Part shown: piece by piece, positions 1 through 64,000 of the stretch
Numbering within the stretch: position 1 is the first letter of the stretch
Layout: each line of letters begins with the position of its first letter
Source: an uncultured Mycoplasmatota bacterium
GTDB taxonomy: Bacteria; Bacillota_I; Bacilli_A; RF39; UBA660
Length of the DNA stretch: 64,000 bases
Direction of reading: 5' to 3'
NCBI GenBank assembly: GCA_946497955.1
Contig: CAMMMH010000004.1
Coordinates: 12,314 to 76,313 of the forward strand
Program-made: the position numbers and the translations under genes
Notes under the pieces: generated by a model
What the model was told of the DNA's origin: nothing
Databases searched by the model: none
Seen by the model: the letters and a program-made list of their open reading frames with translations, nothing else

Positions 1-351
1 CAAAAACTTTTTGATATTATAGATAGAGATATATTTGAAACAACCTTTTTAGAATCAGTAAAATGTTATCCTTTAGAACGAAAAAATTTAAAAACGTGTT
101 CTAAGAACTGTAAAAACATTATGCTAAAACAACTTGAATTGTTGAATCCAAAGCTAATCATTACTTTAGGAGAATTTCCAACTAGAAACTTACTTAATTT
201 TAAGTTTAATAAATTTCAAGATGTAGTAGGAAAAATATATGAAGTTGATGGATATAAAATTTTACCAATATATCATCCAAGCCCAATATCTCCTAAAAGC
301 TACAAGGGTAATTTGCCAATATTTGAAAAATTAAAAAATGAGGTGATTTAA
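1..351 (+). CDS. uracil-DNA glycosylase superfamily (family 4-like) protein, C-terminal part; 5' end lies outside the window
   Basis: Frame 1 is open from base 1 (QKLFDIIDRD...) and continuous with the tracked ORF 121-351. 'LIITLG' and 'ILPIYHPSPISP' resemble UDG-superfamily motifs. Confidence 0.5.
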   Translation, partial: QKLFDIIDRDIFETTFLESVKCYPLERKNLKTCSKNCKNIMLKQLELLNPKLIITLGEFPTRNLLNFKFNKFQDVVGKIYEVDGYKILPIYHPSPISPKSYKGNLPIFEKLKNEVI

Positions 352-352
352 T

Positions 353-1015
353 ATGACAACTAATGGTTATGTTAAAATGTGGGATAATTGGTCTAAAAAA
401 CGTTATAGTATTCCAGTTTATGATTTATGGTTAGATGAATATAAAGATATTTTAGATAAAAATAAAGATAGCGAAATTTTAGATTTAGGCTGTGGTATAG
501 GTGCTGACACTTTATATTTAATAGAAAGAGGATATAACGTTTTATCTTGTGACTTTTCTAAAGAAGCTTTAAAGAGCGTTGAAGATAATATTCCTAATAG
601 TAAAACAATGTATTTAAATATGTTAGAGAAGTTTCCAATTGATAGTGATACATATTCTTTAATTATAGCAGATTTATCTTTACAGTATTTTAATAATCAA
701 GATACTATACATATAATGAATGAAATAAAAAGAATATTAAAAACGGATGGAATACTGTTAGCACGAGTTGCTTCTGTTAATGATTTTAATTTCGGAGCGG
801 GTGTTGGTGAAGAACGAGAGAAAAACTTTTATTTTGAAGGAGATTATACAAAAAGATTTTTTGATTTAGAAGATGTTAATAGGTACTTTGGAATCATTGG
901 TTCAGTTGAGGCAGAAGAAACGTCTATGACTAGAGATGAAGATGAATATTCAAAACCTAAAATATTATATAAAGTTAAAGTCAAAAAGAAAGGAAATAAT
1001 AAAAATGAATTTTAA
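353..1015 (+). CDS. class I SAM-dependent methyltransferase
   Basis: Motif I 'ILDLGCGIGADTLYL' and the acidic 'DFS' / 'IIADLSLQYF' post-motifs typical of the Rossmann-fold MTase family. Confidence 0.75.
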   Translation: MTTNGYVKMWDNWSKKRYSIPVYDLWLDEYKDILDKNKDSEILDLGCGIGADTLYLIERGYNVLSCDFSKEALKSVEDNIPNSKTMYLNMLEKFPIDSDTYSLIIADLSLQYFNNQDTIHIMNEIKRILKTDGILLARVASVNDFNFGAGVGEEREKNFYFEGDYTKRFFDLEDVNRYFGIIGSVEAEETSMTRDEDEYSKPKILYKVKVKKKGNNKNEF

Positions 1016-1763
1016 AGTAAATGATTATGATAAATTTGCAGAGAAAAGACACTTTGAAGTGACGAATGGAATGAAAAAGTCATTACGATTTGTAGAAAAA
1101 CCTATGATGTTATCTATGATTCCCAATATTGAAGGTAAAAGAGTCCTTTTATTAGGCTGTGGAACTGCTGAAGAAAGTGAGATGTTAAGTAAATATAATC
1201 CTAAAGAAATAACAGGTATTGATATTTCAGAGAAATCAATAGCTATTGCTAAAGAAAGCTATCCTAATTGTAACTTCTATGTAGGAGATATGATAAATCT
1301 TCCTTTTAAAGAAAATGAATTTGATTTTATTTTTAGTAGTTTAGCAATTACTCATGTAGAAGATAAAGATAAAGTCTTTAAAGAATTATATAGAGTATTA
1401 GATGAAAATGGTCAAGTTTTATTTTCTGTTGGTCATCCTATGAGATTTGCTACTGAAAAAATTAATTATAATGATAATAATTTTCATGTTATAGGATTTG
1501 AAGCTGGTAGTGATGGAAAACAAGTACTAGGAAAATATATGTCCCATACAAAACAAGTAAATCATTTTAAAGATAATGAGGTATTAGAAGAGTTTATAGC
1601 TCCACCATCATATTATTTTGAGATACTTAAGAACAATAACTTTGTAGTTGAAGATTTTAAAGAATCAAGATGTATTGATGAATGTAAAGAAATAGATGAA
1701 GCATATTATAATAGATTTCATGAGATACCACAGTTTATGGGATTTTTAGCTAAAAAAAACTAA
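1005..1763 (+). CDS. class I SAM-dependent methyltransferase
   Basis: 'VLLLGCGTAEE', 'GIDISEKSI' and 'FDFIFSSLAITHV' MTase motifs. Start moved to ATG 1005 (MNFKVN), which follows an AAAGGAAA SD and avoids an 80-nt overlap with the upstream gene. Confidence 0.75.
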   Translation: MNFKVNDYDKFAEKRHFEVTNGMKKSLRFVEKPMMLSMIPNIEGKRVLLLGCGTAEESEMLSKYNPKEITGIDISEKSIAIAKESYPNCNFYVGDMINLPFKENEFDFIFSSLAITHVEDKDKVFKELYRVLDENGQVLFSVGHPMRFATEKINYNDNNFHVIGFEAGSDGKQVLGKYMSHTKQVNHFKDNEVLEEFIAPPSYYFEILKNNNFVVEDFKESRCIDECKEIDEAYYNRFHEIPQFMGFLAKKN

Positions 1764-1799
1764 AGAGTAAATTATTAATTTAAAAGGAGATGATTAAAT

Positions 1800-2552
1800 A
1801 TGTTTTTTAAAGACAAAATTTATTTAGTAACAGGTTCTACCTCTGGTATAGGTCAAGGAATTGCAAAGGAATTATTAGAAAATGGAGCAAAAGTTGTTAT
1901 TAATTATGCTCATAATGAAGAAAATGCAAATTTAACAAAAAATATGTTTAAACAGTTTAAAAAAAATACTTTGTTTATAAAAGCAGATGTTTCAAATGAA
2001 GCTGACGTTAAGAATATGTATAAACAAATTGAAGAAAAGTTTGGAGGATTGGATGGTATAGTCAATAATGCAGTATATGACAAGATTTTTTCCATTGAAG
2101 ATTTAACTGCAGAGGAATATAGAAAAGAATTGAGTGTTAATGTTGTTGGTAGATGGTTATGTATAAAATATGCAATCCCATTATTAAAGAAATCCAAAGT
2201 TCCAAGAATAATAAATATAGCATCTAGATTAGGTACTAAACCAATAGATGATTCTGTAGCATACTGTACAAGTGAAGCTGCCACTATTATGCTAACTAAA
2301 TGCTGTGCATTAGAATTAACACCTAAATATAATATTAAAGTAAATACTGTTAGTCCGTCTATGACTCTAACGCCTCTAGCTAAGAAAAGTTATTCTGAAG
2401 AAGAAATAAAGGAGACCTCATCAAAAAATCCAAGTGGTAGATTGGGAGAAGTAAGTGATATAGTTCATACAGTATCATTCTTATTAAGTGACAAAGCAGA
2501 TTATATTAATGGCGAAAATATAAATGTTAATGGTGGCATACTTTTAAAATAA
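1800..2552 (+). CDS. short-chain dehydrogenase/reductase (SDR) family protein with atypical active site
   Basis: 'VTGSTSGIGQGIA' NAD(P)-binding motif and 'NNAV'. The expected YxxxK reads 'YCTSE', so Glu replaces the catalytic Lys. Confidence 0.8.
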   Translation: MFFKDKIYLVTGSTSGIGQGIAKELLENGAKVVINYAHNEENANLTKNMFKQFKKNTLFIKADVSNEADVKNMYKQIEEKFGGLDGIVNNAVYDKIFSIEDLTAEEYRKELSVNVVGRWLCIKYAIPLLKKSKVPRIINIASRLGTKPIDDSVAYCTSEAATIMLTKCCALELTPKYNIKVNTVSPSMTLTPLAKKSYSEEEIKETSSKNPSGRLGEVSDIVHTVSFLLSDKADYINGENINVNGGILLK

Positions 2553-2632
2553 TCAAATATTAATCTTTAATAGAATATTGATTTAAGTAACATATTTTTA
2601 TTAGATTTACGCAATTTTGAGGAGATGTAATT

Positions 2633-3430
2633 ATGGAACATGTAATGAAACTATATGAATCTAGTTTTGAAGATTTAAAGTCTGGAAGGAAAAAAAGGGA
2701 ATATCGTTTAAATGATGAAAAAAGAAAGTTAGTAAGAGTTGGAGATACAATTAAATTTTTAAAACTTCCAAATTTAGATGAAGAATTTATTGTCGATGTT
2801 AATAAAATTGAAAAATTTGATAATTGGTATGAATGTTATGCTAAATACTATGATGAAGATTTTAAGGATAAATATGATAGTATTGAAGACGTCGTACAAG
2901 ATACTTATGATGGAGGTTATTATACAAAAGAAGAAACCGAACAAAATGGATGTGTAGTTTTTTCAATTAAAAAACATCGCATTGCTCATTTAAATGCAAC
3001 TGCTTGTTATTTGAAAAAAGATAATAAAGTTTTAATGATTAAATTTACTAAAAAGTGGGGACAAGTCTATGCTCCTCCTGGTGGAAAATTCGAAGAAGGA
3101 GAATCACCATTAGACTGCTTAATTAGAGAATATTATGAAGAGACAGGTTTAACTTTGATTAATCCAAAACTACAGGGAATATCCTATTGGAAAGACTCGG
3201 CAGAAGGAATTATATTTGTATATACAGCTGATGATTATAAAGGAGATTTATTATCTGCATCAGAAGAAGGCATATTAGAATGGATAAAATTTGAAGATTT
3301 AGAAAAACTAAAACAGTTTGACCAAAATCAAAAATTCACTCCATACTTATTTAAAGATGAGTTATTTGAAGGTAAATTTTTACTTGATAATAAATGCAAA
3401 GTTTTAGAATACCATATTAGAACAATGTAA
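2633..3430 (+). CDS. ASCH domain - NUDIX hydrolase fusion protein
   Basis: The N-terminal ~110 aa are ASCH-like (SFEDLKSGRKKREYRLNDEKR...GDTIKF). The C-terminal half has a canonical Nudix box 'GGKFEEGESPLDCLIREYYEETGL'. GAGGAG SD lies upstream. Confidence 0.7.
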   Translation: MEHVMKLYESSFEDLKSGRKKREYRLNDEKRKLVRVGDTIKFLKLPNLDEEFIVDVNKIEKFDNWYECYAKYYDEDFKDKYDSIEDVVQDTYDGGYYTKEETEQNGCVVFSIKKHRIAHLNATACYLKKDNKVLMIKFTKKWGQVYAPPGGKFEEGESPLDCLIREYYEETGLTLINPKLQGISYWKDSAEGIIFVYTADDYKGDLLSASEEGILEWIKFEDLEKLKQFDQNQKFTPYLFKDELFEGKFLLDNKCKVLEYHIRTM

Positions 3431-3456
3431 CTAATATTTAAAGGAGGGCAAATTGA

Positions 3457-4191
3457 ATGACTAAAAAAGTTTTAATAACAGGTGGAGGAACAGGTATTGG
3501 AAAAGCTATTGCAAAAGCATTTTATGAAAAAGGTTATGAGGTATATATTTTAGGTAGAAGAAAAGAGAAACTAGAAGAAGTCTGTAATGATACTAATAAT
3601 TCTATTAATTATTTTATCTGTGATATTAGTAATAATAACGACATTAAACAGATTATAAATGAATTAAATAATATTGATACCTTAATAAATTGTGCAGGGA
3701 TAATTAGTAGTGGTGAAGAAAAAGAAAAATATGATTATTTTGAATTAAATAATATTATTGATACTAATCTAAAAGGAACTATAAGTATGTGTTTGCAGAT
3801 AATTGATAAATGGAAAGAAAACAACATTAAAGGAAATATAATTAACATTGGTTCAATAGTAGCGAATAATGGTTCAAAATATTTTCCTATTTATTCAGCA
3901 AGTAAAGCAGGAATAATTGCTTTTTCAAAATCTATTGCTTCTAGATATGGTGAACTAGGTATTAGATGTAATGTTATTTCTCCAGGTGTTATAAAGACTC
4001 CAATGTCATATATTGAAACTCCAGACTTCGATAATTATATAGAAGATATAGAAAATAATACCCCATTAGGACGTTTAGGTAATCCTGATGATATAGCAAA
4101 GGTAGCCTTATTTTTGGACAGTGAAAATTCTCTATTTATAACAGGCCAAGATATAATAGTAGATGGTGGTTATACACTAAGTCAAGAATAA
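3457..4191 (+). CDS. SDR family oxidoreductase
   Basis: 'ITGGGTGIGKAIA', 'NCAG' and a canonical 'YSASKAG' (YxxxK) motif. Confidence 0.85.
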   Translation: MTKKVLITGGGTGIGKAIAKAFYEKGYEVYILGRRKEKLEEVCNDTNNSINYFICDISNNNDIKQIINELNNIDTLINCAGIISSGEEKEKYDYFELNNIIDTNLKGTISMCLQIIDKWKENNIKGNIINIGSIVANNGSKYFPIYSASKAGIIAFSKSIASRYGELGIRCNVISPGVIKTPMSYIETPDFDNYIEDIENNTPLGRLGNPDDIAKVALFLDSENSLFITGQDIIVDGGYTLSQE

Positions 4192-4240
4192 AAACATATA
4201 AAATAGCATTAAATATACTACATAAAAACTGCTAACTTTC

Positions 4241-5044
4241 TCAGTTAACAGTTTTCTTTTGTATAAATTTCTCAAGTAAACAAATAAGATAATAGAATAA
4301 GAAAGCTAAGACACCTAGAACAATAACAGAAGCAATGACAAGGTCTATATTAAATACTTGAGTACCATACATTATTAGATATCCAAGTCCTTTTTTTGAT
4401 ACAAGCAATTCCCCCATTATGACACCTATATAGCACATGCTCACATTAATCTTAAGATTATTAATAATATTAGATAGATTAGAAGGAATAACTGCCTTCA
4501 TAAATATCTGTATTTTACTAGCACCTAAACTTCTAAGTAAAGTAATATAGTTACTATCAGTTTCTTTAAAATTATGATAAACATTTATAATAGACAAGAA
4601 TAAAGAGATTAATAAAGCCATAAAGATAATAGAATTAGTACTAGCACCTACCCAAATAATAATTAAAGGTCCAAGTGCCACTTTAGGTAGAGAATTTAAA
4701 ACAGTTAAATAAGGATCAAGTATCTTCGCTAATCTCTTAGAAAACCAAAATAGAGTAGAGACTAACAAGGAAATAATTGTAACTACTAAAAAGCTAACTA
4801 CTGTCTCATATAAAGTAATACCTATATGTACTAATAAATCATTATCAGTGAATAGACTTCCTAAAGTTTTAAGTACTAGACTAGGACTAGATAAAAGAAA
4901 AGTATTAATAAGATTAAATCTTGCTAATAGTTCCCATCCTAAAATGAACACTAGTAATATTAATATTTGAAAACTAATAACAATAATTTTTTCTCTTTTT
5001 TTCTTTCTTAAAAATTCTTTATGTTCCATACTATAACTTGACAT
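4241..5044 (-). CDS. ABC transporter permease (NitT/TauT / SsuC-like family)
   Basis: About six hydrophobic segments and an EAA-like loop 'SLGASKIQIFMKAVIPS'. Its start overlaps the stop of the upstream ATPase fragment. Confidence 0.8.
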   Translation of the reverse strand: MSSYSMEHKEFLRKKKREKIIVISFQILILLVFILGWELLARFNLINTFLLSSPSLVLKTLGSLFTDNDLLVHIGITLYETVVSFLVVTIISLLVSTLFWFSKRLAKILDPYLTVLNSLPKVALGPLIIIWVGASTNSIIFMALLISLFLSIINVYHNFKETDSNYITLLRSLGASKIQIFMKAVIPSNLSNIINNLKINVSMCYIGVIMGELLVSKKGLGYLIMYGTQVFNIDLVIASVIVLGVLAFLFYYLICLLEKFIQKKTVN

Positions 5045-5366
5045 CTAAATCTCTCCATATCGCTTCATAATAGTAATTAAATTCTTTTTCTTTTCTATTA
5101 TTAAATGGAGTAGAACGATTTTTATAATTAATATCATAAATCTTTTTAACAACACAAGGCCTTTTGGTAAGTACTACAACTTTATCACCTACGCTCAAAG
5201 CTTCTGATAAATCGTGAGTTACCATAATAGCAGTTTTACCTAAGTCTTTAACCATTTTATAAACATCATCTGCAAGCATTACTCTAGTCATGGCATCGAG
5301 TGCAGAAAAAGGTTCATCTAAGAGTAATATATCAGGTTTAGTAGCAAGTGTCCTGATTAGAGCAAC
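5031..5366 (-). pseudogene. ABC transporter ATP-binding protein, C-terminal part (split by element 1)
   Basis: The minus-strand frame reads ...TVALIRTLATKPDILLLDEPFSALDAMTRVMLADD...VTHDLSEAL, covering Walker B, D-loop and H-loop. It lacks Walker A and the signature motif, which are found at 19124-19549. Confidence 0.9.
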
Positions 5367-5386
5367 TGTTTGAATATTGTTAAGAC
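5367..5386. repeat. left terminal inverted repeat / att arm of element 1
   Basis: TGTTTGAATATTGTTAAGAC is the imperfect reverse complement of 19111-19130. The outer 10 bp (TTGTTAAGAC / GTCTTAACAA) match perfectly. Confidence 0.8.
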
Positions 5387-6240
5387 ATAGTACTTTCTAA
5401 CTTTTTATTATCATCTATATATTGATAATTAAGATTATTATTTTTACTAATAACATTCTCTCCAAGTTTTTCTTCTATATCTTTTCTCGTATTACTAGCA
5501 ACTTCGCCACCTGCTTTAGCAATCTTCCTATTTTCACTTAATCCGTAAGGTTTATGCTTTTTAGCAAGCTCACGAGTTGTAATCTCACCTATATCTGCAA
5601 GTAATACTTCTATGTCACTCATATTATCTCTTAAAGATTCTTTTCTAAGACCTTTAAACTCCTTATATTCTTTAGCAGTCATACCAGACCATTCTCTATA
5701 AATATCATTAGTAAGAATGGCATATTCTAAATTACTGTCAACACCATTATCTTTCCATACTTCAGTAAGTTTCTTTCTATCCTGGATACCTTTAATTCTT
5801 TTAATAATCCAATCTTCATCATATCCTTTAGCTCTATAAGTATCAATTGCTCTTTGAAATGCAAGAGAAGGATCAAAAGTTTCATCAATTCTTTCACTAC
5901 CAAGTTTAGCAAGCCACCCTTTTATAGGCTCAGCATTTTTACTAGGTATTGATTCAATAATTCTAAACATCCCCTCAATATCAACAACATCAGTTAAACG
6001 ATATTTACCATCTTGAGCTTTTAATTTTAAAGCGTTACAATTAGTAACGGTTTCATTTCCTTCATCTTTAAGACGCTTTTTTAATACTCTCCAATAAGTT
6101 TGTGGATTAGTACTACCTGTCAAAACTCTAACTATATCAACTACACTAATATAGTATTTTTCTTTTTCATTATCCCAAACAGTTCTAATTGTTTCATTGT
6201 TAAATAACTTATTTACAATATGCATTTTATCTTGATTCAT
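5380..6240 (-). CDS. Bro-N domain / DinD-like (DNA-damage-inducible protein D family) protein
   Basis: 'IRTVWDNEKEKYYISVVDIVRVLTGSTNPQTYW...LKLKAQDGKYRLTDVVDIEGMFRIIESIPSKNAEPIKGWLAKLG' matches the Bro-N/DinD pattern. Start placed at ATG 6240 after a GGAAGGAA SD. Confidence 0.7.
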   Translation of the reverse strand: MNQDKMHIVNKLFNNETIRTVWDNEKEKYYISVVDIVRVLTGSTNPQTYWRVLKKRLKDEGNETVTNCNALKLKAQDGKYRLTDVVDIEGMFRIIESIPSKNAEPIKGWLAKLGSERIDETFDPSLAFQRAIDTYRAKGYDEDWIIKRIKGIQDRKKLTEVWKDNGVDSNLEYAILTNDIYREWSGMTAKEYKEFKGLRKESLRDNMSDIEVLLADIGEITTRELAKKHKPYGLSENRKIAKAGGEVASNTRKDIEEKLGENVISKNNNLNYQYIDDNKKLESTMS

Positions 6241-6613
6241 ATATAATTCCTTCCTTTTCTTTATAATCATACTAACAGCTTAAAACCAAATATTAATTCA
6301 ATAACCATAAATATATCTTTAATATCAACAACAGCAGTGTTACAATATTTACTGCCAGACGATTTAATTATAGTTGTCTAATAATACTAGACAACTCAAA
6401 AACTTTCTCTTTTTTATTAATTTACTTTCCCTCTTAAGTATCACTTCCTTTCCTCCAAAATATTACTTGTTTTAGTTAGAGAGAATTCTTGCAAAATTAC
6501 CAAACACTTTATATCTCCATTAAAAAATAAGATAATATAAAAAACGCGACATCTATCACGTTTAATTTTTACCATCTCTATTAATATAATATGCAGTTAA
6601 ACTATTTTTTTCT

Positions 6614-8173
6614 TCAAAAATTCCACTTTATTTTTATAATTCTAATATTATCTTTAACTTCACCTACATAAATTTTATCTATAAACTCATTAACAATAAC
6701 TCTATTAAGATTATCTAGCTTTTTATATTTAGTGATTATTTTATTATCAAAATCTTTGATATTCTCTTTATAAATGCTAATCTTTTTATTAACATTATCT
6801 AACTGTTTAGAATATCTACCCTTATTATCTTCATAACTACTTACTAAAGTCTTAAACATCTCTAGTGAAATAACACCATTTACTTTATCTTCATAAAGAT
6901 TCTTTAAATAGTTTTTAGACTCATCTATTTTTCTCTTAATACTAACTAACTCACTTTCTAAAGATATTAACTTTCCCTTATATATTTCATTATATTTTTT
7001 ATTTATCTTTTCTTTTAATAACTCTTCATCATAAAATTTATCTAATAGTTTATTAACTTCAAGAAGAACAATACTCACTAACTTATCATATCTAATTGAT
7101 GACTTATTAGAGCAGGTACTATTATTAGAACACACTAAATACTCATGCTTTGAAGAGTTTTTCTTTCTTAAATAATGCTCACATTCTAAACAAAAAACTT
7201 TACCAGAAAACAAATGAACAGTACTACTACCTCTAGGTTTAGTCCTATTTTTCATCTCCCTTTGTACTTTATTAAATGTATCCTCATCAATAATCGCTTC
7301 ATGAGTATTAGGATAACTTATCCATAAACACTTATCTTTATTAATAATTTTATGATTCTTATAACTAACAGTAGTTCTTTTACCCTGTACAAGCTTACCT
7401 AAATAAACTTCGTTTTTAAGTATCGTCTTAATAGCATTACTATTCCATTTAATATCTTCACGAGCTTTATTACTAACCACATTTAACTTTATACCTTGTC
7501 TATATTTATGAAGTGATGGACTTGGTATATTTTTATCATTTAAGTATTTGGCAATAGCAGAGTAGCCATAGCCTTTTAAATAAAGATTAAAGATATCTTT
7601 AACTACTAAACAAGCTCCTTTATCAACAACTAATTTATTATTATTAGAACTATCTACTAAATAACCAAAAGGAGCGAAAGGGGAGATAAACTCACCCTGT
7701 TTCATCTTAGAATTAAAAGCACTTCTAATATTATTAGAAACATCCTCTAAATACCATTCATTAACAAGACCATTAATCTGTCTAGACTTCTTATTACCAG
7801 GATTTTCTGTATCAGCATTATCAGATAAACTAATAAATCTAACATTCCACTCTTTAAACTTATTATTAATATATCTCTCTACAATCTCCATATCCCTTGA
7901 AAATCTAGATTGACTCTTACACAAAACAATATCAATCTTACCATTTTCACAGTCATTAATTAATCTTTCAAACTCTGGTCTATAAGTACCTGCTCCAGAT
8001 AAATCTTCATCACAGTACTCACCAACTAAATTATAACTAGGGTTATTATTAATAACCTCCATTAACATATGTCTTTGATTTTTAATAGATTCACTATCGT
8101 CTAATCTATTTAACTTATCTTTATCTTCAATAGAAAGCCTTAAATAAATAGCTACCTTAAAGACCTCTTTCAT
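6614..8173 (-). CDS. large serine recombinase (resolvase N-domain + recombinase domain + Zn-ribbon + coiled coil)
   Basis: 'VAIYLRLSIEDKD' contains the catalytic Ser. Also present are 'SRFSRD', the recombinase-domain motif 'APFGY', a Cys cluster 'CLECEHY...CSNNSTC' and a Lys/Glu-rich coiled-coil tail. Length 519 aa. Confidence 0.9.
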   Translation of the reverse strand: MKEVFKVAIYLRLSIEDKDKLNRLDDSESIKNQRHMLMEVINNNPSYNLVGEYCDEDLSGAGTYRPEFERLINDCENGKIDIVLCKSQSRFSRDMEIVERYINNKFKEWNVRFISLSDNADTENPGNKKSRQINGLVNEWYLEDVSNNIRSAFNSKMKQGEFISPFAPFGYLVDSSNNNKLVVDKGACLVVKDIFNLYLKGYGYSAIAKYLNDKNIPSPSLHKYRQGIKLNVVSNKAREDIKWNSNAIKTILKNEVYLGKLVQGKRTTVSYKNHKIINKDKCLWISYPNTHEAIIDEDTFNKVQREMKNRTKPRGSSTVHLFSGKVFCLECEHYLRKKNSSKHEYLVCSNNSTCSNKSSIRYDKLVSIVLLEVNKLLDKFYDEELLKEKINKKYNEIYKGKLISLESELVSIKRKIDESKNYLKNLYEDKVNGVISLEMFKTLVSSYEDNKGRYSKQLDNVNKKISIYKENIKDFDNKIITKYKKLDNLNRVIVNEFIDKIYVGEVKDNIRIIKIKWNF

Positions 8174-8289
8174 TCTAAACTCATCTCAAGAGTAGTAATA
8201 ATTCTATATAATTTATCATTAATTAATTTTCTTAACTCATTATCACTAATAGATTTATCATATTCACATGAAACATTATAAGAACACAT
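8170..8289 (-). CDS. 39-aa ORF translationally coupled to the recombinase (not in the ORF track)
   Basis: GAGGAG SD, then ATG at 8289. Product MCSYNVSCEYDKSISDNELRKLINDKLYRIITTLEMSLE. Its TGA overlaps the recombinase ATG as ATGA. Confidence 0.4.
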   Translation of the reverse strand: MCSYNVSCEYDKSISDNELRKLINDKLYRIITTLEMSLE

Positions 8290-8338
8290 AAAAAATCACT
8301 CCTCATTAATCTATATTAAAAAAAGAAGTGATTTATTA

Positions 8339-9160
8339 TTAAACAGAAACATGAATAAAACTATTCAAATAATTTAATACAATATCAATCGCTTCGTCTA
8401 CAGGTATTCCTAGCCAATTATTATTAGCTAGACTCAATATTCTCTTATAACCTGTATTATTTAAAATATTTGTTATTCTATTAATAATATCACTTATATT
8501 GTTTTCCTTCATATTCTTATCATTAAATATTAATAGTTCAAAACATTTAAGTAATTTGCTTTTATCAAGCATTGTATTTTTTATTAAATAACAGAAATCA
8601 AATATATCTTTATATCTCGTTGATCTTATTCCAAATTTTAATAAAGATTTCAATTTTTCTGTAAAGATCTGTTCTTTAGAATTAACAAGTAAACTTACTT
8701 CTTTATCAAGTATGGTTAAATCGAAAAACAACTCATCTTGTTCTATCTCCAAATACTTATTAACTCCTATATCTAATTTTGTGTTTATAATATTATTAAA
8801 TTTATCTTTAATTGATATATTTAATCTTTTACCATCATAGTCTTGATGCTGTAGTTTTTCTATATTTCCTATTATTTCAATAGTTATACCATCATTAACA
8901 GTATTTAATATATTAATAAATTTAACTATTGATGTATTATCTAATGAATATCTAATAAAATCTAAATCTAAATCTCTAGTTGCTCTACGAATATCTTTAG
9001 ATATATTATGTATTACAACTCCACCTTTAATAGTAATATTATTCTTAAAATTGCTCTTATAAATTTTATCTAATATAATATCTTGGCACACCTTAGAAGA
9101 CGCCTCTATTCTTTTATACCCTAATTTTACATATTTATCTGTTAAATCGTTTAAATTCAT
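8339..9160 (-). CDS. abiEii: AbiEii/AbiGii-family nucleotidyltransferase toxin (type IV TA / abortive infection)
   Basis: The N-terminal 'ITIKGGVVIH...RRATRDLDLDF' matches the DUF1814 NTase motifs (KGG...R.T.DLD.). It directly abuts the AbiEi-like gene with no gap. Confidence 0.75.
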   Translation of the reverse strand: MNLNDLTDKYVKLGYKRIEASSKVCQDIILDKIYKSNFKNNITIKGGVVIHNISKDIRRATRDLDLDFIRYSLDNTSIVKFINILNTVNDGITIEIIGNIEKLQHQDYDGKRLNISIKDKFNNIINTKLDIGVNKYLEIEQDELFFDLTILDKEVSLLVNSKEQIFTEKLKSLLKFGIRSTRYKDIFDFCYLIKNTMLDKSKLLKCFELLIFNDKNMKENNISDIINRITNILNNTGYKRILSLANNNWLGIPVDEAIDIVLNYLNSFIHVSV

Positions 9161-9742
9161 TTAAAATACCTCATCCATTAAAATTTTATAAAATTTTTCA
9201 CCCTCTTTAAAAACATTTAAATATTCTTCAATTAATGACATATCTAACTCATCAATAATCTTCCTATAATTTGTTATAATTTCTTTATATAAATCATATC
9301 CAATTTTATTTTTATAACGTACTAAGTCAATTAGTAATCTTTCTTTATTATATATTTTTATAGTTACTCCTTCGTATTCATATGAAGTTATTCCTAATAT
9401 ATATAATTCATCTTTCATTCTAATTTGTTTAATTTCATTATTATTAATATTAGTGGAATTCCTACTAGTACATAATGTAATCTTTTCTGGAATGACATCT
9501 GTAAATCCATAATAATAATAAGCTGATAGACCACTAACTACAGCATAAGGATACTTTTTCTCTATTATAGATAGATAATGAATATTTGGTTGTTCGGAAT
9601 ATATCCCACTTTCTATTTTATAAATAGATTTGTTTTTTAAAGCCTTTTTTAAATTATAGTCTGATTTAAATTTCTTTATTACCTCATTATAATTATATAA
9701 CACTCTTACCACCTGATATAATTTTAAAGTAAAAATCACCAT
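9161..9742 (-). CDS. abiEi: AbiEi-family antitoxin / transcriptional regulator
   Basis: 'YKIESGIYSE...YAVVSGLSAYYYYGFTDVIPEKITLC' resembles the AbiEi_4 pattern, and the gene is paired with AbiEii. An alternative start is GTG 9703, preceded by an AGGTGG SD. Confidence 0.65.
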   Translation of the reverse strand: MVIFTLKLYQVVRVLYNYNEVIKKFKSDYNLKKALKNKSIYKIESGIYSEQPNIHYLSIIEKKYPYAVVSGLSAYYYYGFTDVIPEKITLCTSRNSTNINNNEIKQIRMKDELYILGITSYEYEGVTIKIYNKERLLIDLVRYKNKIGYDLYKEIITNYRKIIDELDMSLIEEYLNVFKEGEKFYKILMDEVF

Positions 9743-9833
9743 TAGTCAATAGAAATGGTGGCTTTTACTTTAAAAATGTAACGAAGACTAACCAATATAA
9801 TAAAAGAAGTGATTTAGTACTTAAAAATAAATA

Positions 9834-10448
9834 TTAATTATTAAGAACTTTCATAATCTCATCATCACTAATAGGTCCATGTCTTTGAATATTTATATCA
9901 TCACTAGTAAGATCAACTATTGTACTAGCTTCTCCAAAAGAAACATCACCCATAACCATACCATCAAGAGTAGGGCATTCTTCTTCTATCTCATCTAAAC
10001 TTCTACATACATTCATTCCCGATTTATTAGCACTCGTTAAAAATAAAGGACTTCCAACTTTATCAATTAGTTCATTTAAGAATTCAGATGGAATCATCCT
10101 AATAGCAAGTTCATCTGTCTCTCTTGTACCAACATTATTAATATATGAAAATGCCTCAGGCCTTTTATTTAAGACTAAAGTAAGAGGTCCAGGCATAAAA
10201 GCTTTAATTAGCTTAAAAGCACGCTCATCAACAGCTGCTATACTTTTAATTTGTTCTAAATCTTTACAAAGAACAGGAAAAGACTTATTAGAAGGACGAT
10301 GTTTAACTTTTACAAGGTTTTGATAAGCCTTACTAGAATTAATCCTCGCACATATTCCATAAACAGTATCAGTAGGTATACTAATAACCCCATCATTTTT
10401 AAGAATAGTTGAAACTTCTTCTATTTCACTTTGTTTATATCGCTTCAT
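9834..10448 (-). CDS. L-threonylcarbamoyladenylate synthase family (TsaC/YrdC-domain-only) protein
   Basis: 'ISIPTDTVYGICA...K.RPSNKSFPVLC...PGPLTLVL...IRMIPSEF...GSPLFLTSANKSG' are YrdC/Sua5-domain hallmarks. At 204 aa there is no Sua5 C-terminal domain. Confidence 0.8.
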   Translation of the reverse strand: MKRYKQSEIEEVSTILKNDGVISIPTDTVYGICARINSSKAYQNLVKVKHRPSNKSFPVLCKDLEQIKSIAAVDERAFKLIKAFMPGPLTLVLNKRPEAFSYINNVGTRETDELAIRMIPSEFLNELIDKVGSPLFLTSANKSGMNVCRSLDEIEEECPTLDGMVMGDVSFGEASTIVDLTSDDINIQRHGPISDDEIMKVLNN

Positions 10449-10582
10449 AAATTCACCTCTGTTTAAAGATTTGTATCACTCTCTAATAAGACTTGCAAGC
10501 AATGTTGAAAGAAAAACACAGATATTGCATTTATCTATCTTGAATGATAATATAAAATTAATCTAGAAGAGAGTGTGTTGAT

Positions 10583-11326
10583 ATGTTAAAAAATATTGCA
10601 GGAACAACTATAAAAATAAAGTTCAAAGATGAAATGATAGAACTTCCAAAAAACGCAAAAAAACAAATTAATATTTTTTGGAAACAAAGTAAGGAAAGTA
10701 ATCCTAGTCTTTTTAATGGTGAACTAATTTGTGTAAGTGAATATAAGGAATCAAATGACTTAATAGAGATTACTTGTAAAAGAACATCTTATGCTCATCA
10801 TTTATATGATGAAAGAGTAGGACTACCTAAAGAATATGGGTGTCATAACTTAGTGGTAGGATGCCTATTAGAAACTAGTGATAATTATTATGTAATAGGG
10901 GAAATGACAAGTAATACTTCAGTTCCTAATTATCTACAAATACCAGGAGGTAATGTTGATAATACTGATATTAAAGAAGGTAGAGTAGATATATTAAATG
11001 CTCTAATAAGAGAATGTAGAGAAGAAGTAAATATTAATTTACAAGATAAAAATATGGTAGATAGTTTTGGAATAAAATATATAAGTCTACCAAATGAAAA
11101 ATCTAATGCTTACTTAATTATCGCTAAAGGTAATTTAAAAAAGACTAAAAATGAAATGCTTGAATACTACAAAGAATATTTAAAATACTTAAAAGATAAT
11201 AATTTAGAAGTAGAATTTTCTAACATACACTTTATAAATAAAAATAAAGCTCTAGAAGAATTAAATAACTTAAAAAATCCTAAAAGAAATTATTTAGAAG
11301 ATTTATTAGAAATAGATAGTAAATAA
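10583..11326 (+). CDS. NUDIX-family hydrolase (divergent Nudix box)
   Basis: 'IPGGNVDNTDIKEGRVDILNALIRECREEVNI' contains REUxEE (RECREE), with a longer-than-canonical spacer before it. Confidence 0.55.
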   Translation: MLKNIAGTTIKIKFKDEMIELPKNAKKQINIFWKQSKESNPSLFNGELICVSEYKESNDLIEITCKRTSYAHHLYDERVGLPKEYGCHNLVVGCLLETSDNYYVIGEMTSNTSVPNYLQIPGGNVDNTDIKEGRVDILNALIRECREEVNINLQDKNMVDSFGIKYISLPNEKSNAYLIIAKGNLKKTKNEMLEYYKEYLKYLKDNNLEVEFSNIHFINKNKALEELNNLKNPKRNYLEDLLEIDSK

Positions 11327-11339
11327 TAAAAAAAGATAG

Positions 11340-12662
11340 TTATTTTATATTTTTACTATCTTCTTTTTTAACAAATTGATGTCCTGCAGTTACTTCGATT
11401 GCTTTGTCAATAAAGTTATTAATATTCTCTTTATATAATAATAGTACTTTCTTAGTAGTTTCAATAACTTCTTCTTCCTCAATACATAAAAAATCTGCAA
11501 TTGATTCTGTAGAAAAGTATTTATTATCAACATAACCTAGTCTTAAACAAATAATAATTGCTTCTTTAACCGATAAAGTGTTAAGCACATCACTAAATTT
11601 TAAACTTTTCATAATATCTAATATTTTTATATAATCATCTTTTATTGATAAAGGCTGTGTTTTTTCATCAGTAGTGTTAACACTATGTTCTAAAGACATT
11701 CCATCTTCGGTATCTTGAACATTTCCTTTTTTACCTAAACTTGATAACATACTTCTCATTTTGGGCATAAGCCACCCATAAAATCTAGATGATTTATTTT
11801 TATCAAAATCATCATTTTTAACAGGAGTTTCCAAATCATATCCATATCTAGAATATAATAATTCTTTTTCACTATCTGAAAGTCTTGAAATAACGTCATT
11901 AATTTCTTCTTTACTATATTTATTAAAATATTCATATATATTTTTTAATTTTCTAGGCATTTTGCTTTCCTTCCTATCTCTAATTCTTTTTTCACTAATT
12001 TCATCTACAATTCCTAATTTAATTAATTCTTTTTTAATTCTAATTACATTTTTTTTAATTAATTCATATACATAATTGTGAGAAATTTTAAATTTTTTTG
12101 CAATTTCACTTTGAGTATATACTTTATCATCATTAAAGCCAAAATAAAGTGATATAATTTCTCTATCTCTATCAGGTAATTTATTAACTAGTTCCCTAAC
12201 TACTTTATTAGTATCATAGATTTCAAACTCTTCGACGAAACCAACAGTTTCATCAATTAGAGCATCCTCTAAGGTAAATTCCTTCACGTCACTATCATTT
12301 TTTAAGTATCCATTTAAACTTTTATTAGATATATGTTTTTTCTCTTTTTGCAAAAAATTATTAATTTCATATCTGATACACGTACCAGCATAAGTAGAAA
12401 AATTTATATTTTTTTCGATATCAAAAGTATCTACACCTTTTATTAATCCTAAAAAACCAACAGCTACAAGCTCTTCTTTATCATATGGATTATTATTATA
12501 TTTCTTTAACACAGTACTTAAAACAAGCCTAATGTTATGTGTAATGACTATTTCTCTAGCTTCTAAATCACCATTACGATATTTTTTTATATATTCAATA
12601 ACTTCATCATTTTTTAAAGGAGCAGGTAAATCACAAGAAATAAATAATTTGTTGTCTAACAT
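11340..12662 (-). CDS. sigma-70 family RNA polymerase sigma factor with ~210-aa C-terminal extension
   Basis: Region 2-like 'REIVITHNIRLVLSTVLKKY...ELVAVGFLGLIKGVDTFD'. Region 4-like 'DREIISLYFGF...TQSEIAKKFKISHNYVYELIKK'. The extension has two further region-4-like segments (SDSEKELLYSRYGYD; SVKEAIIICLRLGY...STESIADFLCI). Confidence 0.7.
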   Translation of the reverse strand: MLDNKLFISCDLPAPLKNDEVIEYIKKYRNGDLEAREIVITHNIRLVLSTVLKKYNNNPYDKEELVAVGFLGLIKGVDTFDIEKNINFSTYAGTCIRYEINNFLQKEKKHISNKSLNGYLKNDSDVKEFTLEDALIDETVGFVEEFEIYDTNKVVRELVNKLPDRDREIISLYFGFNDDKVYTQSEIAKKFKISHNYVYELIKKNVIRIKKELIKLGIVDEISEKRIRDRKESKMPRKLKNIYEYFNKYSKEEINDVISRLSDSEKELLYSRYGYDLETPVKNDDFDKNKSSRFYGWLMPKMRSMLSSLGKKGNVQDTEDGMSLEHSVNTTDEKTQPLSIKDDYIKILDIMKSLKFSDVLNTLSVKEAIIICLRLGYVDNKYFSTESIADFLCIEEEEVIETTKKVLLLYKENINNFIDKAIEVTAGHQFVKKEDSKNIK

Positions 12663-12728
12663 AATAACCTCCTTTAAATTTATATATACAATACCACAAA
12701 TATATTAGTTTTACAATATAAGTTTTTC

Positions 12729-12782
12729 TTGACGATTGAATACATATTCAACTATAATATAAATAGTTGAGTAAATATTCAA
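12729..12782 (+). promoter_or_regulatory. cad operon promoter with two ArsR/SmtB-type inverted-repeat operators
   Basis: -35 TTGACG (12729-34) and -10 TATAAT (12753-58). A perfect IR TTGAATA-CA-TATTCAA (12736-51) lies between them. A second IR TTGAGTA-AA-TATTCAA sits at 12767-82. Confidence 0.65.
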
Positions 12783-12816
12783 CCATAAACAAATAATATA
12801 AATAGGAAGTGATAAT

Positions 12817-13179
12817 ATGTCTAGAAACGAATTTTCATGTGATTGTAATATCATTCATAAGGAAGCAGTGGATAAGGTATTAAATAAAATGCCTTCAGAA
12901 AATACTTTTAATCATCTAGCAGATTTATTTAAACTAATAGGTGATACAACAAGATGTAGAATACTTTTTTCACTCGATCAAGACGAAATGTGTGTATGTG
13001 ACTTAGCCAATGTTTTAAATATGACTAAATCAAGTGTTTCTCATCAATTAGCAACCTTAAGAAGAAGTGGAATAGTTAAATGTAGAAGAAGTGGTAAAGA
13101 AGTATATTACACTCTAGATGATGACCATATTGTTAAATTATTTGAAATAGGACTAGAACATATTAATCATAAAGGATAG
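12817..13179 (+). CDS. cadC: ArsR/SmtB-family metalloregulator (CadC-like)
   Basis: N-terminal Cys pair 'CDC', the 'EMCVCDL' metal site and the wHTH 'KSSVSHQLATLRRSGIV'. It sits immediately upstream of a Cd/Zn-type P-type ATPase. Confidence 0.8.
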   Translation: MSRNEFSCDCNIIHKEAVDKVLNKMPSENTFNHLADLFKLIGDTTRCRILFSLDQDEMCVCDLANVLNMTKSSVSHQLATLRRSGIVKCRRSGKEVYYTLDDDHIVKLFEIGLEHINHKG

Positions 13180-13194
13180 AAAGAAGGAAAGAAT

Positions 13195-13419
13195 ATGAAA
13201 GATTATAAATTTAAAATAGAAGGATTAGACTGTGCTAACTGTGCTAACGAATTAGAAGAGTCACTAAGAAAGATTGACTTAATAGAAAATGTCTCTATTA
13301 GTTTTATGATGGAAAGACTTACTTTTAGTTGTAATGAAGATAACTTAAATAGTGCCTTAAAACAAATTAAAAAAACTATAAAAAGAGAAGAACCTGATGT
13401 TACAATTGAGGAGGTATAA
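13195..13419 (+). CDS. stand-alone heavy-metal-associated (HMA) domain protein
   Basis: 'GLDCANCANELE' CxxC ferredoxin-like fold motif. The ORF ends 2 nt before the ATPase ATG, which has its own GAGGAGG SD. Confidence 0.75.
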   Translation: MKDYKFKIEGLDCANCANELEESLRKIDLIENVSISFMMERLTFSCNEDNLNSALKQIKKTIKREEPDVTIEEV

Positions 13420-13421
13420 TT

Positions 13422-15275
13422 ATGACTAAAAAGATGAAGAGAAAGTTAATTAGGATTATTATATCTTTTATCTTATTAGTAATAGCATTTATCTTAAAAT
13501 TAGATAACACTATTATCAATAACATTTTATTTATTACATCGTACATAATAGTAGGTTATGACATCATCTTAAAAGCTTTAAGAAATATAACAAGAGGAAA
13601 GGTTTTTGATGAAAACTTCTTAATGACTATTGCCACTATAGGAGCCTTTTTTATAGGAGAGTTTCCTGAAGCAGTAGCAGTAATGCTTTTCTATCAAGTA
13701 GGAGAACTATTTCAAAGTTATGCTGTTGATAAATCAAGAAAATCAGTTTCAGAATTAATGGATATAAGACCAGATTATGCCAATCTTTATCAAAATAACA
13801 AGACTGAAAGAGTAGATCCTAATAAAGTCAAAGTTGGGGATATTATCTTAATAAAACCAGGAGAAAAAATACCTTTAGATGGTATAGTAGTAGAAGGTAA
13901 CTCTCATCTTAATACTCTTGCTTTAACAGGAGAATCTATGCCAAAAAGTGTAACTGAGACTGATGAAGTATTAAGTGGATGTATTAATAATGAAGGAATA
14001 CTAAAAGTTAAAGTAACTAAAGAGTTTGGTGAATCTACTGTTAGTAAAATCTTAGACTTAGTAGAAAATGCTAGTAGTAGAAAATCTAAATCAGAAAACT
14101 TTATCAGTAAATTTGCTAAATATTACACTCCAATAGTTGTAATAATCGCTATTCTTCTTGCATTTATTCCACCTATAGTATTAGATACTAACTTTAAAAC
14201 TTGGATATATCGTGCTTTATCATTCTTAGTTGTTTCATGTCCTTGTGCCTTAGTAATATCAATACCCCTAAGTTTTTTTGCAGGAATAGGTGCGTCATCT
14301 AGAATAGGAGTTTTAGTAAAGGGTAGTAACTATTTAGAAGCCCTTGCAAACACTGAAATAGTTGTATGTGATAAAACAGGAACTCTAACAGAAGGAATCT
14401 TTAAAGTCCAAAAAGTTAATGCTATAGATTACTCAAAGGAAGATTTATTAAAATATACAAGTTATGCAGAGAACTATTCTAACCATCCTATCGCCTTATC
14501 TATTAAAGAAGCTTATGGTAAAGATATTAATGAAAAAATAGTTACTAAAACTAAAGAACTTAAAGGTAAAGGAGTTATTGCCAAAGTAGATTCTAAAGAA
14601 GTTCTAGTAGGTAATGAGAAATTAATGGAAGAGTATAATATTGACTATAAAAAGAGTAATGATATAGGAACTGTTATTTATATCGCTATTGATAAAACTT
14701 TCGCCGGATCTATCACTATCTCTGATAAGATAAAAGAAGATGCTTATAAAGCAGTTAAAGAATTTAGAAGAAATAATGTTAAGAAAATAGTAATGTTAAC
14801 AGGAGATAGAGAAGAAATTAGTAAAAATGTCTCAAAAGAATTAAAGCTAGATAATTACTATGCTGAACTACTTCCTCAAGACAAAGTTAAAAAAGTAGAA
14901 TCTTTAATGCAAGAAAAAAGTATAGATGGTAAACTAGTATTTATAGGAGATGGTATTAATGATGCTCCTGTTCTTGCCTTGTCAGATATTGGTGTAGCGA
15001 TGGGAGGACTTGGTAGTGATGCCGCAATAGAAGCAGCAGATATTGTTATTATGACAGATGAGCCATCTAAACTAGCAAGTGCCATTAAAATAAGTAAGAA
15101 GACGATGCAAATAGTTAAAGAAAATATAATATTCGCTATCACAGTTAAAATACTTGTCTTACTACTAAGTGCTATAGGTATCGCTTCAATGTGGGCAGCC
15201 GTATTCGCCGATGTAGGTGTTTCTGTTATCGCCATTATTAATGCTTTAAGAATATTAAGAGTAAAGAAGGATTAG
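13422..15275 (+). CDS. cadA: P1B-2-type (Cd/Zn/Pb) heavy-metal-translocating P-type ATPase
   Basis: 'SCPCALVIS' (CPC), 'DKTGTLT', 'GDGINDAP' and the TM8 motif 'ADVGVSVIAIINALRIL' (DxG, typical of the Zn/Cd subgroup). Confidence 0.85.
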   Translation: MTKKMKRKLIRIIISFILLVIAFILKLDNTIINNILFITSYIIVGYDIILKALRNITRGKVFDENFLMTIATIGAFFIGEFPEAVAVMLFYQVGELFQSYAVDKSRKSVSELMDIRPDYANLYQNNKTERVDPNKVKVGDIILIKPGEKIPLDGIVVEGNSHLNTLALTGESMPKSVTETDEVLSGCINNEGILKVKVTKEFGESTVSKILDLVENASSRKSKSENFISKFAKYYTPIVVIIAILLAFIPPIVLDTNFKTWIYRALSFLVVSCPCALVISIPLSFFAGIGASSRIGVLVKGSNYLEALANTEIVVCDKTGTLTEGIFKVQKVNAIDYSKEDLLKYTSYAENYSNHPIALSIKEAYGKDINEKIVTKTKELKGKGVIAKVDSKEVLVGNEKLMEEYNIDYKKSNDIGTVIYIAIDKTFAGSITISDKIKEDAYKAVKEFRRNNVKKIVMLTGDREEISKNVSKELKLDNYYAELLPQDKVKKVESLMQEKSIDGKLVFIGDGINDAPVLALSDIGVAMGGLGSDAAIEAADIVIMTDEPSKLASAIKISKKTMQIVKENIIFAITVKILVLLLSAIGIASMWAAVFADVGVSVIAIINALRILRVKKD

Positions 15276-15277
15276 AT

Positions 15278-17458
15278 ATGAAGAAAATAGTTTTAAAAAT
15301 AGGGGGAATGACTTGTAGTGCCTGTTCATCAGGCCTTGAAAAATATTTAAACAAACAAGTTGGAATAACTAGTGCCACTGTTAATCTAGTCTTATCTATC
15401 GCTACTGTTTACTATGAAAATATAACAGTCAAAGATATCGAAAGATATATTAAAGAAGCAGGTTTTACCAGTCTAGGCGAATTTAAGGGAATAGAAGATA
15501 AAGTCACTAATGAAACTGATAAGATAAAATTAATTCTTTTAGGACTATTAATTATCTTTATGATGTATATATCTATAGGAAATATGTTAAACCTCCCAAG
15601 CATCCCTTATCTTAATCACAAATATCCTCTTGTTTTATCCACAACTCTGTTGATAATTACTTTCGTATATTTAATTTATGGACTAGATATTATAAAAAGT
15701 GGTATAAAGAATTTACTCCATAAGATGCCTAACATGGATACCCTTGTTATGTTTAGTGTCATCTTTAGCTTTCTCTATAGTCTTTATAGTTACATAAATA
15801 TCTTACAAGGAAATAACACTTTACTTCATAATTTATATTTTGAATCTACTTGTATGGTAATTTACTTTATTAAACTAGGTAGAGTATTAGAAGACTCTAG
15901 TAAAGATAAAACTAAAGATGCTATTAGAAAGTTAGTACAAATAACTCCTACTTATGCCACTATAAAAAAGAATGATAAAGAGTTAAAAGTAACTATCGAT
16001 GAAGTAGAAGTAGGAGATACATTAATTTGTAAAGCAGGAGAAAAAATAGCTGTTGATGGCACTGTTACTAAGGGTAAAACCTATGTTAATGAAAGTTTTA
16101 TCACAGGAGAAAGTGCCCCAGTTTTAAAAGAAAAAGGTTCAAATGTCATCGCTGGTTCTATTAGTTATGACGGACTTATTGAATATACTGCCAAGAAAAT
16201 AGGGAAAGACTCTACCATCTCAGAAATAGTAAAACTAGTAGTAGAATCTACTAATACCAAAACTAAAATACAACGTCTTGCCGACAAAGTAAGTGGCATC
16301 TTTGTTCCTGTTATTTTAATAATTGCCTTCTTAACATTTATAATCCAGATACTTATAGGTCTATCTTTAGAAGAATCACTAATTCATATGGTAACAGTCT
16401 TAGTAGTCGTTTGTCCTTGTGCCTTAGGACTTGCCGTACCCCTTGTTGTAGTTGTAAGTAATGGACTTTGTGCTAAGAAAGGCTTATTCTTAAGAAATAG
16501 TGAAGTCTTAGAGAAAGCTAAAGATATTGATACTATTGTCTTTGATAAAACAGGAACCCTTACCTATGGTAATTTAAAAGTCTTTAAAACTTATAATTAC
16601 TCTAACTATAAAGATAATGATTTAATTAATATTGTATCTAATATAGAAAATAACTCCTCTCATCCTATAAGCACAGCTTTTAAAGTTAAAAAGAAGTTAG
16701 TTGTAACTGATTTTAAAACTTTAGATGGTAAAGGGGTAAAAGCAAGTATTAATAACAAAGTTTATTATTTAGGAAATAATACTTTATTAAAAGATTTAAA
16801 AATAAAAGATAATCATAAAGAAGACTATAATAATTTAATAAATAATGGCTGTAGTATTATCTATGTAATAGAAGAAGGTATTGTTATTGGTCTAATAGGT
16901 GTAAAAGATATAGTTAGATCTAATATAAAAAATGTTATAACTGAGTTTAAAGATAATAATATAGAAGTAATTATGTTAACAGGAGATAATGAAGTAACTG
17001 CTGAGTCTATTGCAAAAGAGTTAGGTATAACTAAAGTAATATCTAATGTCTTACCAAAGAAAAAAGCCTCTGTTATTAAAGACTTAACTAACAAAGGTAA
17101 AAAAGTAATAATGGTAGGAGATGGTATTAATGATGCCCCTGCTTTAGTAAATGCCACTATTGGTATAAGTGTTAATGATGGGACAGATGTTGCTATGGAC
17201 TCTGCTGATGTCATCCTTATGAATAACGATATTTCTAATATTTTAGACCTTATTAAAATAAGTAAAAAAGCATATCTCATCATTAAAGAAAACTTATTCT
17301 GGGCTTTCTTCTATAATTTACTTATGATACCTATCGCTATTGGATTATTAGAAAACTATGGAATAAGCATGAGTCCTATGTTTGCAAGTATTGCTATGAC
17401 TATAAGTAGTTTAACTGTAGTTATAAACTCTTTAAGACTTAGTAAAATGAATTTGTAA
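15278..17458 (+). CDS. copA: P1B-1-type copper-translocating P-type ATPase
   Basis: N-terminal HMA 'GMTCSACSSGLE', 'VCPCALGLA', 'DKTGTLT', 'GDGINDAP', TM7 'FYN' and TM8 'AMTISS' (MxxSS), which are Cu(I) signatures. Confidence 0.85.
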   Translation: MKKIVLKIGGMTCSACSSGLEKYLNKQVGITSATVNLVLSIATVYYENITVKDIERYIKEAGFTSLGEFKGIEDKVTNETDKIKLILLGLLIIFMMYISIGNMLNLPSIPYLNHKYPLVLSTTLLIITFVYLIYGLDIIKSGIKNLLHKMPNMDTLVMFSVIFSFLYSLYSYINILQGNNTLLHNLYFESTCMVIYFIKLGRVLEDSSKDKTKDAIRKLVQITPTYATIKKNDKELKVTIDEVEVGDTLICKAGEKIAVDGTVTKGKTYVNESFITGESAPVLKEKGSNVIAGSISYDGLIEYTAKKIGKDSTISEIVKLVVESTNTKTKIQRLADKVSGIFVPVILIIAFLTFIIQILIGLSLEESLIHMVTVLVVVCPCALGLAVPLVVVVSNGLCAKKGLFLRNSEVLEKAKDIDTIVFDKTGTLTYGNLKVFKTYNYSNYKDNDLINIVSNIENNSSHPISTAFKVKKKLVVTDFKTLDGKGVKASINNKVYYLGNNTLLKDLKIKDNHKEDYNNLINNGCSIIYVIEEGIVIGLIGVKDIVRSNIKNVITEFKDNNIEVIMLTGDNEVTAESIAKELGITKVISNVLPKKKASVIKDLTNKGKKVIMVGDGINDAPALVNATIGISVNDGTDVAMDSADVILMNNDISNILDLIKISKKAYLIIKENLFWAFFYNLLMIPIAIGLLENYGISMSPMFASIAMTISSLTVVINSLRLSKMNL

Positions 17459-17531
17459 TTGACAAAATAACACATCATGTTGACACTCAATAATTCTTAT
17501 GATATGTTGATAAAAATGGAGATGTAAATCA

Positions 17532-18224
17532 ATGATAGAAAAAGTAAAATATCAAGTAAGTGAATTATTAAATAAAGATAAATCTGGCCACGGAATGGAT
17601 CATATAAATAGAGTTTTAGAGTTATCTTTGAGATTTGCTGAAAAAGAAAAAGCAAATAAAGATATTGTTTCTCTAATAGCATTACTTCATGATGCAGATG
17701 ATTATAAGCTATTTGGAATGGACAATGCTAGAAATTTAACTAATACTAAAAGAATTATGAATGATTGTAATATAGATAAAAACATACAAGACCAAGTATG
17801 TTGTGCTATTAAAAATATTGGATATAGAAAAAGACTAAAAGGTTACGCACCAACAACACTAGAAGGAAAAATAGTATCTGATGCTGATATGTGTGATGCA
17901 TTAGGTGCCCATGGTATTTTAAGAGATTATAAGTATGTTATGGAATATGGAAAACCATTTTTTGACAAGAAAATATTTCCAACTGAAGATACAAATAAAG
18001 ATAAATCTCTTGAGAAATGTTCTAATAGTTGTGTATGTCACATATTTGAGAAAATATTAAAACTTAAATATTTAATGTTAACAGAGTCAGGAAAAGAAGA
18101 AGCTAAATCAAGGCATCAAATTGTTGTAGAATTTTTATATCATTTTTTTGATGAAGAAAATGTTCCAGAATGGACAGAGTATTTAAATGAGTATTTGAAA
18201 AATATAAATTATATGTTAAACTAA
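17532..18224 (+). CDS. HD-domain phosphohydrolase
   Basis: 'GHGMDHINRV' and 'ALLHDADDYK' supply the H...HD metal ligands. Confidence 0.7.
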   Translation: MIEKVKYQVSELLNKDKSGHGMDHINRVLELSLRFAEKEKANKDIVSLIALLHDADDYKLFGMDNARNLTNTKRIMNDCNIDKNIQDQVCCAIKNIGYRKRLKGYAPTTLEGKIVSDADMCDALGAHGILRDYKYVMEYGKPFFDKKIFPTEDTNKDKSLEKCSNSCVCHIFEKILKLKYLMLTESGKEEAKSRHQIVVEFLYHFFDEENVPEWTEYLNEYLKNINYMLN

Positions 18225-18244
18225 TAGGCACAGGAGGTACATTT

Positions 18245-18466
18245 ATGGAAAAACTTACACAGGAAGAACTTAATATAATATTAGAAAATATTAATCATAA
18301 TATGGCAGAATATGATAAAGATATAAAAAGAAAAATGGAACACTCAGACAAAGTAGAATTAGATATGTATAAAGTAAATCCTGCATTTTTGAATCAAGGA
18401 AATACTGATACAGCTAGTAATACACATAGTAGAGTGAAAAGAATAAAACATAGAAGTAGATTTTAG
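18245..18466 (+). CDS. hypothetical protein (73 aa)
   Basis: ORF with a GGAGG SD. No recognisable motif. Confidence 0.35.
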   Translation: MEKLTQEELNIILENINHNMAEYDKDIKRKMEHSDKVELDMYKVNPAFLNQGNTDTASNTHSRVKRIKHRSRF

Positions 18467-18557
18467 TCTATTTCTTTTTTTGTTATGAGTAAAACAAAAC
18501 TGCTTGACATTAAGTTACTCCAGTGATACTGTTATATCAAATGAGGAGGTAACAAAT

Positions 18558-19076
18558 ATGAAAAGATTAAATTCATTCCTTTATACCAAAGGGAAATTTG
18601 GTAAAGGTTGTATAAGAAGTGTTGATACTAACAATGAATATTTATATTCTAAGGCAATGTATAAGACAAAAATAAAAAAAGAAGATCTTCCAGATGATTA
18701 TATTGAATTTAGGAGTGGCACTATACGATATATGACAGGATATTTAAAAACAAGTGGAGTTGTTGATATAGACTATACATATTTTTTAGAAAATCATATA
18801 TTTAAAGATGATTATTTATATATATCGTATAAAGGAAAACTAAAGAAAGAAAAAACGTCATATGGAAGAGAACGTATTGTTAATTATGATATCTGTATCT
18901 GTGATAATGATATTATACCTATTTTACATGCTATAGAAAAGAATTCTAATATTAATATAGATAAAGTTAAAGAAAAAATATATTATAAAGTATCTTGGTA
19001 TAAAGAAAATTGTAAAGATGAATATACAAGAGAATTTGGTAATAGAGATATAGATATATTTGAAGAATATAAATAA
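18558..19076 (+). CDS. hypothetical protein (172 aa)
   Basis: Start moved to ATG 18558 after a GAGGAGG SD. No recognisable motif. This is the last gene before the right end of element 1. Confidence 0.45.
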   Translation: MKRLNSFLYTKGKFGKGCIRSVDTNNEYLYSKAMYKTKIKKEDLPDDYIEFRSGTIRYMTGYLKTSGVVDIDYTYFLENHIFKDDYLYISYKGKLKKEKTSYGRERIVNYDICICDNDIIPILHAIEKNSNINIDKVKEKIYYKVSWYKENCKDEYTREFGNRDIDIFEEYK

Positions 19077-19107
19077 CTTAGTAATTAATTTTTACTAGGT
19101 TATTTTT
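19077..19107 (+). terminator. rho-independent terminator just inside the right att arm
   Basis: 8-bp stem CTTAGTAA / TTACTAGG (one G-U pair), 7-nt loop, followed by TTATTTTT. Confidence 0.55.
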
Positions 19108-19110
19108 CGT

Positions 19111-19130
19111 GTCTTAACAACACTCAACCA
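19111..19130. repeat. right terminal inverted repeat / att arm of element 1
   Basis: GTCTTAACAACACTCAACCA matches the reverse complement of 5367-5386 at 17/20 positions. Confidence 0.8.
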
Positions 19131-19549
19131 ACTCTTTGTCTCATACCACCAGATAAACTCCTAGGAAACTTATCAATAAACTCACTTAAACCATAAGTAT
19201 CAAGTAATTTTAAGACATAAGCTTTATCTTCCATACTTACTTTACCTTTTAATTTAAGACCCAATAGACAGTTATCTAAAATATTAAGCCAAGGAAATAA
19301 ACTATCTTTTTGAAGCATATAACCAAGCTTTATATCTTCCTTAGAAAACTTTATATCACCACTACTTTTTGTTTCTAAATTAGCAAGTATTGATAACAGT
19401 GTACTTTTACCACATCCACTTGGTCCTACAATTACAATAAACTCTCCCTCATTAACACTAAGATTGATATCTTTAATCGCTTCTATTTCACCACTTTTAT
19501 CTTGATAATTTTTAGATAAATGTGTAATTTCTAAAATATCATTTTTCAT
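19124..19549 (-). pseudogene. ABC transporter ATP-binding protein, N-terminal part (split by element 1)
   Basis: Walker A 'GPSGCGKST', a Q-loop and the signature 'LSGGMRQRV'. Two element-derived codons later (V-G) there is a stop. Walker B is missing and is found at 5031-5366. Confidence 0.9.
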
Positions 19550-20089
19550 ACATCAAGTCACTAAATGGAACTTTACTATCTAATTCTCCTGCATTAATCA
19601 TAATATCTTGTAAGTGGTCAAATTCTTCTTCACTAAACTCAGTTGTTTTAGACCATGCATCAATAGATCTATAACGCTCTACAATCTTTGTTAAATCATC
19701 AATTGATGTATCAGGGAATTGATCTATTATCGCTTCTGCTATCTTCTCATCAGAACTATTATGAACAAAGTCAATTCCCTTTTGAATCGCTTTCTCAAAG
19801 TTATCAATTAGTTCTTTGTTCTCATTTAAATAACTATCTCTTGCAAAGAAAGCAGTATAAGGAACAACACCACCAAGTTCACCTAAACTTGCAACAACAT
19901 AACCATAACCTTCTTTTTCTAACTCTAAAGCATTAGGTTCAAACAAAGCGACAAAGTCACCTGTCCCTCCAATAAAGGCACTACTCATAGCAGAGAAAGC
20001 TACAGAAGTATCAATATTAACATCCTTCTTAGGGTCAATTCCAGCATCGCTTAAAGCCCATTCAAGAGTCATTTCAGGCATACCACCTC
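19539..20089 (-). pseudogene. NMT1/ThiY/SsuA-like ABC substrate-binding protein, C-terminal part (split by element 2)
   Basis: The frame is open from the junction: (stop)GGMPEMTLEWALSDAGIDPKKDVNID.... There is no signal peptide or N-terminal lobe. The complementary N-terminal part is at 23084-23548. Confidence 0.85.
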
Positions 20090-20108
20090 ATCGGTAGTTA
20101 AACTTATA
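20090..20108. repeat. left terminal inverted repeat / att arm of element 2
   Basis: Contains GTTAAACTTATA (20097-20108), the reverse complement of 23085-23096. Confidence 0.8.
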
Positions 20109-20153
20109 ATACTTTTATTTATTAAAATACATAAAATTAATTAGGTGGTTAAA

Positions 20154-20255
20154 TTGAAAATTATAAATATATTTAATGAAAATGGTAAGACATTACAACA
20201 AATAATAGAAGAGTTTTTAATAGACTATTATATGGAAAGTGAATATGAAAAGTAA
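20154..20255 (+). CDS. 33-aa ORF overlapping the recombinase start (not in the ORF track)
   Basis: AGGTGG SD, then TTG at 20154. Product MKIINIFNENGKTLQQIIEEFLIDYYMESEYEK. Its stop at 20253-55 lies inside the first codons of the recombinase ORF. Confidence 0.35.
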   Translation: MKIINIFNENGKTLQQIIEEFLIDYYMESEYEK

Positions 20256-21807
20256 AACATTTAATGTCGCTTTTTATATTAGATTATCTCGTGAAGATGG
20301 TGACAACTTAGAAAGTGAAAGTATCATAAATCAAAGAGATTTATTACATATATTTTTAGAGAAAACAGAAGAAAAATTAGTTTATATAGATGAATATGTT
20401 GATGATGGTTTTACTGGTTCTAATTTTGATAGACCTTCTTGGAAAAGATTAATTAAAGATTTAGAAAATAATAAAGTTAATACTATTATAACTAAAGATT
20501 TATCTCGTATGGGTAGAGATTATATCTCTATGGGGGAATATATTGAAAGAATATTCCCTGAGAAAGGTATAAGATATATTGCCATAAACGATGATATTGA
20601 TACTCTCCATGAAACACCAGGATTAGAGTTTTTACAATTTAAATTAATGTTTAATGATTACTATTTAAAAGATACATCTAAAAAGATTAGAAAAGTTTTG
20701 AGATCCAAAAAGGAAAGAGGAGAGTTTCTAGGTTTTAAAGCCCCTTATGGTTATCTAAAAGACAAGAGTGATAAACATAAACTAATAGTCGATGAAAACG
20801 TTAGACCAATTATTAAAAAAATGTTTCTTTTAGCATATACCGGTAAAAGCCCAAAACAAATAGCAGATATCTTCTCAAAAGAACATATTCCTACACCTAG
20901 TGTTTATGCTAATCTAAATCGTGGTATAAATAATCCTACTTATAATATATGGTGCCCTAGGACTATTGAAGAAATGCTTACTAACGAAACATACATTGGT
21001 AATATGACTCAAGGAAGAAGAAAAAAGTTAAATTATAAGTCTAAAAAAGAAATTAGAACACCGAAAGAACAATGGATAATAAAAGAAAATACTCATGAAG
21101 CGATTATTGATAAAAAGGTATTTGATACAGTAGGAGAATTACTTAAGAAAAACAAAAATAAACCTACCGGCAATAATATTATGTTACTTTCTGGTTTTAT
21201 GAAATGTAGAGAGTGTAATCATAAAATAGGAATAAATAAAAGTAGTGATGGTAAAAGATACTACACACATTGTTCTTATTATACAGCCCATTCTAAATAT
21301 GGTTTATGTACTCCTCATAGCCTTAATTATAAAAAACTAGAAAATCTCGTTTTAGAGGAGATTAGAAAACTGTGTAAAGAGTATGTAGATAGTACTACTT
21401 TTAAAGAAAGGATAGAAGAAGCTAGAAAGAAAAATGATATTAAGGTTAAAAAACAAGTAGAAATTAATATATTAGAAAAAAAGATTAGGACTAACAATGG
21501 TTATATAGACAAAGTATATGAAGATAAGTTAAATGGTAATATCGATATAGAGATGTTTAATCGTCTAACTATTAAATATAAAGATGAAATAATCTCTTGG
21601 AAAAAAAGAATAGAATCTATTGAAAAGGAAATTTCCACTCTTGATAAAGTAGATACTGATAAAGAAAGAAAAGATATACTTGAAAAAGTAAATGAATATC
21701 TAGCCTTAGAAAAACCAACTAGAGCCTTACTAGTAAACTTAATTGATAAGATACTTATAAGTGAAGATAAAACAATAGAAATTCACTATAAATTCAAACT
21801 ATATTAA
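20245..21807 (+). CDS. large serine recombinase
   Basis: 'VAFYIRLSREDGD' contains the catalytic Ser. Also present are 'SRMGRD', 'APYGY', a Zn-ribbon-like 'CRECNH...CSYYTAHSKYGLC' and a coiled-coil tail. It is homologous to, but clearly divergent from, the 6614-8173 recombinase. GTG 20239 is an alternative start. Confidence 0.9.
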   Translation: MKSKTFNVAFYIRLSREDGDNLESESIINQRDLLHIFLEKTEEKLVYIDEYVDDGFTGSNFDRPSWKRLIKDLENNKVNTIITKDLSRMGRDYISMGEYIERIFPEKGIRYIAINDDIDTLHETPGLEFLQFKLMFNDYYLKDTSKKIRKVLRSKKERGEFLGFKAPYGYLKDKSDKHKLIVDENVRPIIKKMFLLAYTGKSPKQIADIFSKEHIPTPSVYANLNRGINNPTYNIWCPRTIEEMLTNETYIGNMTQGRRKKLNYKSKKEIRTPKEQWIIKENTHEAIIDKKVFDTVGELLKKNKNKPTGNNIMLLSGFMKCRECNHKIGINKSSDGKRYYTHCSYYTAHSKYGLCTPHSLNYKKLENLVLEEIRKLCKEYVDSTTFKERIEEARKKNDIKVKKQVEINILEKKIRTNNGYIDKVYEDKLNGNIDIEMFNRLTIKYKDEIISWKKRIESIEKEISTLDKVDTDKERKDILEKVNEYLALEKPTRALLVNLIDKILISEDKTIEIHYKFKLY

Positions 21808-21861
21808 TGAAAAATATAGGTAAATATGGTAAAATATTAACAAGAGAGAAGGTGGTATCTT

Positions 21862-23049
21862 ATGAAATGTATTTTAATGAATAAAAATACTGAAGTGTTA
21901 GTATGTGAGTATAATACTAATTTAAATGTATTTGATAAAATGTATGAGATTATTAATATTGATTATGCACCATTAATATTAAAAAAATACTATGAGGAAG
22001 ATAAAGATACATTAGCATTATTAAGAAGATTAACTGAATGGTTTAAAGGAAGAGGTATCCCATCGTGGAGAGATAAAATAGATTTACTATTACATCGTCT
22101 TAACATTGAAACTGCTGAGGAATTATTAGATAAAGCTTTTGGTTTATCTTTATCAGATCAATACTGGATAAAACCTTATGATAGTAATTTGAAGTATGAT
22201 GATATTAACTTTTTTGATAATGATTTTGATTATGCTGAATTTTTAGAAGCTTCACTTTCACTTAATAGTAAGATAGTAAAAAAAGAAACTTCTCTTAAAA
22301 CACCTAATAATACTACTGATGGTATGTTAAAAAAAGCATGGATTATTGAAAATGGTACGAGATATTTATTAAAAGGTGGTTATAAAAACGAAATATTACA
22401 ACCATTTAATGAGGTTTTAGCATCTATGATATGTGATAGATTAGGTTTTAATCATGTCCCTTATACCTTAGATGTATATAAAGATACCGTAGTATCTAAA
22501 TGTCCTTGTTTTATAACTAAAGATACCGAACTTATTACCGCTTATCAAATAAAAAACAATATGAAAAGATATGATAGTGAAGAAGATTACGAAGAATATA
22601 TTAAATGCCTTGAAGAAAATGGTATTCCTAATGTTAGGGAAAAAATAGAAAATATGTATATCTTAGATTTTCTTATAATGAATGAAGATAGACACTTAAA
22701 TAATTTTGGTATTATAAGAGATGTTAATACTCTAAAATGGTTAGATGTCGCTCCTATATTTGATAATGGTATGGCTTTAAATGTTCAAAGTTATGATGAT
22801 GAAGAATTAATCATATCAGGTATGGGTAGATTATTTTATGAGATTAAGCCCTTTGATGAAATAATCAAAGTAGTTCATAATATTAAAAGAATAGATGTAT
22901 CAAAACTATCAGATATACCAGAAGAATTTGATAAACTATTACATAAGTATCAAAGTATTACCAAAATGTCTGATAAAAGAATATATAGATTATGTGTTCT
23001 TTTAAATAGACAAATAAATAAACTAAAGAAAATAATTGAGGAAGCCTAA
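21862..23049 (+). CDS. HipA-like serine/threonine kinase domain protein
   Basis: 'LDFLIMNEDRHLNNFGII' is the HipA catalytic-loop type (D.H..N.). 'APIFDNGMAL' is the second conserved segment. No HipB-like HTH gene is adjacent. Confidence 0.65.
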   Translation: MKCILMNKNTEVLVCEYNTNLNVFDKMYEIINIDYAPLILKKYYEEDKDTLALLRRLTEWFKGRGIPSWRDKIDLLLHRLNIETAEELLDKAFGLSLSDQYWIKPYDSNLKYDDINFFDNDFDYAEFLEASLSLNSKIVKKETSLKTPNNTTDGMLKKAWIIENGTRYLLKGGYKNEILQPFNEVLASMICDRLGFNHVPYTLDVYKDTVVSKCPCFITKDTELITAYQIKNNMKRYDSEEDYEEYIKCLEENGIPNVREKIENMYILDFLIMNEDRHLNNFGIIRDVNTLKWLDVAPIFDNGMALNVQSYDDEELIISGMGRLFYEIKPFDEIIKVVHNIKRIDVSKLSDIPEEFDKLLHKYQSITKMSDKRIYRLCVLLNRQINKLKKIIEEA

Positions 23050-23083
23050 GATTAGGTTTCCTTTAATATCAAGGGAAAATACG

Positions 23084-23548
23084 TTATAAGTTTAACAGGA
23101 GATGTCCCGCTCTACCACCAATAATGGTCTTACCAACTAAATCATCAAGTGTAAAATCTTTAATATCTTCACGTGCTACAATAAATGAACCATCTTTCTG
23201 AGTTAATCTTGCAAAAGTCTTAAGATAATCTTTTTCACCACCATTATATACATAAATAGTCGCTTCACTTCCTGCAAAACCAACATCAGCATCTCCTGCA
23301 AGTACCGCTGCACTTACTTTATCCGCCCCATTTGCAAGACTAAGTTCAATATCAATTCCCACATCTTCAAAATAACCTTCTTCAATCGCTACATACATAG
23401 GTGCATAGAAAATAGAGTGTGCTACTTCAGCAAGTCTTACAGTCTCTAAATCCTTACTATCATCCTTCTTATTAAAGTTAAATAATACAGCACAAGCTCC
23501 TAAAAATATAACTAAAATAACACCAATATAAATAATTGTCTTTTTCAA
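23084..23548 (-). pseudogene. NMT1/ThiY/SsuA-like ABC substrate-binding protein, N-terminal part (split by element 2)
   Basis: The signal/lipoprotein-like N-terminus 'VILVIFLGACAV' is followed by 'RLAEVAHSIFYAPMYVAIEEGYF'. After ...TIIGGRAG it runs 6 element-derived codons (HLLLNL) to a stop. Confidence 0.85.
23085..23104. repeat. right terminal inverted repeat / att arm of element 2
   Basis: Contains TATAAGTTTAAC (23085-23096), the reverse complement of 20097-20108. Confidence 0.8.
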
Positions 23549-23678
23549 ACTAAAATCCTCCTTTCAGTTCAAAGTATTATATGTAATTAATTTATATTGG
23601 CTACACTCTATCAAAAATAAGTTGCAGTAGATAGTAACATATGGTAAAATATGGCTAAAGAAGTAGGAGTATATTATT

Positions 23679-24149
23679 ATGAACAGTAACATTTATAGTG
23701 ATAGAGATATTAAACTAACAGATAATATCTTAAAAATAGGTTATGCGACCATTAGTCTTTCAAGTGTTTCAAGTGTCCATACATTTCCAGTCCCTAGACA
23801 TTCTCTTTTAGCAGGTCTAAAAGAATGGTTCTATGGTTTAATATTTATGATAATAATTTGTGCTATCTTTAGACAAATATCTATATTAGGAGATATTTAC
23901 ATTCTTACTATCTTTATTTTAATAGGTTATAATATATATGAACATAGAAAAGTCTATTTAGGCTTAGAAATATGTACTACTGGAGGTCAAAGCTATAAGA
24001 TTAAATCAGAAGATATTGTTTTAATTACAAAAATAGAGAGGAATTTAACTGAATTTATGGAAGAGAATAATCCTGGTTATAACATAAATGTAAATAACAG
24101 TATTATAAACAATGGTAATAACAATAAAAATATGGTGGTGCATAAATAA
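23679..24149 (+). CDS. hypothetical membrane protein with Asn-rich tail
   Basis: Two central hydrophobic helices (FYGLIFMIIICAIF; IYILTIFILIGY). C-terminus 'NINVNNSIINNGNNNKN'. An extended -10 (TGGTAAAAT) lies upstream. Confidence 0.5.
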   Translation: MNSNIYSDRDIKLTDNILKIGYATISLSSVSSVHTFPVPRHSLLAGLKEWFYGLIFMIIICAIFRQISILGDIYILTIFILIGYNIYEHRKVYLGLEICTTGGQSYKIKSEDIVLITKIERNLTEFMEENNPGYNINVNNSIINNGNNNKNMVVHK

Positions 24150-24418
24150 TGATTAATAATAGTATTATAAATATAGGAGATAACAACATCAATACAATTA
24201 CTAATAATATAGATTATGACAAAATATCTGAAGAATTAAGAATACTCCTAGACCATTATAAAGATGAAATCATAAAAGAAGCTTTAATATATAGCAAGAA
24301 CAAAGATAAAAATAAACTAATTAGTTGTTTAAAGAAACTATCAAAAGAAGCTTTAGAGATAATAAAACATTTATCTTTAACAACTCTAGAAAAAATAATA
24401 GAACAAAATTTATTTTAA
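24149..24418 (+). CDS. hypothetical protein, translationally coupled to the previous ORF
   Basis: TAATG overlap with the upstream stop. The N-terminus 'MINNSIINIGDNNIN' repeats the upstream protein's C-terminal motif. Confidence 0.45.
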   Translation: MINNSIINIGDNNINTITNNIDYDKISEELRILLDHYKDEIIKEALIYSKNKDKNKLISCLKKLSKEALEIIKHLSLTTLEKIIEQNLF

Positions 24419-24511
24419 AATAAACAAGCATATACGAGTTTTCGTAAACTTAACCTAAAAGCTTGTTTTTTTATAATTATTATATATAATAAATGTAACT
24501 GGAGGTAATTT

Positions 24512-24796
24512 ATGAATATACAAGTATTAAATGAACTTATGAGATTAAATGGTATTCCAAGTTATTTTCAATTATCAAAAGAAACTAACATTCCTTATAC
24601 AACTTTATTAGACCTAGTAAGAGGTAAAGGAGAAAAGCTTAGCAACATAAAAACAATCGCTGACTTTCTAGGAGTTAAAATGTCTTACTTATTAGATGAA
24701 CCTAGAAAAATAATTACTATTAATGAGCGAAATAATGTTGTTATTGAAAAGGAAAATGGCTATAACTCAGTACTATCTAATTTACTTTCTAATTAA
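24512..24796 (+). CDS. HTH (XRE-like) DNA-binding protein
   Basis: 'QLSKETNIPYTTLLDLVRGKGEKLSNIKTIADFLGVKMSYLL' is a helix-turn-helix pattern. Confidence 0.5.
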   Translation: MNIQVLNELMRLNGIPSYFQLSKETNIPYTTLLDLVRGKGEKLSNIKTIADFLGVKMSYLLDEPRKIITINERNNVVIEKENGYNSVLSNLLSN

Positions 24797-24830
24797 AACT
24801 ATGATAAAATAAGACTGGATGGTGATTAAC

Positions 24831-25841
24831 ATGAGTTTTTTCAGTAAATTAAAAGATAAATTTATAAAAAAAGAAGAAAAAGAACCTAAAGAAGAGAAGG
24901 AAAGCTTAGAAGTCTATGATAAAGGACTTACTAAAAGTAGAAATACTTTCTCATCACGTCTTTTAGATTTAACTAAACGCTATAATAAGATTAATGAAGA
25001 ATACTTTGAAGAGTTAGAAGAAATATTGATTATGGCTGATATTGGTGTTAATACTGTTATGAACTTTATGGACAAATTAAGAAAAAGAGTAAAAGAAGAA
25101 AAGATAACAGACCCAGAATTTTTAAAAGAGGTCATAGTAGATGAATTATTTATTATCTATGTAAGTGGAGAAGTATTATCTACTAATTTAAAAAGAAGTG
25201 ACTCTAATCCTACAGTTTATTTATTTGTAGGCGTTAATGGTGTAGGTAAGACTACCACTATCGCTAAGCTTGCCAGTAAAGAAAAAGAGAAAAACAGAAA
25301 AGTTCTTTTAATAGCAGGAGATACCTTTAGAGCCGGAGCGACTAAACAATTAAAAGAGTGGGCAGAAAGAATTGGCGTAGACTTCTATGGAAAACATGAA
25401 GGAGTAGACCCTGCTAGTGTTATTTATGAAGGATTAGAATATGCCATAAATAATGATATTGATACAGTTTTAATAGATACAGCAGGAAGACTTCAAAATA
25501 AAACTAACTTAATGATGGAACTAGAAAAGATTAATAGAGTAATTAAAAAGGTAATAGATAGAGCCCCAGATGAAACTCTCCTTGTAATAGATGCCACAAC
25601 AGGACAAAATGGTATAAGCCAAGCGAAAGCTTTTAAAGAAATAACAGACCTAACAGGAATTATTCTAACTAAACTAGATGGAACTGCTAAAGGTGGAATA
25701 GTTCTAGCGATTAAAGAAGAAGTAAACCTACCTGTTAAATATATAGGATTAGGTGAAACTGCTAAAGACTTACAAGAGTTTGATATCGAAAAATATATTT
25801 ATAGTCTATTTAAAGACTTTATGGAGGATAAAAATGAGTAA
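24831..25841 (+). CDS. ftsY: signal recognition particle receptor FtsY
   Basis: 'FVGVNGVGKTTTIAKLA', 'DTAGRLQNK' and 'TKLDGTAKGG' SRP-GTPase motifs after an acidic N-terminal region. Start placed at ATG 24831. Confidence 0.9.
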   Translation: MSFFSKLKDKFIKKEEKEPKEEKESLEVYDKGLTKSRNTFSSRLLDLTKRYNKINEEYFEELEEILIMADIGVNTVMNFMDKLRKRVKEEKITDPEFLKEVIVDELFIIYVSGEVLSTNLKRSDSNPTVYLFVGVNGVGKTTTIAKLASKEKEKNRKVLLIAGDTFRAGATKQLKEWAERIGVDFYGKHEGVDPASVIYEGLEYAINNDIDTVLIDTAGRLQNKTNLMMELEKINRVIKKVIDRAPDETLLVIDATTGQNGISQAKAFKEITDLTGIILTKLDGTAKGGIVLAIKEEVNLPVKYIGLGETAKDLQEFDIEKYIYSLFKDFMEDKNE

Positions 25842-26136
25842 AAGTGTAGTACAACTAAACCCTAAAGCTAAAAAACAACAAGAAAAAAGCTTTAGTTATT
25901 TAAAAGTCTTAATAATATTACAATTCTTTTTAACAATTGGTCTAATCATCTTTGGTATTGTTACTATCTTTAAAACAGACCTTCTATACATCTTTGAAAT
26001 ACTTTTAGGTATTACACTCTTAGTTATGGGCCTAAATAATTTTCTAATCTATAAAAGAAGAAACTTAACAATTCTTTATATCATAATAGGACTAGGTTCT
26101 ATTGTTCTAGCCATATTAAAACTATTAGGATTATAA
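25834..26136 (+). CDS. small membrane protein (100 aa)
   Basis: Three hydrophobic helices. ATG 25834 overlaps the ftsY stop. The 81-nt upstream extension in the track lies inside ftsY. Confidence 0.5.
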   Translation: MSKSVVQLNPKAKKQQEKSFSYLKVLIILQFFLTIGLIIFGIVTIFKTDLLYIFEILLGITLLVMGLNNFLIYKRRNLTILYIIIGLGSIVLAILKLLGL

Positions 26137-26137
26137 A

Positions 26138-26437
26138 ATGGAAGAGTTAGTACATTATACCTTACTATATGATATTTATGGTAGCCTTTTAACCGATAAA
26201 CAAAAAGAATACTTTGAAGATTATTACTTTAAAAACTTATCTTTAAGTGAACTTGCCTCTAAATATAATATCAGTAGAAATGCTATCCATAAACAAATTA
26301 AAGAAACTATAAAAAGAATAGAAAATTATGAAGCTAAATTAAAGTTAGCCAAAAAGAATGAGATGTTAGAAAATATTATTAAAAAAACAAGTGATGAAGA
26401 GATAAAACGTAAATTACAAGAAGTAATTTCCCTATAA
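26138..26437 (+). CDS. ylxM: YlxM/UPF0122 family putative DNA-binding protein
   Basis: 'LLYDIYGSLLTDKQKEYFEDYYFKNLSLSELASKYNISRNAIHKQIK' is the sigma-region-4-like YlxM pattern. The position after ftsY matches Bacillus synteny. Confidence 0.8.
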   Translation: MEELVHYTLLYDIYGSLLTDKQKEYFEDYYFKNLSLSELASKYNISRNAIHKQIKETIKRIENYEAKLKLAKKNEMLENIIKKTSDEEIKRKLQEVISL

Positions 26438-26498
26438 CTCTTGTCACTTTTTTAATTTAACGATATAATTTACTTATAGAATAAAGGAGAGTTGTTAT

Positions 26499-28706
26499 AT
26501 GTTTGATAAAATAATCTATATTAGTGATCAAGGTGCTAATATTAAACTAAAAGAAGGCGAAGAAGTAGCAATTAACTTAATGAACCTACATTTAATATTC
26601 GAAGATAAGGATAAGACAATCTTAGGAGAAGTAGATGATCTAGAAGATGGCATTGTCAAAGCAAGGTTTCTAGGTGAAATAACAAATGGACGTCTAGTTG
26701 GAGGTGTCTTAAGAAAACCATCATTAGATGCTAAGATAAGAGTAATTAAACAAGAAGAAATACCTCTAATAACAGGAGAAGATAAAACAGGATATATGCC
26801 TTTTGGAGTTAGTCCTTATTATAATGATTTTCCAGTATACTTAGATGTTAATAATTTCTTTAGTAATCACTTCGCTATCTTTGGTAACAGTGGTAGTGGT
26901 AAATCTTGTGGTATCTCAAGAATAATGCAAAACATGTTTGAAGATCAAAGACTATTTCCATATAAATCAAATATCTTACTATTTGATTCATCTGGAGAGT
27001 ATTACAATGCTTTTAAAGACTTAAGTAAAATAAATCCTAACTATAATTATCGTTTTATTACTACTAATGAAGTTGAAGGAAAAGGAGAGCCATTACGTCT
27101 ACCAATCTTTTTACTTAATGAAGATGATCTTACTCTTTTATTACAAGCGACAGAACATTCACAATTACCAATTATTGAAAGAATGTTAAAACTAGCAAGA
27201 ATCTTTGCAAGTACAGGAGTAGATGCTAATAAATATAAAAATCATTTAATCGCTAAAGCAATTATGACTATTCTATATACAAATCAAACTGCACCAAATA
27301 AAAGAAATGATGTTTTCTCAATCCTTAATAGTTGTTCTACTGATCAGTTTAATCTAGAAGCCCCTGTCCAAGGAATAGGATATGTTAGAAAATTTAGAGA
27401 GTGCTTCTTAATAGATTCACATGGACAGTTTTCTGAAAGCGTTTTATTAACAGAATATGTATCTAGTTTTATAAATGATGAATATGATAATTTTGAACCA
27501 CGTAAAGATTGCTATTATACTCTAGATGACTTAGAGAAAGCTTTAAACTTTACCCTAATTAGTGAAGGATGGCTTAGAAATGAAAATACTTATGGAGATT
27601 CAGTTACCTTAAAAGTAAGACTACATTCTCTAATTACTTCAAGTAATTCTAATTTCTTTAAATGGGATAAAGGTACATACATTTCACTTGAAAGTTACTT
27701 ATCAGATTTAATGATTACAAATGGTAAAAAGTATCAATTAGTAAATATTAATTTAGATGATGTAGATGATGATTTTGCTAAAGTTATAACAAAAATATAC
27801 TCAAGACTTTTATTTGAATTTACTAAAGGTTTAAAACAAAGAGCAAGTATTCCTTTCCATATTCTAGTAGAAGAAGCTCATAGATATATTCAAAATGATA
27901 AAGATAGATTTTTAATAGGATATAATATCTTTGAACGTATCGCTAAAGAGGGACGTAAATATGGACTTATCTTAGGATTAATTACACAAAGACCAGTAGA
28001 GATGTCTGATACCGTTATCTCACAATGTTCAAACTTCTTAATCTTTAAGATGAACCATCCAACAGATGTAGAATATATTAAGAAAATGGTACCAAATATC
28101 TCTGATGAAATAGTAGAAAAACAAAAGAGTCTACAATCAGGAACATGTTTAGCCTTTGGTAGTGCCTTTAAAATACCTTTAATAGTTAAATTAAAGATGC
28201 CTAATCCAATGCCAATGAGTGGTAACTGTGATGTAGTAAGAATTTGGGATGGACATAGTGCTGGACAAACTCAGAGTACAGAAGTAAATAATGTTCAACA
28301 ACAAGCTACTACTAATGCTATTAATCAAATAAATAATATTACAAACAATGTATCAAGTGAAAGAGTAGAGAATAATACAGCAAATGAACAGAGTAATGTT
28401 AGTGATGTCCCTCTACAACAACCTACTAATGTTGGTATACCAGAACTTAATCCAAGTAATTTAGGAATATCAAGAGAAGAGACAACACCAGTAAATAATG
28501 GACCAATAAATAATATTCCAACAGATATACCAGGGATACCTAAGGAAGGGGAACATAGGACAACCTTTAATATAGGAGTAGATGAGCCTACTAATATTAG
28601 TAATCCTAGTTTAGATATTTTAAATAATAGAACACCAGAACAAACAACATCTCCATCTACTAGTCCTATTCCAGAGCTTAATATAAATAATAATGAAACT
28701 TTATAG
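26499..28706 (+). CDS. HerA-like (DUF87) ATPase with long Asn/Pro/Thr-rich C-terminal tail
   Basis: N-terminal barrel-like region, Walker A 'GNSGSGKSCG', Walker B 'HILVEEAHRYI' and 'EGRKYGLILGLITQRPVEMSDTVISQCSNFLIFKMNHPTD', typical of HerA. The last ~170 aa are low-complexity, with IPELN occurring twice. Confidence 0.75.
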   Translation: MFDKIIYISDQGANIKLKEGEEVAINLMNLHLIFEDKDKTILGEVDDLEDGIVKARFLGEITNGRLVGGVLRKPSLDAKIRVIKQEEIPLITGEDKTGYMPFGVSPYYNDFPVYLDVNNFFSNHFAIFGNSGSGKSCGISRIMQNMFEDQRLFPYKSNILLFDSSGEYYNAFKDLSKINPNYNYRFITTNEVEGKGEPLRLPIFLLNEDDLTLLLQATEHSQLPIIERMLKLARIFASTGVDANKYKNHLIAKAIMTILYTNQTAPNKRNDVFSILNSCSTDQFNLEAPVQGIGYVRKFRECFLIDSHGQFSESVLLTEYVSSFINDEYDNFEPRKDCYYTLDDLEKALNFTLISEGWLRNENTYGDSVTLKVRLHSLITSSNSNFFKWDKGTYISLESYLSDLMITNGKKYQLVNINLDDVDDDFAKVITKIYSRLLFEFTKGLKQRASIPFHILVEEAHRYIQNDKDRFLIGYNIFERIAKEGRKYGLILGLITQRPVEMSDTVISQCSNFLIFKMNHPTDVEYIKKMVPNISDEIVEKQKSLQSGTCLAFGSAFKIPLIVKLKMPNPMPMSGNCDVVRIWDGHSAGQTQSTEVNNVQQQATTNAINQINNITNNVSSERVENNTANEQSNVSDVPLQQPTNVGIPELNPSNLGISREETTPVNNGPINNIPTDIPGIPKEGEHRTTFNIGVDEPTNISNPSLDILNNRTPEQTTSPSTSPIPELNINNNETL

Positions 28707-28795
28707 AAAGAAGGTAATAAATATGACAAATTTAGTTTATCAAGGTAAAATAAATCGTCATTTTTCTAAAGCTTTGTGTTTACGATGTGTTACCT

Positions 28796-28804
28796 GGGGG
28801 GGGG
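28796..28804. repeat. G9 homopolymer tract
   Basis: ...GTTACCTGGGGGGGGGCAGTTT... has nine consecutive G in an otherwise very AT-rich intergenic region. It lies inside a 29-codon ORF (28723-28812). Confidence 0.95.
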
Positions 28805-28856
28805 CAGTTTAATAAGTATCTAAGTAATAAAATTACTTTCTTTCGTTATGACTTAA

Positions 28857-28886
28857 AAGAATAGAGGATAATTCTATTCTTTTTTG
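28857..28886 (+). terminator. rho-independent terminator / attenuator upstream of the 28915 gene
   Basis: Stem AAGAATAG / CTATTCTT, 9-nt loop, then TTTTTGTGTG. Confidence 0.6.
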
Positions 28887-28914
28887 TGTGTAATAATGAA
28901 AGGAGTAATAAAGA

Positions 28915-30750
28915 ATGAAAAAGATATTATTAGAAACAAGTTTTAGTAAGATATATATGATAGTAATGATTATAATAACTCTATTAATATTAGGAGGGTA
29001 CTTTTCTTATGCGATGTTTACAGTATCAAAAGAAAAGAGTAATGCTATTAGTATAGTAACAGGTAATTTAACTTATGAGTTATTAGTAGATGGAGAAGAA
29101 GAAAATACCTTAACAGTACCATCTAATACAGTAAAAGACTTTACCATTACCTTAAGTAACCCTAATAATAGAACAACAAGATTTAATTTTTATTATGTAG
29201 GTTCTTTAGCATCTAATACTAAAGTAGGTTACATAGTAGAAGCTGGAACAAACACATTTCCAGATGAGAAAGGAATAAATCTAGAAAAAGAAGGTACAGT
29301 AGGTTCAAGTAATACCTATATAATAAGAGTAATAAATAATTCAGGAAAAAGTGTAACAGTTAATTTAGGAGTAAGTGTAGGCCTAGACTATAATGATTTA
29401 AGTCTACCAGAAAATGGACATCTATTTGAAGAGATAAAATATAAAGGAGAAGTAGGAACAGTTGTATTAAGTAATATAAGTAAAGATAATATATTTGATG
29501 ATGGAGTAGATACTTTTACAACTGGACAGTATCCCAACAATTATGTCTGGTATAGTGGTAAGTTATGGAGAGCGGTATCTGTTAATAATGAAGAGAAGAC
29601 TGTTAAACTAGTAACACAATGGGATATAAGTGCAATTTCATATGATAATGATAGTAGTGCCTTTGAAGGAAGTTATATGGAAGAATGGTTAAATGATACA
29701 AGTGTAGATGGCTTTTTAGGTAATTTAAGAGAACCAGATAAGTTTATAGTAACAGATGCAGTATGGGATGCGACAATGGATGATAGAACTTTGGGAGAAA
29801 TAACAAGACCTAATGGAGAGACGACAGTAACAGATGCTGTAGGACTACTTAATCTGTATGAATATCAAACAAGCTATCATGGAACAAACTCTAGTAATGG
29901 ATATTTAAATAATGGAAGTTCTTGGAAAAGTTTGACTCCTTATAATTCTAGTATGACCTTTGAGATTGATATTAATGGTGCTGTATCAAATAATGGTGTA
30001 ACATATTCTATAGGTATACGTCCTTCAATAAATTTAAAATCAGAAATAAAGATAGTAGATGGAGATGGCAGTAGTGATAATCCATATAGATTAGAAGGTG
30101 ATAATGATGTTAATTTAGGAGGTGTAAAACTAAATACAAGATATAGTGGTGAATATATAAGTTTTGGAACAGGAGAAAATAGTCTATATAGAATAGTAAG
30201 TCATGAAACAGAAGGGTTAACAAAGATTACTAGTGCAGAACCATTAAAGGAAAATGGAACCTTTAAAACTATGACTTTTGGAGATAGTGTCTATTATTCA
30301 AGTACAAATACAATAGGAAGTTTTCTAAATGGAGAATATCTAAATAGTGGTACTTATTTAACAAGTGAACAAGTTAATATGATAGAAGATAATACTGTTT
30401 GGTACTTAGGAACAGTAGGACAAGGTAATAATTATATATTAGCAAAGTATAAAGATGTTAATATGAGTAATTTAACTACTAATATTACTACTGTAAAAGT
30501 TGGATTATTAAGATTAGGAGAATTAATGAGTTCACAATTTAGCAAAAATGCAAATAACATAGTATATTGGAATATTACACCAACGGGTAGTGGTTTGTAT
30601 ATATGGAGTATTAGACAAAATAGTGGAGCCTTTGTTTTTCTTGCCTCAAATGCATATGGCATCAAACCAGCTTTTAATCTAAAATCAAATGTGATAATAA
30701 CAGGAGGAGATGGCACCCTACAAAACCCATTCACTCTAGCCCTTGAATAA
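28915..30750 (+). CDS. secreted/anchored protein with TasA-type (SipW-like) signal and two repeated beta-rich modules
   Basis: N-terminal TM region followed by 'GGYFSYAMFTVSKE', which resembles the AYFTD-type signal. Two modules end in 'GIRPSINLKSEIKIVDGDGSSDNPYRL' and 'GIKPAFNLKSNVIITGGDGTLQNPFTL'. Confidence 0.55.
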   Translation: MKKILLETSFSKIYMIVMIIITLLILGGYFSYAMFTVSKEKSNAISIVTGNLTYELLVDGEEENTLTVPSNTVKDFTITLSNPNNRTTRFNFYYVGSLASNTKVGYIVEAGTNTFPDEKGINLEKEGTVGSSNTYIIRVINNSGKSVTVNLGVSVGLDYNDLSLPENGHLFEEIKYKGEVGTVVLSNISKDNIFDDGVDTFTTGQYPNNYVWYSGKLWRAVSVNNEEKTVKLVTQWDISAISYDNDSSAFEGSYMEEWLNDTSVDGFLGNLREPDKFIVTDAVWDATMDDRTLGEITRPNGETTVTDAVGLLNLYEYQTSYHGTNSSNGYLNNGSSWKSLTPYNSSMTFEIDINGAVSNNGVTYSIGIRPSINLKSEIKIVDGDGSSDNPYRLEGDNDVNLGGVKLNTRYSGEYISFGTGENSLYRIVSHETEGLTKITSAEPLKENGTFKTMTFGDSVYYSSTNTIGSFLNGEYLNSGTYLTSEQVNMIEDNTVWYLGTVGQGNNYILAKYKDVNMSNLTTNITTVKVGLLRLGELMSSQFSKNANNIVYWNITPTGSGLYIWSIRQNSGAFVFLASNAYGIKPAFNLKSNVIITGGDGTLQNPFTLALE

Positions 30751-30780
30751 AAAAATTATCTATTCTTATGCTAGAAAAAT

Positions 30781-30813
30781 AAAGTACTTTTATTGTAAAA
30801 GTACTTTTTCTTG
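30781..30813 (+). terminator. rho-independent terminator
   Basis: 12-bp stem AAAGTACTTTTA / TAAAAGTACTTT, loop TTG, then a T-rich tail. Confidence 0.75.
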
Positions 30814-30849
30814 TGGTATAATTTAAACTAGAAAGAAGGGTTGATAGTT

Positions 30850-32088
30850 ATGAACTTTAAATCACTACTAAAAAATGAACATTTACTATCAATCCTTCAT
30901 AAGGTCTTAATGAATGAAACTACTAAAAACAAAGTATCTAATGCTTCTATTAATGGAGAAAGTTATAGTTATAATAGATATTCTCTATTAATAACAATGG
31001 ATATAGTAATAAAATATCAAATTATAATTAATGATGAAACTTATAATAATTATTTCTTAAATAAATTAGATACTATTACTAATAATTATATTAATCATGA
31101 AGACTTAATCATTAAAGGTAACTCTTTACTAATCGATTTAGTCTCTAATAAATTAAATGTAAATACTACTAAAACTGAAGATAAAAAAGAGATACTTAAA
31201 TATATCTATGATAAATACATAGTTAATGGTTACTGCTTCCATAGTTTTCCTTCTATCTTTAAAGAAAAAACAGAAGAAGTAGGATTAACCCAGGATATAG
31301 ATATTAAAGAGTTAAATGATTTAAAGAAAATAGACTATATTTTTTCTAATCATAACTATAAAAATATTATATCAAGAGACTTAAAAGAGAAAAGTAGAGC
31401 GATATATATAACAGATTCCCCTGCTATGGCTTATTACTATGCTTTTAGAAGCCCTGAATATATGGCTGAGATTACTTCTCTTAGTAAATATTATAATTAC
31501 CTTAAAGACTATAATAAAGACGCTTTTTATCTTAAAGACTATCATAAATGTAAAAGTAATCTAGCATCCCTTTGTCAACATGTTAATATGACTACTAAAG
31601 AAGAAACAACTATTCTTAAGACCTTTGATAAAAGGTGGAAAGCTCTTAATTTATCTGAATCACTTCCTTGTATTGCCTTTATTAAAAGAAGTGATTTAGC
31701 AAAGGATTATTTATCTAATATCGATGATATTATTAATAGTGTCGATACTATAGATTTAAATATCTTAGTATCTAAAATTACTGATAGTAAGTATCCTATT
31801 ATAAAAAGATATAGTAATATTAATTCTTTAGATTTAACTGTTATTACTATGCCTAGTTATAGAGAAATAAGGAATAATAAATTTATAATTAAAGATAAAC
31901 CTAAAACAGTAGCAGCACCTATTACTAGAGAAGCCTATCAAGAAGAAAAAGTCAAAAAAGAAGGATTCAACTTTAATTATAAAAATGCTTTTAGTTATGG
32001 AAATGCCAATGTAGTTGCCTTAACAGGACTTCTCTTAATAACATTAGGTATGACTTTAACTATAATTATAAATGTATTAGGAGGTTAA
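30850..32088 (+). CDS. hypothetical tail-anchored membrane protein (412 aa)
   Basis: A single C-terminal TM helix 'VVALTGLLLITLGMTLTIIINVL'. No recognised domain. ATG 30850 preferred over TTG 30841. Confidence 0.5.
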   Translation: MNFKSLLKNEHLLSILHKVLMNETTKNKVSNASINGESYSYNRYSLLITMDIVIKYQIIINDETYNNYFLNKLDTITNNYINHEDLIIKGNSLLIDLVSNKLNVNTTKTEDKKEILKYIYDKYIVNGYCFHSFPSIFKEKTEEVGLTQDIDIKELNDLKKIDYIFSNHNYKNIISRDLKEKSRAIYITDSPAMAYYYAFRSPEYMAEITSLSKYYNYLKDYNKDAFYLKDYHKCKSNLASLCQHVNMTTKEETTILKTFDKRWKALNLSESLPCIAFIKRSDLAKDYLSNIDDIINSVDTIDLNILVSKITDSKYPIIKRYSNINSLDLTVITMPSYREIRNNKFIIKDKPKTVAAPITREAYQEEKVKKEGFNFNYKNAFSYGNANVVALTGLLLITLGMTLTIIINVLGG

Positions 32089-32090
32089 AC

Positions 32091-33029
32091 ATGAAAGATA
32101 TTAAAATAGTATTTATGGGAACACCTGACTTTGCTGTCCCAATCTTTAAAGCCCTTGCCGATAACTACAATGTCGTTGCAGTTGTTACCCAACCAGATAA
32201 AAAGGTTGGTAGAAAACAAATTTTAACACCAACTCCAATTAAGGAAGCTAGTGCCCTATATAATATACCGGTATTACAACCAGTTAAGATAAGAAATGAA
32301 TATGAGGAAGTATTAAAGTATGAACCTGATATGATAGTAACTTGTGCTTATGGACAAATATTACCTAAAGAATTACTTGATTATCCTAAATATAAATGTA
32401 TTAATGTTCATGCTTCACTACTACCTAAATTAAGAGGAGGGGCCCCTATTCATCATGCTATTATGGATGGTTATGATAAGACGGGTATAACTATTATGTA
32501 CATGGACGTTAAAATGGATGCAGGAGATATTATTAGTCAGACTGAAACTGCTATCACTAAAGATGATACCCTAGGTTCACTTCATGATAGATTAAGTGAA
32601 ATGGGTAAAGATTTATTATTAGAAACTCTACCTAATATAATTAGTGGTAATATTAATCCCATTAAACAAGATGAAACTGAAGTTACTTATGGCTATAACA
32701 TTACTAAAGAAGATGAGAAGATTGACTTTACCAAAACAAACATCCAAGTAGATAACAAAGTTAGAGCCTTAAATCCAACTCCAGGTGCTTATACAACTTT
32801 AAATGGTAAAAGAATGAAAGTATATGATGTAAGACTTAGTGACAGATATTATGCTAATACACTTCCTGGAACAATAGTTGGCTTTGAAAAAGATGGTATT
32901 AGAGTCGTTACAGGTGATAAAGAAATAATACTAACAGATATCGCTATAGAAGGTAAGAAAAGATGTTTAGTAAAAGATTACTTAAATGGTATAGATAAAA
33001 AAGAATTGTTAGGAGTAGTATTAAAGTGA
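32091..33029 (+). CDS. fmt: methionyl-tRNA formyltransferase
   Basis: 'IVFMGTPDFAVP', 'NVHASLLPKLRGGAPI' and the C-terminal Fmt domain. Confidence 0.9.
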   Translation: MKDIKIVFMGTPDFAVPIFKALADNYNVVAVVTQPDKKVGRKQILTPTPIKEASALYNIPVLQPVKIRNEYEEVLKYEPDMIVTCAYGQILPKELLDYPKYKCINVHASLLPKLRGGAPIHHAIMDGYDKTGITIMYMDVKMDAGDIISQTETAITKDDTLGSLHDRLSEMGKDLLLETLPNIISGNINPIKQDETEVTYGYNITKEDEKIDFTKTNIQVDNKVRALNPTPGAYTTLNGKRMKVYDVRLSDRYYANTLPGTIVGFEKDGIRVVTGDKEIILTDIAIEGKKRCLVKDYLNGIDKKELLGVVLK

Positions 33030-33769
33030 AAGAAAAAAAGAAAAAGGAAGAAAATAAATATATCAAGTTTATTAAAGATTTATATCAAAGTAAAAGAGGA
33101 AGAGCCGTACTTTTCTTTATCTTTTATTTTATCTTTTTCTTCGTTTTGATATCTCTAATAAGAACAAATTATAATAGTAATAGAACTGTTGATACATCTA
33201 ATGATAATAAAGTTAATACTGAATATAAATTAGATGGTATCGAAAGTGGTAATTATCATTTTACAAGGGAAGAAAATATTAATGGAGTAGTAACTAACTT
33301 TACAGGAGATAAAAATGATGACAAAATAGAAGGAGTAATGACTAGTAATAATACCTTCTATAATTACTTTATCTATGGTAATATTAATCTAATAAAGACT
33401 ACTGATAAATACGAAGTAACTAGTGAATTATATCACTTTAATAATATTACTGATGATAACAATATATCTAAATTCTTAGAAAAAGCTTATCTAGTGTCTA
33501 AAACAGAGTATGAAAGTGGTAATACTTCTTATAACTATGAGATAACTACAAATACTATAGACTCTATTATTAATAATACTAACCTTGACATTGCCGATAT
33601 TCCTAATAAAATAACCTTAGAGACTAATGAAGAAGATGAAGTAGTTAAAATTACTTATGATTTAACTAGTTATTCTACATATATTAACAATATGCCTCCT
33701 ACAACAACAATCACAGTTAGTTATTCTAATTTTGGGGAAATAGAAGATATAGAAATACCAGAAAGTTAA
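33026..33769 (+). CDS. hypothetical N-terminally anchored protein
   Basis: Lys-rich N-terminus, then the TM helix 'AVLFFIFYFIFFFVLISLI'. Asn/Thr-rich ectodomain. Overlaps the fmt stop. Confidence 0.5.
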   Translation: MKEKKKKEENKYIKFIKDLYQSKRGRAVLFFIFYFIFFFVLISLIRTNYNSNRTVDTSNDNKVNTEYKLDGIESGNYHFTREENINGVVTNFTGDKNDDKIEGVMTSNNTFYNYFIYGNINLIKTTDKYEVTSELYHFNNITDDNNISKFLEKAYLVSKTEYESGNTSYNYEITTNTIDSIINNTNLDIADIPNKITLETNEEDEVVKITYDLTSYSTYINNMPPTTTITVSYSNFGEIEDIEIPES

Positions 33770-33835
33770 GATAGCTTATACTAAAATAATATTTATAAGA
33801 ATAAGAAAAATTTGATTTTAATAAAGGAGAAACTT

Positions 33836-34582
33836 ATGAAAAAGAAAAGAAGTATTAAAAAGATTATCATTGGTATTGTAATAGCAGTTGTCATATTTTT
33901 AGGATTGATATTCTTTATGGCATATAAAGAATTACAAGAAGAAGATATTTTAAAACAAGAAATAATTAATTACAGTAATAAAGACTTAGCGACAGATGAT
34001 TATTCTATTAAGGTTAAAACAACAGGAGATAGAGCCTATGTAGAAGAAGCAGTTAAAAAGTATTATAAGAGTCTATCAGATAGTGTTAAAGCGATAAATA
34101 GTTATTTAAATGATGAAGAATTAACTAATATATTAACTATTAATAGTCTAAGAAATGATAGTCCTAATTACACAAAGAGTCATGCTCTTATAAGCAATAC
34201 TAAAAGTAAAGTAACAAAAGAGTTAAAAAATATTAGTAGTCTCTGTGAAGAAGATACTATTAAAAACTTAATAGATAAAGATAAACTTAGTGATAGTGAA
34301 TATTATTATGATTTTTATCTAGACCTCATGTATACTAAAAAAGATTTAGAAACACTTAAGAGTACTAAAGAACAAATGGAGACTCTATCTAATAATTTAA
34401 ATGAATTCTTAGATAAAGTAGATGAAATACTAACATTATTAGAAACTAATGCTAATTATATAGAGTATACTGATACAGATATTTATATTAGTGATGATAA
34501 TATCTTAAATGAATATAATAACTTACTTAATGAGTTAACAAACCTCGCTAATAATATGGCAAATACAGAAAGTGATATTTAA
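33836..34582 (+). CDS. hypothetical N-terminally anchored coiled-coil protein
   Basis: AAAGGAG SD, then ATG 33836. TM helix 'IIIGIVIAVVIFLGLIFFMA'. Confidence 0.5.
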   Translation: MKKKRSIKKIIIGIVIAVVIFLGLIFFMAYKELQEEDILKQEIINYSNKDLATDDYSIKVKTTGDRAYVEEAVKKYYKSLSDSVKAINSYLNDEELTNILTINSLRNDSPNYTKSHALISNTKSKVTKELKNISSLCEEDTIKNLIDKDKLSDSEYYYDFYLDLMYTKKDLETLKSTKEQMETLSNNLNEFLDKVDEILTLLETNANYIEYTDTDIYISDDNILNEYNNLLNELTNLANNMANTESDI

Positions 34583-34739
34583 TCATTTTCTGTATATTTA
34601 AGTAGAAGTTGTATTTTACTTAATACTTTGCCTGCTTTCTGTTATAATATGCTTATTTACATAGCAAAATTTGGAGTTAAAAAGAAAAAACATAAATAAA
34701 AATTAATATGATAGACTATATGTAAGGAGAGTATAAGGT

Positions 34740-36227
34740 ATGGAAGGAAAAAATAAGGAATTATTAGAGCAGTTAATGGAAAAAACAAAATCAACAGCTC
34801 TTACACTTTTTGATGATGATGTCGACCTAAGTTGTCTGATTGGAAGAATTTATTTATTGCTAGAAGACGTAGTTGAGGATAAACATTCTATAAAAATGGA
34901 CCTATTTGAAGAGTGTTATAAATATTATACTGATTATTATAAAGAAAAGAAAGAAGCTTTAGAGAAAGAAAGTACAAAAGAAGAAAAAGAAAACAAAAGT
35001 GAAGCAGTAGCTAGTAGTGTAGATGGAAATAAAGGAAAAAATGAAGTTGAAGTTAATGTTAATAATCAAGTAGATTATATTCCTGTGGATTGGCAAGGCT
35101 CTATTTATGGTGATAATGGGTTCTTTTCTGAATTTAGTAGTATGGGATATAATAAGCACTTGTACCATGTTGCTAATATAGGTAATGCTAAAAATAATGT
35201 TAAGATTTATTATGATGCGAATAATAAAGAAACACCTTACATATTAGAAGTACCTTTAAAACAAATTCAAAATAGAATTTGTACTCATAAGGATATGGAA
35301 CGTGGAGGACATAAATATAATTACTTACGTTTTAGGCTACCTAAATCTATAGTAAACAGTAATTTATCACTTAGTATAGATAGTAAACTACATTTATTAG
35401 ATGGTAGTGATTTATATGATGCTCTTCATGATGCAAATAAAAGTCATCACGGCATAGATAATGAAATGAAACAAATTATGTTACCTTATTCTAATAGAGA
35501 AATAAAGAAACCATCAGAATATGATTTAACTTTTTCTAAAATATTAAAAGAATATTTTTATGATGATGCTGACGTTGTTGACAACTGGTATGCCCGTTTA
35601 TTTAATTCACTTGAGGAAATAGGTTTTAGTGATGTTGAATCAAATTTAATGATTAATGTAATAAAAAGTAATGATATCCCAACTTTAGATGTCAAAGATG
35701 CAATATATTTAAGTAATATTTTAGAAGAAAGTAATATTAATTTTATGATAGGAATTAATGTTGAGCCTCAGTCTAAAAACACAATTAATTTGAAACAAAT
35801 AGCTCGAGCAAATTATGATGTTTCAAAAGGATTTGACGAAAAACAAAACTATGGCAATCTTACCAGAGGTTATGGAAACTGTTCTTATCCTGTTTTTAAT
35901 ATTAATACTGGACCTAGTATAGACAATGCTTTAGTTTTGACATTAGAAAATGGTTTAAGTTCTAAAGAAAATATAGAAGCATTCTATTATCATATTCAAA
36001 ACTATGATGTAAAAAAACTTATGGAAGAAGTTATTAAAGGAAGATATTATGGTAATAAAAATAAGATAGAGACTATTGAATATTGGTATAACAGATATTT
36101 AGAAGTTGAAAATAAGGTTGCTAAACATCTAGAAGAGTTATATCAAGCTAAATATGGTATGAGTTTTGTAGGAGAAGAGAATATTAAATCTACTACTTCA
36201 AAAGAAAGTGGTTTTACTCATCGTTAA
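34740..36227 (+). CDS. hypothetical cytoplasmic protein (495 aa), orphan
   Basis: Stand-alone unit with its own extended -10 (TGTTATAAT, ~34640), an AAGGAG SD and a strong terminator. No motif recognised. Confidence 0.55.
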   Translation: MEGKNKELLEQLMEKTKSTALTLFDDDVDLSCLIGRIYLLLEDVVEDKHSIKMDLFEECYKYYTDYYKEKKEALEKESTKEEKENKSEAVASSVDGNKGKNEVEVNVNNQVDYIPVDWQGSIYGDNGFFSEFSSMGYNKHLYHVANIGNAKNNVKIYYDANNKETPYILEVPLKQIQNRICTHKDMERGGHKYNYLRFRLPKSIVNSNLSLSIDSKLHLLDGSDLYDALHDANKSHHGIDNEMKQIMLPYSNREIKKPSEYDLTFSKILKEYFYDDADVVDNWYARLFNSLEEIGFSDVESNLMINVIKSNDIPTLDVKDAIYLSNILEESNINFMIGINVEPQSKNTINLKQIARANYDVSKGFDEKQNYGNLTRGYGNCSYPVFNINTGPSIDNALVLTLENGLSSKENIEAFYYHIQNYDVKKLMEEVIKGRYYGNKNKIETIEYWYNRYLEVENKVAKHLEELYQAKYGMSFVGEENIKSTTSKESGFTHR

Positions 36228-36243
36228 TAATAATTATGCCATT

Positions 36244-36281
36244 AAATATCAAATGATATATGCATTTGATATTTTCTTTTT
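36244..36281 (+). terminator. rho-independent terminator
   Basis: 12-bp stem AAATATCAAATG / CATTTGATATTT, followed by TCTTTTT. Confidence 0.75.
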
Positions 36282-36331
36282 ACTTTTTCATGCTTATCAG
36301 TTATAATATTTAAAGAAAAGAGAGTGATAAA

Positions 36332-37639
36332 ATGTTTGAAAGCTTAGGAGATAGATTACAAAATGCTCTACATAAGATAAAAGGGTATGGTAAAATTACT
36401 GAAGATAATATCGGCGATATGATGAAAGAAATAAGGCTAGCTTTGCTAGAAGCCGATGTTAATTATAAAGTAGTTAAAGAATTTGTTAATAATGTTAAAG
36501 AAAAAGCTTTAGGAGAAGAAGTTAGAACTAGTATTAAACCAGGAGATTTATTTGTTAAGATAGTTAAAGATGAATTAACTGAATTACTAGGAGGAGACTC
36601 TGCGCCTTTAAACCTTAATGGTAATCCTGCCATACTTATGTTAGTAGGACTACAAGGTAGTGGTAAAACTACAACTATCGGAAAACTTGCCAATTACTTA
36701 CGTAAGAAAAAAGGTAAAAAGCCTCTAATGGTCGCTTGTGATGTTTATAGACCTGCTGCCATTGACCAGTTAAAACAACTAGGAAAAGAACTTAATATTG
36801 AAGTTTATAGTGAAGGTAAAGGTAATCCTGTAGAAATAAGTAAGAATGCCATTAACTATGCTAAAGAAAATGGTTATGACTATGTCCTAATCGATACTGC
36901 AGGACGTCTTCAAATAGATGAAGCTTTAATGGATGAGTTAGAAAATATTACTGCAGCGGTGTCTCCACAAGAAACATTACTTGTAATAGATGCAATGATG
37001 GGTCAAGATGCTATTAATGTTATAACAGGCTTTAATGATAAATTAAAACTAACAGGAGTAATACTAACTAAATTAGATGGTGATACTAAAGGTGGAGTTG
37101 CTCTATCCGTAAGACATTTAACTAATGTACCTATTAAATTCATTGGTGTAAGTGAAAAACTAGATGGACTAGACTCATTTGACCCAGAACGAATGGCAGG
37201 ACGTATTCTTGGAATGGGAGATATCGTCTCTTTAGTTGAACAAGCAGAAGCTGCTATTGATGAAAAAGAAGCTGAAAAAACTGCTAAGAGAATGCAGCAA
37301 GGTAAGTTTGATTTAGAAGACTTCTTATCAACACTAAAACAAATAAAAAAACTAGGACCACTTGAAAACATCTTAAAATTAATACCAGGTGCTAAAAAGA
37401 TGGGATTAACTAATGTAAATATTCCCCCTAAACAAATGGCTCATATCGAAGCGATAATTCTTTCTATGACTAAAGAAGAAAGAAGAAATCCATCTATTAT
37501 TAAAGCATCTCGTAAAACCAGAATTGCCAAAGGTTGTGGATTATCAGTATCAGAAGTAAATAAACTATTAACCCAGTTTGAAAATATGAAAAAAATGATG
37601 AAACAAATGAAAAATGGTAACTTTAAAATGCCATTTTAG
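36332..37639 (+). CDS. ffh: signal recognition particle protein Ffh
   Basis: 'LVGLQGSGKTTTIGKLA', 'DTAGRLQID', 'TKLDGDTKGG' and the Met-rich M domain. Confidence 0.95.
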   Translation: MFESLGDRLQNALHKIKGYGKITEDNIGDMMKEIRLALLEADVNYKVVKEFVNNVKEKALGEEVRTSIKPGDLFVKIVKDELTELLGGDSAPLNLNGNPAILMLVGLQGSGKTTTIGKLANYLRKKKGKKPLMVACDVYRPAAIDQLKQLGKELNIEVYSEGKGNPVEISKNAINYAKENGYDYVLIDTAGRLQIDEALMDELENITAAVSPQETLLVIDAMMGQDAINVITGFNDKLKLTGVILTKLDGDTKGGVALSVRHLTNVPIKFIGVSEKLDGLDSFDPERMAGRILGMGDIVSLVEQAEAAIDEKEAEKTAKRMQQGKFDLEDFLSTLKQIKKLGPLENILKLIPGAKKMGLTNVNIPPKQMAHIEAIILSMTKEERRNPSIIKASRKTRIAKGCGLSVSEVNKLLTQFENMKKMMKQMKNGNFKMPF

Positions 37640-37699
37640 GCAAATAATTTATACACAAATTTCCTAAGTGAATATCTTAATACTAGAGGAGGAAAGTGT

Positions 37700-38041
37700 A
37701 TGTTATTTAATAATCAAGCTATCGATATGAATTCTACTATCGATGGTAATAATAATGTCGTTGACCAAGATATGAATATTGATATCAATATGAACAATAA
37801 TAGTATGGGAATGGGCCAAAATAATATGGAAATGATGGATAGCCAATCTCCAATCATTGAACCAGTACAAGAGCGTCAAATAAATAGAACTTTCGTTCAT
37901 CAAGTACCTCACGTATGCCCAATCCATACAAGAATAGTTAATCATCACATTTTCAAACATACTTATTGTCCTAGATATACTTGCTGTGAAGAAAATGTTT
38001 GTTGCAATATTGACCAAGGTTCATGTTGTAACTTTCGTTAA
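37700..38041 (+). CDS. cotD: CotD-family spore coat protein-like
   Basis: The C-terminal half 'IIEPVQERQINRTFVHQVPHVCPIHTRIVNHHIFKHTYCPRYTCCEENVCC' fits the His/Pro/Cys-rich CotD pattern. The N-terminal half is Asn/Met-rich. Confidence 0.6.
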   Translation: MLFNNQAIDMNSTIDGNNNVVDQDMNIDINMNNNSMGMGQNNMEMMDSQSPIIEPVQERQINRTFVHQVPHVCPIHTRIVNHHIFKHTYCPRYTCCEENVCCNIDQGSCCNFR

Positions 38042-38044
38042 AAG

Positions 38045-38067
38045 CCAAGATAACCATCTTGGTTTTT
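38045..38067 (+). terminator. rho-independent terminator
   Basis: Stem CCAAGAT / ATCTTGG, loop AACC, then TTTTT. Confidence 0.7.
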
Positions 38068-38081
38068 ACATGACTAAATTT

Positions 38082-38103
38082 AAAATTATCAATTGATAAT
38101 TTT
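38082..38103. promoter_or_regulatory. perfect 22-bp palindrome overlapping the -35 of the toxin-antitoxin promoter (candidate operator)
   Basis: AAAATTATCAA|TTGATAATTTT. TTGATA (38093-98) serves as the -35, and TATTAT (38116-21) follows after 17 nt. Confidence 0.6.
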
Positions 38104-38139
38104 AATATCTTATGTTATTATAATTACAGGTGATGAATA

Positions 38140-38460
38140 TTGGATGTTACAGCAATAATAAATTTATTACATAAGTCAGTCTCTAACAAAGATTATGATT
38201 TTGTTCCTACTGCTAAAAATAGAAACTCTAGAAGAAAATATGGACTAACTTTGTATGATATTGAAGATTTTTTAAAATCTATTACTGAGGAAGATTTAGT
38301 AAGTGGACCAGAGATAGATAGAGATATGCCTAGTGAAAAAGTATATATTTTCATGAAAGAAATAATTACAGGAGTAACTTTCTATGTTAAAATAAAAAAA
38401 GATAGTAAAGTTACTTATGATAGGATAAAAATATTATCTTGTCATGAAGCTGAGTATTAA
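38140..38460 (+). CDS. MqsR-family toxin-like protein
   Basis: TTG start after an AGGTGA SD. '...LTLYDIEDFLKSITEEDLVSGPE...KVYIFMKEIITGVTFYVKIKK...IKILSCHE' parallels the MqsR layout. It lies upstream of an MqsA-type HTH gene. Confidence 0.55.
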   Translation: MDVTAIINLLHKSVSNKDYDFVPTAKNRNSRRKYGLTLYDIEDFLKSITEEDLVSGPEIDRDMPSEKVYIFMKEIITGVTFYVKIKKDSKVTYDRIKILSCHEAEY

Positions 38461-38475
38461 TTAGGAGGGATTACC

Positions 38476-39423
38476 ATGAAAAATAATAACTTAAGAGTTA
38501 GAAAAGTCAAAGTGCAAGTTAAAGACAAAATTATTTCTTATGATGAGTATTATTTAGTAGATGAATTTGGTGAAGAAATATTTAATAGAGAGATAGAAAT
38601 AGAAAATGATAATAGATTATATAATACTTATAAAAAACAAAAAAACTTATTAACAAGCACAGAAATAAAAGAAATAAGAAAAAAATACGGATTAACACAA
38701 AAAGAATATGCTTTTATTATAGGAGTGGGCGAAATAACTATTCATCGTTTTGAAAAAGGAGCGATTCAAACAGAAGCAGTTGATTCTATAATGAGATTAT
38801 CAAATAATCCTAATAATATGTATTTTCTACTTTTGAAAAACAAAAATAACATAACCGACTCATTATATAAATCAACTTTAAATAAAGTACAAGAATTAAT
38901 GACATTAAAGAGACATGAACTTATAGATATAAATGCATTTGATAAAAAACTATTATCCTTTAAAGAAGAGAATGCAATTGATGTAGCAGAAAATATTATA
39001 AAAATATATAACGAAAAAGTTGATAAATTGGTAAAAGAATATAATATTGTTCCTGAATATATAACCAATTTAAAATTACAAAAATTATTATATTATGTTC
39101 AAGCTATTAGTTTACAAGTCTTTGAAAAACTAGCTTTTAAAGAAAAAATAATGGCATGGTCATATGGGCCGGTTGTGAATGAAGTATATCAAAAATACAA
39201 AGAAAATCATAGCAATGAAATTAAAATTGACGGAAAAGTTAAAAAAATATCAAGTGGTTTAGAAAAAGTAATTAATGAAGTTATCGATAGTTACGGAAGT
39301 ATGGAGGCAAACAAGTTAATTGATTTTACCCATGAGGAAGAACCATGGAAAAATACAGAAATAAATAAAGAAATTAAAACAGATATAATAAAAGAATACT
39401 TTAATAAAGTTTATGAAGTTTAA
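38476..39423 (+). CDS. MqsA-like HTH antitoxin fused to a Panacea (DUF4065/SocA-like) domain
   Basis: 'LLTSTEIKEIRKKYGLTQKEYAFIIGVGEITIHRFEKGAIQTEAVDSIMRLSNNP' is an MqsA-type XRE HTH, with no Zn-binding cysteines. The C-terminal 'LKLQKLLYYVQAISLQVFEKLAFKEKIMAWSYGPVVNEVYQKYK' is the DUF4065 hallmark. Confidence 0.75.
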   Translation: MKNNNLRVRKVKVQVKDKIISYDEYYLVDEFGEEIFNREIEIENDNRLYNTYKKQKNLLTSTEIKEIRKKYGLTQKEYAFIIGVGEITIHRFEKGAIQTEAVDSIMRLSNNPNNMYFLLLKNKNNITDSLYKSTLNKVQELMTLKRHELIDINAFDKKLLSFKEENAIDVAENIIKIYNEKVDKLVKEYNIVPEYITNLKLQKLLYYVQAISLQVFEKLAFKEKIMAWSYGPVVNEVYQKYKENHSNEIKIDGKVKKISSGLEKVINEVIDSYGSMEANKLIDFTHEEEPWKNTEINKEIKTDIIKEYFNKVYEV

Positions 39424-39531
39424 ATATTAATAATATATTCTTATTTACATGTTAAAAAATGTCTAATTATGTCATATCACTTGTAAAATATTCTTTATAA
39501 TTATAAGATAATAATAAGGAGTGTGATACAA

Positions 39532-39738
39532 GTGAATTATCCATCTATTGATAAATTACTTAATATTGTAAGTTCTAAGTATGAATTAGTTCATATCGCT
39601 GCAAGACGTAGTAAAGAAATGACTAAAGATGAACACTATCAACTAGCCTTAAACCAATATAAATGTGAAAAAAATATTGGTAGAGCCTTAGAAGAGATAT
39701 TAGAGGGAAAATTAAAAGTAGTTGAAAAAGAAAACTAA
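39532..39738 (+). CDS. rpoZ: DNA-directed RNA polymerase subunit omega
   Basis: 'YPSIDKLLNIVSSKYELVHIAARRSKEM' is the RpoZ pattern. The start is uncertain (GTG 39523 or GTG 39532) after an AAGGAG SD. Confidence 0.8.
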   Translation: MNYPSIDKLLNIVSSKYELVHIAARRSKEMTKDEHYQLALNQYKCEKNIGRALEEILEGKLKVVEKEN

Positions 39739-39742
39739 TAAG

Positions 39743-39778
39743 AAACACATATCACAGTTTGGTATGTGTTTTATTATT
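39743..39778 (+). terminator. rho-independent terminator
   Basis: Stem AAACACATA / TATGTGTTT, then TATTATTT. Confidence 0.7.
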
Positions 39779-39827
39779 TAAATTAACTATTTAATGTGAT
39801 AGAATGACTGTAGAGGGGGAATTAATA

Positions 39828-40892
39828 ATGCTAAATGATTTATGCTTTGAAATAATAGAAACCTGTCCTAATAATTGTTTATTTTGTTCTTCTTGTTCAT
39901 CTATCAATAAAAAAAGAATGATAGATTATAAAAAGTTTAAAGAAGTAATAGATTATTTTATTAGTATAGGCGGAATAAAAGAAATATCTATATCTGGAGG
40001 AGAACCTCTATTACATCCTGAACTATTAAGGATGATTAGATATTGTAAACTAAATAATATTAAAACAGTCTTATTCACTAGTGGTATAAAACTAAGAACT
40101 AAAATGACAGAAGAAGATAAAGAAATGTTAGAGTTCAATCTAAGAAACCAGTATAAGTCATATTTATCTGAAGGTATGTCTAAAGAAGAGTTTGATATAT
40201 TGATTGCAAAGCAAATGAAGATTTACTTATGGTATAATGAAAAAACTTTTGATTCTCTATCATCATTTGACTGTAAACTATTAAAAGAAAGTGGACTTGA
40301 TAAAATTGTTTTTGACTTTGAAGCTTGGAACAAAAATGTATATGATAAAATTATGGGAACTAAAGATTTATTTGATTTAGTAACATTATCAATGATAAAA
40401 TCAAAAAGTGCTGGACTTAATACCGATGCTCATTTCATTCCTACAAAAATTAATTACAAAGAACTCGCTGATATTATTGAAATGCTTAATGTTGCAGAGT
40501 TTGATGAGTTAAGCATTCTTAATTTTGTTCCCCAAGGAAGAGGTAAAACAAATGAAGATTTACTATCTTTAACAGAAGAAGAATTTAGAGAGTTTCTTGA
40601 AATCTATGAAAAATGTAAAAATGAATTTAAAGGAAATTTACGAGTAGGTATCCATTTACAAGAAGAAGATACTCATAAGTGCACAGCAGGTTTATCTAAA
40701 CTAGTTATTAAATATGATGGAACAGTTTTACCATGTGCAGCCTTTAAAGAATATGATTTAAAAACACTTAATAGTATGGGAATAAAAACACCTAATATCT
40801 ATACTAATTTAGAAGAAGTAGAAATACATAGTGGTACTAGAAAGAAGCCTTTATGTAAACAGTTATATCATTTTAATAAAGTAATTAAATAA
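39828..40892 (+). CDS. radical SAM protein with C-terminal Cys-containing (twitch/SPASM-like) region
   Basis: 'CPNNCLFC' (CxxxCxxC), 'SISGGEPLL' and the C-terminal 'HKCTAGLSKLVIKYDGTVLPCAAF'. Start at ATG 39828 after an AGAGGGGG SD. Confidence 0.75.
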   Translation: MLNDLCFEIIETCPNNCLFCSSCSSINKKRMIDYKKFKEVIDYFISIGGIKEISISGGEPLLHPELLRMIRYCKLNNIKTVLFTSGIKLRTKMTEEDKEMLEFNLRNQYKSYLSEGMSKEEFDILIAKQMKIYLWYNEKTFDSLSSFDCKLLKESGLDKIVFDFEAWNKNVYDKIMGTKDLFDLVTLSMIKSKSAGLNTDAHFIPTKINYKELADIIEMLNVAEFDELSILNFVPQGRGKTNEDLLSLTEEEFREFLEIYEKCKNEFKGNLRVGIHLQEEDTHKCTAGLSKLVIKYDGTVLPCAAFKEYDLKTLNSMGIKTPNIYTNLEEVEIHSGTRKKPLCKQLYHFNKVIK

Positions 40893-40902
40893 GGAGAAAA
40901 AT

Positions 40903-41652
40903 ATGAAAATAGAAAAGTTTAAGAAAAGACCTAATGGTCTATATACTATATATTTAGATAATTTTAATAGTTATGACTTCTATGAAGAGATAATATTAAA
41001 GTATGAGTTACTAATAACTAAGACTATAGAAGAAGATGAACTTAATAAGATAATTAAAGATAATAAAAACTATGAAAGTTATTATGAGGCCCTAAAGACT
41101 TTAAAAAGAACTATTAAAACTAAAGAAGAGATAAGAAAGCTCTTAACTGAAAAAAAATATAGTAAAGAAAGTATATCCTTTGCTATCAACACTTTAGAAA
41201 AACAAGGTTATATTAATGATAAGAACTATGCTAAAAGTTATGTTCATAATGCTATTATAACTACTAATAAAGGCCCTAAAAAAATAGAGCAGGAATTAAT
41301 TAAAAAAGGAATAACTTCTCTTGATTATAATGAAGCCCTAGATGAGTTTACGACCATCTTAGAAAAAGAAAAAATAGAGAAGTTAATCTCTAAGAAAATA
41401 AAATCTAATCATAATAAGAGTGCTAAAGTCTTAAAACAAAAACTAGGGCTAGATTTAATCAATAATGGTTTTCACCAAGATATAATAAAAGAAGTATTAA
41501 ACTCTACTGTTATAGAAGAAAATAATGATATTGCAAAAAAAGAATATCAAAAGTATTATAATAAATTAAGTAAAAAATACTCTGGTAAGGAACTAGAGTA
41601 TAAATTAAAACAAAAGATGTATAGCTTAGGTTTTAAGATGCCAAAAGAATAG
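40903..41652 (+). CDS. recX: recombination regulator RecX
   Basis: Repeated three-helix modules '...EEIRKLLTEKKYSKESISFAINTLEKQGYINDKNYAKSYV...GPKKIEQELIKKGI'. Confidence 0.75.
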   Translation: MKIEKFKKRPNGLYTIYLDNFNSYDFYEEIILKYELLITKTIEEDELNKIIKDNKNYESYYEALKTLKRTIKTKEEIRKLLTEKKYSKESISFAINTLEKQGYINDKNYAKSYVHNAIITTNKGPKKIEQELIKKGITSLDYNEALDEFTTILEKEKIEKLISKKIKSNHNKSAKVLKQKLGLDLINNGFHQDIIKEVLNSTVIEENNDIAKKEYQKYYNKLSKKYSGKELEYKLKQKMYSLGFKMPKE

Positions 41653-41680
41653 AGATAACTTTAATTGCTATCTCTTTTAT
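41651..41680. terminator. bidirectional terminator between convergent genes
   Basis: Stem AGAGATA / TATCTCT, with a T-run on the plus strand. Confidence 0.55.
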
Positions 41681-41683
41681 TAA

Positions 41684-42376
41684 TTAGGCTATCTTCTTAG
41701 ATTTTTGATGCCCTTTATATTTGTTTCTTGTATCTATTATATAGTTTTTACTATCTTCTATAACTTTTCTACCTATTACTAGCAAATCATCTTTTTCAAT
41801 TCCATAAGCTTTAAGCATAGTTACGAATAAAGGAGCAGACCAAGCTTCACTTTCATCCTCTTTAACAATCGCTCTTTCAAATTCATAAGGTGTATTTATA
41901 GTTCTTTGCATAGAAGAATACTTTACTAATAGACTAAGCTCTCTTATTTGTAAAATATCAAATAAATCATTAGTATTAGCTTTTCCATTTTCTTTAAGGT
42001 AATTATGCAATATAGTAGTTGCTTTTATTATATGGTCATTACCTTCAATACCATATTCATGATTTACCATTCTAACAAAAGCTTTTGCCCCTGTTATCAT
42101 TCTTGTACATTTACTCCATGCATAAAGAAGTTCTAAAGAATCATTACCTTTAATTTCGTCTTCAACTATTTTATTACGTAATTTCTTTTTTGTTTTATCA
42201 TCACATGGTTTTTGAAGCTTAATGGCTTGTTCCTCTATTCCATTTTTTATAATATCTCTCCAAATAAAGAAATCCTCTGTTGTTTTAATATATGGAAATT
42301 CTTTAAAATCTTTTTCTACTTGTTCATAAATAGGAATTAATCTTTGCTTAGTTTCTTCAGTTATATCTTTTCTCAT
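41684..42376 (-). CDS. hypothetical protein (230 aa)
   Basis: Long ORF with an SD (AAAGGGATGA). No recognisable motif. Confidence 0.5.
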   Translation of the reverse strand: MRKDITEETKQRLIPIYEQVEKDFKEFPYIKTTEDFFIWRDIIKNGIEEQAIKLQKPCDDKTKKKLRNKIVEDEIKGNDSLELLYAWSKCTRMITGAKAFVRMVNHEYGIEGNDHIIKATTILHNYLKENGKANTNDLFDILQIRELSLLVKYSSMQRTINTPYEFERAIVKEDESEAWSAPLFVTMLKAYGIEKDDLLVIGRKVIEDSKNYIIDTRNKYKGHQKSKKIA

Positions 42377-42488
42377 AATATCATCCCTTTCTTTTCTTGT
42401 GTCGCATATTATACTACAAAAACTTTATTTTGTCAAAAAAGAGAAGTAACATAAACAGTACTTCTCTTAAATATTAAATTTTTTATTT

Positions 42489-43493
42489 CTAACTAGCAGT
42501 TGAACTATTATTAACACTATCTAATAGTTGTTGCATTAAATCATCATAATCTTTCTTTAGACTATCATCATTAAACTTAATACCTGCTTCTTCTCTAATA
42601 GCAATCAAAGCATTATATCTTAAAGATGCATCTTCATTTAGTTTATCATCAGCAAGTGTTTTTATAATATCATCTTTAACTTTCTTTAGTTTAGGTTTAC
42701 TTTTCTGATCAACTTTAAGAATTATATGATAACCAAAACTAGACTTAACAGGCTCTTCTGTATATTTTCCTTTTTCAAGGTCAATTGAGGCATTTAAGAA
42801 AGCTTCATCCATATTATCATCTCTATTGAAGTAATCAATTAAGCCTCCATCACTAGCACTACCAGTATCATCAGAATACTTTTTAGCAAGTTTTGCAAAA
42901 TCTGCTCCATCATCTAATTGTTTAATTAAGTCTTCTGCTTTCTTCTTAGCTTTATCTTCAGCTTCTTGTTTTTCTTCAGTAGACATATCATCATTAGTAT
43001 CAGGTTTAATTAAGATATGTCTAACTTTAATATCACCGATAACTTCATCATCATAGTATTTTTGGATCTCATCATCAGTAACACTATTCTTTACATAGTC
43101 TTCAATTGCTAAATTCCTCTTATATTCAAGTGATAACATATCTCTTAACTCATCTTCATCTTCAACACCTAAATATTGCTTTATAGCAGCTTGAAAAGCC
43201 TCATCATCATTATTATATTGACTCTTCATCTGTTCAATCTGAGAATTAATTGTTTCTTTTTCAGTATCATCAGTTTTATACTTCTCATCAAATAATTGAT
43301 GATCTATCATATCAACTAAAACACTAATACCATATTTATCCCTTAATTCTTCATATAGAGCATCTGCTGTAATCTTTCCTTCATCAGTTTTAACTACTGT
43401 ATTGTTATCTTTAAGTTCAGCCTTATTTCCACAACCAGTAACTAAAAGACAAATTGCAAGAAGAGAAGCAGTCGCTTTAACTATTTTTTTCAT
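42489..43493 (-). CDS. prsA: foldase lipoprotein PrsA (parvulin-type PPIase)
   Basis: Lipobox 'LLVTGCGN' and parvulin core 'VRHILIK...GGLIDYF...SFGYHIILKV'. Confidence 0.85.
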   Translation of the reverse strand: MKKIVKATASLLAICLLVTGCGNKAELKDNNTVVKTDEGKITADALYEELRDKYGISVLVDMIDHQLFDEKYKTDDTEKETINSQIEQMKSQYNNDDEAFQAAIKQYLGVEDEDELRDMLSLEYKRNLAIEDYVKNSVTDDEIQKYYDDEVIGDIKVRHILIKPDTNDDMSTEEKQEAEDKAKKKAEDLIKQLDDGADFAKLAKKYSDDTGSASDGGLIDYFNRDDNMDEAFLNASIDLEKGKYTEEPVKSSFGYHIILKVDQKSKPKLKKVKDDIIKTLADDKLNEDASLRYNALIAIREEAGIKFNDDSLKKDYDDLMQQLLDSVNNSSTAS

Positions 43494-43631
43494 TTAATTT
43501 CCTCCTTATCAGTTCATTAAATATCATAGCATTAACTTAACTAACTTGCAAATAAATAAAGCAAATTTATCACACTTTTTTATTAATTACCATAAAATAA
43601 TGTGAACACTAGAAAAAAGGAGGATTAAGTT

Positions 43632-43712
43632 ATGGGTAATTGTAATTCAAGCAGTGCTATAGTTCTAGTATTATTTATCTTACTAGTTATAATTATAGGT
43701 GCCTATATCTAA
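43632..43712 (+). CDS. YjcZ-like tiny transmembrane (sporulation) protein, 26 aa (not in the ORF track)
   Basis: AAGGAGG SD. Product MGNCNSSSAIVLVLFILLVIIIGAYI; the 'ALIVVLFILLIIVG'-type core is characteristic of the tiny-TM YjcZ family. Confidence 0.6.
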   Translation: MGNCNSSSAIVLVLFILLVIIIGAYI

Positions 43713-43734
43713 GATATAATAAGGAGGTGTAAAA

Positions 43735-43863
43735 ATGTCTTGTTCAAATAATCAAACAGTAACTACAAGCTGCTGTACATCTAGACCAAGAAATAGTTTT
43801 GTAATCATAATTGTATTATACATCTTACTAGCTATTATCTTAGGTTCTTGTATGACTTATTAA
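43735..43863 (+). CDS. YjcZ-like tiny transmembrane protein paralogue, 42 aa (not in the ORF track)
   Basis: AAGGAGG SD. Product MSCSNNQTVTTSCCTSRPRNSFVIIIVLYILLAIILGSCMTY. Confidence 0.55.
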   Translation: MSCSNNQTVTTSCCTSRPRNSFVIIIVLYILLAIILGSCMTY

Positions 43864-43945
43864 TTAAGAAGCTCTTTATTAGAGTTTCTTTTTGTATTAT
43901 ATAAAGAAAATTGTTAATAATAATATAGAAAAGAGCGTGATACTT

Positions 43946-44446
43946 ATGTATTATTATTTAAATAATTTTCTTTTTTTCGCTATCCTAGGATTTATTTATG
44001 AAAATATATTACAGTTAATATTTACAGGAGATTTTACTAGTAATCCTTTTTATGGACCTTGGATGCCCATATATGGCTTTGGAGTAATTATCATGATTTT
44101 TTTAACTAGATTAATATTTAATAATTTAAAGATAAAAAGATGGCAGAAAATAATTCTTTTATTTATAAGTGTAACAGTTATATTAACAATTATAGAATTA
44201 GTAGGAGGATATTTAACAGAGTTTATTTTCCATAAAAGTTTTTGGGATTATACAGATATGAAATATAACTTTGGTAAATACATATCTTTAGAAGTAAGTC
44301 TAGTATGGGGTACAGCATGTCTCATATTTCTTTATATAGTAAAACCTCTAACAGATAAATTTATCGAAAAAATCCCTAAGTTTATTTCTATTATTCTTCT
44401 AGTTCTAATCATAATTGACTTTATCTTTAGTTTCTTCTTAAAATAG
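43946..44446 (+). CDS. polytopic membrane protein (putative 'ABC-transporter type IV'/CmpB-like family)
   Basis: 'FLFFAILGFIYENILQ...GPWMPIYGFGVIIM' matches the pattern of that family. Four to five TM helices. Confidence 0.5.
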   Translation: MYYYLNNFLFFAILGFIYENILQLIFTGDFTSNPFYGPWMPIYGFGVIIMIFLTRLIFNNLKIKRWQKIILLFISVTVILTIIELVGGYLTEFIFHKSFWDYTDMKYNFGKYISLEVSLVWGTACLIFLYIVKPLTDKFIEKIPKFISIILLVLIIIDFIFSFFLK

Positions 44447-44527
44447 AATATAATCGCAAAAATACGAAAAATAAAAAGTTTTGCGACTCTAGCCGTAAAA
44501 CTTTTAACTATGAGTAAAGTAAACTCT

Positions 44528-44926
44528 CTACTCAGTTTTTAACTTTTCATAAACATCTTTAATATCACTAACTTCGCTACTATCATAAGTACATTTAAAA
44601 CTATCACTATTATATCTTGGTATTAAATGAATATGATAGTGTTTAACATCTTGACCATAATCATTATTTTGACAAATAGTTAAACCATCAATATTAAGTT
44701 TTTCTTTTAAGATAGGATAAATCTTAGTCTTAATAGTATCAATCATATAAGTAATAACTTCATTAGGTGTACTAAATAAATTTTCATAATGTTCTTTAGG
44801 TATTACTAAAGTATGACCATCACTATTAGGATTAACATCTAAGAAAGCTAGAACTTTATCATCTTCATATACTTTATAAGATGGAATATCTCCTTTAATT
44901 ATTTTACAAAATAAACAATTATTCAT
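44528..44926 (-). CDS. HIT-family (histidine triad) nucleotide hydrolase
   Basis: 'CLFCKIIKGDIPS' and the triad 'HYHIHLIPR'. Start at ATG 44926, preceded by a GAAGGAGG SD. Confidence 0.85.
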   Translation of the reverse strand: MNNCLFCKIIKGDIPSYKVYEDDKVLAFLDVNPNSDGHTLVIPKEHYENLFSTPNEVITYMIDTIKTKIYPILKEKLNIDGLTICQNNDYGQDVKHYHIHLIPRYNSDSFKCTYDSSEVSDIKDVYEKLKTE

Positions 44927-45578
44927 ATGTTTTTCCTCCTTCAACTATCTTTATTATACCATTATTATCAAAAGTAACACTATAATTATTTGTATTTAAG
45001 CCATTACTTAAGGCAATACTATTAAAACTATTAATTAAATTGTTAAGATAAACATCATCTAAACTATCAACTTTAACATAATAACTAACAGAGTAGTATC
45101 CTGTATTATAAATATTACCTTCTAAGATATCTATCGCTTCAGCTTTGCTATACTTATCTAAATCTTTAAACTCTATCTTAATGTTTTGAAAGTTAGTATT
45201 TTTAAAAATCTCTTTATATTTATCTAAAACCTCTTTACTAGCATTCTTCAACACTTCTTTACCTTTTACATAATTCTCTTTATAATTATCAGTTATCTTA
45301 TTATTTAAAGAAGTAATAGTAAAATTTAACTCTTCATAATCTTTATTATAATAAGTAATACTATAACTATTATCATCTTTACTATATTTTAAGTCTCCAC
45401 AAGATACATCTAAACCCTTATAGTTTTCTTCATAATAAGTATTAATATCTTCTTCTACAGTCTTAGACTTTATACTAGGTACTTTTTCTCTAACAATAAT
45501 AATACCAAAAAAGATAATTACAAGGCCAAAAAGCAATGCTTGTCCTAACATTAAACTATTCATTTTTCTTTTACTCAT
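44919..45578 (-). CDS. hypothetical N-terminally anchored protein
   Basis: TM helix 'ALLFGLVIIFFGIIIV'. Start moved to ATG 45578 (MSKRKMN). Confidence 0.5.
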   Translation of the reverse strand: MSKRKMNSLMLGQALLFGLVIIFFGIIIVREKVPSIKSKTVEEDINTYYEENYKGLDVSCGDLKYSKDDNSYSITYYNKDYEELNFTITSLNNKITDNYKENYVKGKEVLKNASKEVLDKYKEIFKNTNFQNIKIEFKDLDKYSKAEAIDILEGNIYNTGYYSVSYYVKVDSLDDVYLNNLINSFNSIALSNGLNTNNYSVTFDNNGIIKIVEGGKTYE

Positions 45579-45718
45579 ATAACTCACTATCCATTCATTT
45601 ATTATTTTACCAAAACCTTTAAATATAAGCAATTATGTGTTATACTAAGCATGTCTTTTAACATAAATATTGACAATTTAATAATATATTTTATCATACA
45701 ATTAGAAAGGGTGATAAT

Positions 45719-46480
45719 ATGTTTAAAATAGATAAGTTGAGTGTATTAATAAAAGATACTGATAGAAAGATTTTAAAAGACTTTTCTCTTACCATAAATG
45801 ATGGAGAAATACATGCTATTATGGGACCTAATGGCGTAGGTAAGAGTACTTTATCTAAAGTAATAATGCACCATCCTGATTATGTTATTAATGCTGGTAC
45901 CATTACTTATAATGATAAAGTTCTTAATAACCTAACTACTGATGAAATAGCAAGACTAGGAATATATTTACTTATGCAAGACCCATCTATTATTGATGGT
46001 GTAAGTAATAGTGAAGCTTTAAGAACTGCTTTAAAAGAAAGAGGTAGTGATACTAATTTATATACTTTTATTACTAAGATGAAAAAAGAATTAGACTCCC
46101 TAAATCTACCAAAAGATGTTATGCATAGGTCTATTAATAAAGGTTTATCTGGTGGTGAAAGAAAGAAAAATGAAGTCTTAGGACTAAAAGTCTTAACACC
46201 TAGTTTTATTATTTTAGATGAATTAGATAGTGGACTAGATGTAGACAGTCTAAAAGTAGTTGCCAAAAACATTAATGAATATTTAAAAGAACATCAAGAT
46301 ACCAGTGTCTTAATTATTACTCATTATAGTAGAGTTCTAGATTTAATTAAACCAGATTTTGTTCATGAAATGAAAGATGGTAAGATAATCAAAACAGGAG
46401 ATATTACTCTTGCCAAACAAATAGAAAAAACAGGTTTTACTGGGGTAAATGAAGTGGAGTCAAGTGAAAATCATGAATAA
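45719..46480 (+). CDS. sufC: Fe-S cluster assembly ATPase SufC
   Basis: 'GPNGVGKSTL', 'LSGGERKKNE' and 'ILDELDSGLD'. First gene of the sufCDSUB order. Confidence 0.9.
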   Translation: MFKIDKLSVLIKDTDRKILKDFSLTINDGEIHAIMGPNGVGKSTLSKVIMHHPDYVINAGTITYNDKVLNNLTTDEIARLGIYLLMQDPSIIDGVSNSEALRTALKERGSDTNLYTFITKMKKELDSLNLPKDVMHRSINKGLSGGERKKNEVLGLKVLTPSFIILDELDSGLDVDSLKVVAKNINEYLKEHQDTSVLIITHYSRVLDLIKPDFVHEMKDGKIIKTGDITLAKQIEKTGFTGVNEVESSENHE

Positions 46481-47144
46481 TATATTATTAGATAGTACAG
46501 TTTGTTTTAATAAAGAAGGTACTTTTAAACTAGAACTAGATAAAGATACTACTATTAATATTGAAAGTGATAATGTAAAACTATATCTTGTAACAAAAAA
46601 TAATATAAAAGTTGATTTTAATATTAAAAGTTCTACAACTATTTATAATATTACAGAAGAAAGTATTACTGTTAATATTAATATCTATAACAAAGCTAAA
46701 CTAGATTTTTATAATATGACTGTTACTGATAAAAAGATAACTAATGAAGTAAATGTTTATCATCAAAATAAAGAGACTATAAGTAATGTTATATGTCATG
46801 GTATTAGTTATGATAAAGGAGATTTAAAGTTTAGTGTTAATGGCTATATTAAAAAGGGTATGATAGGTTCTATTTGTAATCAGTCCAGTAGAATAATTAA
46901 CTTAGATGAGGGTAAGAGTTTAATAGAACCAAATCTCTTTATCGATGAGTTTGATTCTGTTGCCAATCACTCTGCCTATACAGGCCCCTTTGATAATAAG
47001 TTATTATTCTATTTAGAAACAAAAGGAATAAGTAAGAAAGAATCTTTTAATCTTCTTTTAAATGGATTTATGAAGATGGTAGAGTTACCTAAAGATTATG
47101 AGAGTGTACTTGATAATATTTTAGATAAAGTAATGAGGAGGTGA
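46473..47144 (+). CDS. sufD: Fe-S cluster assembly protein SufD (short form)
   Basis: Beta-helix-like repeats, C-terminal 'ANHSAYTGPFDNKLLFYLETKGISKKES' and its position between sufC and sufS. Confidence 0.7.
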   Translation: MNNILLDSTVCFNKEGTFKLELDKDTTINIESDNVKLYLVTKNNIKVDFNIKSSTTIYNITEESITVNINIYNKAKLDFYNMTVTDKKITNEVNVYHQNKETISNVICHGISYDKGDLKFSVNGYIKKGMIGSICNQSSRIINLDEGKSLIEPNLFIDEFDSVANHSAYTGPFDNKLLFYLETKGISKKESFNLLLNGFMKMVELPKDYESVLDNILDKVMRR

Positions 47145-48346
47145 TTATTATTAATCGTGAAGATTTTCCTATTTTAAATAATGATATAATATATTTTGAT
47201 AATGGAGCGACTACTCTAAAACCTAAATGTGTAGTTGAAGCGATGAATGATTATTACTATAATTATGGAGCAAATATTCATAGAGGAGATTATAAAATAT
47301 CTTTAAGAGCAAGTGAAGAATATGAAAAAGTTAGAGATAAAGTAAAAGACTTTATAAATGCTAAAAGTAGTAAAGAAATAGTTTTTACAGCAGGTGATAC
47401 AGATTCTCTTAATAAGATAGTCTTTGGCTTTATGAAAGATTATTTAAACGAAGGTGATGAAGTCTTACTTACAAAAAGTGAACATGCCTCAAACGTCTTA
47501 CCTTGGTTAGAGTTATCTAAAGAAAAAAAGATAAAGATAAGTTATATACCTTTAAATGATAATCATGAATTAACTCTAGAAGCTTTAACTGATACTATAA
47601 CAGATAAAACTAAAGTAATCTCTATCGCTCATATTACTAACGTTGTAGGAGATGTAAGAAATATTCATGAGATAAGTAAAATCGCTCATAAAAACAATAT
47701 AATATTAGTAGTAGATGGTGCCCAAAGTGTTCCTCATATGAAAACAGATGTTATTAAAGACGATATTGACTTTTTAACATTTTCAGTTCACAAAATGTTA
47801 GGACCAACTGGAGTAGGGGTACTTTATGCTAAAGAAGAATATTTAGAAAAGATGAGACCTATAGAATATGGGGGAGGCATGAATCAATATTTTGAAGTAA
47901 CAGGAGAAGTAGAGTATAAGAGCATTCCAACAAGATTTGAAGCTGGAACTCCTCCTATCGCTGAAGTAATAGGATTAGGCTCTGCCATTGATTATTTACA
48001 AACAATTGGTATGGATAAAATCTATGAATACGAAAAAGAACTAAAGAGATATCTTGTCTCTAAACTAGAAAGTAATACTAAAGTAATTTTATATAACAAA
48101 AGTACTGATAGTGGTGTCCTAGCATTTAATCTAGAAGGAATATTTAGTCAAGATACAGCCATTTACCTAGACCATTATAATATCTGTGTAAGAGCAGGTA
48201 ATCATTGTGCCAAAATCTTAAAAGATGAAATAAATATTAAAAATACTTGTCGTATCAGTTTATATTTTTATAATACTAAAGAAGAAATAGATAAGTTAGT
48301 AGAAGTCTTAGAAAAGTCTGATGATTTATTTAAAGTAATATTGTAG
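47141..48346 (+). CDS. sufS: cysteine desulfurase SufS
   Basis: 'FDNGATTLKP', PLP site 'FSVHKMLGPTGVG' and active-site loop 'RAGNHCA'. The start codon is uncertain (see findings). Confidence 0.9.
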   Translation: MIIINREDFPILNNDIIYFDNGATTLKPKCVVEAMNDYYYNYGANIHRGDYKISLRASEEYEKVRDKVKDFINAKSSKEIVFTAGDTDSLNKIVFGFMKDYLNEGDEVLLTKSEHASNVLPWLELSKEKKIKISYIPLNDNHELTLEALTDTITDKTKVISIAHITNVVGDVRNIHEISKIAHKNNIILVVDGAQSVPHMKTDVIKDDIDFLTFSVHKMLGPTGVGVLYAKEEYLEKMRPIEYGGGMNQYFEVTGEVEYKSIPTRFEAGTPPIAEVIGLGSAIDYLQTIGMDKIYEYEKELKRYLVSKLESNTKVILYNKSTDSGVLAFNLEGIFSQDTAIYLDHYNICVRAGNHCAKILKDEINIKNTCRISLYFYNTKEEIDKLVEVLEKSDDLFKVIL

Positions 48347-48355
48347 GAGGTATTT

Positions 48356-48787
48356 ATGGATGCAGAATTAAAAAGAGAAATAATACTAGATAATTATAAT
48401 AATCCTTATCATAAAGGACTAAAAAATGAAAGTGGTTATAAAAAAGCGAATACTAATAATGAATCTTGTATTGATAATATCGATATAGAACTAAAAATAG
48501 AAGATGGTAAGGTAGTAGATGCTAACTTTGATGGTGAAGCATGTGCAATCTCAACTTCTGCTACCTCTATTTTCTTAAGAAAAATAATAGGGAAGAGTGT
48601 TGATGAAGTTAAAGATTTAATAGAAAACTATGAACATCTAATCGATGAAAAAAATTATGATGAAGAAAAATTAGGTGAACTTATGGCTTATGACACTATC
48701 TATATGCAACCTAATAGAAAACACTGTGCCCTTCTTCCTGTCGATACAATTAATAAGATTCTAAAGGAGGAAAATAGTGGAGATTAA
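48356..48787 (+). CDS. sufU: Fe-S cluster assembly sulfur-transfer protein SufU
   Basis: 'NPYHKG', 'SCIDNI', 'GEACAISTSATS' and 'RKHCALLP'. Confidence 0.85.
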   Translation: MDAELKREIILDNYNNPYHKGLKNESGYKKANTNNESCIDNIDIELKIEDGKVVDANFDGEACAISTSATSIFLRKIIGKSVDEVKDLIENYEHLIDEKNYDEEKLGELMAYDTIYMQPNRKHCALLPVDTINKILKEENSGD

Positions 48788-50087
48788 GGGACTAACCAAA
48801 GAGAATATTTTAAAAATATCAGAACATAAAAAAGAAGCAGATTGGGTCAAGGATTATCGATTAAAGTCATATGAATATTTTGAAAAAATGAATAAAGACT
48901 TGCCTTTTGGGCCTAAGTTTAAACTTAACTTTGATGATATTATTTACTATAAGAGTGCAACTGATGAATTAACTGATGACTGGTCTAAAGTAATGAAGCC
49001 AATTAAAAGTGAATTAGATAAACTAGGTGTCCTTGAAAGTGAACAATATATGGCTGGTATGGGTGTTCAATATGAAAGTGAAGTAATCTATCATAATATG
49101 CTTAAAGAACTTACTGACAAAAAAGTAATCTTTACATCAATTGATAATGCCATTAAAGAGCATCCTGACCTTGTTAAAAAATACTTTGGCAAGATAGTTA
49201 AAAACACAGATAATTTATACGCAGCCTTAAATGGTTCTGTATTTTCAGGAGGAAGTTTTATTTATATACCACCTCATACTAAACTAGATAGACCACTACA
49301 AAGTTACTTTAGAATTAATAGTAAAGGAATGGGGCAGTTTGAAAGAACTTTAATTATTGTCGATGATAATAGTGAACTTCATTATATCGAAGGATGTACC
49401 GCTCCTACTTATGCTACTTCATCACTTCACGCTGCCGTTGTTGAAATCTATGTTGGAAGAAACAGTAAATGTCGTTATACTACTATTCAAAACTGGGCTC
49501 CTAATGTTTATAACCTAGTTACTAAAAGAGCCTTAGTCGAAGAAAATGGTACAATGGAGTGGATTGATGGTAATATCGGTAGTGCTTTAACTATGAAATA
49601 TCCTTGTTGTATCTTAAAAGGAGATAATTCTACTGGTACTTGCATTAGTATCGCTGTCGCTAGTAATAATCAAATCCAAGATACAGGAGCTAGAATGATT
49701 CATTTAGGTAAAAATACTAACAGTAAGATAATCTCTAAAAGTATTGCAAGAGGTGGAGGTAATGCCACATATCGTGGAGATGTTAAGATTAAAGAAGATG
49801 CCACTAACTCATACTCTATGATAAAATGCGACACTTTAATACTAGATAAAGATAGTGTAAGTGATACTATACCTACAAATATAGTCTCTAATAACACTAG
49901 TACTATTGAACATGAAGCGACTGTTTCTAAGATAAATGATACTAATATTTTCTATTTAGAAAGTAAAGGAATACCTAAAGAAACTTGTGAAGAATTAATC
50001 GTTTTAGGCTTTCTAGAAGAGTTTAGAAAAGAACTACCTATGGAGTATGCTGTAGAACTAAATCAACTTTTGAAAAAAAACTTGTAA
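48777..50087 (+). CDS. sufB: Fe-S cluster assembly scaffold SufB
   Basis: 'FSGGSFIYIP', 'ERTLIIVDDNSELHYIEGC' and 'EHEATVSKI'. GTG start after an AAGGAGG SD. Confidence 0.9.
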   Translation: MEIKGLTKENILKISEHKKEADWVKDYRLKSYEYFEKMNKDLPFGPKFKLNFDDIIYYKSATDELTDDWSKVMKPIKSELDKLGVLESEQYMAGMGVQYESEVIYHNMLKELTDKKVIFTSIDNAIKEHPDLVKKYFGKIVKNTDNLYAALNGSVFSGGSFIYIPPHTKLDRPLQSYFRINSKGMGQFERTLIIVDDNSELHYIEGCTAPTYATSSLHAAVVEIYVGRNSKCRYTTIQNWAPNVYNLVTKRALVEENGTMEWIDGNIGSALTMKYPCCILKGDNSTGTCISIAVASNNQIQDTGARMIHLGKNTNSKIISKSIARGGGNATYRGDVKIKEDATNSYSMIKCDTLILDKDSVSDTIPTNIVSNNTSTIEHEATVSKINDTNIFYLESKGIPKETCEELIVLGFLEEFRKELPMEYAVELNQLLKKNL

Positions 50088-50238
50088 TTTTGCAAATTCA
50101 AGACATTTTAGCTTCGAATTTTTAAAAAGTCCCTAGTGAAAATTGAAAATTGAGAGCAAAAAAGTCTTGAATTTTTAATTTTCTCTTTTTGCATAGATTT
50201 TAAAACTGTGCTACCTTAGTTGCGAAAGGAGGAATTGT

Positions 50239-50586
50239 ATGTTAAATAGCTTAATTTTAGTAGGCCGTCTAACTAAAGATATCGACATTAAAGAAACAGA
50301 ATCTGGTAAGAAAGTAGGCACTCTTTCTTTAGCAGTACCACGTTCTTTTAAGAATATGGATGGTGTTTATGAGACTGACTTTATAAACTGTACTCTTTGG
50401 GAAGAGAAAGCTAAACTTACTAAAGAGTATTGTAAAGTTGGAGATATTGTAGGTATTAGAGGACGACTTCAAAGTAATATTATTAAGACAGAAGAAGGCT
50501 CAAGATACTTTTTAGAAGTAGTTGCAGATAAAGTCACTTTTCTGTCAAATAAGAAGAAAAACAATGTCAAGAATACCGATAATTAG
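50239..50586 (+). CDS. ssb: single-stranded DNA-binding protein lacking the acidic C-terminal tip (SsbB-like)
   Basis: OB-fold 'LILVGRLTKDIDIKETESGKKVGTLSLAVPRSF...DFINCTLWEEKA'. It ends '...KKNNVKNTDN' with no DDD(I/L)PF tail. Confidence 0.75.
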   Translation: MLNSLILVGRLTKDIDIKETESGKKVGTLSLAVPRSFKNMDGVYETDFINCTLWEEKAKLTKEYCKVGDIVGIRGRLQSNIIKTEEGSRYFLEVVADKVTFLSNKKKNNVKNTDN

Positions 50587-50687
50587 CCATTTTTAGACTT
50601 ATTTTTCAATAATTTTGAATTTTTAGTTGACTTTTGCTATTAAAAAGATTTATAGTTTAGTAAACAATTAATTAAGGAGAGACAAAT

Positions 50688-51044
50688 ATGCTTTTAAGTA
50701 AACGTTTAAAAGAGTTGCGTATCTCAAACGGATTAACGCAACGAGAGTTGGGCGAGCGTGTAAATGTTACAAAAGTAAGTATTTGTTGTTATGAAAACGG
50801 CACAAGAGTCCCAACTTTAGACACATTAACTAAATTAGGAAAGGTATTAGATGTAGATGTTGATTATCTATTAGGCTATGATAATCCTGTTAAGCCTAAA
50901 GGTAAAAATAAAAATATTACTAGTATGGCTAAAGAAGAGATAGACTTCATTAAAGAATTAAGAGAAATAGAATCTCTTCATCAATTAATATTAGAAGATC
51001 CTAAAAAGGCTCTTGAGCTTATAAGTAAGAGGTTAGCTAACTAA
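50688..51044 (+). CDS. XRE-family HTH transcriptional regulator
   Basis: 'LKELRISNGLTQRELGERVNVTKVSICCYENGTRVPTLDTLTKLGKVLDVDVDYLLG'. Confidence 0.8.
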   Translation: MLLSKRLKELRISNGLTQRELGERVNVTKVSICCYENGTRVPTLDTLTKLGKVLDVDVDYLLGYDNPVKPKGKNKNITSMAKEEIDFIKELREIESLHQLILEDPKKALELISKRLAN

Positions 51045-51133
51045 TCTCTTTTTCTATTATAGAAAATGTAAAATATTGTGAAGTCTCTTGTAATTATAAT
51101 TTTTTTTAACTATTATTAAATTAGGTGATGATA

Positions 51134-52357
51134 ATGATATTAGATATAATAAGTAAGAAAGCTAATAATTATGAACTAACTAAAGAAGAATTAGAAACGA
51201 TTCTTTTGGGATATTTAAATGATGAAGTAAAAGACTATCAAATGAGTGCTTTTCTAATGGCAATATGTATTAATGATATGAGCGACAGTGAGGTATTCGC
51301 TCTTACTGATATTTTTATTAAAAGTGGAGATATCCTAGATTTAAGTTTTATAGATAAAATTAAAGTAGATAAACACTCCACAGGTGGCGTAGGAGATAAA
51401 ACTACTTTAATCGTCGCACCTTTGGTAGCAAGTTGTGGAGTTCCCGTTATTAAAATGAGTGGCAGAGGCTTAGGTTATACAGGAGGTACTATAGATAAGT
51501 TAGAGTCAATTCCTGGCTTTAAAGTAGATTTAACAGAAGAAGAGATAAAAAAACAAGCCCAAGATATAGGAATTGTTATAACTAGTCAAACTAAAGACCT
51601 TGCCCCTTTAGATAAAAAAGTATATGCCCTTCGTGATGTAACTGCAACTACTAATTCTATACCTTTAATCGCTAGTAGTATTATGAGTAAAAAAATAGCA
51701 GGTGGAGCGGATAAGATAGTTATAGATATTAAAGTAGGAAATGGAGCTTTAATTAAAACAATAGAAGAAGCTGAAAGATTATCTAGCTTATTAATTAAAA
51801 TAGGTACATATTATCAAAAAGAAGTTAGAACAGTTATATCTAATATGGATAGACCTCTAGGACATAACATTGGTAATAAATTAGAAGTCATAGAAGCTCT
51901 TGATGTTTTAAAAGGAAATGCTAAAGGAGAACTTCTAGATTTATCTCTTAAATTAGCTAGCGAAATGGTATCTTTAGGCAAAGAGATTTCTGAAAAGAAA
52001 GCTAGGGAAGAAGTTGTTGAAAATTTAGAAAATGGAAAAGCGTTAAATAAATTTTTAGAATTTGTTAAATATCAGCATGGTAATATTGATAAATTAGAAG
52101 TAGATGCTAAAGTCTACAATATAAAAGCTAATAAAAATGGCATATTAAAAGATATTAATGCTTTAGCAATTGCCAAACTAAGTGAAAAATTAGGAGCAGG
52201 AAGGAAAGATAAGGATGACAAAATAGATTATAATGCAGGAATTGTTATTAAAAAAGAAATAGGTGACAAAATAAAAGAAGGAGATATTTTAGCCAGTTTG
52301 TATACAAATATTGACAACAAAGAATTTAATCTTGAAAGAATCTTTGAAATTTCTTGA
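51134..52357 (+). CDS. pdp: pyrimidine-nucleoside (thymidine) phosphorylase
   Basis: 'MSAFLMAI' and 'DKHSTGGVGDKTTL'. Start at ATG 51134 after an AGGTGA SD. Confidence 0.9.
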   Translation: MILDIISKKANNYELTKEELETILLGYLNDEVKDYQMSAFLMAICINDMSDSEVFALTDIFIKSGDILDLSFIDKIKVDKHSTGGVGDKTTLIVAPLVASCGVPVIKMSGRGLGYTGGTIDKLESIPGFKVDLTEEEIKKQAQDIGIVITSQTKDLAPLDKKVYALRDVTATTNSIPLIASSIMSKKIAGGADKIVIDIKVGNGALIKTIEEAERLSSLLIKIGTYYQKEVRTVISNMDRPLGHNIGNKLEVIEALDVLKGNAKGELLDLSLKLASEMVSLGKEISEKKAREEVVENLENGKALNKFLEFVKYQHGNIDKLEVDAKVYNIKANKNGILKDINALAIAKLSEKLGAGRKDKDDKIDYNAGIVIKKEIGDKIKEGDILASLYTNIDNKEFNLERIFEIS

Positions 52358-52404
52358 AAAAAATAATTCCTTTTGTTATACTCTATATAAGGTAAGGTGA
52401 TTAT

Positions 52405-53700
52405 ATGAGTTCTAAAATGAATCAGAGAAGTCAAATAAAGAAAAGTAAAACTAAAAGGAGCGAAGATAAAATGGAGAAGGCCATGAATGACGTAAAAAAA
52501 ATAGGTATTATATCTTGTTGCCTAGTAGCAGTATTACTGGTAATAGGAGTGTTTATTGATGCTGATGAAAGCTATGCTGCAGGATTCTTAGAACAACTAC
52601 CAGATAGCTTCTATTCAGGAAAGACTACAGAAATGCAACATTTAATAAGTGATATATCATTACCAAGAGAATTTTATGGAACTAGTGGTAATGATAGATT
52701 GAGTTACATTTATTGTATGGATCATCGTCTTGGCATGATAGGTGCTACTGTAGATAATCCAAGCCTTGCTCATTTATATGAGAAGGGGTCATCTGTTAAA
52801 TCAAGTTTTAGTTTAGGAGAAAGTGGACGCAGTACAACTTATAATGGCTTGATTTATATCCTACAAAACGATACTATTACAGGAGATGGAGCTACTGATT
52901 ATTACATTACTCAACTTGCTGTATGGTGGTATTTAGATAGAGCAAATGGTTTTGATGATGATTACAATTATACTTCTTATGATTTATCTAGTGCTACAAC
53001 TAGCGAAGAAAATAAATATGATAGTGGTGGTAATTATACTTTCTATAACAATATATCAGCAGCTGATAAAGACACAATTGCAGCCGATTCCAATTATGGA
53101 CAATATGTAGTTAACTTAGTAAATGGTGCAGTTGCTAATCAAAATAATTATAATGGCAGTCTTGGTACTCAAGATATTACAATAGATACATCTAATATTA
53201 CATATACAATAAATAATGATTACTTAGAAACTAATGTAATTAGACCTACTAGTACTAATGCTAGTCTTGAAAGTTATTCAATTCAAATTAATAATTCTGT
53301 TGGTAATGTAGAAATACTTGATGAAAATAATAATCCACTTAGTGCTAATAATATTAGTGCTACTCAAGGATTTAAACTAAGGGTACCAATTAGTGAAGTT
53401 CAAACTGAAAATTTTAAAGCAAACATTACAGTTGTAGGATATTTTTCAAACTTTTATGACGCTTATGTTTATAATCCTAATCCAACTGATCACTCTGGAG
53501 TACAATTACAAAGAGCTTTACTTGGTCTTATTGAAAGACCATCAGCTCCTACAACAATTGATTTAGAAGCACCAACGATACCAGTTCCTAATACTAATAG
53601 TACATCTTACTTAATTTATGGAATTGGTGCACTAATTGTAATAGCAGGTATTGTCTTAATAGTTGTGGCTAAAAGACCAAATAATGCAAAGAAAAAATAA
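52405..53700 (+). CDS. surface-anchored adhesin with thioester (TQXA-type) domain and non-canonical sorting signal
   Basis: N-terminal signal/TM region, 'YIYCMDHRLG' (Cys) plus 'YYITQLAVWWY' (TQxAxW). The C-terminus reads 'PVPNTNSTS', then a hydrophobic helix, then 'KRPNNAKKK'. Confidence 0.65.
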   Translation: MSSKMNQRSQIKKSKTKRSEDKMEKAMNDVKKIGIISCCLVAVLLVIGVFIDADESYAAGFLEQLPDSFYSGKTTEMQHLISDISLPREFYGTSGNDRLSYIYCMDHRLGMIGATVDNPSLAHLYEKGSSVKSSFSLGESGRSTTYNGLIYILQNDTITGDGATDYYITQLAVWWYLDRANGFDDDYNYTSYDLSSATTSEENKYDSGGNYTFYNNISAADKDTIAADSNYGQYVVNLVNGAVANQNNYNGSLGTQDITIDTSNITYTINNDYLETNVIRPTSTNASLESYSIQINNSVGNVEILDENNNPLSANNISATQGFKLRVPISEVQTENFKANITVVGYFSNFYDAYVYNPNPTDHSGVQLQRALLGLIERPSAPTTIDLEAPTIPVPNTNSTSYLIYGIGALIVIAGIVLIVVAKRPNNAKKK

Positions 53701-54343
53701 AAACATAAAAAGCCAACTCTTTAAAGTTGGCTTTTTCTTCCTTATAATAGGATTATTAGTGATTATTAGTAACCCTTTAAAGAAATTAAAAGAAGAAGTT
53801 TTCGAAGAAATGAGACTTGCTATTTTTCAGTCAAATATAAATAAAAATAATAATGATAACACAACTATTAATAATGTAAATACCGAAAATTTAGAGGTAA
53901 CTGTAGAAAATAATGAACAAGCAAAAGCAAATGATAAAAAAGCTAATTACTCATATATTGGAGAATTATCAATTCCTAAAATAAAACTTAGAAGAGGTTT
54001 TGTTTCTAAAGAATCTCGCTATAATAATATTGAGTATAATATAACAGTAGCTAATGAAGCTAATTATCCTGATGTTCCCCTTGGTAACTTTATCCTTATG
54101 GCTCACTCAGGTAATGCCTATATCTCATTCTTTGATAAACTATATAAATTACAAATAGGTGATGAAGCTAGTGTTAGTTATAATGCTGTTACCTATAATT
54201 ATCGCTTGACTAATATCTATAATCAAGCTAAAACGGGTACTGTAGCAATCTATCGTAATCCTAATGTTAAAACCTTAACATTAATTACTTGTACTCATAA
54301 TGATGATTATAATCAAACAATCTACATCTTTGAAGAAATATAA
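53684..54343 (+). CDS. sortase-family transpeptidase (atypical)
   Basis: N-terminal TM region, 'FILMAHSG' (catalytic His) and 'LTLITC' (TLxTC Cys). There is no Arg in the 16 residues after the Cys. Overlaps the end of the adhesin gene. Confidence 0.7.
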   Translation: MQRKNKNIKSQLFKVGFFFLIIGLLVIISNPLKKLKEEVFEEMRLAIFQSNINKNNNDNTTINNVNTENLEVTVENNEQAKANDKKANYSYIGELSIPKIKLRRGFVSKESRYNNIEYNITVANEANYPDVPLGNFILMAHSGNAYISFFDKLYKLQIGDEASVSYNAVTYNYRLTNIYNQAKTGTVAIYRNPNVKTLTLITCTHNDDYNQTIYIFEEI

Positions 54344-54364
54344 GAATAAAAAGGAGAAATGTTT

Positions 54365-54946
54365 ATGGACTTAAGTATAATAGATCAATTAATAACATTT
54401 ATAACTCTTCCCTTTCAATCTTTTTTAACGATTGAAATACTTTTAATATTCCTTCTTATTCTTATATTTTTAATATACAATGAAAAAAGACAAAATAAGA
54501 AAGTTAAATATGCTATAACTGCACTCATAATTTTTTTCTTTTCCTTACTAGCCTTTTATTTTTCAGAAGATATAGTAACAGTTCTAAGTGAAATTGTTAA
54601 AACTATTATGAGATGTTTCTATTTTCCTAATATTGTCTTTTATATTTTAACAGCGATAATCTCTTTAGTTATACTAATATATACTATCTTAAAAAATAAT
54701 CTAACTAAACTAAATAAAATTATTACCTATATTTTTACCCTTATTCATCTATACTTATTTACTAATTTTATATCACTAGCAATTATCAATAATACTTCTT
54801 TAACAAATACTGCTAATATTTATCAACATGATAATATGTTTATAATAGTTTTATTTAGCCAGATTATCTTTATAATACTAATACTTTACAAAGTAATCTA
54901 TCATTTTTGTTATATTAGACATAGTAAATTGAAAAATACAAAGTAA
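54365..54946 (+). CDS. hypothetical polytopic membrane protein
   Basis: Five to six hydrophobic helices. AAGGAG SD. Lies directly after the sortase gene. Confidence 0.5.
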   Translation: MDLSIIDQLITFITLPFQSFLTIEILLIFLLILIFLIYNEKRQNKKVKYAITALIIFFFSLLAFYFSEDIVTVLSEIVKTIMRCFYFPNIVFYILTAIISLVILIYTILKNNLTKLNKIITYIFTLIHLYLFTNFISLAIINNTSLTNTANIYQHDNMFIIVLFSQIIFIILILYKVIYHFCYIRHSKLKNTK

Positions 54947-54977
54947 AATGATATAATGTCTAGGAAGTGAGGTTATT

Positions 54978-57047
54978 ATGAAGAAAAAATTAACTAAATT
55001 CAAAGATAAAATTATTAAAAATTTAAAAAGAATAAAAGAAGAAAAGATGATAAGTAAATATTTTAAAGATAATAGACTTTTTCTTGTCTATGTTTTAGTG
55101 TGTGTTCTAAATTCTACTTTACTAAGAATATTTACAATGCCGACAATGGAAAACTATCTATCTTTTAAACCTATTGTCGCAGATATAGCAGTTGTTACTA
55201 TTATAGGTTCTTTTTCGTACCTTTTTAAAGGAAAGAAAAGATATGTTTATCTACTAGTATGGGCTATTATCTTTACAGCAATTTGTACAATTAACTCTGC
55301 TTATTATACATTCTATACATCATTTGCAAGCGTATCTATGTTATCTCTTACCCAATATATCGGTGAAGTAGGGGATGCAGTTGTAGAAAATGTCTTACAA
55401 TTAAAAGACTTAGTCTATATATTTCCTCTTATTTTCTTCATCTATTACTATCATCGTCTTGCTAAAAAAGATAAATATAAAATTTATACTAAAGAAAAAA
55501 GACTTAAGAAGTTTAAAAATACTATTATAACAGGTGCAATTATTCTTGTCTTATTTATAGTTTCTCTATCAAGTCTAGAAATAAGTAGATTTGTTAAACA
55601 ATGGAATAGAGAATATATAGTTATGAGATTTGGTATTTACTTATATCAAGGAAATGACATTGTCGCTAGTATAAGACCACAAATATCTGCCATGTTTGGG
55701 TATGACGATGCTAAGAAAGAATTTACTGAGTATTACAAAGATAGACCTAATGAACAAGATTATACAAATGAATATACTAATGTTCTTGAAGGACGTAATG
55801 TTATCGTAATCCATGCTGAATCAATGCAAGGAATCGCTATTAATAGAACATTTAATGGCGAAGAAGTAACTCCTAATTTAAATAGATTGATTAAAGAAGG
55901 AATGTACTTTGATAACTTCTATTCAGAGGTTAGTGTAGGAACAAGTAGTGATACTGAATTAACTTATAATACAAGTCTAATGCCTACTCAAAATGGTACC
56001 GCTTTCGTAAGTTACTTTGATAGAACTTATATCTCAACACCATCTTTACTTAAAGAAAAAGGCTACTATACTTTCAGTATGCATGCTAATAACGCTGACT
56101 TCTGGAATAGAAGAGCTATGCATGAGTCTTTAGGATATGATAAGTTCTATAGTAAAGAAACATATGATGTTGATAAAGATAATATTATTGGACTAGGATT
56201 ATCTGATAAATCATTCTTTGCCCAATCAGTAGAAAAGTTAAAGAAAATAAGTAAAGAACATGATAAATATTATGGTTATATCATTACCCTTACAAACCAT
56301 ACTCCATTCTCTGATACTGATAAATATGGAGAATTCCCTGTTACCATGAAAACAACTATAACTAATGAAGATGGTACAACAGAAGAAGTAGAAGCTCCAT
56401 ACTTAGAGGGCACTAAACTAGGTAATTACTTTAAATCAGTTCATTATGCTGATGCTGCTTTAGGAGAGTTCTTTAGTGAAATGGATGAAGCAGGTCTTTT
56501 AGATAATACTGTTGTAATCATATTTGGAGACCATGATGCAAGACTTCCTAGAAGTGAATTTAACTTAATGTATAATTATGACCCAGCCACTGATGATATT
56601 AAAGATAAAGATGACCCTACATATGTAGAGTATGATAGTTTCGATTATGAATTAGACCGTAAAGTCCCACTTATAATCTGGACAAAGGATGGTGCAGTTA
56701 AAGGTCAATATGATTATACAATGGGTATGTATGATGTAATGCCTACAATTGGTAATATGTTAGGCTTCTATAACAAATATGCTTTAGGACATGATATTTT
56801 TGAAACAAAAGAAAACAATATTGTAGTATTTCCTAATGGTAACTGGGTAACAGACAAGATGTATTATAACAGTCAAAAAGGTGAATATAAGCTACTTAAA
56901 GACGAAATAATTGATGAAAACTATATAAAAGAGAATAATGAATATGCTGAAAAACTATTAGATGTTTCTAATAAAGCAATTGTCTTTGACTTATTTAATC
57001 CTAATAGTGAAGAAGAGGCAAGTAAAGCCGTATCTGAAGAGAATTAG
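54978..57047 (+). CDS. ltaS: lipoteichoic acid synthase family protein (LtaS-like sulfatase-domain enzyme)
   Basis: Five N-terminal TM helices plus an extracellular sulfatase domain ('IVIHAESMQG', 'GTSSDTELT', 'TLTNHTPF', 'IFGDHD'). Confidence 0.85.
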   Translation: MKKKLTKFKDKIIKNLKRIKEEKMISKYFKDNRLFLVYVLVCVLNSTLLRIFTMPTMENYLSFKPIVADIAVVTIIGSFSYLFKGKKRYVYLLVWAIIFTAICTINSAYYTFYTSFASVSMLSLTQYIGEVGDAVVENVLQLKDLVYIFPLIFFIYYYHRLAKKDKYKIYTKEKRLKKFKNTIITGAIILVLFIVSLSSLEISRFVKQWNREYIVMRFGIYLYQGNDIVASIRPQISAMFGYDDAKKEFTEYYKDRPNEQDYTNEYTNVLEGRNVIVIHAESMQGIAINRTFNGEEVTPNLNRLIKEGMYFDNFYSEVSVGTSSDTELTYNTSLMPTQNGTAFVSYFDRTYISTPSLLKEKGYYTFSMHANNADFWNRRAMHESLGYDKFYSKETYDVDKDNIIGLGLSDKSFFAQSVEKLKKISKEHDKYYGYIITLTNHTPFSDTDKYGEFPVTMKTTITNEDGTTEEVEAPYLEGTKLGNYFKSVHYADAALGEFFSEMDEAGLLDNTVVIIFGDHDARLPRSEFNLMYNYDPATDDIKDKDDPTYVEYDSFDYELDRKVPLIIWTKDGAVKGQYDYTMGMYDVMPTIGNMLGFYNKYALGHDIFETKENNIVVFPNGNWVTDKMYYNSQKGEYKLLKDEIIDENYIKENNEYAEKLLDVSNKAIVFDLFNPNSEEEASKAVSEEN

Positions 57048-57061
57048 AGGGGAGAAAAACT

Positions 57062-57679
57062 ATGAAATTAAAGAAAAAAGTAAAAGTAATACTAGTAATA
57101 GCAATTCTTTTAATAGTAGCAGGATTAGGCTTCCTTGCCTATGAAAGCATAAAACCTAAAGCTGTTAAAACGGCGACAGTTGAAAATGAAATAAAAGATT
57201 ATGGTTATACCCTTAAATCTACAAGAAATGCTAGATATAAAGAGGCATTTCAAGAATTAAAAGACATTTTAAGTAAGAAAAATGTTGATGAAGAAGCCTA
57301 TCTTAAACAAATAAGTAAAATGTTTATAATGGACTTTTATACCTTAGATGATAAACTTGCAAATACAGATGTTGGTGGTATTGATTTTGTTCATACTAAT
57401 GCTAAAACTAACTTCTTAGAAAAGAGTGAAGATACAGTTTATAAGTATGTAGAAAATGATATTTATGGTAATAGAAATCAAAAATTACCAGAAGTTACTG
57501 ATGTAACAGTTGAAAATATAGAAAATATAGAATATACTATAGGAACAGATTTTACTGATGATAATGCTTATCAAGTAGAAGTTTCTATAAAATATAAAGA
57601 AGATATGGATTATCCTACTAAAGCAACTCTTACTTTTGTTCATGAAGATAATAAGCTATCTTTAGTAGAAGTAGAATAA
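57062..57679 (+). CDS. hypothetical N-terminally anchored protein
   Basis: TM helix 'VILVIAILLIVAGLGFLAY'. No recognised domain. Confidence 0.5.
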   Translation: MKLKKKVKVILVIAILLIVAGLGFLAYESIKPKAVKTATVENEIKDYGYTLKSTRNARYKEAFQELKDILSKKNVDEEAYLKQISKMFIMDFYTLDDKLANTDVGGIDFVHTNAKTNFLEKSEDTVYKYVENDIYGNRNQKLPEVTDVTVENIENIEYTIGTDFTDDNAYQVEVSIKYKEDMDYPTKATLTFVHEDNKLSLVEVE

Positions 57680-57711
57680 TATCTTCTTTTTCTTTAATAG
57701 GGGGAATTTAA

Positions 57712-58518
57712 ATGAATTACAAACTAATTGCCATGAATTTTGATGGTACTCTTTTAAGAGATGATAAAACTATATCAGAAAACACAAAAAATATTTTAAA
57801 ATTATATAAAGACTTAGGTTATTTAATCGTTGGTGTAACAGCAAGAACATTAAAGAGTGCAAAAGATGTAATACCTTTAGATATCTTTAATTATCTTATT
57901 ATAAATAATGGTGTATCTATTTATAATGTAGATAACAATGAAATGATTTATCAAGGAAATATAGATAAAGACACTGCTAAAGCTATTACAGAAGAAATAG
58001 AGAGTTTTTGTGAACAAATAGATTATGTGACAGATAATATGTATTACATATATATTAATAAGAAAAATAGCAATCTTGATTTTATCAGAAATATTAGTAG
58101 TATTGAGGAAATAGATGAACCAGTGGCTAGAATGAATGCATTCTTAAAAGATATAGACAAGGTAAAAGATTATTATGAGTTAATAAGCACTAAATACGAT
58201 AATGTTAATTGCTTCATAATGCAAGACTCTGATAGCATTAATAAGTGGCTTGTAATAAATCCTAAAGGAGTAAATAAAGCGAATACTTTAAAAGAACTAG
58301 GTAAAATAGAAAATATAAGTTTAGATGAGATGATTTTCTTTGGTGATGGATTAAATGACTTAGAAGTAATGGCCGAAGTTGGCTTAGGTGTAGCGATGGG
58401 AAATGCTTTAGAAGAGATTAAAGACAAGTCAAAAGAAGTTACAGAGTCTAACAATGAAGATGGTATAGTAAAGTTTTTAGATAGAAAATTAAATAGACAA
58501 AAAGTTAAGAAACTATAG
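57712..58518 (+). CDS. Cof-type HAD-IIB family hydrolase-like protein (motif I variant)
   Basis: 'GVTARTL' and 'FGDGLNDLEVM...GVAMGNA' are Cof motifs. Motif I reads 'AMNFDGTLL', so Asn replaces the nucleophilic Asp. Confidence 0.75.
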   Translation: MNYKLIAMNFDGTLLRDDKTISENTKNILKLYKDLGYLIVGVTARTLKSAKDVIPLDIFNYLIINNGVSIYNVDNNEMIYQGNIDKDTAKAITEEIESFCEQIDYVTDNMYYIYINKKNSNLDFIRNISSIEEIDEPVARMNAFLKDIDKVKDYYELISTKYDNVNCFIMQDSDSINKWLVINPKGVNKANTLKELGKIENISLDEMIFFGDGLNDLEVMAEVGLGVAMGNALEEIKDKSKEVTESNNEDGIVKFLDRKLNRQKVKKL

Positions 58519-58536
58519 AAAAGGTAGTGATTAATA

Positions 58537-59265
58537 ATGGAAAGATTACAAAAAGTAATAGCAAATGCAGGAATTGCCTCAAGACGTAAAGCTGAAGAAC
58601 TAATTAAAGAGGGTAGAGTAACTGTTAATGGTGCAACAGTTACTGAATTAGGTACTAAAGTAACTAATAAAGATATAATTAAAGTAGATGGTAAACAAAT
58701 TGAAAAAGAAAAAAAAGTTTATTATCTACTTAATAAACCAAGAGGAATAATAACAAGTGTTACTGATGATAAGGAAAGAAAGACTGTAGTTGATTTAATT
58801 CCTTGTCATGAAAGAATTTATCCTGTAGGTAGACTTGATTATGATACAACAGGAGTATTACTACTTACTAATGATGGAGAGTTCGCCAATATCTTAATGC
58901 ATCCAAATGATAAAGTTGAGAAAGTATATATTGTTAAAGTTAAAGGTATTATTAAAGGAGATGCCATTAATACTATAAAAAACGGTGTTACAGTAGATGG
59001 TATAAGTTATGAGAGAGCTAAAGTTAAGTTAAGAAAAACAGATTATAAAACCAATACTTCTATGCTTACAGTTACTATTCATGAAGGACGTAATCATGAA
59101 GTTAAGAAGATGTTTGAAGCAGTTGGTTTTCCTGTTTTAAAACTAAGAAGAGAGCGAGAGTTTATCTTTGATTTAAAAGGCCTAAAGAGTGGAGAATATA
59201 GAAAACTAACCCCTAAAGAAGTCGCTATTGTTTATAGTTTAGAGAAAGGAAGGAAAAATGGATAA
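58537..59265 (+). CDS. rluB: 23S rRNA pseudouridine synthase (RluB/RsuA family)
   Basis: S4 domain 'RLQKVIANAGIASRRKAEELIKEGRVTVNG' and the catalytic 'GRLDYDTTGVLLLTNDG'. Confidence 0.85.
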   Translation: MERLQKVIANAGIASRRKAEELIKEGRVTVNGATVTELGTKVTNKDIIKVDGKQIEKEKKVYYLLNKPRGIITSVTDDKERKTVVDLIPCHERIYPVGRLDYDTTGVLLLTNDGEFANILMHPNDKVEKVYIVKVKGIIKGDAINTIKNGVTVDGISYERAKVKLRKTDYKTNTSMLTVTIHEGRNHEVKKMFEAVGFPVLKLRREREFIFDLKGLKSGEYRKLTPKEVAIVYSLEKGRKNG

Positions 59266-59920
59266 TATTAATTTAAATGAAATTTATAATAAATGTTTAG
59301 AGTTTATTGAACAAATAAAAAATCCAATTTTAAAGGATTGTTGTAAAAAAATATATTCTGATTATAAAGATAAACTATTTAATAAACCAGGTACAAATAC
59401 ACATCACTATTATAAAGGCGGTTTATTATATCATATATACTGTGTAACAAGAAATGCTATTACTATAACTAATTTATATGGGAATTTAGATGTTGATTTA
59501 GATTTGATTATATTTGGTAGTCTTACTCATGATATAGGAAAAACAAGAGACTTTAATGATTTTACAGATGATGAATCTTATATAATGTCTAGTGGCAATA
59601 GTGCAGACTTGTTAGGGCATTCTTATGAGGGGGCTCATATAGTTGAAACATATCTATCTAATTATGATATTGATGAACAGTTTAAAAATCAAGTTATCCA
59701 TATGATAGGTAGTCACATGAATGAATATAGTGAGTGGGGTGCCTTAGTAATGCCTAAAATGTTAGAAGTAACTATAATTAGTTATGCTGATAATATAGAT
59801 TCTCATTTAGAACCAGCTCATAAAATATTATCATTAGCTAATAAAGGTGAAAAATATAAAATTATTAATGCTCCTAGAGAGTATTATAAATCATTAAATC
59901 CTTATTATAATAAAAAATAA
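59258..59920 (+). CDS. HD-domain protein (YhaM-type HD without OB fold)
   Basis: 'HHYYKGGLLYHIYCV' and 'GSLTHDIGK'. Confidence 0.6.
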   Translation: MDNINLNEIYNKCLEFIEQIKNPILKDCCKKIYSDYKDKLFNKPGTNTHHYYKGGLLYHIYCVTRNAITITNLYGNLDVDLDLIIFGSLTHDIGKTRDFNDFTDDESYIMSSGNSADLLGHSYEGAHIVETYLSNYDIDEQFKNQVIHMIGSHMNEYSEWGALVMPKMLEVTIISYADNIDSHLEPAHKILSLANKGEKYKIINAPREYYKSLNPYYNKK

Positions 59921-59945
59921 GAGCACATTAGCTCTTTTTAATTTT
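59919..59945 (+). terminator. rho-independent terminator
   Basis: Stem AAGAGC / GCTCTT, loop ACATTA, then TTTAATTTT. Confidence 0.65.
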
Positions 59946-59956
59946 ATGCTTTTTAA

Positions 59957-60315
59957 CGATTTGGGTGTTTACACCAAAATCGTAATTAATTACATTGTTT
60001 AATTTACTCTGAACTATTTAGTTGTCTTCTTAGTTATTGGTTTCCCGATATCAGCAAAATGTTTTAATAAGTTGTTAGTCCAATGGTTTTTACTATTTTG
60101 GTGTTTACACCAAAATAGTAATTAATTGAATTATTTGTTTTATTAAGTATCTAAACTATTTAGTCGTTACCTTAATTATTTGCTTCCCGACGTTGGCAAG
60201 CCAATCTACTCATTTTGTTACTTTAGTCAATACTGACCATTTTTCCGACGTCGGAAAAATGGTTTATAAGTCGTTAATACAACGGTTTTTACTATTTTGG
60301 TGTTTACACCAAAAT
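59957..60315. repeat. array of repeated hairpin/palindrome modules in a convergent intergenic region
   Basis: The hairpin CTATTTTGGTG-TTTA-CACCAAAATAG occurs three times (59957-82 degenerate, 60093-118, 60292-315). It is interleaved with three CCGA..TCGG-type palindromes (60039-61, 60182-201, and a perfect 26-bp one at 60237-62). Confidence 0.85.
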
Positions 60316-60438
60316 TGGAGTTAATTAAATTATTACTTTTAAAATAAACAACTTAAGTCTATATATTATTTAAAATTATACAAAAAAGAAGCCAATGATA
60401 AAGCTTCTTCTAAAAATACATTTATTATTTTATTAAGA

Positions 60439-60714
<276 letters not shown>

Positions 60715-60793
60715 TTATTTTTATAATTTTGCCTACTTTAAATTTTCTTAATAGTATGATATCATTGTAATATATAGTAAAGTAGGTGATGTC

Positions 60794-61651
60794 ATGGGAA
60801 GAATGGAACGGTATGATAGTTCTAATAGAAATACTGTTAGAAGTAGAACCGAAAAAAATAAAGACCTCTATAATGATTTAGGTAGATTAGAAAAATATAC
60901 AACCCTTACAGATGTTTCTAAAATAGATGCCGTTGAATTAAGTGCTGCGAAAAAGAATTATCGTACAAGAGAAGGATATCACAGTCTAAAAGATTATGAT
61001 ATGAATATAGAAGAAAAACCTAAAGAAAGAAAAGAGTTAGATGAATTTAATTTCTTATATAATAATGAACATAAAACCTATGATATTAATAAAGTCCTAG
61101 AAGAAGCGAAAGAACTAAGAGAAAAAGATGCTTTAGAAAAGAAAAGAAAACTACATAATGAAAAATATAATATTCTAGAAAGTAGTGAAGAAGATTTAGA
61201 GAAATTTAAAGAAGAGACTAAACTAAGACATAAACCTATTGAAAATGAAGAAGAACTTGAAGAGTTAATTCATACTATTACTTCTAAAGAATTAAGAGAA
61301 GAAATAGATAAAGCAGAATCTAATGACAATAATAGCTTACTTAGTGATTTAATGGCTACTAATGTAAATGAAGAAGTGTTAAAGCCTATCGCTACTAAGA
61401 TAGAAGATAGTAAAGTAGAAGATGATACTAAGAAGTTAGATAAAGTTAAAGAAAAGACTATGTCTTTAAAAGATGAAATAGATAAATCATTCTATACTAA
61501 GAGCCTTGATTTGAGTGAAGAGGACTTTGAAAGTGATGATGAGGAAGAGGTTAAACCATCAAAGTTCATCGGTTTCTTAAAATTCTTATTCTCCCTAATC
61601 TTAATCCTTGCTGTTGGTTTTGGCGTATATTATGTAATTACAAACTTTTAA
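60794..61651 (+). CDS. hypothetical acidic coiled-coil protein with C-terminal TM anchor
   Basis: Glu/Lys-rich, ending in 'FIGFLKFLFSLILILAVGFGVYYVI'. Confidence 0.5.
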   Translation: MGRMERYDSSNRNTVRSRTEKNKDLYNDLGRLEKYTTLTDVSKIDAVELSAAKKNYRTREGYHSLKDYDMNIEEKPKERKELDEFNFLYNNEHKTYDINKVLEEAKELREKDALEKKRKLHNEKYNILESSEEDLEKFKEETKLRHKPIENEEELEELIHTITSKELREEIDKAESNDNNSLLSDLMATNVNEEVLKPIATKIEDSKVEDDTKKLDKVKEKTMSLKDEIDKSFYTKSLDLSEEDFESDDEEEVKPSKFIGFLKFLFSLILILAVGFGVYYVITNF

Positions 61652-61715
61652 AAATTGTATATCAAAACTCTTAAAATTTGTATATCAAAATCCTTAAAAA
61701 TTGTATATCAAATAT
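61647..61715 (+). repeat. three tandem 23-bp direct repeats abutting a promoter
   Basis: The core TTGTATATCAAA occurs at 61655, 61678 and 61701, an exact 23-bp period. It is followed by -35 TTGAAT (61715-20), a 17-nt spacer and -10 TATCAT (61738-43). Confidence 0.85.
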
Positions 61716-61766
61716 TGAATAAACCATAAAAATATGTTATCATCTCTATATAGAGGTGATTTCTTT

Positions 61767-63041
61767 ATGAACTTTAATAACGATGAATATATGCCACGAT
61801 TAATTGATAAAAACTTAGATGACTATTTAAAAGTTTTTGGTGCCTTATCTGTTGAAGGACCTAAATGGTGTGGAAAAACATGGACATCTTCTAAGCATGC
61901 TAAAAGTGCTGTCTATTTAGATGATGATGAAACTAAAGAAAGAGCATTACTTGATTTAGAACTGATATTAAATGAAGAACAACCTGAATTAATAGATGAA
62001 TGGCACTTAGTACCTAAAATATGGGATAAAGTTAGAAGAAAATGTGATGAAGATTCTAAGAAGGGTAAATATATATTAACGTGCTCAACAGAATTGAATG
62101 ACGAAAGAAAAAAAGAAGTATTTCATTCGGGGGCAGGTAGAATTGGTAAGATAAAGATGTATACTATGTCGCTTTATGAATCAGGTGACTCTACTGGGGA
62201 TGCATCCTTAACAGCAATGCTAGAAGATAAACAGAAAAATGTTAATGTAAAAATACCTTCCTTAAAAGAACTTGCTAACCTAATAGTAAGAGGTGGCTGG
62301 CCAAGTAATATAAAAGTAGATGCAGATAAAGTGGGATTAATACCTAAAAGTTATATAGAATCTATTCTTGATAAAGATATGAATGATGATAAAAAAAGGG
62401 ACAAAAATAAAATGAGAATGCTGCTTAAATCATTAGCAAGAAATGAATCTACAGTTGTTAGCAATGAAACACTTATAAAAGATATAGATAACTATGAAAA
62501 TGAATCAGAATTAATTGAAAGCAGAATAACTTTAAGAGACTACCTAGATGTATTAGATAGATTGCATATAATAGAAAATCAAGAAGCCTATAGTGAAAAC
62601 TATCGTTCTAAAGAAAGAATAGGTAAATCACCAAAAAGACACTTAACAGACCCCTCACTTGCTTGTGCCTCTTTAAATATGAATGCTGATAAATTACTTA
62701 AAGACTTAAAAACGTTTGGGTTTCTCTTTGAATCGCTAGTAGAACGGGACCTTAGAATATATATAGAATATTTAGGTGGACATCTATATCATTTTAGAGA
62801 TAATGTAACAGGTCTAGAAGTTGATTCAATTTTAGAGTTTTCTAATGGCGATTATGCAGCGGTTGAAATAAAACTAGGATATAATGCTATTGAAACTGCT
62901 AAGAAAGATTTACTAAAATTCTATGATAATATGATAACTAAACCTAAATTCATGTGCATAATAACAGGGAATTTTACATCAGTTGTAAAAGATAAAGAGA
63001 CTGGTATATATATTGTTCCTATAACTGCCTTAAAGCCATAG
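61767..63041 (+). CDS. AAA+ ATPase with DUF4143-type C-terminal domain
   Basis: P-loop 'GPKWCGKTWT', 'LIDEWH' (Walker B-like) and the C-terminal '...FGFLFESLVERDLRIY...' typical of the COG1373/DUF4143 family. Start at ATG 61767 after an AGAGGTGA SD. Confidence 0.7.
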   Translation: MNFNNDEYMPRLIDKNLDDYLKVFGALSVEGPKWCGKTWTSSKHAKSAVYLDDDETKERALLDLELILNEEQPELIDEWHLVPKIWDKVRRKCDEDSKKGKYILTCSTELNDERKKEVFHSGAGRIGKIKMYTMSLYESGDSTGDASLTAMLEDKQKNVNVKIPSLKELANLIVRGGWPSNIKVDADKVGLIPKSYIESILDKDMNDDKKRDKNKMRMLLKSLARNESTVVSNETLIKDIDNYENESELIESRITLRDYLDVLDRLHIIENQEAYSENYRSKERIGKSPKRHLTDPSLACASLNMNADKLLKDLKTFGFLFESLVERDLRIYIEYLGGHLYHFRDNVTGLEVDSILEFSNGDYAAVEIKLGYNAIETAKKDLLKFYDNMITKPKFMCIITGNFTSVVKDKETGIYIVPITALKP

Positions 63042-63145
63042 AGAACTAGAAAATAATAATATTTATTTTCTATTCTCTTTTATTGTGGCGAATTTTATGA
63101 TAAACTTTAAATATGAACAACAATATCGATAAGGGGGAATAGAAA

Positions 63146-63985
63146 ATGAATTTAAACTTTGTTTTAAATGATTATGTTTTAATCTGGAATCTTTTATTTA
63201 GTGCTTCTATTTCTTCTGATATTCAAAGCTTTAAACAGAAGTTGTGGAAAAACTATCGTCATAGTTATAATGAATTATATAAAGAAGAAGAATTAATATT
63301 AAAAGACCCTAAAAACTATATACCAGATGATGATACTATCTTTGATATGGTTAAAGCTAGTGATATATATAAAGAAATAAGAGAAGAAACAGAAAAATAT
63401 CGTCTAGATTTATTACATACTTGGGATAAAATAAAAAAAGACTTAAATAAAAACTTAAAAGAGATACTTAGATTTGATATTAAACTATATCATGTTTTAG
63501 TTGTTGACAAAAAGTTAGATGTTATAGGAATGAAAATACCTAAGAGTAGAAGAGTAAATACTATTACTTGGGGGAATAGAGTTGATAGTGATAACTATAC
63601 CCTTGCCATTATCAATATTATTGAACATATCGTAAGAAAAGAACTTGCTAACTATCAAGTAGAATATAAAGATATCGTTGATGCTATTATTGAACTTGCA
63701 ATAGATAATGAACTTACATCAAGAACCTTGAAAAAAAGTGTTTACTTAAGAGGAGATAGTTCTCTAAAATACCTAAAAAGACAACTATATCCTTACTTTC
63801 TTATGTACTTAGGTTATTCTAAAGAAGAGATATTAAATAGAATGATGGAAGATAAGATTATCTTTGAACTAGATAAATATACTTTTGAAAGAGGCCTTGC
63901 TACAGTTGATTTAAAGACTTTTATTAACTTTTGTATTAAGAACCAAAAACATATTTTAAAGATTAAAGAATTAGAAATAATATAG
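63146..63985 (+). CDS. hypothetical protein (279 aa)
   Basis: Long ORF with a GGGGGA SD. No recognised motif. Confidence 0.5.
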   Translation: MNLNFVLNDYVLIWNLLFSASISSDIQSFKQKLWKNYRHSYNELYKEEELILKDPKNYIPDDDTIFDMVKASDIYKEIREETEKYRLDLLHTWDKIKKDLNKNLKEILRFDIKLYHVLVVDKKLDVIGMKIPKSRRVNTITWGNRVDSDNYTLAIINIIEHIVRKELANYQVEYKDIVDAIIELAIDNELTSRTLKKSVYLRGDSSLKYLKRQLYPYFLMYLGYSKEEILNRMMEDKIIFELDKYTFERGLATVDLKTFINFCIKNQKHILKIKELEII

Positions 63986-64000
63986 GGTAGTGATTAGTAT

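Follow-up and report, generated by a model that had tools for sequence, protein, structure and literature searches.

Serine-recombinase islands within the genes of an NMT1/SsuA-type ABC importer operon of Candidatus Onthousia

Is an importer operon that carries one mobile island in its ATPase gene and another in its binding-protein gene dead, or is it reversibly inactivated? The question is raised by the window, the whole 64,000-nucleotide stretch of DNA analysed here, which belongs to Candidatus Onthousia, an uncultured gut bacterium, and encodes an NMT1/SsuA-type ABC importer on the minus strand in the order binding protein, ATPase, and permease, with island E1 splitting the ATPase gene and island E2 the binding-protein gene (Table 1). 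The ORF of the ATPase N-part (19124-19549, minus strand) terminates as ...LSGGMRQRV-G-stop, two codons inside E1, and the C-part picks up again as ...ALIRTLATKPDILLLDEPFSALD at 5366->5031, while the ORF of the binding-protein N-part (23084-23548, minus strand) terminates as ...TIIGGRAG+HLLLNL-stop, six codons inside E2. A sequence-only reading had proposed an ABC operon interrupted twice, and this is confirmed: the split ORFs continue across the inserts, and the reconstructed genes are colinear with the intact syntenic operons of sister lineages (L014-L019, L037), which match the window in three blocks (23604-23106, 20087-19129, and 5372-4224) with junction overlaps of 2 bp and 10 bp. For each island, the removal of one unit gives back the exact sequence of the intact orthologue. 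The E1 deletion proposed in that reading (5367-19132, 13,766 bp) is right and equivalent to 5365-19130, whereas its E2 deletion (20090-23106, 3,017 bp) misses 3 bp, so that one Gly codon too many remains; the correct deletion, 20086-23105, yields ...IIGGRAGGMPEM, as in 120/120 intact homologues, and not ...GGRAGGGMPEM. The double splitting of the operon is real, neither chance nor artefact. The window derives from a metagenome-assembled genome, as would suit an assembly or binning artefact, but a chimeric contig is exceedingly improbable and effectively excluded by identical junctions in over 50 assemblies made independently, in different studies and with different assemblers, among them a closed 1.52-Mb long-read genome.

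Table 1. Features of the split importer operon and of its two islands in the window.
Feature	Position	Strand	Description
ABC permease gene	4241..5044	-	267 aa, BPD_transp_1; unbroken in window
ATPase C-terminal part	5031..5364	-	residues ~140-250: Walker B, D-loop, H-switch
attR of E1	5345..5386	-	host B' arm, crossover core, element P arm GTCTTAACAATATTCAAACA
Element E1	5365..19130		13,766-bp LSR-mobilised cargo island within ATPase gene
Bro-N / DinD-like protein	5380..6270	-	conserved at E1 attR end; Bro-N domain, DinD weak
LSR1	6614..8173	-	519 aa; Resolvase, Recombinase, Zn_ribbon_recom, DUF4368 tail; catalytic YLRLS motif
39-codon ORF	8170..8289	-	overlaps LSR1 start (ATGA); conserved in all E1 variants
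Conserved hairpin, then U-tract	8290..8335	-	dG -15.7 kcal/mol, z -3.9
AbiEii/AbiEi toxin-antitoxin (abortive infection) pair	8339..9742	-	variable cargo, window E1
TsaC/Sua5-type L-threonylcarbamoyladenylate synthase	9834..10448	-	conserved E1 core
Sigma-70 family factor	11340..12662	-	440 aa; variable E1 cargo
ArsR-family regulator, HMA metallochaperone, two heavy-metal P-type ATPases	12817..17458	+	conserved E1 cargo
attL of E1	19111..19152	-	host B arm ...GAGACAAAGA, core GT (19131-19132), element P' arm TGGTTGAGTGTTGTTAAGAC
ATPase N-terminal part	19133..19549	-	Walker A, Q-loop, LSGG signature
Binding-protein C-terminal part	19539..20085	-	NMT1/SsuA-type; continues from 20087->19539
Element E2	20086..23105		3,020-bp minimal LSR island within binding-protein gene
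36-codon ORF	20145..20255	+	overlaps LSR2 start; conserved in E2 copies
LSR2	20239..21807	+	Resolvase, Recombinase, Zn_ribbon_recom; YIRLS motif; antisense to operon
HipA_C-like kinase	21862..23049	+	395 aa; sole E2 cargo; HipA_C below cut-off
Binding-protein N-terminal part	23106..23548	-	lipoprotein-like signal, TTG start
Promoter-like site, operon upstream side	23576..23603	-	TAGCCA-16-TATAAT; consensus match only

Each insert carries its own large serine recombinase (LSR), homologous to and yet divergent from the other, as had been read from the sequence (35% identity, the same three domains in each), and the analysis also supports two independent site-specific elements with unrelated att sites, spaced 955 bp apart. 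The boundaries of each island show the classic anatomy of an LSR element, with imperfect inverted attP arms next to a 2-bp crossover core. Specifically, the core of the E1 attR is GT at 5365-5366, inside a common AGTTG, and that of E2 is GG at 20086-20087 (attR) and 23106-23107 (attL), with arms that share the motif AAACTTATAA. Both recombinases are conserved: LSR1 has a dN/dS of 0.18, no stops in 35 copies, and an intact catalytic motif in 35/35, and LSR2 a dN/dS of 0.19 with the motif intact in 11/11; two long-read assemblies have a frameshift in LSR1. Their nearest characterised relatives are TndX, TnpX, and SprA.

In other genomes, E1 measures 8.5-9.7 kb, and it reaches ~34 kb in OZ006970.1, where it includes a Mob_Pre relaxase. 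E1 is a stripped relative or derivative of a Tn4451-like integrative mobilisable element. With Tn4451/Tn4453 (TnpX) and Tn5397 (TndX) of clostridia the islands share the LSR subfamily (~35% identity to TndX), the DUF4368 tail in LSR1 and a match to the TnpX N-domain, the format of a small cargo island and, in the 34-kb variant, a Mob/Pre relaxase that resembles TnpZ; in contrast, the clostridial elements carry antibiotic resistance and enter many loosely related sites, whereas E1 and E2 each occupy a single intragenic site, the same one in different genera, and mobilisation genes are missing from most copies. As regards the cargo, the TsaC/Sua5 protein scores 160.8 bits against TIGR00057 (cut-off 123.2) and its gene is found in the E1 of L001-L009 and L020-L026, the heavy-metal block is kept in the E1 of other lineages (dN/dS ~0.09), and two proteins match phage-defence candidates, namely the Bro-N/DinD-like protein of E1 (PDC-S13, E=4e-114) and the HipA_C-like kinase of E2 (PDC-M03A, E=8e-19; dN/dS 0.19). 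The 39-codon ORF upstream of LSR1, which matches no family in Pfam, is a candidate for a directionality factor or a regulator, and its Shine-Dalgarno sequence sits in the 3' arm of the conserved hairpin. Neither E1 nor E2 has an obvious replication function, and an excised circle would thus be lost unless re-integrated.

The occupancy of the operon extends well beyond this strain. E1 is present in 25/29 species-level genomes and E2 in 12/24 genomes, and in other strains the permease is interrupted after about residue 207 by E3, a third LSR island (7/23 genomes; loci L027, L039, L059, L062, L065, L068, L075, and L079); all three are probably present together in two genomes. In other gut Bacilli, the same binding-protein codon is occupied by LSR2 relatives (62-75% identity, L094-L098), one of which belongs to a prophage with holin and lysin (L096), and the same ATPase codon is occupied by an LSR1 relative (57% identity) in another genus (L102). 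The recurrence in independent assemblies and the use of the same codons by relatives indicate old, canonical intragenic attachment sites. The suggestion of the sequence-only reading that the operon is a favoured landing pad is thus strongly supported and extended, as old LSR families in other genera use these sites as their canonical attB and a third element aims at the permease of the same operon; its "two-key" idea understates a pattern in which as many as three elements occur within the genus. Gain and loss of islands happen in the germ line, for E3 and less often for E1: an empty-site lineage (L014) is nested beside the occupied L027 clade (ATPc dS 0.014), and the reconstituted permeases of E3 carriers occur elsewhere as identical intact proteins.

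The operon could be a landing pad and nothing else, dispensable in the gut, with the importer dead in carriers, selfish or beneficial cargo islands staying in place, and fragments that look intact through recent insertion or through intact alleles arriving by recombination. The canonical attB sites suit this reading, near-fixation could be accounted for by the cargo alone, with its metal efflux, TsaC, and defence candidates, further insertions would be free of cost once E1 had killed the operon, and recombination is frequent at the locus. The split genes, however, argue against it. At a median dS of 0.31, the dN/dS among E1-occupied lineages only is 0.139 for the ATPase N-half and 0.054 for the C-half, compared with 0.170 and 0.054 among intact orthologues, and internal stops number 0 in 39 N-halves and 0 in 56 C-halves, against neutral expectations of ~53 and ~47, respectively, computed along the occupied tree over 2.3-2.8 synonymous substitutions per site; the N-half of L080 has a frameshift. 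Moreover, LSR1 matches the host genes in divergence and shows linkage to them, its dS being correlated with that of the adjacent permease (Spearman 0.82, similar magnitude; 0.71 for a host-gene control pair), and the host att arms are identical in all occupied lineages and show synonymous differences in distant intact species. Homologous recombination is rampant at the locus, where the flanks are mosaic, and it blurs the co-divergence argument; a lower synonymous diversity near the junction is only suggestive. Still, occupied alleles are never found intact and intact alleles are rare (4/29 species), which makes a continuous influx of fresh alleles difficult to maintain, and E3 occurs without the other islands beside an intact ATPase (L039), which makes it independent of a dead operon. 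We consider the landing pad as sole explanation unlikely: the broken genes evolve as though in use, and E1 co-diverges with the host locus.

The conservation of both halves could also mean that the genes function as fragments, as a two-piece ATPase or binding protein for which excision is unneeded. In the split state, however, the ATPase C-part has no usable start codon upstream of the Walker B motif, its sole ORF being 86 aa long and starting past the D-loop, neither Walker B nor the H-switch is present in the N-part, and the C-part of the binding protein lacks a signal peptide. The 25 codons from the junction to the first Met of the ATPase C-part, untranslatable when split, are nevertheless invariant at the protein level and form its most conserved portion. 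Function as fragments is thus highly improbable, and the purifying selection acting on split genes, recombinases, and att arms alike, together with the co-divergence of E1, suggests recurrent precise excision, with the islands cut out from time to time.

Rather probably, then, three LSR cargo-island families, with one site per importer gene, are precisely excisable and knock the importer out reversibly. Onthousia and related gut Bacilli would host the three families, each with its own canonical attachment site within one gene of the operon and with metal efflux, TsaC/Sua5 (E1), and phage-defence candidates as cargo. The importer would be knocked out in the majority, assembled state, and the recombinases would excise the islands precisely and often enough for selection to act on the reconstituted genes, so that the operon would be reversibly inactivated and not dead; in this strain, a working importer would need the departure of both E1 and E2. 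TnpX and TndX need no accessory factor for either integration or excision (PMC2475636), and the islands may likewise excise without a separate directionality factor or via the small ORFs conserved upstream of the recombinase genes. A collection of 15 billion proteins lacked the rejoined ATPase for each of six occupied alleles and the rejoined binding protein for each of three, and neither JGI metagenome contigs nor IMG/VR held an attP junction, a weak negative given only three attR-bearing contigs there. Across these three sources, no attB or attP junction of E1 or E2 was seen from an occupied lineage, as the landing pad alone would have it, and switching is therefore something that we infer; the conditional switch raised by the sequence-only reading gains indirect support from purifying selection and co-divergence, and the junctions that would display it were not seen.

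LSR-bearing elements that interrupt genes are known from sporulation, including skin (sigK, SpoIVCA), SPbeta (spsM, SprA/SprB), gin (gerE, GirC/GirX), vfbin, and yin (yabG). As here, the element lies inside a coding sequence, exact removal at a short core repairs the ORF, a gene for a small accessory factor lies close by, and lineages keep the element even as selection continues on the split gene; SprA of SPbeta is among the closest solved relatives. Their targets, in contrast, are mother-cell sporulation genes with excision tied to terminal differentiation, whereas here up to three elements enter the three genes of one nutrient-uptake ABC operon of an uncultured 1.5-Mb gut bacterium, at sites common across genera. 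A programme of this kind, with excision only in a terminally differentiated cell such as the sporulation mother cell, would let the germ line retain the islands permanently and the soma express the importer, and it would fit the near-fixation, the vertical co-divergence, the purifying selection on both halves, and the absence of intact alleles from assemblies. Non-phage LSR intervening elements do exist, gin being small and non-viral (PMC5595907). The hints of sporulation in the window, however, all lie under curated thresholds, including the SigK/SigE-like sigma factor of E1 (158 bits, cut-off 252) and the two ORFs previously taken for spore proteins, CotD-like (37700-38041; PF11122, E=0.06) and YjcZ-like (43632-43712; 20.2 bits, cut-off 21.35). 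With two sub-threshold matches and a target that is no sporulation gene, the skin-type link is not supported as it had been stated. The small genome of an uncultured organism, the germ-line gain or loss of E3 and, less often, E1, and the ordinary prophage among E2 relatives also count against programmed excision, which we regard as doubtful.

The preferred reading of reversible knock-out has counterparts elsewhere. In active lysogeny, exemplified by the Listeria comK prophage and S. aureus phiSa3int in hlb, a gene without a developmental role is silenced by the integrated element and switched on in vegetative cells when the element reversibly excises; the E2 relative in L096 occupies the same site in the binding-protein gene and is a genuine prophage, whereas E1 and E2, with no structural, lysis, or replication genes, are no prophages, and their excision and re-integration are putative. 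In the heterocyst DNA elements of cyanobacterial nif/fdxN/hupL genes (XisA, XisC, XisF; Calothrix NIES-4101, PMC11249958), several independent elements likewise sit in one functional operon and all must go for function. XisF, itself an LSR, is the best match of both LSR1 and LSR2 in NCBIfam, below the cut-off, while the phylum is another one, excision takes place in terminally differentiated heterocysts, and many of these elements use tyrosine recombinases. Lastly, SCCmec/Ccr cassettes are LSR-driven islands whose attB is one conserved chromosomal gene, rlmH (orfX), whose cargo varies, and which form composite arrays, and CcrB and CcrC are sub-threshold matches; SCC enters the 3' end of rlmH with no inactivation, whereas the insertions here break catalytic cores.

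Both the binding-protein and the ATPase gene of the NMT1/SsuA-type ABC importer are split by intervening segments, each carrying its own large serine recombinase (LSR), as the sequence-only reading had proposed. The island in the ATPase gene is termed E1 and that in the binding-protein gene E2, with LSR1 and LSR2 as their recombinases; L-numbers denote comparison contigs from other assemblies. Specifically, a sister lineage (L014-L019, L037) has an uninterrupted syntenic operon, coding for proteins of 331, 249, and 267 aa, to which the window aligns as three colinear blocks, with junction overlaps of 2 bp and 10 bp. At both elements an ORF is interrupted and precise removal restores a colinear gene: once reconstructed, the ATPase (250 aa) is colinear with an intact orthologue over its whole length at 97% identity, and the binding protein (329 aa) likewise at 96%. 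NCBIfam places the importer only in the SsuA/Sao/Tau/nitrate group, with scores below the cut-offs, and no Rfam match across the whole window gave a riboswitch or other RNA clue to the substrate. Exact protein matches identify the host, with a G+C content of about 27% in the window, as Ca. Onthousia excrementipullorum or one of its close kin, uncultured Bacilli known from chicken-gut MAGs; the closed genome of a relative measures 1.52 Mb.

Features of the split importer operon, its recombinases, and the attachment-site junctions
Feature	Position	Strand	Remarks
ABC importer operon		minus	NMT1/SsuA-type binding protein, ATPase, permease
ATPase N-part ORF	19124-19549	minus	stop two codons past ...LSGGMRQRV
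ATPase continuation	5366->5031	minus	ALIRTLATKPDILLLDEPF...
Binding-protein N-part ORF	23084-23548	minus	stop six codons past ...TIIGGRAG
Binding-protein continuation	20087->19539	minus	
LSR1	6614-8173	minus	
LSR2	20239-21807	plus	
E3 (island in the permease gene of other strains)	L027:3997-11388; also L039, L059, L062, L065, L068, L075, L079		~7.1-7.4 kb
attB1 junction			...GGTATGAGACAAAGAGTTGCTCTAATCAGGACAC...
attP1 junction			...TGTCTTAACAATATTCAAACAGTTGGTTGAGTGTTGTTAAGACA...
attB2 junction			...GGTGGTAGAGCGGGTGGTATGCCTGAAATG...
attP2 junction			...AAGTTTAACTACCGATGAGGACATCTCCTGTTAAACTT...

The attB sequences were derived from intact orthologues, and attL and attR are attB/attP hybrids. Because all of the 120 closest intact binding proteins read IIGGRAGGMPEM over the E2 site, the E2 core is GG and the unit spans 20086-23105 (3,020 bp), while the E1 unit comprises 13,766 bp (5365-19130). 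The deletion first proposed for E1 is equivalent to this unit and stands, whereas the one proposed for E2 (3,017 bp) keeps the frame and leaves one surplus glycine codon. The attP half-sites of both elements form imperfect inverted repeats around a 2-bp core, with E1 arms GTCTTAACAATATTCAAACA|GT|TGGTTGAGTGTTGTTAAGAC symmetric at 17/20 positions and E2 arms AAGTTTAACTACCGATGA|GG|ACATCTCCTGTTAAACTT matching at 13/18; the arms of E3, the permease island, match at 15/20 around GG. For L050, L056, and L073, tblastn matches that ran past residue 141 or started from 130 gave the impression of odd junctions; they turned out to be spurious alignment extensions, and the att sequences of these contigs are standard.

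The recombinases are related yet diverged, in agreement with the initial reading: LSR1 and LSR2 share 35% identity, and LSR3 of E3 (479 aa) shares about 23% with either. The resolvase, recombinase, and zinc-ribbon domains (PF00239, PF07508, PF13408) score above cut-off in all three. LSR1 additionally matches PF14287 (DUF4368; 25.8 bits, cut-off 25) and the TnpX N-domain 2mhc (E=2.8e-10), and LSR2, which has no DUF4368 match, is 35% identical to TndX; the nearest characterised recombinases are TndX (35%), TnpX, and SprA. Inactivation through loss of the catalytic motif is not seen, since YLRLS/YIRLS is kept in 35/35 LSR1 and 11/11 LSR2 copies. Two long-read assemblies (L001, L002) have a frameshift in LSR1, which may be a sequencing error. 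Conserved small ORFs without a Pfam family precede each LSR, and a 39-codon one is translationally coupled to LSR1. A hairpin with a U-tract (8290-8335, minus strand; dG -15.7 kcal/mol, z -3.9), identical in sequence in the diverged E1 variants L020, L022, and L027, holds the Shine-Dalgarno of this 39-codon ORF in its 3' arm; this buries the ribosome-binding site, which points to a normally low expression of the recombinase.

The conserved core of E1 codes for an ArsR regulator, an HMA metallochaperone, two heavy-metal P-type ATPases, a TsaC/Sua5 protein, the 39-codon ORF, LSR1, and a Bro-N/DinD-like protein that matches the defence candidate PDC-S13 (E=4e-114). The TsaC/Sua5 product, an L-threonylcarbamoyladenylate synthase for t6A tRNA modification (9834-10448, minus strand), scores above the NCBIfam cut-off; if the 1.5-Mb genome had no other copy, the cell could not dispense with E1, and the near-fixation of the island would be easier to understand. 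Extra genes in the E1 of the window are AbiEi/AbiEii, a NUDIX-like and an HD-domain gene, and one for a SigK/E-like sigma factor. The latter (11340-12662, minus strand) is 440 aa long with a long C-terminal extension, its residues 1-215 resemble sporulation SigK/SigE at 158 bits against a cut-off of 252, and the corresponding region in L004, L005, and L009 consists of two separate genes of 247 and 150 aa. Insertion sequences have landed inside E1 in other contigs, namely IS1595 (L001:1371-4855), a Y1/IS200-like element (L023:19945-20993), and IS110 (L043:14921-16123). E2 contains only a 36-codon ORF, LSR2, and a HipA_C-like kinase matching the defence candidate PDC-M03A, and E3 carries a small upstream ORF, LSR3, a DitA-like defence gene, a DapB_N/DUF5680 protein, and an HTH_36 protein. 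Neither E1 nor E2 contains structural, lysis, or replication genes, and no relatives of LSR1 or LSR2 were found in IMG/VR. A Mob/Pre relaxase (PF01076) is confined to the 34-kb E1 variant of OZ006970.1, which also has a DnaB-like ATPase; the E1 and E2 of the window lack the relaxase and differ in this from the Tn4451 family, which is marked by a TnpZ-like relaxase with oriT and by a TnpX-like LSR with DUF4368, the latter a feature of LSR1 too. Given the closest recombinases (TndX/TnpX/SprA) and the relaxase of the 34-kb variant, the islands are stripped relatives of Tn4451-type integrative mobilisable elements, not phages.

The arrangement recurs throughout Onthousia. E1 adjoins the permease gene in 20/20 examined contigs with the exact permease of the window, splits the ATPase even where the binding protein is intact, and is accompanied by E2 in a second sample (L011); an assembly artefact, in which the insertions would be products of contig construction, is effectively excluded. 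In a species-level scan with one genome per species, E1 was found in 25/29 Onthousia-like genomes, E2 in 12 of the 24 informative for the binding-protein gene, and E3 in 7/23, splitting the permease after residue ~207 with a GG core. All three elements seem to be combined in CALVQY01 and in Ca. O. faecipullorum DVKQ01, and E3 occurs alone in L039; no further LSR paralogues were found in any of the ~80 loci. Most genomes have an E1 of 8.5-9.7 kb, as against 13.8 kb for that of the window and ~34 kb for that of OZ006970.1; E2 is 3.0 or 4.6 kb long. Between L011 and the window, the binding-protein C-part and the ATPase N-part are identical and the binding-protein N-part differs by 10%, with the reverse in L020; the flanks (23106-23548 versus 19539-20085) are mosaic, with homologous recombination breakpoints at or near the elements.

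The same codons are targeted in more distant gut Bacilli. LSR2 relatives (75%, 71%, and 62% identity) are inserted at the homologous position (GGRxG|) of binding proteins only 50-59% identical to that of the window and have the same arm motif AAACTTATAA as E2. In another genus, the 71% relative serves as integrase to a prophage that encodes holin and GH25 endolysin (L096:1-8047, L097) and occupies the homologous codon of the NMT1 binding-protein gene; another such element, of 5.3 kb, adjoins intact ATPase and permease genes. Similarly, an LSR1 relative (57%) splits an ATPase of 67% identity at exactly ...MRQRV|ALIR (L102:7618-10520) as a 2.8-kb minimal island of a 47-codon ORF, LSR, and Bro-N gene, whose recombinase module is inverted with respect to the host gene and whose attP arms differ from those of E1 (GTTGGTTTA...). 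The E1 and E2 sites are therefore old, canonical attachment sites, the importer operon is the dedicated target of two LSR families at least, probably of three, and the favoured landing pad that the initial reading had offered as one option proves correct in a strong sense.

The further idea that the operon is a landing pad only, dead in its carriers, conflicts with the selection data on the split genes. Nei-Gojobori dN/dS was computed on gene pieces from all loci with our own NG86 code, in agreement with Biopython values. In E1-occupied lineages alone, the median dN/dS is 0.139 for the ATPase N-half (387 pairs; median dS 0.31, maximum 0.89) and 0.054 for the C-half (938 pairs), as against 0.170 and 0.054 in intact orthologues, so that selection on the split ATPase is not relaxed. 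Internal stops are absent from 39 N-halves, 56 C-halves, 36 permeases, and 40 binding-protein C-parts, whereas about 53 (N-halves) and 47 (C-halves) would be expected under neutrality on NJ trees of occupied alleles with 2.3 and 2.8 synonymous substitutions per site. One further N-half (L080:3065-3498) is frameshifted by an 11-nt insertion after residue 86, the sole such split N-half; its contig is binned as 'Muribaculaceae', probably by mis-binning. The stretch from the junction to the first Met of the ATPase C-part, untranslatable when the gene is split, is nevertheless invariant at the protein level, which argues against the halves working as fragments; this reading of the constraint is effectively excluded.

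E1 has evolved alongside its host genes. The recombinases are constrained (dN/dS 0.18-0.19), as is the P-type ATPase cargo of E1 (~0.09), LSR1 divergence matches that of the host genes (median dS 0.22-0.25), and pairwise dS of LSR1 against the adjacent permease gives a Spearman coefficient of 0.82, compared with 0.71 for two adjacent host genes. Moreover, no occupied lineage deviates in its host att arms, while distant intact species vary there at synonymous sites. Synonymous diversity is low over ~20 codons at the arms, but this region does not stand out uniquely (rank 3/104 and 14/132), and extra synonymous-site conservation of the att arms is only suggestive.

Signs of turnover are also present. 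The ATPase C-part of the empty-site contig L014 is nearly identical to those of the occupied L027-L032 (dS 0.014-0.07), while occupied clades differ from each other by a dS of ~0.3, and the reconstituted permeases of two E3 carriers exist as identical intact proteins in 36 and 7 contigs. This presence/absence polymorphism provides only indirect evidence that the LSRs may catalyse attP x attB integration and attL x attR excision. In an exact look-up, none of the nine proteins reconstituted from E1- or E2-occupied alleles (six ATPases, three binding proteins) was on record. The attP1 junction had no matches in JGI metagenome contigs and IMG/VR, a negative of little weight because the control pattern (P arm only) retrieved just 3 contigs there, all attR, and a search for the circular junction through Bro-N gene neighbours added one contig only, which was integrated. 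Based on these look-ups, we infer rather than observe the excision of E1 and E2.

The simplest account in keeping with all of these observations, and the one that we favour with moderate confidence, is reversible interruption: integrated at their canonical attB sites, the islands would disable the importer in the majority state, yet would still be excised precisely by their LSRs, possibly with later re-integration or with loss in a subpopulation. The reconstituted genes would thereby stay under selection, as would the att arms and the recombinases. A bolder and less probable reading is a non-developmental multi-lock switch in a small-genome gut bacterium, with each importer gene gated by a different, vertically retained LSR island. 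The importer would then be made only in cells, or at times, in which all resident islands had been precisely excised, and the islands would re-integrate or persist in the rest of the population; the arrangement would be old, common to several genera, and maintained by selection on host genes, att sites, and recombinases. Excision might proceed without an accessory factor, as for the nearest characterised relatives TnpX and TndX (PMC2475636). Another possibility, at a guess, is that the conserved small ORFs preceding the LSRs code for directionality factors, a function described for GirX and SprB (PMC5595907, PMC5499854).

Skin-type excision, confined to a terminally differentiated cell, agrees closely with the population data, accounting for fixation, co-divergence, constraint, and the absence of intact alleles from assemblies, and an ORF restored on precise removal is a feature common to skin, SPbeta, gin, and the Onthousia islands. 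However, the islands target the binding protein, ATPase, and permease of an importer rather than sporulation genes, and all sporulation hints found in the window are below threshold, the SigK/E-like sigma factor of E1 included. The 'spore proteins' of the sequence-only reading are among these: the CotD-like Cys/His-rich ORF (37700-38041, plus strand) reaches E=0.06 against PF11122, the 26-aa YjcZ-like ORF (43632-43712, plus strand) scores 20.2 bits against a cut-off of 21.35, and neither is proof of sporulation. The literature on Onthousia yielded no usable taxonomic placement or sporulation statement.

Known gene-intervening LSR elements include skin, SPbeta, gin, vfbin, and yin, and prophage regulatory switches operate in comK and hlb. 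To our knowledge, work on gene-intervening recombinase elements has been confined almost entirely to sporulation and heterocyst genes and to the prophage switches of a few pathogens. In heterocysts, nif genes are interrupted by multiple elements (PMC11249958). Active lysogeny differs in that its element is a (pro)phage, which E1 and E2 are not, although an E2 relative in another genus is. The kind of element is already established; distinctive here are the ordinary uptake operon as its target, the abundant, uncultured, small-genome lineage of gut Bacilli as its host, the three recombinase families each dedicated to one gene of the same operon, the site conservation across genera, and a quantitative signal that the interrupted genes are still in use. 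The gene-intervening architecture is seen here in a metabolic uptake operon, with population-genetic evidence that the interrupted importer genes are still needed. For most Onthousia genomes, annotation pipelines will record the importer as missing or pseudogenic. Should excision be confirmed, ordinary gut-microbiome physiology would join the processes subject to programmable interruption of genes by mobile islands, the operon would be a natural case of AND-gated recombinase logic, and the islands would supply three new orthogonal LSR/att pairs for genome engineering, possibly with directionality factors.

Lastly, two other loci of the window deserve mention. A HerA/DUF87-type ATPase (735 aa; 26499-28706, plus strand) has a long low-complexity N/T/P-rich tail, and its gene adjoins ftsY/ylxM in all Onthousia contigs. 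Upstream of a gene for a SocA/Panacea-domain antitoxin (38140-39423, plus strand), whose N-terminus is HTH/MqsA-like, lies a 106-aa ORF; the two probably form a toxin-antitoxin pair unrelated to the islands.

Follow-up and report, generated by a model that had tools for sequence, protein, structure and literature searches.

A 13.8-kb island inserted in an ABC-transporter ATPase gene of Candidatus Onthousia and its same-site relatives in gut Bacilli

The 64-kb stretch of DNA analysed here (the window) contains a 13.8-kb island that is inserted, with base-exact ends, inside an ABC-transporter ATPase gene of Candidatus Onthousia, an uncultured gut bacterium (Table 1). Genes for metal resistance and for phage defence are among its cargo. 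Searches of Pfam, PHROGs, PADLOC and NCBIfam bear out the content proposed in a first-pass annotation of this DNA, namely, a Bro-N protein, a large serine recombinase (LSR), AbiEi/AbiEii, TsaC, a sigma factor, cadC/HMA/cadA/copA, an HD protein and two orphans. The Nudix call stands as a family match, albeit a weak one that falls just below the Pfam cut-off.

Table 1. Features of the island and of the interrupted gene (window coordinates)
Feature	Position	Strand	Basis
Split ABC-transporter ATPase gene, 3' fragment (Walker B to C-terminus, host DNA)	5031..5366	-	in-frame join to 19133..19549; 95% nt identity to uninterrupted L001 gene
attL: AC core (5365-5366) and element-side 20-nt arm TGTTTGAATATTGTTAAGAC	5365..5386	.	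same junction in ~20 related loci
Bro-N domain protein, 296 aa, PADLOC candidate family PDC-S13 / phrog_15286	5380..6270	-	Pfam Bro-N 2.8e-08; PDC-S13 4e-114; phrog_15286 2.8e-103
Relic of Bro-N gene 5' part, 62 nt, 77% identical to 5947-6008	6291..6352	.	direct repeat D1
LSR, 519 aa; Resolvase, Recombinase, Zn ribbon, DUF4368	6614..8173	-	Pfam; phrog_95 integrase 1.1e-108
orf39, conserved 39-aa ORF	8170..8289	-	upstream of LSR in 28/28 close loci; ATGA overlap onto LSR start
AbiEii nucleotidyltransferase toxin	8339..9160	-	Pfam PF08843 2.6e-18; PADLOC AbiEii 1.9e-103
AbiEi antitoxin/regulator	9161..9742	-	PADLOC AbiEi 6.6e-64
27-nt inverted repeat I14, 85% complementary, across AbiEi start	9717..9780	.	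repeat search
TsaC/Sua5-family L-threonylcarbamoyladenylate synthase, 204 aa	9834..10448	-	TIGR00057 160.8 bits vs cut-off 123.2; Pfam 7.6e-45
Nudix-like protein, 247 aa, divergent Nudix box	10583..11326	+	Pfam NUDIX 20.7 bits vs cut-off 21.1 (just below)
Sigma-70 family factor, SigK/SigE-like regions 2 and 4	11340..12662	-	Pfam r2, r4; NCBIfam SigK/SigE below cut-offs; phrog_351
ArsR/SmtB (CadC-type) metalloregulator	12817..13179	+	NF033788 93.2 bits vs cut-off 55
Stand-alone HMA metal-binding protein	13195..13419	+	Pfam HMA 1.2e-09
P1B-2 (Cd/Zn family) P-type ATPase	13422..15275	+	TIGR01512 517 bits vs cut-off 313.5
P1B-1 copper-translocating P-type ATPase, N-terminal HMA domain	15278..17458	+	TIGR01511 558.5 bits vs cut-off 397
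HD-domain phosphohydrolase	17532..18224	+	Pfam HD 1.1e-06; phrog_3921
Orphan orph73, 73 aa	18245..18466	+	no family match; also in L011, L034; partial copy in L020
Orphan orph190, 172 aa	18558..19076	+	153 homologues, mostly 172-177 aa
attR: element-side 20-nt arm GTCTTAACAACACTCAACCA and AC core (19131-19132)	19111..19132	.	junction reading, motif scan, related junctions
Split ABC ATPase gene, 5' fragment (Walker A to signature motif)	19133..19549	-	Pfam ABC_tran 3.3e-23; 93.7% nt identity to L001

The left junction reads ...GATTAGAGCA-AC-TGTTTGAATATTGTTAAGAC, with the arm at 5367-5386, and the right junction reads GTCTTAACAACACTCAACCA-AC-tctttgtctcat, with the arm at 19111-19130. When centred on AC, the two arms are inverted repeats matching at 17 of 20 positions, as previously noted for this non-palindromic core; all other centres tested reach at most 9/20. 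A scan of the 64 kb for the degenerate arm motif GTCTTAACAAYAYTCAAMCA gives just two matches, one per strand, and these are the two predicted ends (chance expectation, 0 in 100 shuffles). Removal of 5367..19132 yields a 753-nt in-frame ABC ATPase gene (250 aa) that reads ...LSGGMRQR followed by VALIRTLATKPDILLLDEPF, so that the break falls between the ABC signature motif and Walker B, where the first-pass annotation had placed it. The ORF of the 5' fragment extends 9 nt into the element before a stop codon, and the stop codon of the Bro-N gene (5380-5382) lies, as had been observed, within the left att arm.

The uninterrupted site, the search for which had been recommended, was found in six metagenome contigs (L001-L006), five of them from separate samples. 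In these contigs, the ABC gene is intact, the flanks are ~94-95% identical to the window, and the predicted 80-nt attB is matched at 79/80 positions. Together with the in-frame rejoining and the confinement of the arm motif to the predicted ends, these empty sites uphold the claim that the att sites can be reconstructed to the nucleotide. The identity between attP and attB is limited to CAACT (5 nt), so that sequence alone fixes the crossover to within a few bases; AC/GT is singled out because it is the symmetry centre and because GT is invariant across ~25 related junctions with identical host flanks, which agrees with the proposed attP/attB of the large-serine-recombinase type with an AC core.

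The related loci fall into a close clade (28 loci) and a sister clade (64 loci). The LSR has the catalytic motif YLRLS, is full-length in nearly all loci and evolves under purifying selection within its clade (dN/dS 0.20). The small gene that precedes it, orf39, is a candidate recombinase accessory or directionality factor. Counterparts in ~60 sister loci show 35-55% identity and no frameshifts, and this conservation of the frame supports its coding status; only four representative clusters, all of 39-49 aa, were identified among 1.84 billion proteins. Within the close clade, dN/dS is 0.56 at low dS (0.12), a value that a conserved regulatory sequence would fit too. This ORF is missing from the first-pass cargo list. 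A Bro-N homologue follows the LSR in 69 loci from both clades and thus occupies a conserved slot adjoining the recombinase rather than being arbitrary cargo; the alleles turn over despite the conservation of the slot. Short Bro-N fragments are located upstream of the intact Bro-N gene in L008, L011, L023 and others.

Among the remaining genes, TsaC (24/28 close loci, 0/64 sister loci) and the CadC/HMA/Cd-ATPase/Cu-ATPase module are near-core in the close clade. AbiE, the sigma factor, the Nudix-like gene and the orphans are accessory; Nudix is found in 9/28 close loci and each of the others in at most 5/28. The inverted repeat at the AbiEi start is a probable AbiEi operator, by analogy with the published autoregulation of AbiEi. 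The sigma factor bears a C-terminal extension of ~220 aa and recurs in just a few related loci, where most copies are diverged. The HD gene is absent from all other loci of the 28 and is 81% identical at the nucleotide level to the end of an unverified phage contig (MT836804, 'Bacteriophage sp.'). The orphan orph73 (3/28 close loci) has no family match in Pfam, PHROGs, PADLOC or NCBIfam. For orph190 (5/28), initiation at a TTG further upstream (18504) would lengthen the product to 190 aa; the AF2 model is confident (pLDDT 92.7) and has no match in PDB or the viral library BFVD (best E 0.1-0.25, TM at most 0.3). No capsid, terminase, portal, relaxase, coupling-protein or replication genes were detected in the element with Pfam, PHROGs, PADLOC and NCBIfam, in accord with the first-pass annotation, and profile and structure searches revealed no phage or conjugation module among the orphans.

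LSRs 87-98% identical to that of the window are encoded in 22 species-level genomes of uncultured gut Bacilli (species-representative genomes), with host genomes of 1.3-1.5 Mb. In every case, the insertion point is this GT/AC dinucleotide of the ABC gene, and the ABC fragment is broken at residues 136-146 in 22/28 close loci and 53/64 sister loci. The search for relatives with different cargo yielded same-site elements of 5.2-13.8 kb with identical boundaries, in which a core of TsaC, orf39, LSR and Bro-N is shared and the cargo is mosaic. For example, L021 encodes AbiEii, AbiEi and Nudix proteins 100%, 99.5% and 98% identical to those of the window, and the portion of the sigma factor held in this locus is 99% identical, next to an LSR of only 90% identity. 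In L031, the LSR is 89-93% identical, yet the host flank is ~53% identical; conversely, LSRs of 90-91% identity occur in some cases beside host flanks of 97-98% identity. Presence or absence of the element is polymorphic at ~95% flank identity. The divergence of the LSR and that of the host flank are correlated (Spearman 0.53), so that much of the spread could be vertical. Overall, these sequence comparisons indicate mobility, not pure vertical descent. Some copies are decaying: L007 and L031 have a truncated TsaC, several loci have a fragmented Bro-N gene, and the LSR in the tandem of L031 is broken into two ORFs (139 and 363 aa).

The sister clade (LSR 63-68% identical) occupies the same target site with the gene order p76-AAA_25-Mob_Pre-LSR-Bro-N. 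Given the presence of a Mob_Pre (MobV) relaxase, a conserved oriT-like block and a RepA-like ATPase, these are Tn4451-like mobilisable elements. Full-length Mob_Pre is found in 25/64 sister loci vs 0/28 close loci, and a tblastn search with the sister Mob_Pre gave no match in the window element or the 28 close-clade elements. The oriT-like motifs are conserved in 17-27 sister loci; none lie within window-type elements, the sole near-matches (2 mismatches) being outside elements. Judging from this gene content, the window clade is a mobilisation-deficient branch that has lost the MobV relaxase and the oriT-like block and also lacks the RepA-like ATPase. In two complete genomes, a window-type element and a Mob-bearing sister are in tandem: in OZ006970, the window-type element is followed by the sister and then by the ABC 3' end, and in L031 (OZ006981) the order is reversed. 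These tandems suggest transfer by accretion and cis-mobilisation. Against this route, co-excision of a tandem would require one LSR to use the arm of the other element; at the L018 tandem junction, the sister arm differs from the window-type arm at ~10/20 positions, and other sister arms differ at ~4/20. No T4SS conjugative helper was seen in the window or flanks, and no excised circle or attP junction was detected in one scanned collection, in which the integrated copies number just five, too few for this zero to be informative. The description of the element as a non-autonomous island therefore holds with respect to the lack of transfer genes, and the transfer route, previously considered unclear, is narrowed by the Mob-bearing sisters and the tandems.

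Among known systems, Tn4451/Tn4453 (Clostridium perfringens / Clostridioides difficile), integrative mobilisable elements (IMEs) with the LSR TnpX and the MobV relaxase TnpZ, resemble the window element in being small and in having a single DUF4368-type LSR, resistance cargo and a 2-bp crossover within imperfect inverted ends of short length; their LSR and Mob_Pre layout recurs in the sister clade. Unlike Tn4451, the window element has no relaxase or oriT-like block, the similarity of its LSR to TnpX is confined to the catalytic domain (PDB 2mhc, E 2.8e-10), and this LSR is highly specific for one ABC ATPase position, in contrast to the low integration specificity described for Tn4451 (PMC5704250). 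In Tn4451, which has MobV alongside its serine recombinase, no RDF is required, and the genes disrupted by serine-recombinase IMEs are dispensable ones (PMC5704250). The nearest annotated relative of the LSR is TndX from the conjugative transposon Tn5397 (32.5% identity over 99% of the length, same domain order), which at this level of identity represents a different subfamily, with a different target site; unlike Tn5397, the window element has no transfer genes. The SCC elements of staphylococci (SCCmec and relatives) are also moved by LSRs into one conserved chromosomal gene, carry resistance cargo, lack transfer genes of their own and form tandem composites at a common att site. The window element is similar in all these respects, with tandem arrays in its family, but the Ccr equivalog models match its LSR at only 65-89 bits vs cut-offs of 700-900, its target is a disrupted ABC ATPase gene instead of the 3' end of rlmH, and the replication/helicase genes typical of SCC are absent. 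The tandems in the two complete genomes also recall the accretion (CIME) model of Streptococcus ICEs and IMEs (Pavlovic 2004; Bellanger 2011; reviewed in PMC5704250). Accretion with cis-mobilisation is documented, including for composites in which a non-transferable island adjoins, at a common att site, a relative that is able to transfer (PMC5704250). Unlike a CIME, which by definition has lost its integrase, the window element has retained its own in intact form; serine rather than tyrosine recombinases are involved, and the co-excision of the tandems is putative.

Taken as a whole, the observed boundaries, empty site, family membership, absence of transfer genes, cargo mosaicism and tandem arrays are probably best explained by a site-specific integrative island that belongs to an LSR-moved, mobilisation-deficient branch. 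The island was probably inserted by its own LSR, which may also excise it, with strand exchange predicted at AC/GT in the centre of a ~42-bp attP consisting of two imperfect 20-bp inverted arms. The attB lies within the gene for the ATPase of a NitT/TauT-type ABC transporter, at the R-V codons between LSGGMRQR and Walker B; insertion splits and inactivates this gene, and excision would restore it exactly. The conserved recombination end, orf39-LSR-Bro-N, is accompanied by the near-core TsaC and metal module, whereas the accessory cargo (AbiE, sigma factor, Nudix, HD, orphans) appears to be exchanged at hotspots by inter-element recombination. The LSR is likely to be active today and could be bidirectional, whether on its own, as TnpX reportedly is, or assisted by orf39. 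Transfer between cells could proceed by co-excision and cis-mobilisation in tandem with a Mob-bearing sister or, alternatively, by flank-homology recombination after uptake or transduction.

A fixed immobile remnant, i.e., an old insertion, vertically inherited in Onthousia, with a recombinase that has ceased to act, would account for the correlated divergence of element and host, for the failure to detect attP in the above collection and for the broken LSR, truncated TsaC and fragmented Bro-N genes. We consider it unlikely in view of the uninterrupted attB in close relatives, the selection on a nearly always full-length LSR, the divergent elements in close hosts and close element in a divergent host, the cargo segments of 98-100% identity beside a 90% identical LSR, and the tandem arrays, which imply repeated integrations at the site. 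A decayed prophage or a helper-packaged, PICI-like phage satellite, with the LSR as the phage integrase, is decidedly improbable. PHROG matches exist for the LSR (integrase phrog_95), Bro-N, sigma, HD and TsaC, Bro-N proteins are frequent in phages, and the HD gene resembles the 'Bacteriophage sp.' contig. However, searches of Pfam, PHROGs and NCBIfam found no capsid, terminase, portal, tail, primase/replicase or packaging-redirection genes, a phage module is present in 0/11 complete family members (5.2-13.8 kb), a search of 2.9 million IMG/VR viral contigs found no relatives of the window LSR, phage records yield LSR matches of at most 34% identity, and the sister clade instead bears a plasmid-type MobV relaxase.

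That the closest sister elements are IMEs raises the question of whether the island is itself a true IME, with a cryptic oriT or an unrecognised relaxase among its unannotated parts through which a conjugative element located elsewhere in the genome would mobilise it in trans. The two orphans, the Nudix-like protein and the sigma extension have no assigned function, and the modelled fold of orph190 has no match in PDB or BFVD. Nevertheless, this appears very unlikely: no relaxase family matches in any library, the sister Mob_Pre and oriT-like block have no counterparts in window-type elements, and the orphans, being present in so few close loci, cannot provide the transfer function of the family. 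Finally, gene-interruption switches are exemplified by the skin element in sigK, SPbeta in spsM and the XisF fdxN element, and programmed excision of the island could likewise restore the ABC transporter. The exact restoration of the ATPase frame, the best NCBIfam match of the LSR, to XisF, although far below the cut-off (117.7 vs 375), and the SigK/E-like sigma factor are compatible with such a switch, which we regard as extremely improbable. A second LSR element breaks the substrate-binding gene of the operon in the window, and a third one breaks the permease gene elsewhere, so that the transporter would not be regained through the repair of a single gene. Furthermore, the sigma factor is sporadic among the related loci, the content of the element varies widely, and the small-genome hosts show no sign of a developmental programme in the present data.

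Thus, the mobilisation-deficient island of the window adds a well-resolved case to a type of element that is already known and does not represent a new kind of biology. The family to which it belongs is widespread and undescribed, with Candidatus Onthousia and related small-genome gut Bacilli as its hosts.

Deletion in silico of 5367..19132, the 13.8-kb island (Element 1) that splits an ABC ATPase gene, fuses the minus-strand ORF fragments 19549..19133 and 5366..5031 in frame. The fused ORF encodes a 250-aa ABC ATPase in which ...LSGGMRQR is followed across the break by VALIRTLATKPDILLLDEPF, so that the insertion lies between the signature motif and Walker B, where the first-pass annotation had placed it. 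An intact relative of the repaired protein (P0001, 97% identity) is encoded on nine metagenome contigs, six of which were retrieved (L001-L006, five of these from separate samples); in these, the operon for the substrate-binding protein, ATPase and permease is uninterrupted. A BLASTN search aligns window positions 5372 to 4224 and 20081 to 19129 with neighbouring stretches of L001 that overlap by 10 nt only, and the predicted 80-nt attB matches 79/80 positions in six of six contigs, with the gene intact. Thus, the boundaries are right to within the microhomology CAACT, the only sequence common to attB and attP.

The left junction (attL) reads ...GATTAGAGCA-AC-TGTTTGAATATTGTTAAGAC, with AC at 5365-5366, and the right junction (attR) reads GTCTTAACAACACTCAACCA-AC-tctttgtctcat, with AC at 19131-19132. 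Joining the right end to the left yields the attP 42-mer GYCTTAAYARYATTCAWMSAGTTGGTTGWRWRYTRTTAAGAC, whose 20-nt arms match as inverted repeats at 17 of 20 positions when centred on AC and nowhere else, the match at all eleven other centres tested being 3-9/20. The window has a G+C content of about 27%; a degenerate arm motif occurs in its 64 kb exactly twice, on opposite strands and at both predicted att positions, and was not found in any of 100 shuffles. The symmetry centre and the invariance of GT/AC in about 25 related junctions pick out this dinucleotide as the putative crossover. These results bear out the earlier proposals that the att sites can be reconstructed to the nucleotide, that attP is of the large serine recombinase (LSR) type with a non-palindromic AC core, and that the stop codon of the Bro-N gene (5380-5382) falls within the left arm. 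A search for attP in JGI metagenome contigs, where only 5 integrated junctions are present, gave 0 matches.

Predicted genes of the window element and of a second recombinase element in the same operon (window positions)
Feature	Position	Strand	Basis or remark
Bro-N protein	5380-6270	-	PADLOC candidate family PDC-S13 (4e-114) and phrog_15286, matched over the full length
Large serine recombinase, 519 aa	6614-8173	-	Resolvase, Recombinase, Zn ribbon, DUF4368
orf39, 39 aa	8170..8289	-	stop overlaps LSR start codon (ATGA); absent from first-pass annotation
AbiEii	8339-9160	-	PADLOC 1.9e-103, near full length
AbiEi	9161-9742	-	PADLOC 6.6e-64, near full length
TsaC	9834-10448	-	above TIGR00057 equivalog cut-off
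Nudix-like protein	10583-11326	+	slightly below Pfam threshold
SigK/E-like sigma factor	11340-12662	-	regions 2 and 4 plus ~220-aa extension
ArsR/SmtB regulator (CadC)	12817-13179	+	NF033788, 93 bits, above cut-off
HMA protein	13195-13419	+	Pfam HMA
P1B-2 Cd-family ATPase (CadA)	13422-15275	+	TIGR01512, 517 bits, above cut-off
P1B-1 Cu ATPase (CopA)	15278-17458	+	TIGR01511, 558 bits, above cut-off
HD protein	17532-18224	+	Pfam HD
Orphan orph73	18245-18466	+	no family match
Orphan orph190	18558-19076	+	no family match
Second-element LSR, 522 aa	20239-21807		
Second-element HipA_C-like kinase, 395 aa	21862-23049		

Profile searches against Pfam, PHROGs, PADLOC and NCBIfam uphold the cargo list of the first-pass annotation, the Nudix-like protein falling just under threshold. 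The recombinase combines N-terminal resolvase catalytic, recombinase and zinc-ribbon domains (PF00239, 1.1e-22; PF07508, 7.8e-27; PF13408, 3.5e-08; all over cut-offs) and contains the YLRLS and SRFSRD motifs, so that it is a large serine recombinase. An exact-sequence look-up of this protein returns no record. The nearest annotated LSR is TndX of Tn5397 (32.5% identity), phage LSRs are at most 34% identical, and the closest solved structures are a Clostridium difficile transposon recombinase domain, SprA and TnpX.

The abutting AbiEi and AbiEii genes (9161/9160), with an inverted repeat across the AbiEi start, are predicted to encode a defence system of the type IV toxin-antitoxin/abortive-infection family. 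The ArsR/SmtB regulator and the P1B-2 and P1B-1 ATPases make up a predicted CadC/CadA and CopA efflux module, with metal specificity assigned by family. The TsaC protein (160.8 bits against the TIGR00057 cut-off of 123.2), which has recognisable KxR and SxN active-site motifs, is, by this equivalog match, a predicted TsaC/Sua5 L-threonylcarbamoyladenylate synthase. No profile match covers the extension of the sigma factor past region 4; inspection by eye of 11340-12035 reveals two more region-4-like helix-turn-helix segments, e.g., LSVKEAIIICLRLGYVDNKYFSTESIADFL. A literature search for PDC-S13 found no paper naming this family.

The orphan orph190, which probably starts at M19 (18558), has 153 homologs of about 172-177 aa. 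Its AlphaFold model (pLDDT 92.7) consists of ten beta strands followed by four helices. Structure searches of PDB and of the viral library BFVD return nothing similar (best E 0.1-0.25, TM at most 0.3); this protein may represent an undescribed fold. Some orph190 homologs carry a PF24749 N-terminal extension. A megablast search with the whole element detects nothing among PLSDB plasmids and, among phage records, only the HD gene. In this case, 17535-18187 is 81% identical at the nucleotide level to the terminal 650 nt of MT836804, a human faecal contig recorded as "Bacteriophage sp." (unverified), the rest of which does not match the window.

The closest relatives of the window LSR form a tight group of proteins that are all 519 aa long and 85-93% identical. 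Their contexts were covered in metagenome loci L007-L012 and in one genome per species. The LSR is present at 87-98% identity in 22 species-level genomes, among them those of Candidatus Onthousia excrementipullorum and Ca. O. faecipullorum and two that are complete, with chromosomes of 1.3 and 1.5 Mb. In every contig of this close clade that extends to the junction, the insertion position is the same: the upstream junction is ...GGTGGTATGAGACAAAGA-GT-TGGTTGAGTGTTGTTAAGAC and the downstream one is GTCTTAACAATATTCAAACA-GT-TGCTCTAATCAGGAC, with GT invariant, host flanks essentially identical and 0-3 substitutions in the element arms.

The eleven elements for which both ends are available range from 5.2 to 13.8 kb and share the gene order [variable]-CopA-CadA-HMA-CadC-(Nudix)-TsaC-(AbiE or other insert)-orf39-LSR-Bro-N. 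Among the 28 close-clade loci, some of them truncated by the end of a contig, the LSR and orf39 are present in 28, Bro-N in 25, TsaC in 24, CadC in 23 and CadA in 21. Sparser are Nudix (9/28), orph190 (5/28), orph73 (3/28) and AbiE (2/28); the sigma factor is found in one locus at the threshold used, with diverged or partial copies in L017, L021 and L023, and the HD gene in none (0/28). The position between TsaC and orf39, occupied by AbiE in the window, marks a putative cargo hotspot. In two loci this slot contains an unannotated protein of 272 or 534 aa with no Pfam match (L009, 1453-2271, and L016, 7947-9551, in element coordinates). The search for empty sites and variants that the first-pass annotation had advised thus produced six empty-site contigs as well as family members with differing cargo; the same boundaries enclose different genes, rather than the 13.8-kb segment recurring with other boundaries.

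Several observations point to mobility of these elements and to modular exchange between them. The nucleotide identity of the LSR correlates only partially with that of the 1-kb host flank (Spearman 0.53, 19 loci). The LSR of L031 (OZ006981) is 89-93% identical to the others, but the identity of its host flank is about 53%; in several pairs of hosts with 97-98% identity, the LSRs reach only 90-91%. Comparison of L021 (47-3640) with window positions 8339-12662 gives 100% identity for AbiEii, 99.5% for AbiEi, 98% for Nudix and 99% for the C-terminal part of the sigma factor held in that locus, and only 90% for the adjacent LSR, a mosaic that indicates recent recombination between elements. Purifying selection acts on the LSR (dN/dS 0.20).

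The 5' fragment of the ATPase gene ends nine nt into the element and the 3' fragment has no in-frame start ahead of Walker B; the ABC transporter is presumably inactive. Within this operon, the gene for the NMT1-type substrate-binding protein is split as well, by a second LSR element of 3 kb (20082..23105, about +/-3 nt). The two ends of this second element have the inverted motif GTTAAACTTATAA in common; the element is missing from the empty-site contigs and is present in L008. In L009 (13759-15105) and L093 (13694-14962), a truncated permease gene is directly followed by the gene for a third serine recombinase, which is shorter (422-448 aa) and has Resolvase and Zn ribbon domains. Thus, given the breaks in the ATPase, substrate-binding and permease genes, all three genes of this operon are targets of different serine-recombinase elements. 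In L031, an approximately 5.7-kb segment (12912-18644) parts ATPase residues up to about 194 from residues 193-250 and represents a further insertion within the 3' fragment of the already split gene. A search across the window detects no Rfam family and hence no riboswitch that would identify the transporter substrate.

A much larger sister group of LSRs, mostly of about 537 aa and 63-68% identical to the window protein, uses the same target position: 53 of 64 sister loci and 22 of the 28 close-clade loci contain an ABC ATPase fragment with its break at residues 136-146. The arms of the sisters have the form GTCTTCACTACATTCAAAGA-GT, and the gene order is p76-AAA_25/DnaB_C-like ATPase-Mob_Pre (PF01076) relaxase-orf39-like-LSR-Bro-N. 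By gene content, these are predicted integrative mobilisable elements (IMEs) of the Tn4451 type, which is characterized by a serine recombinase and a MobV relaxase (PMC5704250). In about 25 sister loci (e.g., L093, about 7760-8097), mob is preceded by a block of about 300 nt of non-coding DNA with many inverted repeats; the motifs GGGCTATGCCCTAGTGA, TGAAAGTGGCGATA and AGGGGTTnTTAGGGAAC of this block are found in 17-27 sister loci, and the block is better conserved than the relaxase protein (about 40% aa identity). This block is a candidate oriT. Full-length Mob_Pre is encoded in 25/64 sister loci and in 0/28 close-clade loci, and a tblastn search started with the sister Mob_Pre identifies nothing in the latter or in the window element. 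The oriT-like motifs are likewise absent from window-type elements, the only near-matches (2 mismatches) lying outside the elements, and a search of the window element for a relic of the sister oriT or of the Mob-LSR spacer returns AT-rich chance matches only, the orf39 region excepted. Given the absence of Mob_Pre and of the oriT-like block from the close clade, the window element belongs to a mobilisation-deficient branch of the IME family, in which TsaC and the metal-efflux module occupy the place of the Rep/Mob module.

Established classes of mobile elements can be compared with this gene content. Searches of Pfam, PHROGs, PADLOC and NCBIfam detect no capsid, terminase, portal, tail, relaxase, coupling protein, type IV secretion or replication families, in agreement with the first-pass annotation, and neither the profile searches with the orphans nor the structure search with orph190 uncovers a phage or conjugation module. 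The 15 ORFs (the 14 annotated before and orf39) include neither a coupling protein nor any type IV secretion gene, the hallmarks of an integrative conjugative element. Those of an IME are absent as well: there is no relaxase match in Pfam, PHROGs or NCBIfam, and the inverted-repeat block of the sisters, the one oriT type covered, has no counterpart in any window-type element. For a prophage or satellite, there are no matches to capsid, terminase, portal, packaging-hijack or replication modules, and the LSR has no relatives in IMG/VR. With the Ccr equivalog models of SCC elements (CcrA/B or CcrC; NF047343, NF047347 and NF047344), the LSR reaches 65-89 bits, the cut-offs being 700-900, and, whereas SCC elements are inserted by Ccr at rlmH, the target here is the ABC ATPase gene. 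The window element is a serine-recombinase integrative island derived from Tn4451-like IMEs and functionally comparable to SCC elements. Altogether, the first-pass annotation is sound in both observation and interpretation with respect to boundaries, recombinase type, cargo and lack of transfer genes.

Neither the element nor those parts of the rest of the window that were sampled contain transfer genes, and two routes of spread can be considered. Tandem arrays occupy this att site in two complete genomes. In OZ006970, a window-type element (LSR 90%) is followed by GT, a Mob-bearing sister IME and the 3' end of the ABC gene; OZ006981 contains a tandem in the reverse order, with a decaying window-type copy. 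Such tandem accretion with a Mob-bearing sister could be followed by co-excision and then by cis-mobilisation, a sequence documented for other islands, and this is the most specific transfer route that the data suggest. Alternatively, DNA uptake or transduction might be followed by recombination through the conserved flanks, which would also explain the discordances between LSR and host.

In both clades, nearly every locus encodes an orf39 homolog immediately ahead of the LSR. Between the clades these proteins are 35-55% identical, with no frameshifts and with the common motif YN[VI]..D..LK.IIN.KLY.II. An exhaustive search of 1.84 billion representative proteins detects only four clusters, all of 39-49 aa and without fusions. 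Within the close clade, dS is low and dN/dS is 0.56, so that a superimposed nucleotide-level constraint is possible. We infer that orf39 encodes a genuine small protein, which is the leading candidate for an accessory or directionality factor of the LSR. Given that the Tn4451 recombinase works in both directions without a recombination directionality factor (RDF; PMC5704250), an RDF may be needless here.

Bro-N follows the LSR in 69 loci; its single-sequence AlphaFold model (pLDDT 41) is too low in quality for a fold search. An obligatory role of Bro-N in recombination was considered but given less weight because alleles within the close LSR clade are only 53 to 85% identical, 5' relics occur, and a RhuM-Fic protein fills the slot in some sisters. 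The relic in the window is a 62-nt copy of the Bro-N 5' part in the LSR-Bro-N spacer (6291-6352, 77% identical to 5947-6008); Bro-N 5' fragments lie upstream of the intact gene in other loci too, which suggests repeated allele replacement. The Bro-N position thus looks more like a conserved cargo slot, probably for defence, at the edge of the element.

A more ambitious reading, which we consider improbable, is that orf39, LSR and Bro-N form a self-contained bidirectional integration module and that TsaC, nearly universal in this branch, protects or restores t6A-dependent tRNA function. Under this reading, orf39 may be a new, very small directionality or accessory factor for an LSR family that may have evolved to recognise the DNA between the ABC signature and Walker B, which ranks among the most conserved stretches in bacteria, and TsaC may counter tRNA-targeting toxins or phage attack instead of being a passenger. 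If so, the range of potential landing sites would be unusually broad, and a portable system for integration could be built on it.

The window element leaves current concepts of mobile elements unchanged. Its main points are att sites resolved to the base, a highly conserved ABC motif that is targeted throughout the family, the conserved 39-aa partner ORF and the near-core TsaC. The base-exact attP/attB pair, with natural variants, for an LSR family of uncultured gut Bacilli is directly testable and may serve as an integration tool. In these small genomes, at least three different serine-recombinase elements use a single ABC-transporter operon as their landing pad. The family further documents a lineage of mobilisable elements that persists after the loss of its relaxase and oriT, apparently with the aid of tandem arrays that include transfer-competent relatives, and in this relaxase-less branch the exchange of cargo, namely Cd/Cu resistance, AbiE and other candidate defence genes, continues.

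Follow-up and report, generated by a model that had tools for sequence, protein, structure and literature searches.

Organization of the locus

In the window, that is, the whole stretch of 64,000 nucleotides analyzed here, the gene encoding an NMT1/THI5-type substrate-binding protein of an ABC transporter is split into two parts, both on the minus strand. The N-terminal part (23106 to 23548; Pfam NMT1) extends from a signal-peptide-like start to the residues IIGGRAG, and the C-terminal part (19539 to 20087; Pfam NMT1 and NMT1_2), collinear with intact homologues, extends from G-MPEMTLEW to the stop. When joined via a single CC, the two parts encode a 329-aa protein as found intact in relatives, where the homologues measure 329 to 331 aa. 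They are separated by a complete, mobile insert of 3,020 bp, referred to here as element 2. The host, an uncultured gut bacterium of low GC content, belongs to the Bacilli and stands close to Candidatus Onthousia.

Element 2 carries only three open reading frames (ORFs), all on the plus strand. The first (20154 to 20255) encodes a 33-aa peptide (LKIINIFNENGKTLQQIIEEFLIDYYMESEYEK), is preceded by the ribosome-binding sequence AGGTGG, and overlaps the start of the next gene by 11 nt. The second (20245 to 21807), which makes up 52% of the element, encodes a large serine recombinase (LSR) of 520 aa with the catalytic Ser15 in the motif YIRLS, and the third (21862 to 23049) encodes a 395-aa Ser/Thr kinase of the HipA superfamily, CtkA-like according to profile, structure-based, and sequence matches. 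This minimal gene content agrees with what had been read from the sequence alone, as does the lack of a HipB-type antitoxin gene, since no helix-turn-helix (HTH) gene lies inside the element; transfer, replication, and phage genes are likewise absent from it.

Crossover and attachment sites

In the comparison with the empty sites of relatives, the left-flank homology ends at 20087 and the right-flank homology begins at 23106; the flanks therefore overlap by 2 bp, which sets the insert at 3,020 bp and the crossover at CC (20086-20087 and 23106-23107). The empty site in two of the relatives (L004 and L005) reads GGCATACCA-CC-CGCTCTACCACC. The sequence-only reading had recognized a real, discrete element but had drawn its ends slightly wrong, with TC as the crossover, a choice that the window by itself could not settle because both versions restore the reading frame. 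Its attP arms (8 | TC | 7) would leave one surplus Gly codon in the restored protein. In fact, the junction is GGRAG|GMPEM, one glycine fewer than the proposed GGRAG|GGMPEM, and all 120 intact homologues examined (92 to 96% identical) read GGRAGGMPEM. Nor does it make sense to describe a 3,020-bp insertion as in frame: the N-terminal half of the gene stops six codons into the element.

The attL site (20065 to 20109, no strand assigned) consists of the host arm, CC at 20086-20087, and the element arm TCATCGGTA plus GTTAAACTTATAA, as delimited by the empty sites in L004 to L006, and it is conserved in L003, L007, L015, and L008. The attR site (23084 to 23130, no strand assigned) consists of the element arm TTATAAGTTTAAC plus AGGAGATGT, CC at 23106-23107, and a host arm beginning with CGCTCTACCACC; the CC is kept at the crossover in all eight copies of the attR arm from other genomes. 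The deduced attP, TATAAGTTTAAC-AGGAGATGT-CC-TCATCGGTA-GTTAAACTTATA, would be a symmetric site of 44 bp with arms of 21 bp on both sides (12+9 | CC | 9+12), which match each other at 16 of 21 positions in the window and at 19 of 21 in L015. The perfect outer inverted repeats reported earlier as 12 bp long are real and perfect, but their length is 13 nt (20097-20109 versus 23084-23096). Since the 3.4 kb of AT-rich DNA around the element contain 28 inverted pairs measuring 11 nt or more, such a repeat is statistically unremarkable by itself; it gains weight from being placed symmetrically around the breakpoints and from being conserved in relatives.

Distribution and mobility

The complete element of about 3.0 kb occupies the same site in three to four other genomes (3,010 to 3,066 bp in L003, L007, and L015). 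Counting a 3.9-kb variant in L008 and three contig-cut copies with the same right junction (L009, L016, and L011, whose host gene is only 63 to 65% identical), the element is present in at least seven other species. The order of recombinase and then kinase, with a spacer of 54 to 55 nt, is fixed in all copies. Occupied and empty alleles were found twice on a shared flank haplotype (L003 with L004 and L007 with L006), which argues that the element is not a prophage remnant. Site-specific mobility, as previously suggested, is thus supported by the exact site and by empty versus occupied alleles; it is from such presence/absence patterns that we infer the activity of the element, and neither an excised circle nor an attP junction turned up in the JGI metagenome contigs.

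The very small size and the lack of transfer and replication genes could also point to an immobile relic of some larger conjugative element or prophage, and other recombinase-plus-kinase arrangements (as in L060) do lie at the end of larger inserts. However, the same 3.0-kb architecture recurs in several species with intact, symmetric att sites, occupied alleles are interspersed with empty ones, purifying selection acts on the recombinase (dN/dS = 0.14 to 0.21), phage genes are missing, and no relatives of the recombinase were found in viral contigs, so that we consider a deletion remnant highly improbable. Far from occurring only inside larger prophages, an outcome that would have spoken against the sequence-only reading, the recombinase-kinase pair forms the whole 3.0-kb element in the window, L003, L007, and L015, and the 3.9-kb variant in L008. 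The exact site, the 2-bp core, the empty and occupied alleles, and the intact recombinase under purifying selection are established by sequence comparison; judged in this way, element 2 represents a known kind of integrative element in a very compact form, minimal but intact.

Recombinase, small ORF, and candidate junction promoter

The best solved relative of the recombinase is the catalytic domain of TnpX (2mhc, E=2e-25), while its DUF4368 match is below threshold. TnpX acts without a directionality factor and on a 2-bp core (reviewed in PMC5704250). Element 2 shares with the TnpX elements Tn4451 and Tn4453 the likeness in the catalytic domain, the 2-bp core, very short flanking repeats, insertion inside a gene, and an expected circular intermediate. 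Different from element 2, which has 3.0 kb and no mobilization module, Tn4451 is larger and carries mobilization (MobV relaxase) and resistance genes; moreover, its target specificity is low (PMC5704250), whereas element 2 is strictly site specific, with one site in eight genomes. In our reading, the recombinase cuts at CC and joins the 44-bp attP with an attB formed by the Gly-rich-loop codons (GGRAG|GMPEM) of the binding-protein gene; integration splits this gene, and precise excision restores it. By analogy with TnpX of Tn4451, the same enzyme might perform both reactions without a separate directionality factor.

A perfect TATAAT, read from the sequence inside the left end (20105 to 20110, plus strand), faces the small ORF and the recombinase gene. 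As in Tn4451 and Tn4453, a -10 hexamer is thus located at one end of the element, which makes a junction promoter possible. The corresponding -35 position is located 17 nt further upstream, across the crossover, and the computed circular junction would change it from ACCACC (integrated) to ATGTCC in the window, ATGACC in L015, and AAGACC in L007, junction hexamers that match at 3 to 4 of 6 positions in AT-rich DNA. The joining of the ends may therefore improve a candidate junction-dependent promoter driving the 33-aa ORF and the recombinase gene, for which Tn4451 offers a precedent (Lyras and Rood 2000, as cited in PMC13023037). The core of the 33-aa peptide is retained in L003, L007, L008, and L015, where the DNA differs mostly by synonymous changes, and no match was obtained in any of the family libraries searched; the peptide is a candidate for an accessory or regulatory role.

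The interrupted transporter operon

The adjacent ATPase gene is interrupted as well, by element 1, which carries AbiEii beside its own recombinase. Two neighboring genes of one operon are therefore each interrupted at a conserved motif, and both keep their open reading frames (dN/dS 0.07 to 0.30 at dS up to 0.4; 0.11 to 0.30 for the C-terminal part of the binding-protein gene). This arrangement recalls the non-phage and other intervening elements of spore formers, such as gin in gerE of B. cereus (PMC5595907), skin, and SPbeta in spsM, where a serine recombinase, with a small accessory ORF beside its gene, splits a coding sequence that precise excision would rebuild, as here. It could be supposed that elements 1 and 2 have been retained because their excision and reintegration toggle the transporter operon. 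However, the elements of spore formers are fixed, and they leave the chromosome during sporulation with the help of a directionality factor of their own (GirX or SprB), while element 2 is polymorphic: many close relatives carry an uninterrupted binding-protein gene, and hence the insertion is not fixed. Moreover, its target is a transporter gene in a host not known to sporulate, regulation of excision is unsupported, and no developmental program of the host is known. Recent insertion, or recombination with intact alleles, could account for the low dN/dS, the flanks being mosaic, and since all genomes examined have an interrupted ATPase gene, excision of element 2 alone would not restore transport. 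We thus give a reversible switch little credence and continue to regard element 2 as an integrative element with a cargo gene.

The kinase

The motifs on which a HipA-type kinase had been proposed, NEDRHLNNFG (22681-22710) and APIFDNG (22750-22770), are both present in the protein. Furthermore, we recognized an N-terminal subdomain, the Gly-rich loop TTDGMLKK, K171, the catalytic loop D276-R-H-x-x-N281, and the Mg-binding D301; all catalytic motifs are intact on alignment, and the Lys, Asp, and Asn residues are invariant across the kinase family. Profile search and structure prediction bore out the HipA superfamily and fold, but among solved structures CtkA, rather than HipA, is the nearest relative, and the HipA_C score (29.7 bits) falls just below the Pfam cutoff (30.5). 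In particular, CtkA (3akj) is matched by sequence at E=1e-9, its D155 and D179 aligning with the catalytic residues, and an AlphaFold2 model (pTM 0.78) has CtkA, HipA, and HipT as top Foldseek matches, with 10 to 21% identity to solved structures.

The kinase shares the fold and four motifs (Gly-rich loop, ATP-binding Lys, D-x-H-x-x-N, and Mg-binding D) with HipA of hipBA, HipT of hipBST, and CtkA, and its full-length alignment with HipA covers the N-terminal subdomain; different from hipBA and hipBST, no HipB or HipS partner accompanies it. The gene of CtkA also resides in mobile DNA, the plasticity zone of H. pylori. CtkA acts on host cells, a role not expected for the kinase examined here, and no toxicity to its own cell is known for it; its PDB title describes it as a pro-inflammatory kinase of H. 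pylori. Hip kinases without a separate antitoxin, as here, are represented by HipH/YjjJ, HipL, and hipMP (Gerdes et al. 2021, PMC8262856), but HipH carries an HTH at its N terminus and HipL contains HipS-like and HIRAN domains, neither of which is found in our kinase.

Between the recombinase and kinase genes lies a spacer of 54 nt, in which a consensus scan found the extended -10 motif TGGTAAAAT, with TG before the hexamer, at 21827 to 21835 (plus strand), where it had been noticed earlier; promoter-like matches in general are no more frequent than in shuffled sequence (25 versus 24.3 expected). Irrespective of context, nearly all kinase homologues are preceded by a -10 of the TGnTATAAT type at a distance of about 30 nt. 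The kinase gene is thus a candidate for monocistronic expression from its own promoter.

Genomic neighborhoods of the kinase family

The kinase family is large, and the recombinase-kinase pairing implied by the earlier reading is not general in it: in about 65 of 80 species loci, the kinase stands alone with no conserved neighbor, and an LSR adjoins it in only 9. Seven of these have the LSR immediately upstream (the lineage of the window and three others) and two just downstream (a fourth further lineage); four more loci keep the kinase beside recombinase remnants. Among 77 viral loci, none has an LSR within 1.5 kb of the kinase.

These counts bear on two further explanations. Integrative elements commonly carry toxin-antitoxin modules, hipBA types included, for their maintenance (PMC5704250), and a stable kinase toxin could punish loss of the element, the antidote being the conserved 33-aa peptide, the recombinase, or autoregulation of the kinase. 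The fixed gene order and spacer would fit such selfish addiction, as would hipMP, in which a short Hip kinase is paired with a putative antitoxin related to serine recombinases (Gerdes et al., PMC8262856). However, the gene order of hipMP is opposite, with a resolvase-like gene downstream of a HipM of 279 to 321 aa, whereas in element 2 the gene upstream encodes a complete recombinase of 520 aa, and the att sites look functional. Since most loci lack an adjacent recombinase or remnant, the small ORF, and any conserved neighbor, the kinase must be tolerated alone, and an antidote-toxin pair would not survive the loss of the recombinase seen in four loci. Addiction is therefore unlikely.

Alternatively, the kinase could be coupled to recombination, as a directionality factor or by phosphorylating the recombinase to control excision, given that the LSR is the only recurrent neighbor of the family and that known directionality factors, as described in PMC12286644, vary widely in structure and frequently serve a second function. 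Against this, most kinases, including those of the viral loci, have no recombinase nearby, the kinase has its own candidate promoter, its alleles recombine independently of the recombinase, and TnpX-type enzymes need no directionality factor, which leaves such coupling very unlikely.

A proposed role for the kinase

Taken jointly, a TnpX-like integrative element whose cargo, a HipA/CtkA-fold kinase, acts as a self-contained toxin or defense kinase is the reading that we consider reasonably probable. As to the kinase itself, we propose more tentatively, at somewhat short of even chances, that a self-contained toxin-type kinase could provide the host with an abortive-infection-type defense and thereby keep the element in the population. 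The kinase might be held inactive by its own N-terminal subdomain and/or by autophosphorylation at the TT beside the Gly-rich loop; some cue, sensed by the hypervariable N-terminal cassette (residues 21 to 60), would switch it on, and the active kinase might phosphorylate an essential translation factor, leading to growth arrest. The variants of residues 21 to 60 represent ancient allelic cassettes; recent positive selection on this segment cannot be claimed, because its dS is saturated.

We know of no defense phenotype for the family of this kinase. A leaning toward defense or toxicity is nonetheless plausible on indirect grounds, considering the allelic cassettes, the neighboring AbiEii, the fusion to ToxN in two family members, the type I restriction-modification or Fic genes that adjoin the kinase in several loci, the relatives on phage contigs and plasmids, and the match to the PADLOC candidate PDC-M03A (E=8e-19), which concerns the kinase core. 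PDC-M03 (HipA plus HIRAN) and HipAD/DS-6 are two-gene systems, whereas the partner gene, a HIRAN/HipS partner being normal for the matched PADLOC family, is absent from element 2. In HipAD, a HipA-family kinase has been experimentally validated in phage defense, and its kinase activity is required (PMC13092281).

Insertion site and ends of Element 2

Both flanks of Element 2, on the minus strand, are halves of a single gene encoding an NMT1/THI5-type ABC substrate-binding protein. The empty sites of three related contigs (L004 to L006) read GGCATACCA-CC-CGCTCTACCACC or a near variant thereof, and in BLAST comparisons with these sites the identity of the left flank stops at 20087 and that of the right flank begins at 23106, from which it follows that the overlap is exactly CC and that the insert measures 3,020 bp. 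The sequence-only reading had placed the crossover at TC; even though such a deletion yields an ORF of 330 amino acids (aa) without interruption, the empty sites of the relatives led us to reject that core. Likewise, the junction GGRAG/GGMPEM (the slash marks the crossover) proposed there could not be maintained, since all 120 intact binding-protein homologues retrieved (92 to 96% identical, 329 to 331 aa) have one glycine fewer, GGRAGGMPEM. Judged by comparison with the precise empty alleles, the insertion is site specific, at CC within GGRAG/GMPEM.

The predicted attP is centred on CC between two 21-bp arms (TATAAGTTTAAC-AGGAGATGT-CC-TCATCGGTA-GTTAAACTTATA), its junction sequence being AACAGGAGATGTCCTCATCGGTAGTT, while the restored attB of the binding-protein gene is GGCATACCACCCGCTCTACC. 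The arms are inverted copies of each other at 16 of 21 positions in the window and at 19 of 21 in the related locus L015, and CC is kept at the crossover position in all eight related right ends. A 2-bp CC core is thus common to attL, attR and the empty attB, and attP is built of inverted arms, as in elements moved by large serine recombinases (LSRs). The perfect terminal inverted repeats noticed initially are present, with a length of 13 nt; however, 28 comparable inverted pairs occur in the 3.4 kb of AT-rich DNA around Element 2, so that the repeat alone is not significant and it is the symmetric position and the conservation that carry the weight. The attP junction had no match in the JGI metagenome contigs.

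Element 2 encodes three ORFs on the plus strand between 20088 and 23106, and only about 180 nt of it are noncoding. A terminator scan returned no sites, and Rfam gave nothing at an E value of ≤0.1 over positions 19000 to 24500. A host using genetic code 4 was rejected, since translation with table 11 leaves the long ORFs unbroken.

The recombinase, the small ORF and a predicted circular form

The 520-aa ORF (20245 to 21807, plus strand) contains a Resolvase catalytic domain (PF00239, E = 3.6e-19) followed, toward the C terminus, by a Recombinase domain (PF07508, E = 3e-21) and a zinc ribbon (PF13408, E = 3e-11), whereas the DUF4368 score (16.6 bits) stays below the cut-off of 25. Furthermore, the PHROGs integrase family phrog_95 matches the protein with an E value of 1e-90, and R13-L14-S15, in the YIRLS motif with the nucleophile Ser15, is invariant in the alignment with related recombinases. 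On these sequence features, the protein is a complete LSR. Its dN/dS of 0.14 to 0.21 indicates purifying selection.

Among proteins of known structure, the TnpX catalytic domain, from Tn4451, is nearest in sequence (E = 2e-25). For TnpX, which acts at a 2-bp core, integration and excision alike proceed with no directionality factor (PMC5704250), and the Tn4451 circle forms a promoter for tnpX according to Lyras and Rood 2000, as cited in PMC13023037 (reference 38). By analogy, the recombinase of Element 2 would integrate and excise without a directionality factor. Different from the Tn4451/TnpX type, whose target choice is relaxed, Element 2 is strict, occupying one site in eight genomes.

A perfect TATAAT lies just within the left end of Element 2 (20105 to 20110). 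The crossover runs through the −35 position 17 nt ahead of it, which reads ACCACC in the integrated form; in the predicted circle, the variants would have ATGTCC, ATGACC or AAGACC there. If the analogy with Tn4451 holds, circularisation would bring a −35-like hexamer to this TATAAT, ahead of the small ORF; this is a weak hint that the circle junction may improve the promoter.

The 33-aa ORF (20154 to 20255, plus strand) has a TTG start and the ribosome-binding site AGGTGG. Its product is conserved at the peptide level across five variants, and most of the other recombinase genes examined have a small ORF ahead of them at the same position, in some cases encoding a loosely similar peptide. The 33-aa ORF may act as a regulator or accessory factor; neither it nor the kinase had a match in NCBIfam. 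ORFs of 30 to 60 codons also end at, or overlap, the starts of several unrelated recombinase genes (8170 to 8289, minus strand, in the window; about 5200 to 5375 in L077 and about 8450 to 8620 in L031, two loci encoding kinase relatives). Some of them share the loose pattern F-[ND]-x-[ND]..L..[IL]IEE[FY]L, and they may represent a common accessory or leader peptide.

Element 2 provides a natural minimal LSR system whose sites (the symmetric attP of 44 bp, the attB and the CC core) are fully defined, and of which several diverged natural variants exist. Such a system could serve to study the requirements of LSR excision and could be used as a small tool for integration.

Recurrence of Element 2 in related genomes

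A scan with one genome per species yielded 80 loci encoding kinase relatives, all in genome bins of uncultured gut "Bacilli" or "Tenericutes", including Candidatus Onthousia. Recombinase-plus-kinase elements of 3,066, 3,010 and 3,017 bp occupy the same binding-protein site in L003, L007 and L015, respectively. In L008, about 3.9 kb are inserted at that site, with an extra 213-aa gene (172 to 813) that has no Pfam match and sits between attL and the small ORF. The copies in L009, L011 and L016 are cut by contig ends and share an identical right junction with the other copies; the host binding protein of L011 is only 63 to 65% identical. Carrier samples include ERZ2916485, ERZ2916596 and ERZ21564551.

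On pairwise dS, two flank haplotypes were distinguished, each with an occupied and an empty allele (L003 and L004; L007 and L006), so that the recombinase must have mediated a gain or a precise loss at least twice. The co-occurrence of both alleles on one flank haplotype is indirect evidence that the recombinase may integrate and excise Element 2 at these sites.

It had been considered that the pair might occur only within larger prophages, Element 2 being in that case a deletion remnant. None of the copies found lies inside a larger prophage, and the whole element of about 3.0 kb recurs at the same site. Phage structural, lysis and replication genes are absent, PHROGs returning only the integrase and one family of unknown function, and the recombinase has no close relatives in IMG/VR. 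Together with the purifying selection on the recombinase, these observations led us to reject a deletion or prophage remnant. As to the mobilisation module (relaxase and/or oriT) of an integrative mobilisable element (IME), no relaxase domain was detected in any Element 2 ORF. Site-specific insertion, precise empty alleles and recurrence in relatives support the initial description of a minimal mobile recombinase-plus-kinase element, with corrected ends, and Element 2 represents a new variant, of unusually small size, among the serine-recombinase integrative elements.

Fold and family of the kinase

The 395-aa kinase (21862 to 23049, plus strand) scores 29.7 bits against HipA_C, just below the cut-off of 30.5, while relatives at 36 to 45% identity reach 31 to 43 bits and close homologues carry a precomputed Pfam PF07804 assignment. 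The best solved relative by sequence is Helicobacter pylori CtkA (E = 1e-9), with D276 and D301 aligning with D155 and D179 of CtkA. The motifs of the HipA superfamily are present, namely, the D-x-H-x-x-N loop, the Mg-binding Asp, the Gly-rich loop and the ATP-binding Lys. Among 39 to 43 relatives (31 to 94% identity), K158, K171, N281 and G303 never vary, and conservation at D276 and D301 is no lower than 90%; the TT directly before the Gly-rich loop is also conserved, with T151 invariant among 43 relatives.

The AlphaFold2 model, built from 43 sequences, has a pLDDT of 74.5 and a pTM of 0.78, and only CtkA, HipA and HipT structures appear among its 30 best matches in the PDB (E = 1e-7 to 8e-4, TM score 0.35 to 0.56); a BFVD fold search gave only weak, uninformative matches. 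Full-length HipA alignments span about 460 columns, which shows an N-terminal HipA-like subdomain. As modelled, the kinase has the HipA/CtkA fold, and the HipA-like identity first read from the catalytic motifs stands, the motifs being intact on alignment.

Residues 21 to 60 (21922 to 22041) are hypervariable, with 25 to 55% identity compared to 90 to 100% in the rest of the protein. The dS of this block is saturated (1.3 to 1.9) and at least two old allelic types occur, which indicates old allelic cassettes swapped by recombination; on account of this saturation, a claim of recent positive selection on the block was ruled out. Kinase alleles recombine independently of the adjacent recombinase.

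Among the HipA-fold kinases, that of Element 2 falls into a large branch still uncharacterised, the family comprising 3,719 clusters at 50% identity (E ≤ 0.001). Relatives at 24 to 38% identity occur on 77 IMG/VR contigs, 8 phage records and 35 plasmids. In one 4.3-kb "phage" contig (L087, MT839835.1), a 33%-identical kinase occupies one end of a fragment of high GC content with two tyrosine recombinase genes, which means that kinases of this family also ride elements with other recombinase types.

Neighbours of the kinase gene

In a neighbour clustering of 81 loci, the only recurrent neighbour was an LSR, found in 11 loci and immediately upstream of the kinase in 8. By profile search, 9 of the 80 species loci have an LSR within 1.5 kb of the kinase, and none of 77 viral loci does. 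These neighbours represent about four lineages (L077; L044; L060; L031 and L052) besides that of the window, to which they are 27 to 40% identical. In four loci without a recombinase, 60 to 120 nt of the 3′ end of a recombinase gene are kept just upstream of the kinase (L012, 1164 to 1224; L013, about 6900 to 7000; L014, 6885 to 6970; L071, 6858 to 6980), which indicates that the kinase can outlive the recombinase. An attR-like arm survives in L012 as well, elsewhere on the chromosome. Other kinase genes lie between housekeeping genes or beside type I restriction-modification or Fic genes. The kinase gene looks like a self-contained unit, as far as its sequence context tells, only partly tied to the recombinase.

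As noted at the outset, no HipB-type antitoxin gene lies within Element 2; HTH, HipS and HIRAN partners are all absent from it, and none is a conserved neighbour across the 81 loci. A nearby HTH_26 gene was rejected as a HipB candidate, since genomes that lack the element have this gene too. Element 2 consequently differs from hipBA and hipBST, in which a HipB or HipS antitoxin gene is adjacent. In hipMP, a core-only kinase of 279 to 321 aa has a resolvase-like gene downstream, whereas the kinase of Element 2 is longer, with its N-terminal subdomain, and the recombinase lies upstream, with att sites. A literature search pairing "large serine recombinase" with "HipA" found nothing.

The sequence-only reading also gave the kinase gene an extended −10 of its own. 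A TGnTATAAT-like −10 does recur about 30 nt upstream of nearly every kinase copy; a generic promoter scan, on the other hand, performed no better than shuffled sequence and was therefore not counted as promoter evidence.

Element 2 points to about 3,700 clusters (50% identity) of stand-alone HipA-fold kinases in gut Firmicutes and on their mobile elements, with no antitoxin gene, a conserved −10-like motif as a candidate promoter and a swappable N-terminal cassette, and the two-gene element offers a convenient entry to this family.

Possible roles of the kinase

The PADLOC candidate PDC-M03A matches the kinase core (E = 8e-19). PDC-M03 is a HipA-plus-HIRAN pair (PMC13245101); systems of this hipIN type combine the kinase with a HIRAN/HipS partner, whereas here the A component alone matches. 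Two relatives (P0247 and P0251, 44 to 45% identity) are annotated as fused to an N-terminal ToxN domain (type III toxin, abortive infection), although a gene-calling artefact is possible. Moreover, for one system with a HipA-family kinase, a function in phage defence has been validated and depends on the catalytic residue (PMC13092281), and an AbiEii toxin gene sits beside the recombinase gene of the neighbouring Element 1. Two roles were suggested initially, an addiction module and a defence or persistence cassette. These indirect clues, along with the allelic cassettes, lead us to favour defence by a putative toxin-type kinase; addiction is the main alternative.

It is also conceivable, but in our judgement improbable, that recombinase and kinase form a functional unit or that Elements 1 and 2 are kept as reversible switches of the transporter operon. 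In the former case, the kinase or the 33-aa peptide might set the direction or timing of recombination; in the latter, the two elements might rebuild the transporter operon in a non-sporulating gut bacterium. The recurrence of the kinase at the outer edge of elements with its own and about four other recombinase lineages would fit, as would the small ORFs upstream of several such recombinase genes and the purifying selection on both split genes. However, a switch-like role is not needed to explain the data, given that strains recombine and that the binding-protein gene is uninterrupted in many relatives.

Element 1, target motifs and flanking regions

The adjacent ABC ATPase gene is split as well. 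Its 141-aa fragment (19124 to 19549) ends right after LSGGMRQRV, and its C-terminal half resumes near 5368, the intervening 13.8 kb or so being Element 1 (about 5369 to 19127, with ends near 5368 and 19124). The Element 1 recombinase (6614 to 8173, minus strand) is 35% identical to that of Element 2, and the cargo includes a Bro-N protein, a 39-aa upstream ORF, the AbiEii toxin (8339 to 9160), Sua5 and ArsR/HMA genes with two P-type metal ATPases. Every relative examined has the ATPase gene cut at the same point, with variable cargo (HD/NUDIX genes in L006). The 141-aa fragment has a dN/dS of 0.09 to 0.21, and both split genes keep low values.

Recombinases in these genomes target codons of highly conserved protein motifs: the Gly-rich loop in the case of Element 2, the LSGG(Q) motif of the ATPase and the SxxK motif of a penicillin-binding protein. 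As to the last, a different, 576-aa recombinase with a similar kinase at the outer edge is found in L060 (8180 to 8604) and L061 (1005 to 2086), where the element ends exactly at the STFK active-site codons of the penicillin-binding protein gene. In four other loci, this gene is intact and lies just upstream of the kinase; the two are direct neighbours in L047, L048 and L058, while in L018 a single gene separates them.

Compared with L003 to L016, the flanks (19124 to 25841) are mosaic. The right flank (N-terminal half of the binding-protein gene, HTH_26 and FtsY) is nearest to L003 and L004 (dS 0.03 to 0.09), and the left flank (C-terminal half and ATPase fragment) to L006, L007 and L015 (dS 0.12 to 0.22); this discordance places a recombination breakpoint at or near the Element 2 insertion. 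Between the binding-protein gene and HTH_26 (23679 to 24418), we could also notice a DUF6232-like gene (156 aa) and an 89-aa gene, where L004 and L005 have an EamA transporter gene, which marks this position as another variable spot.
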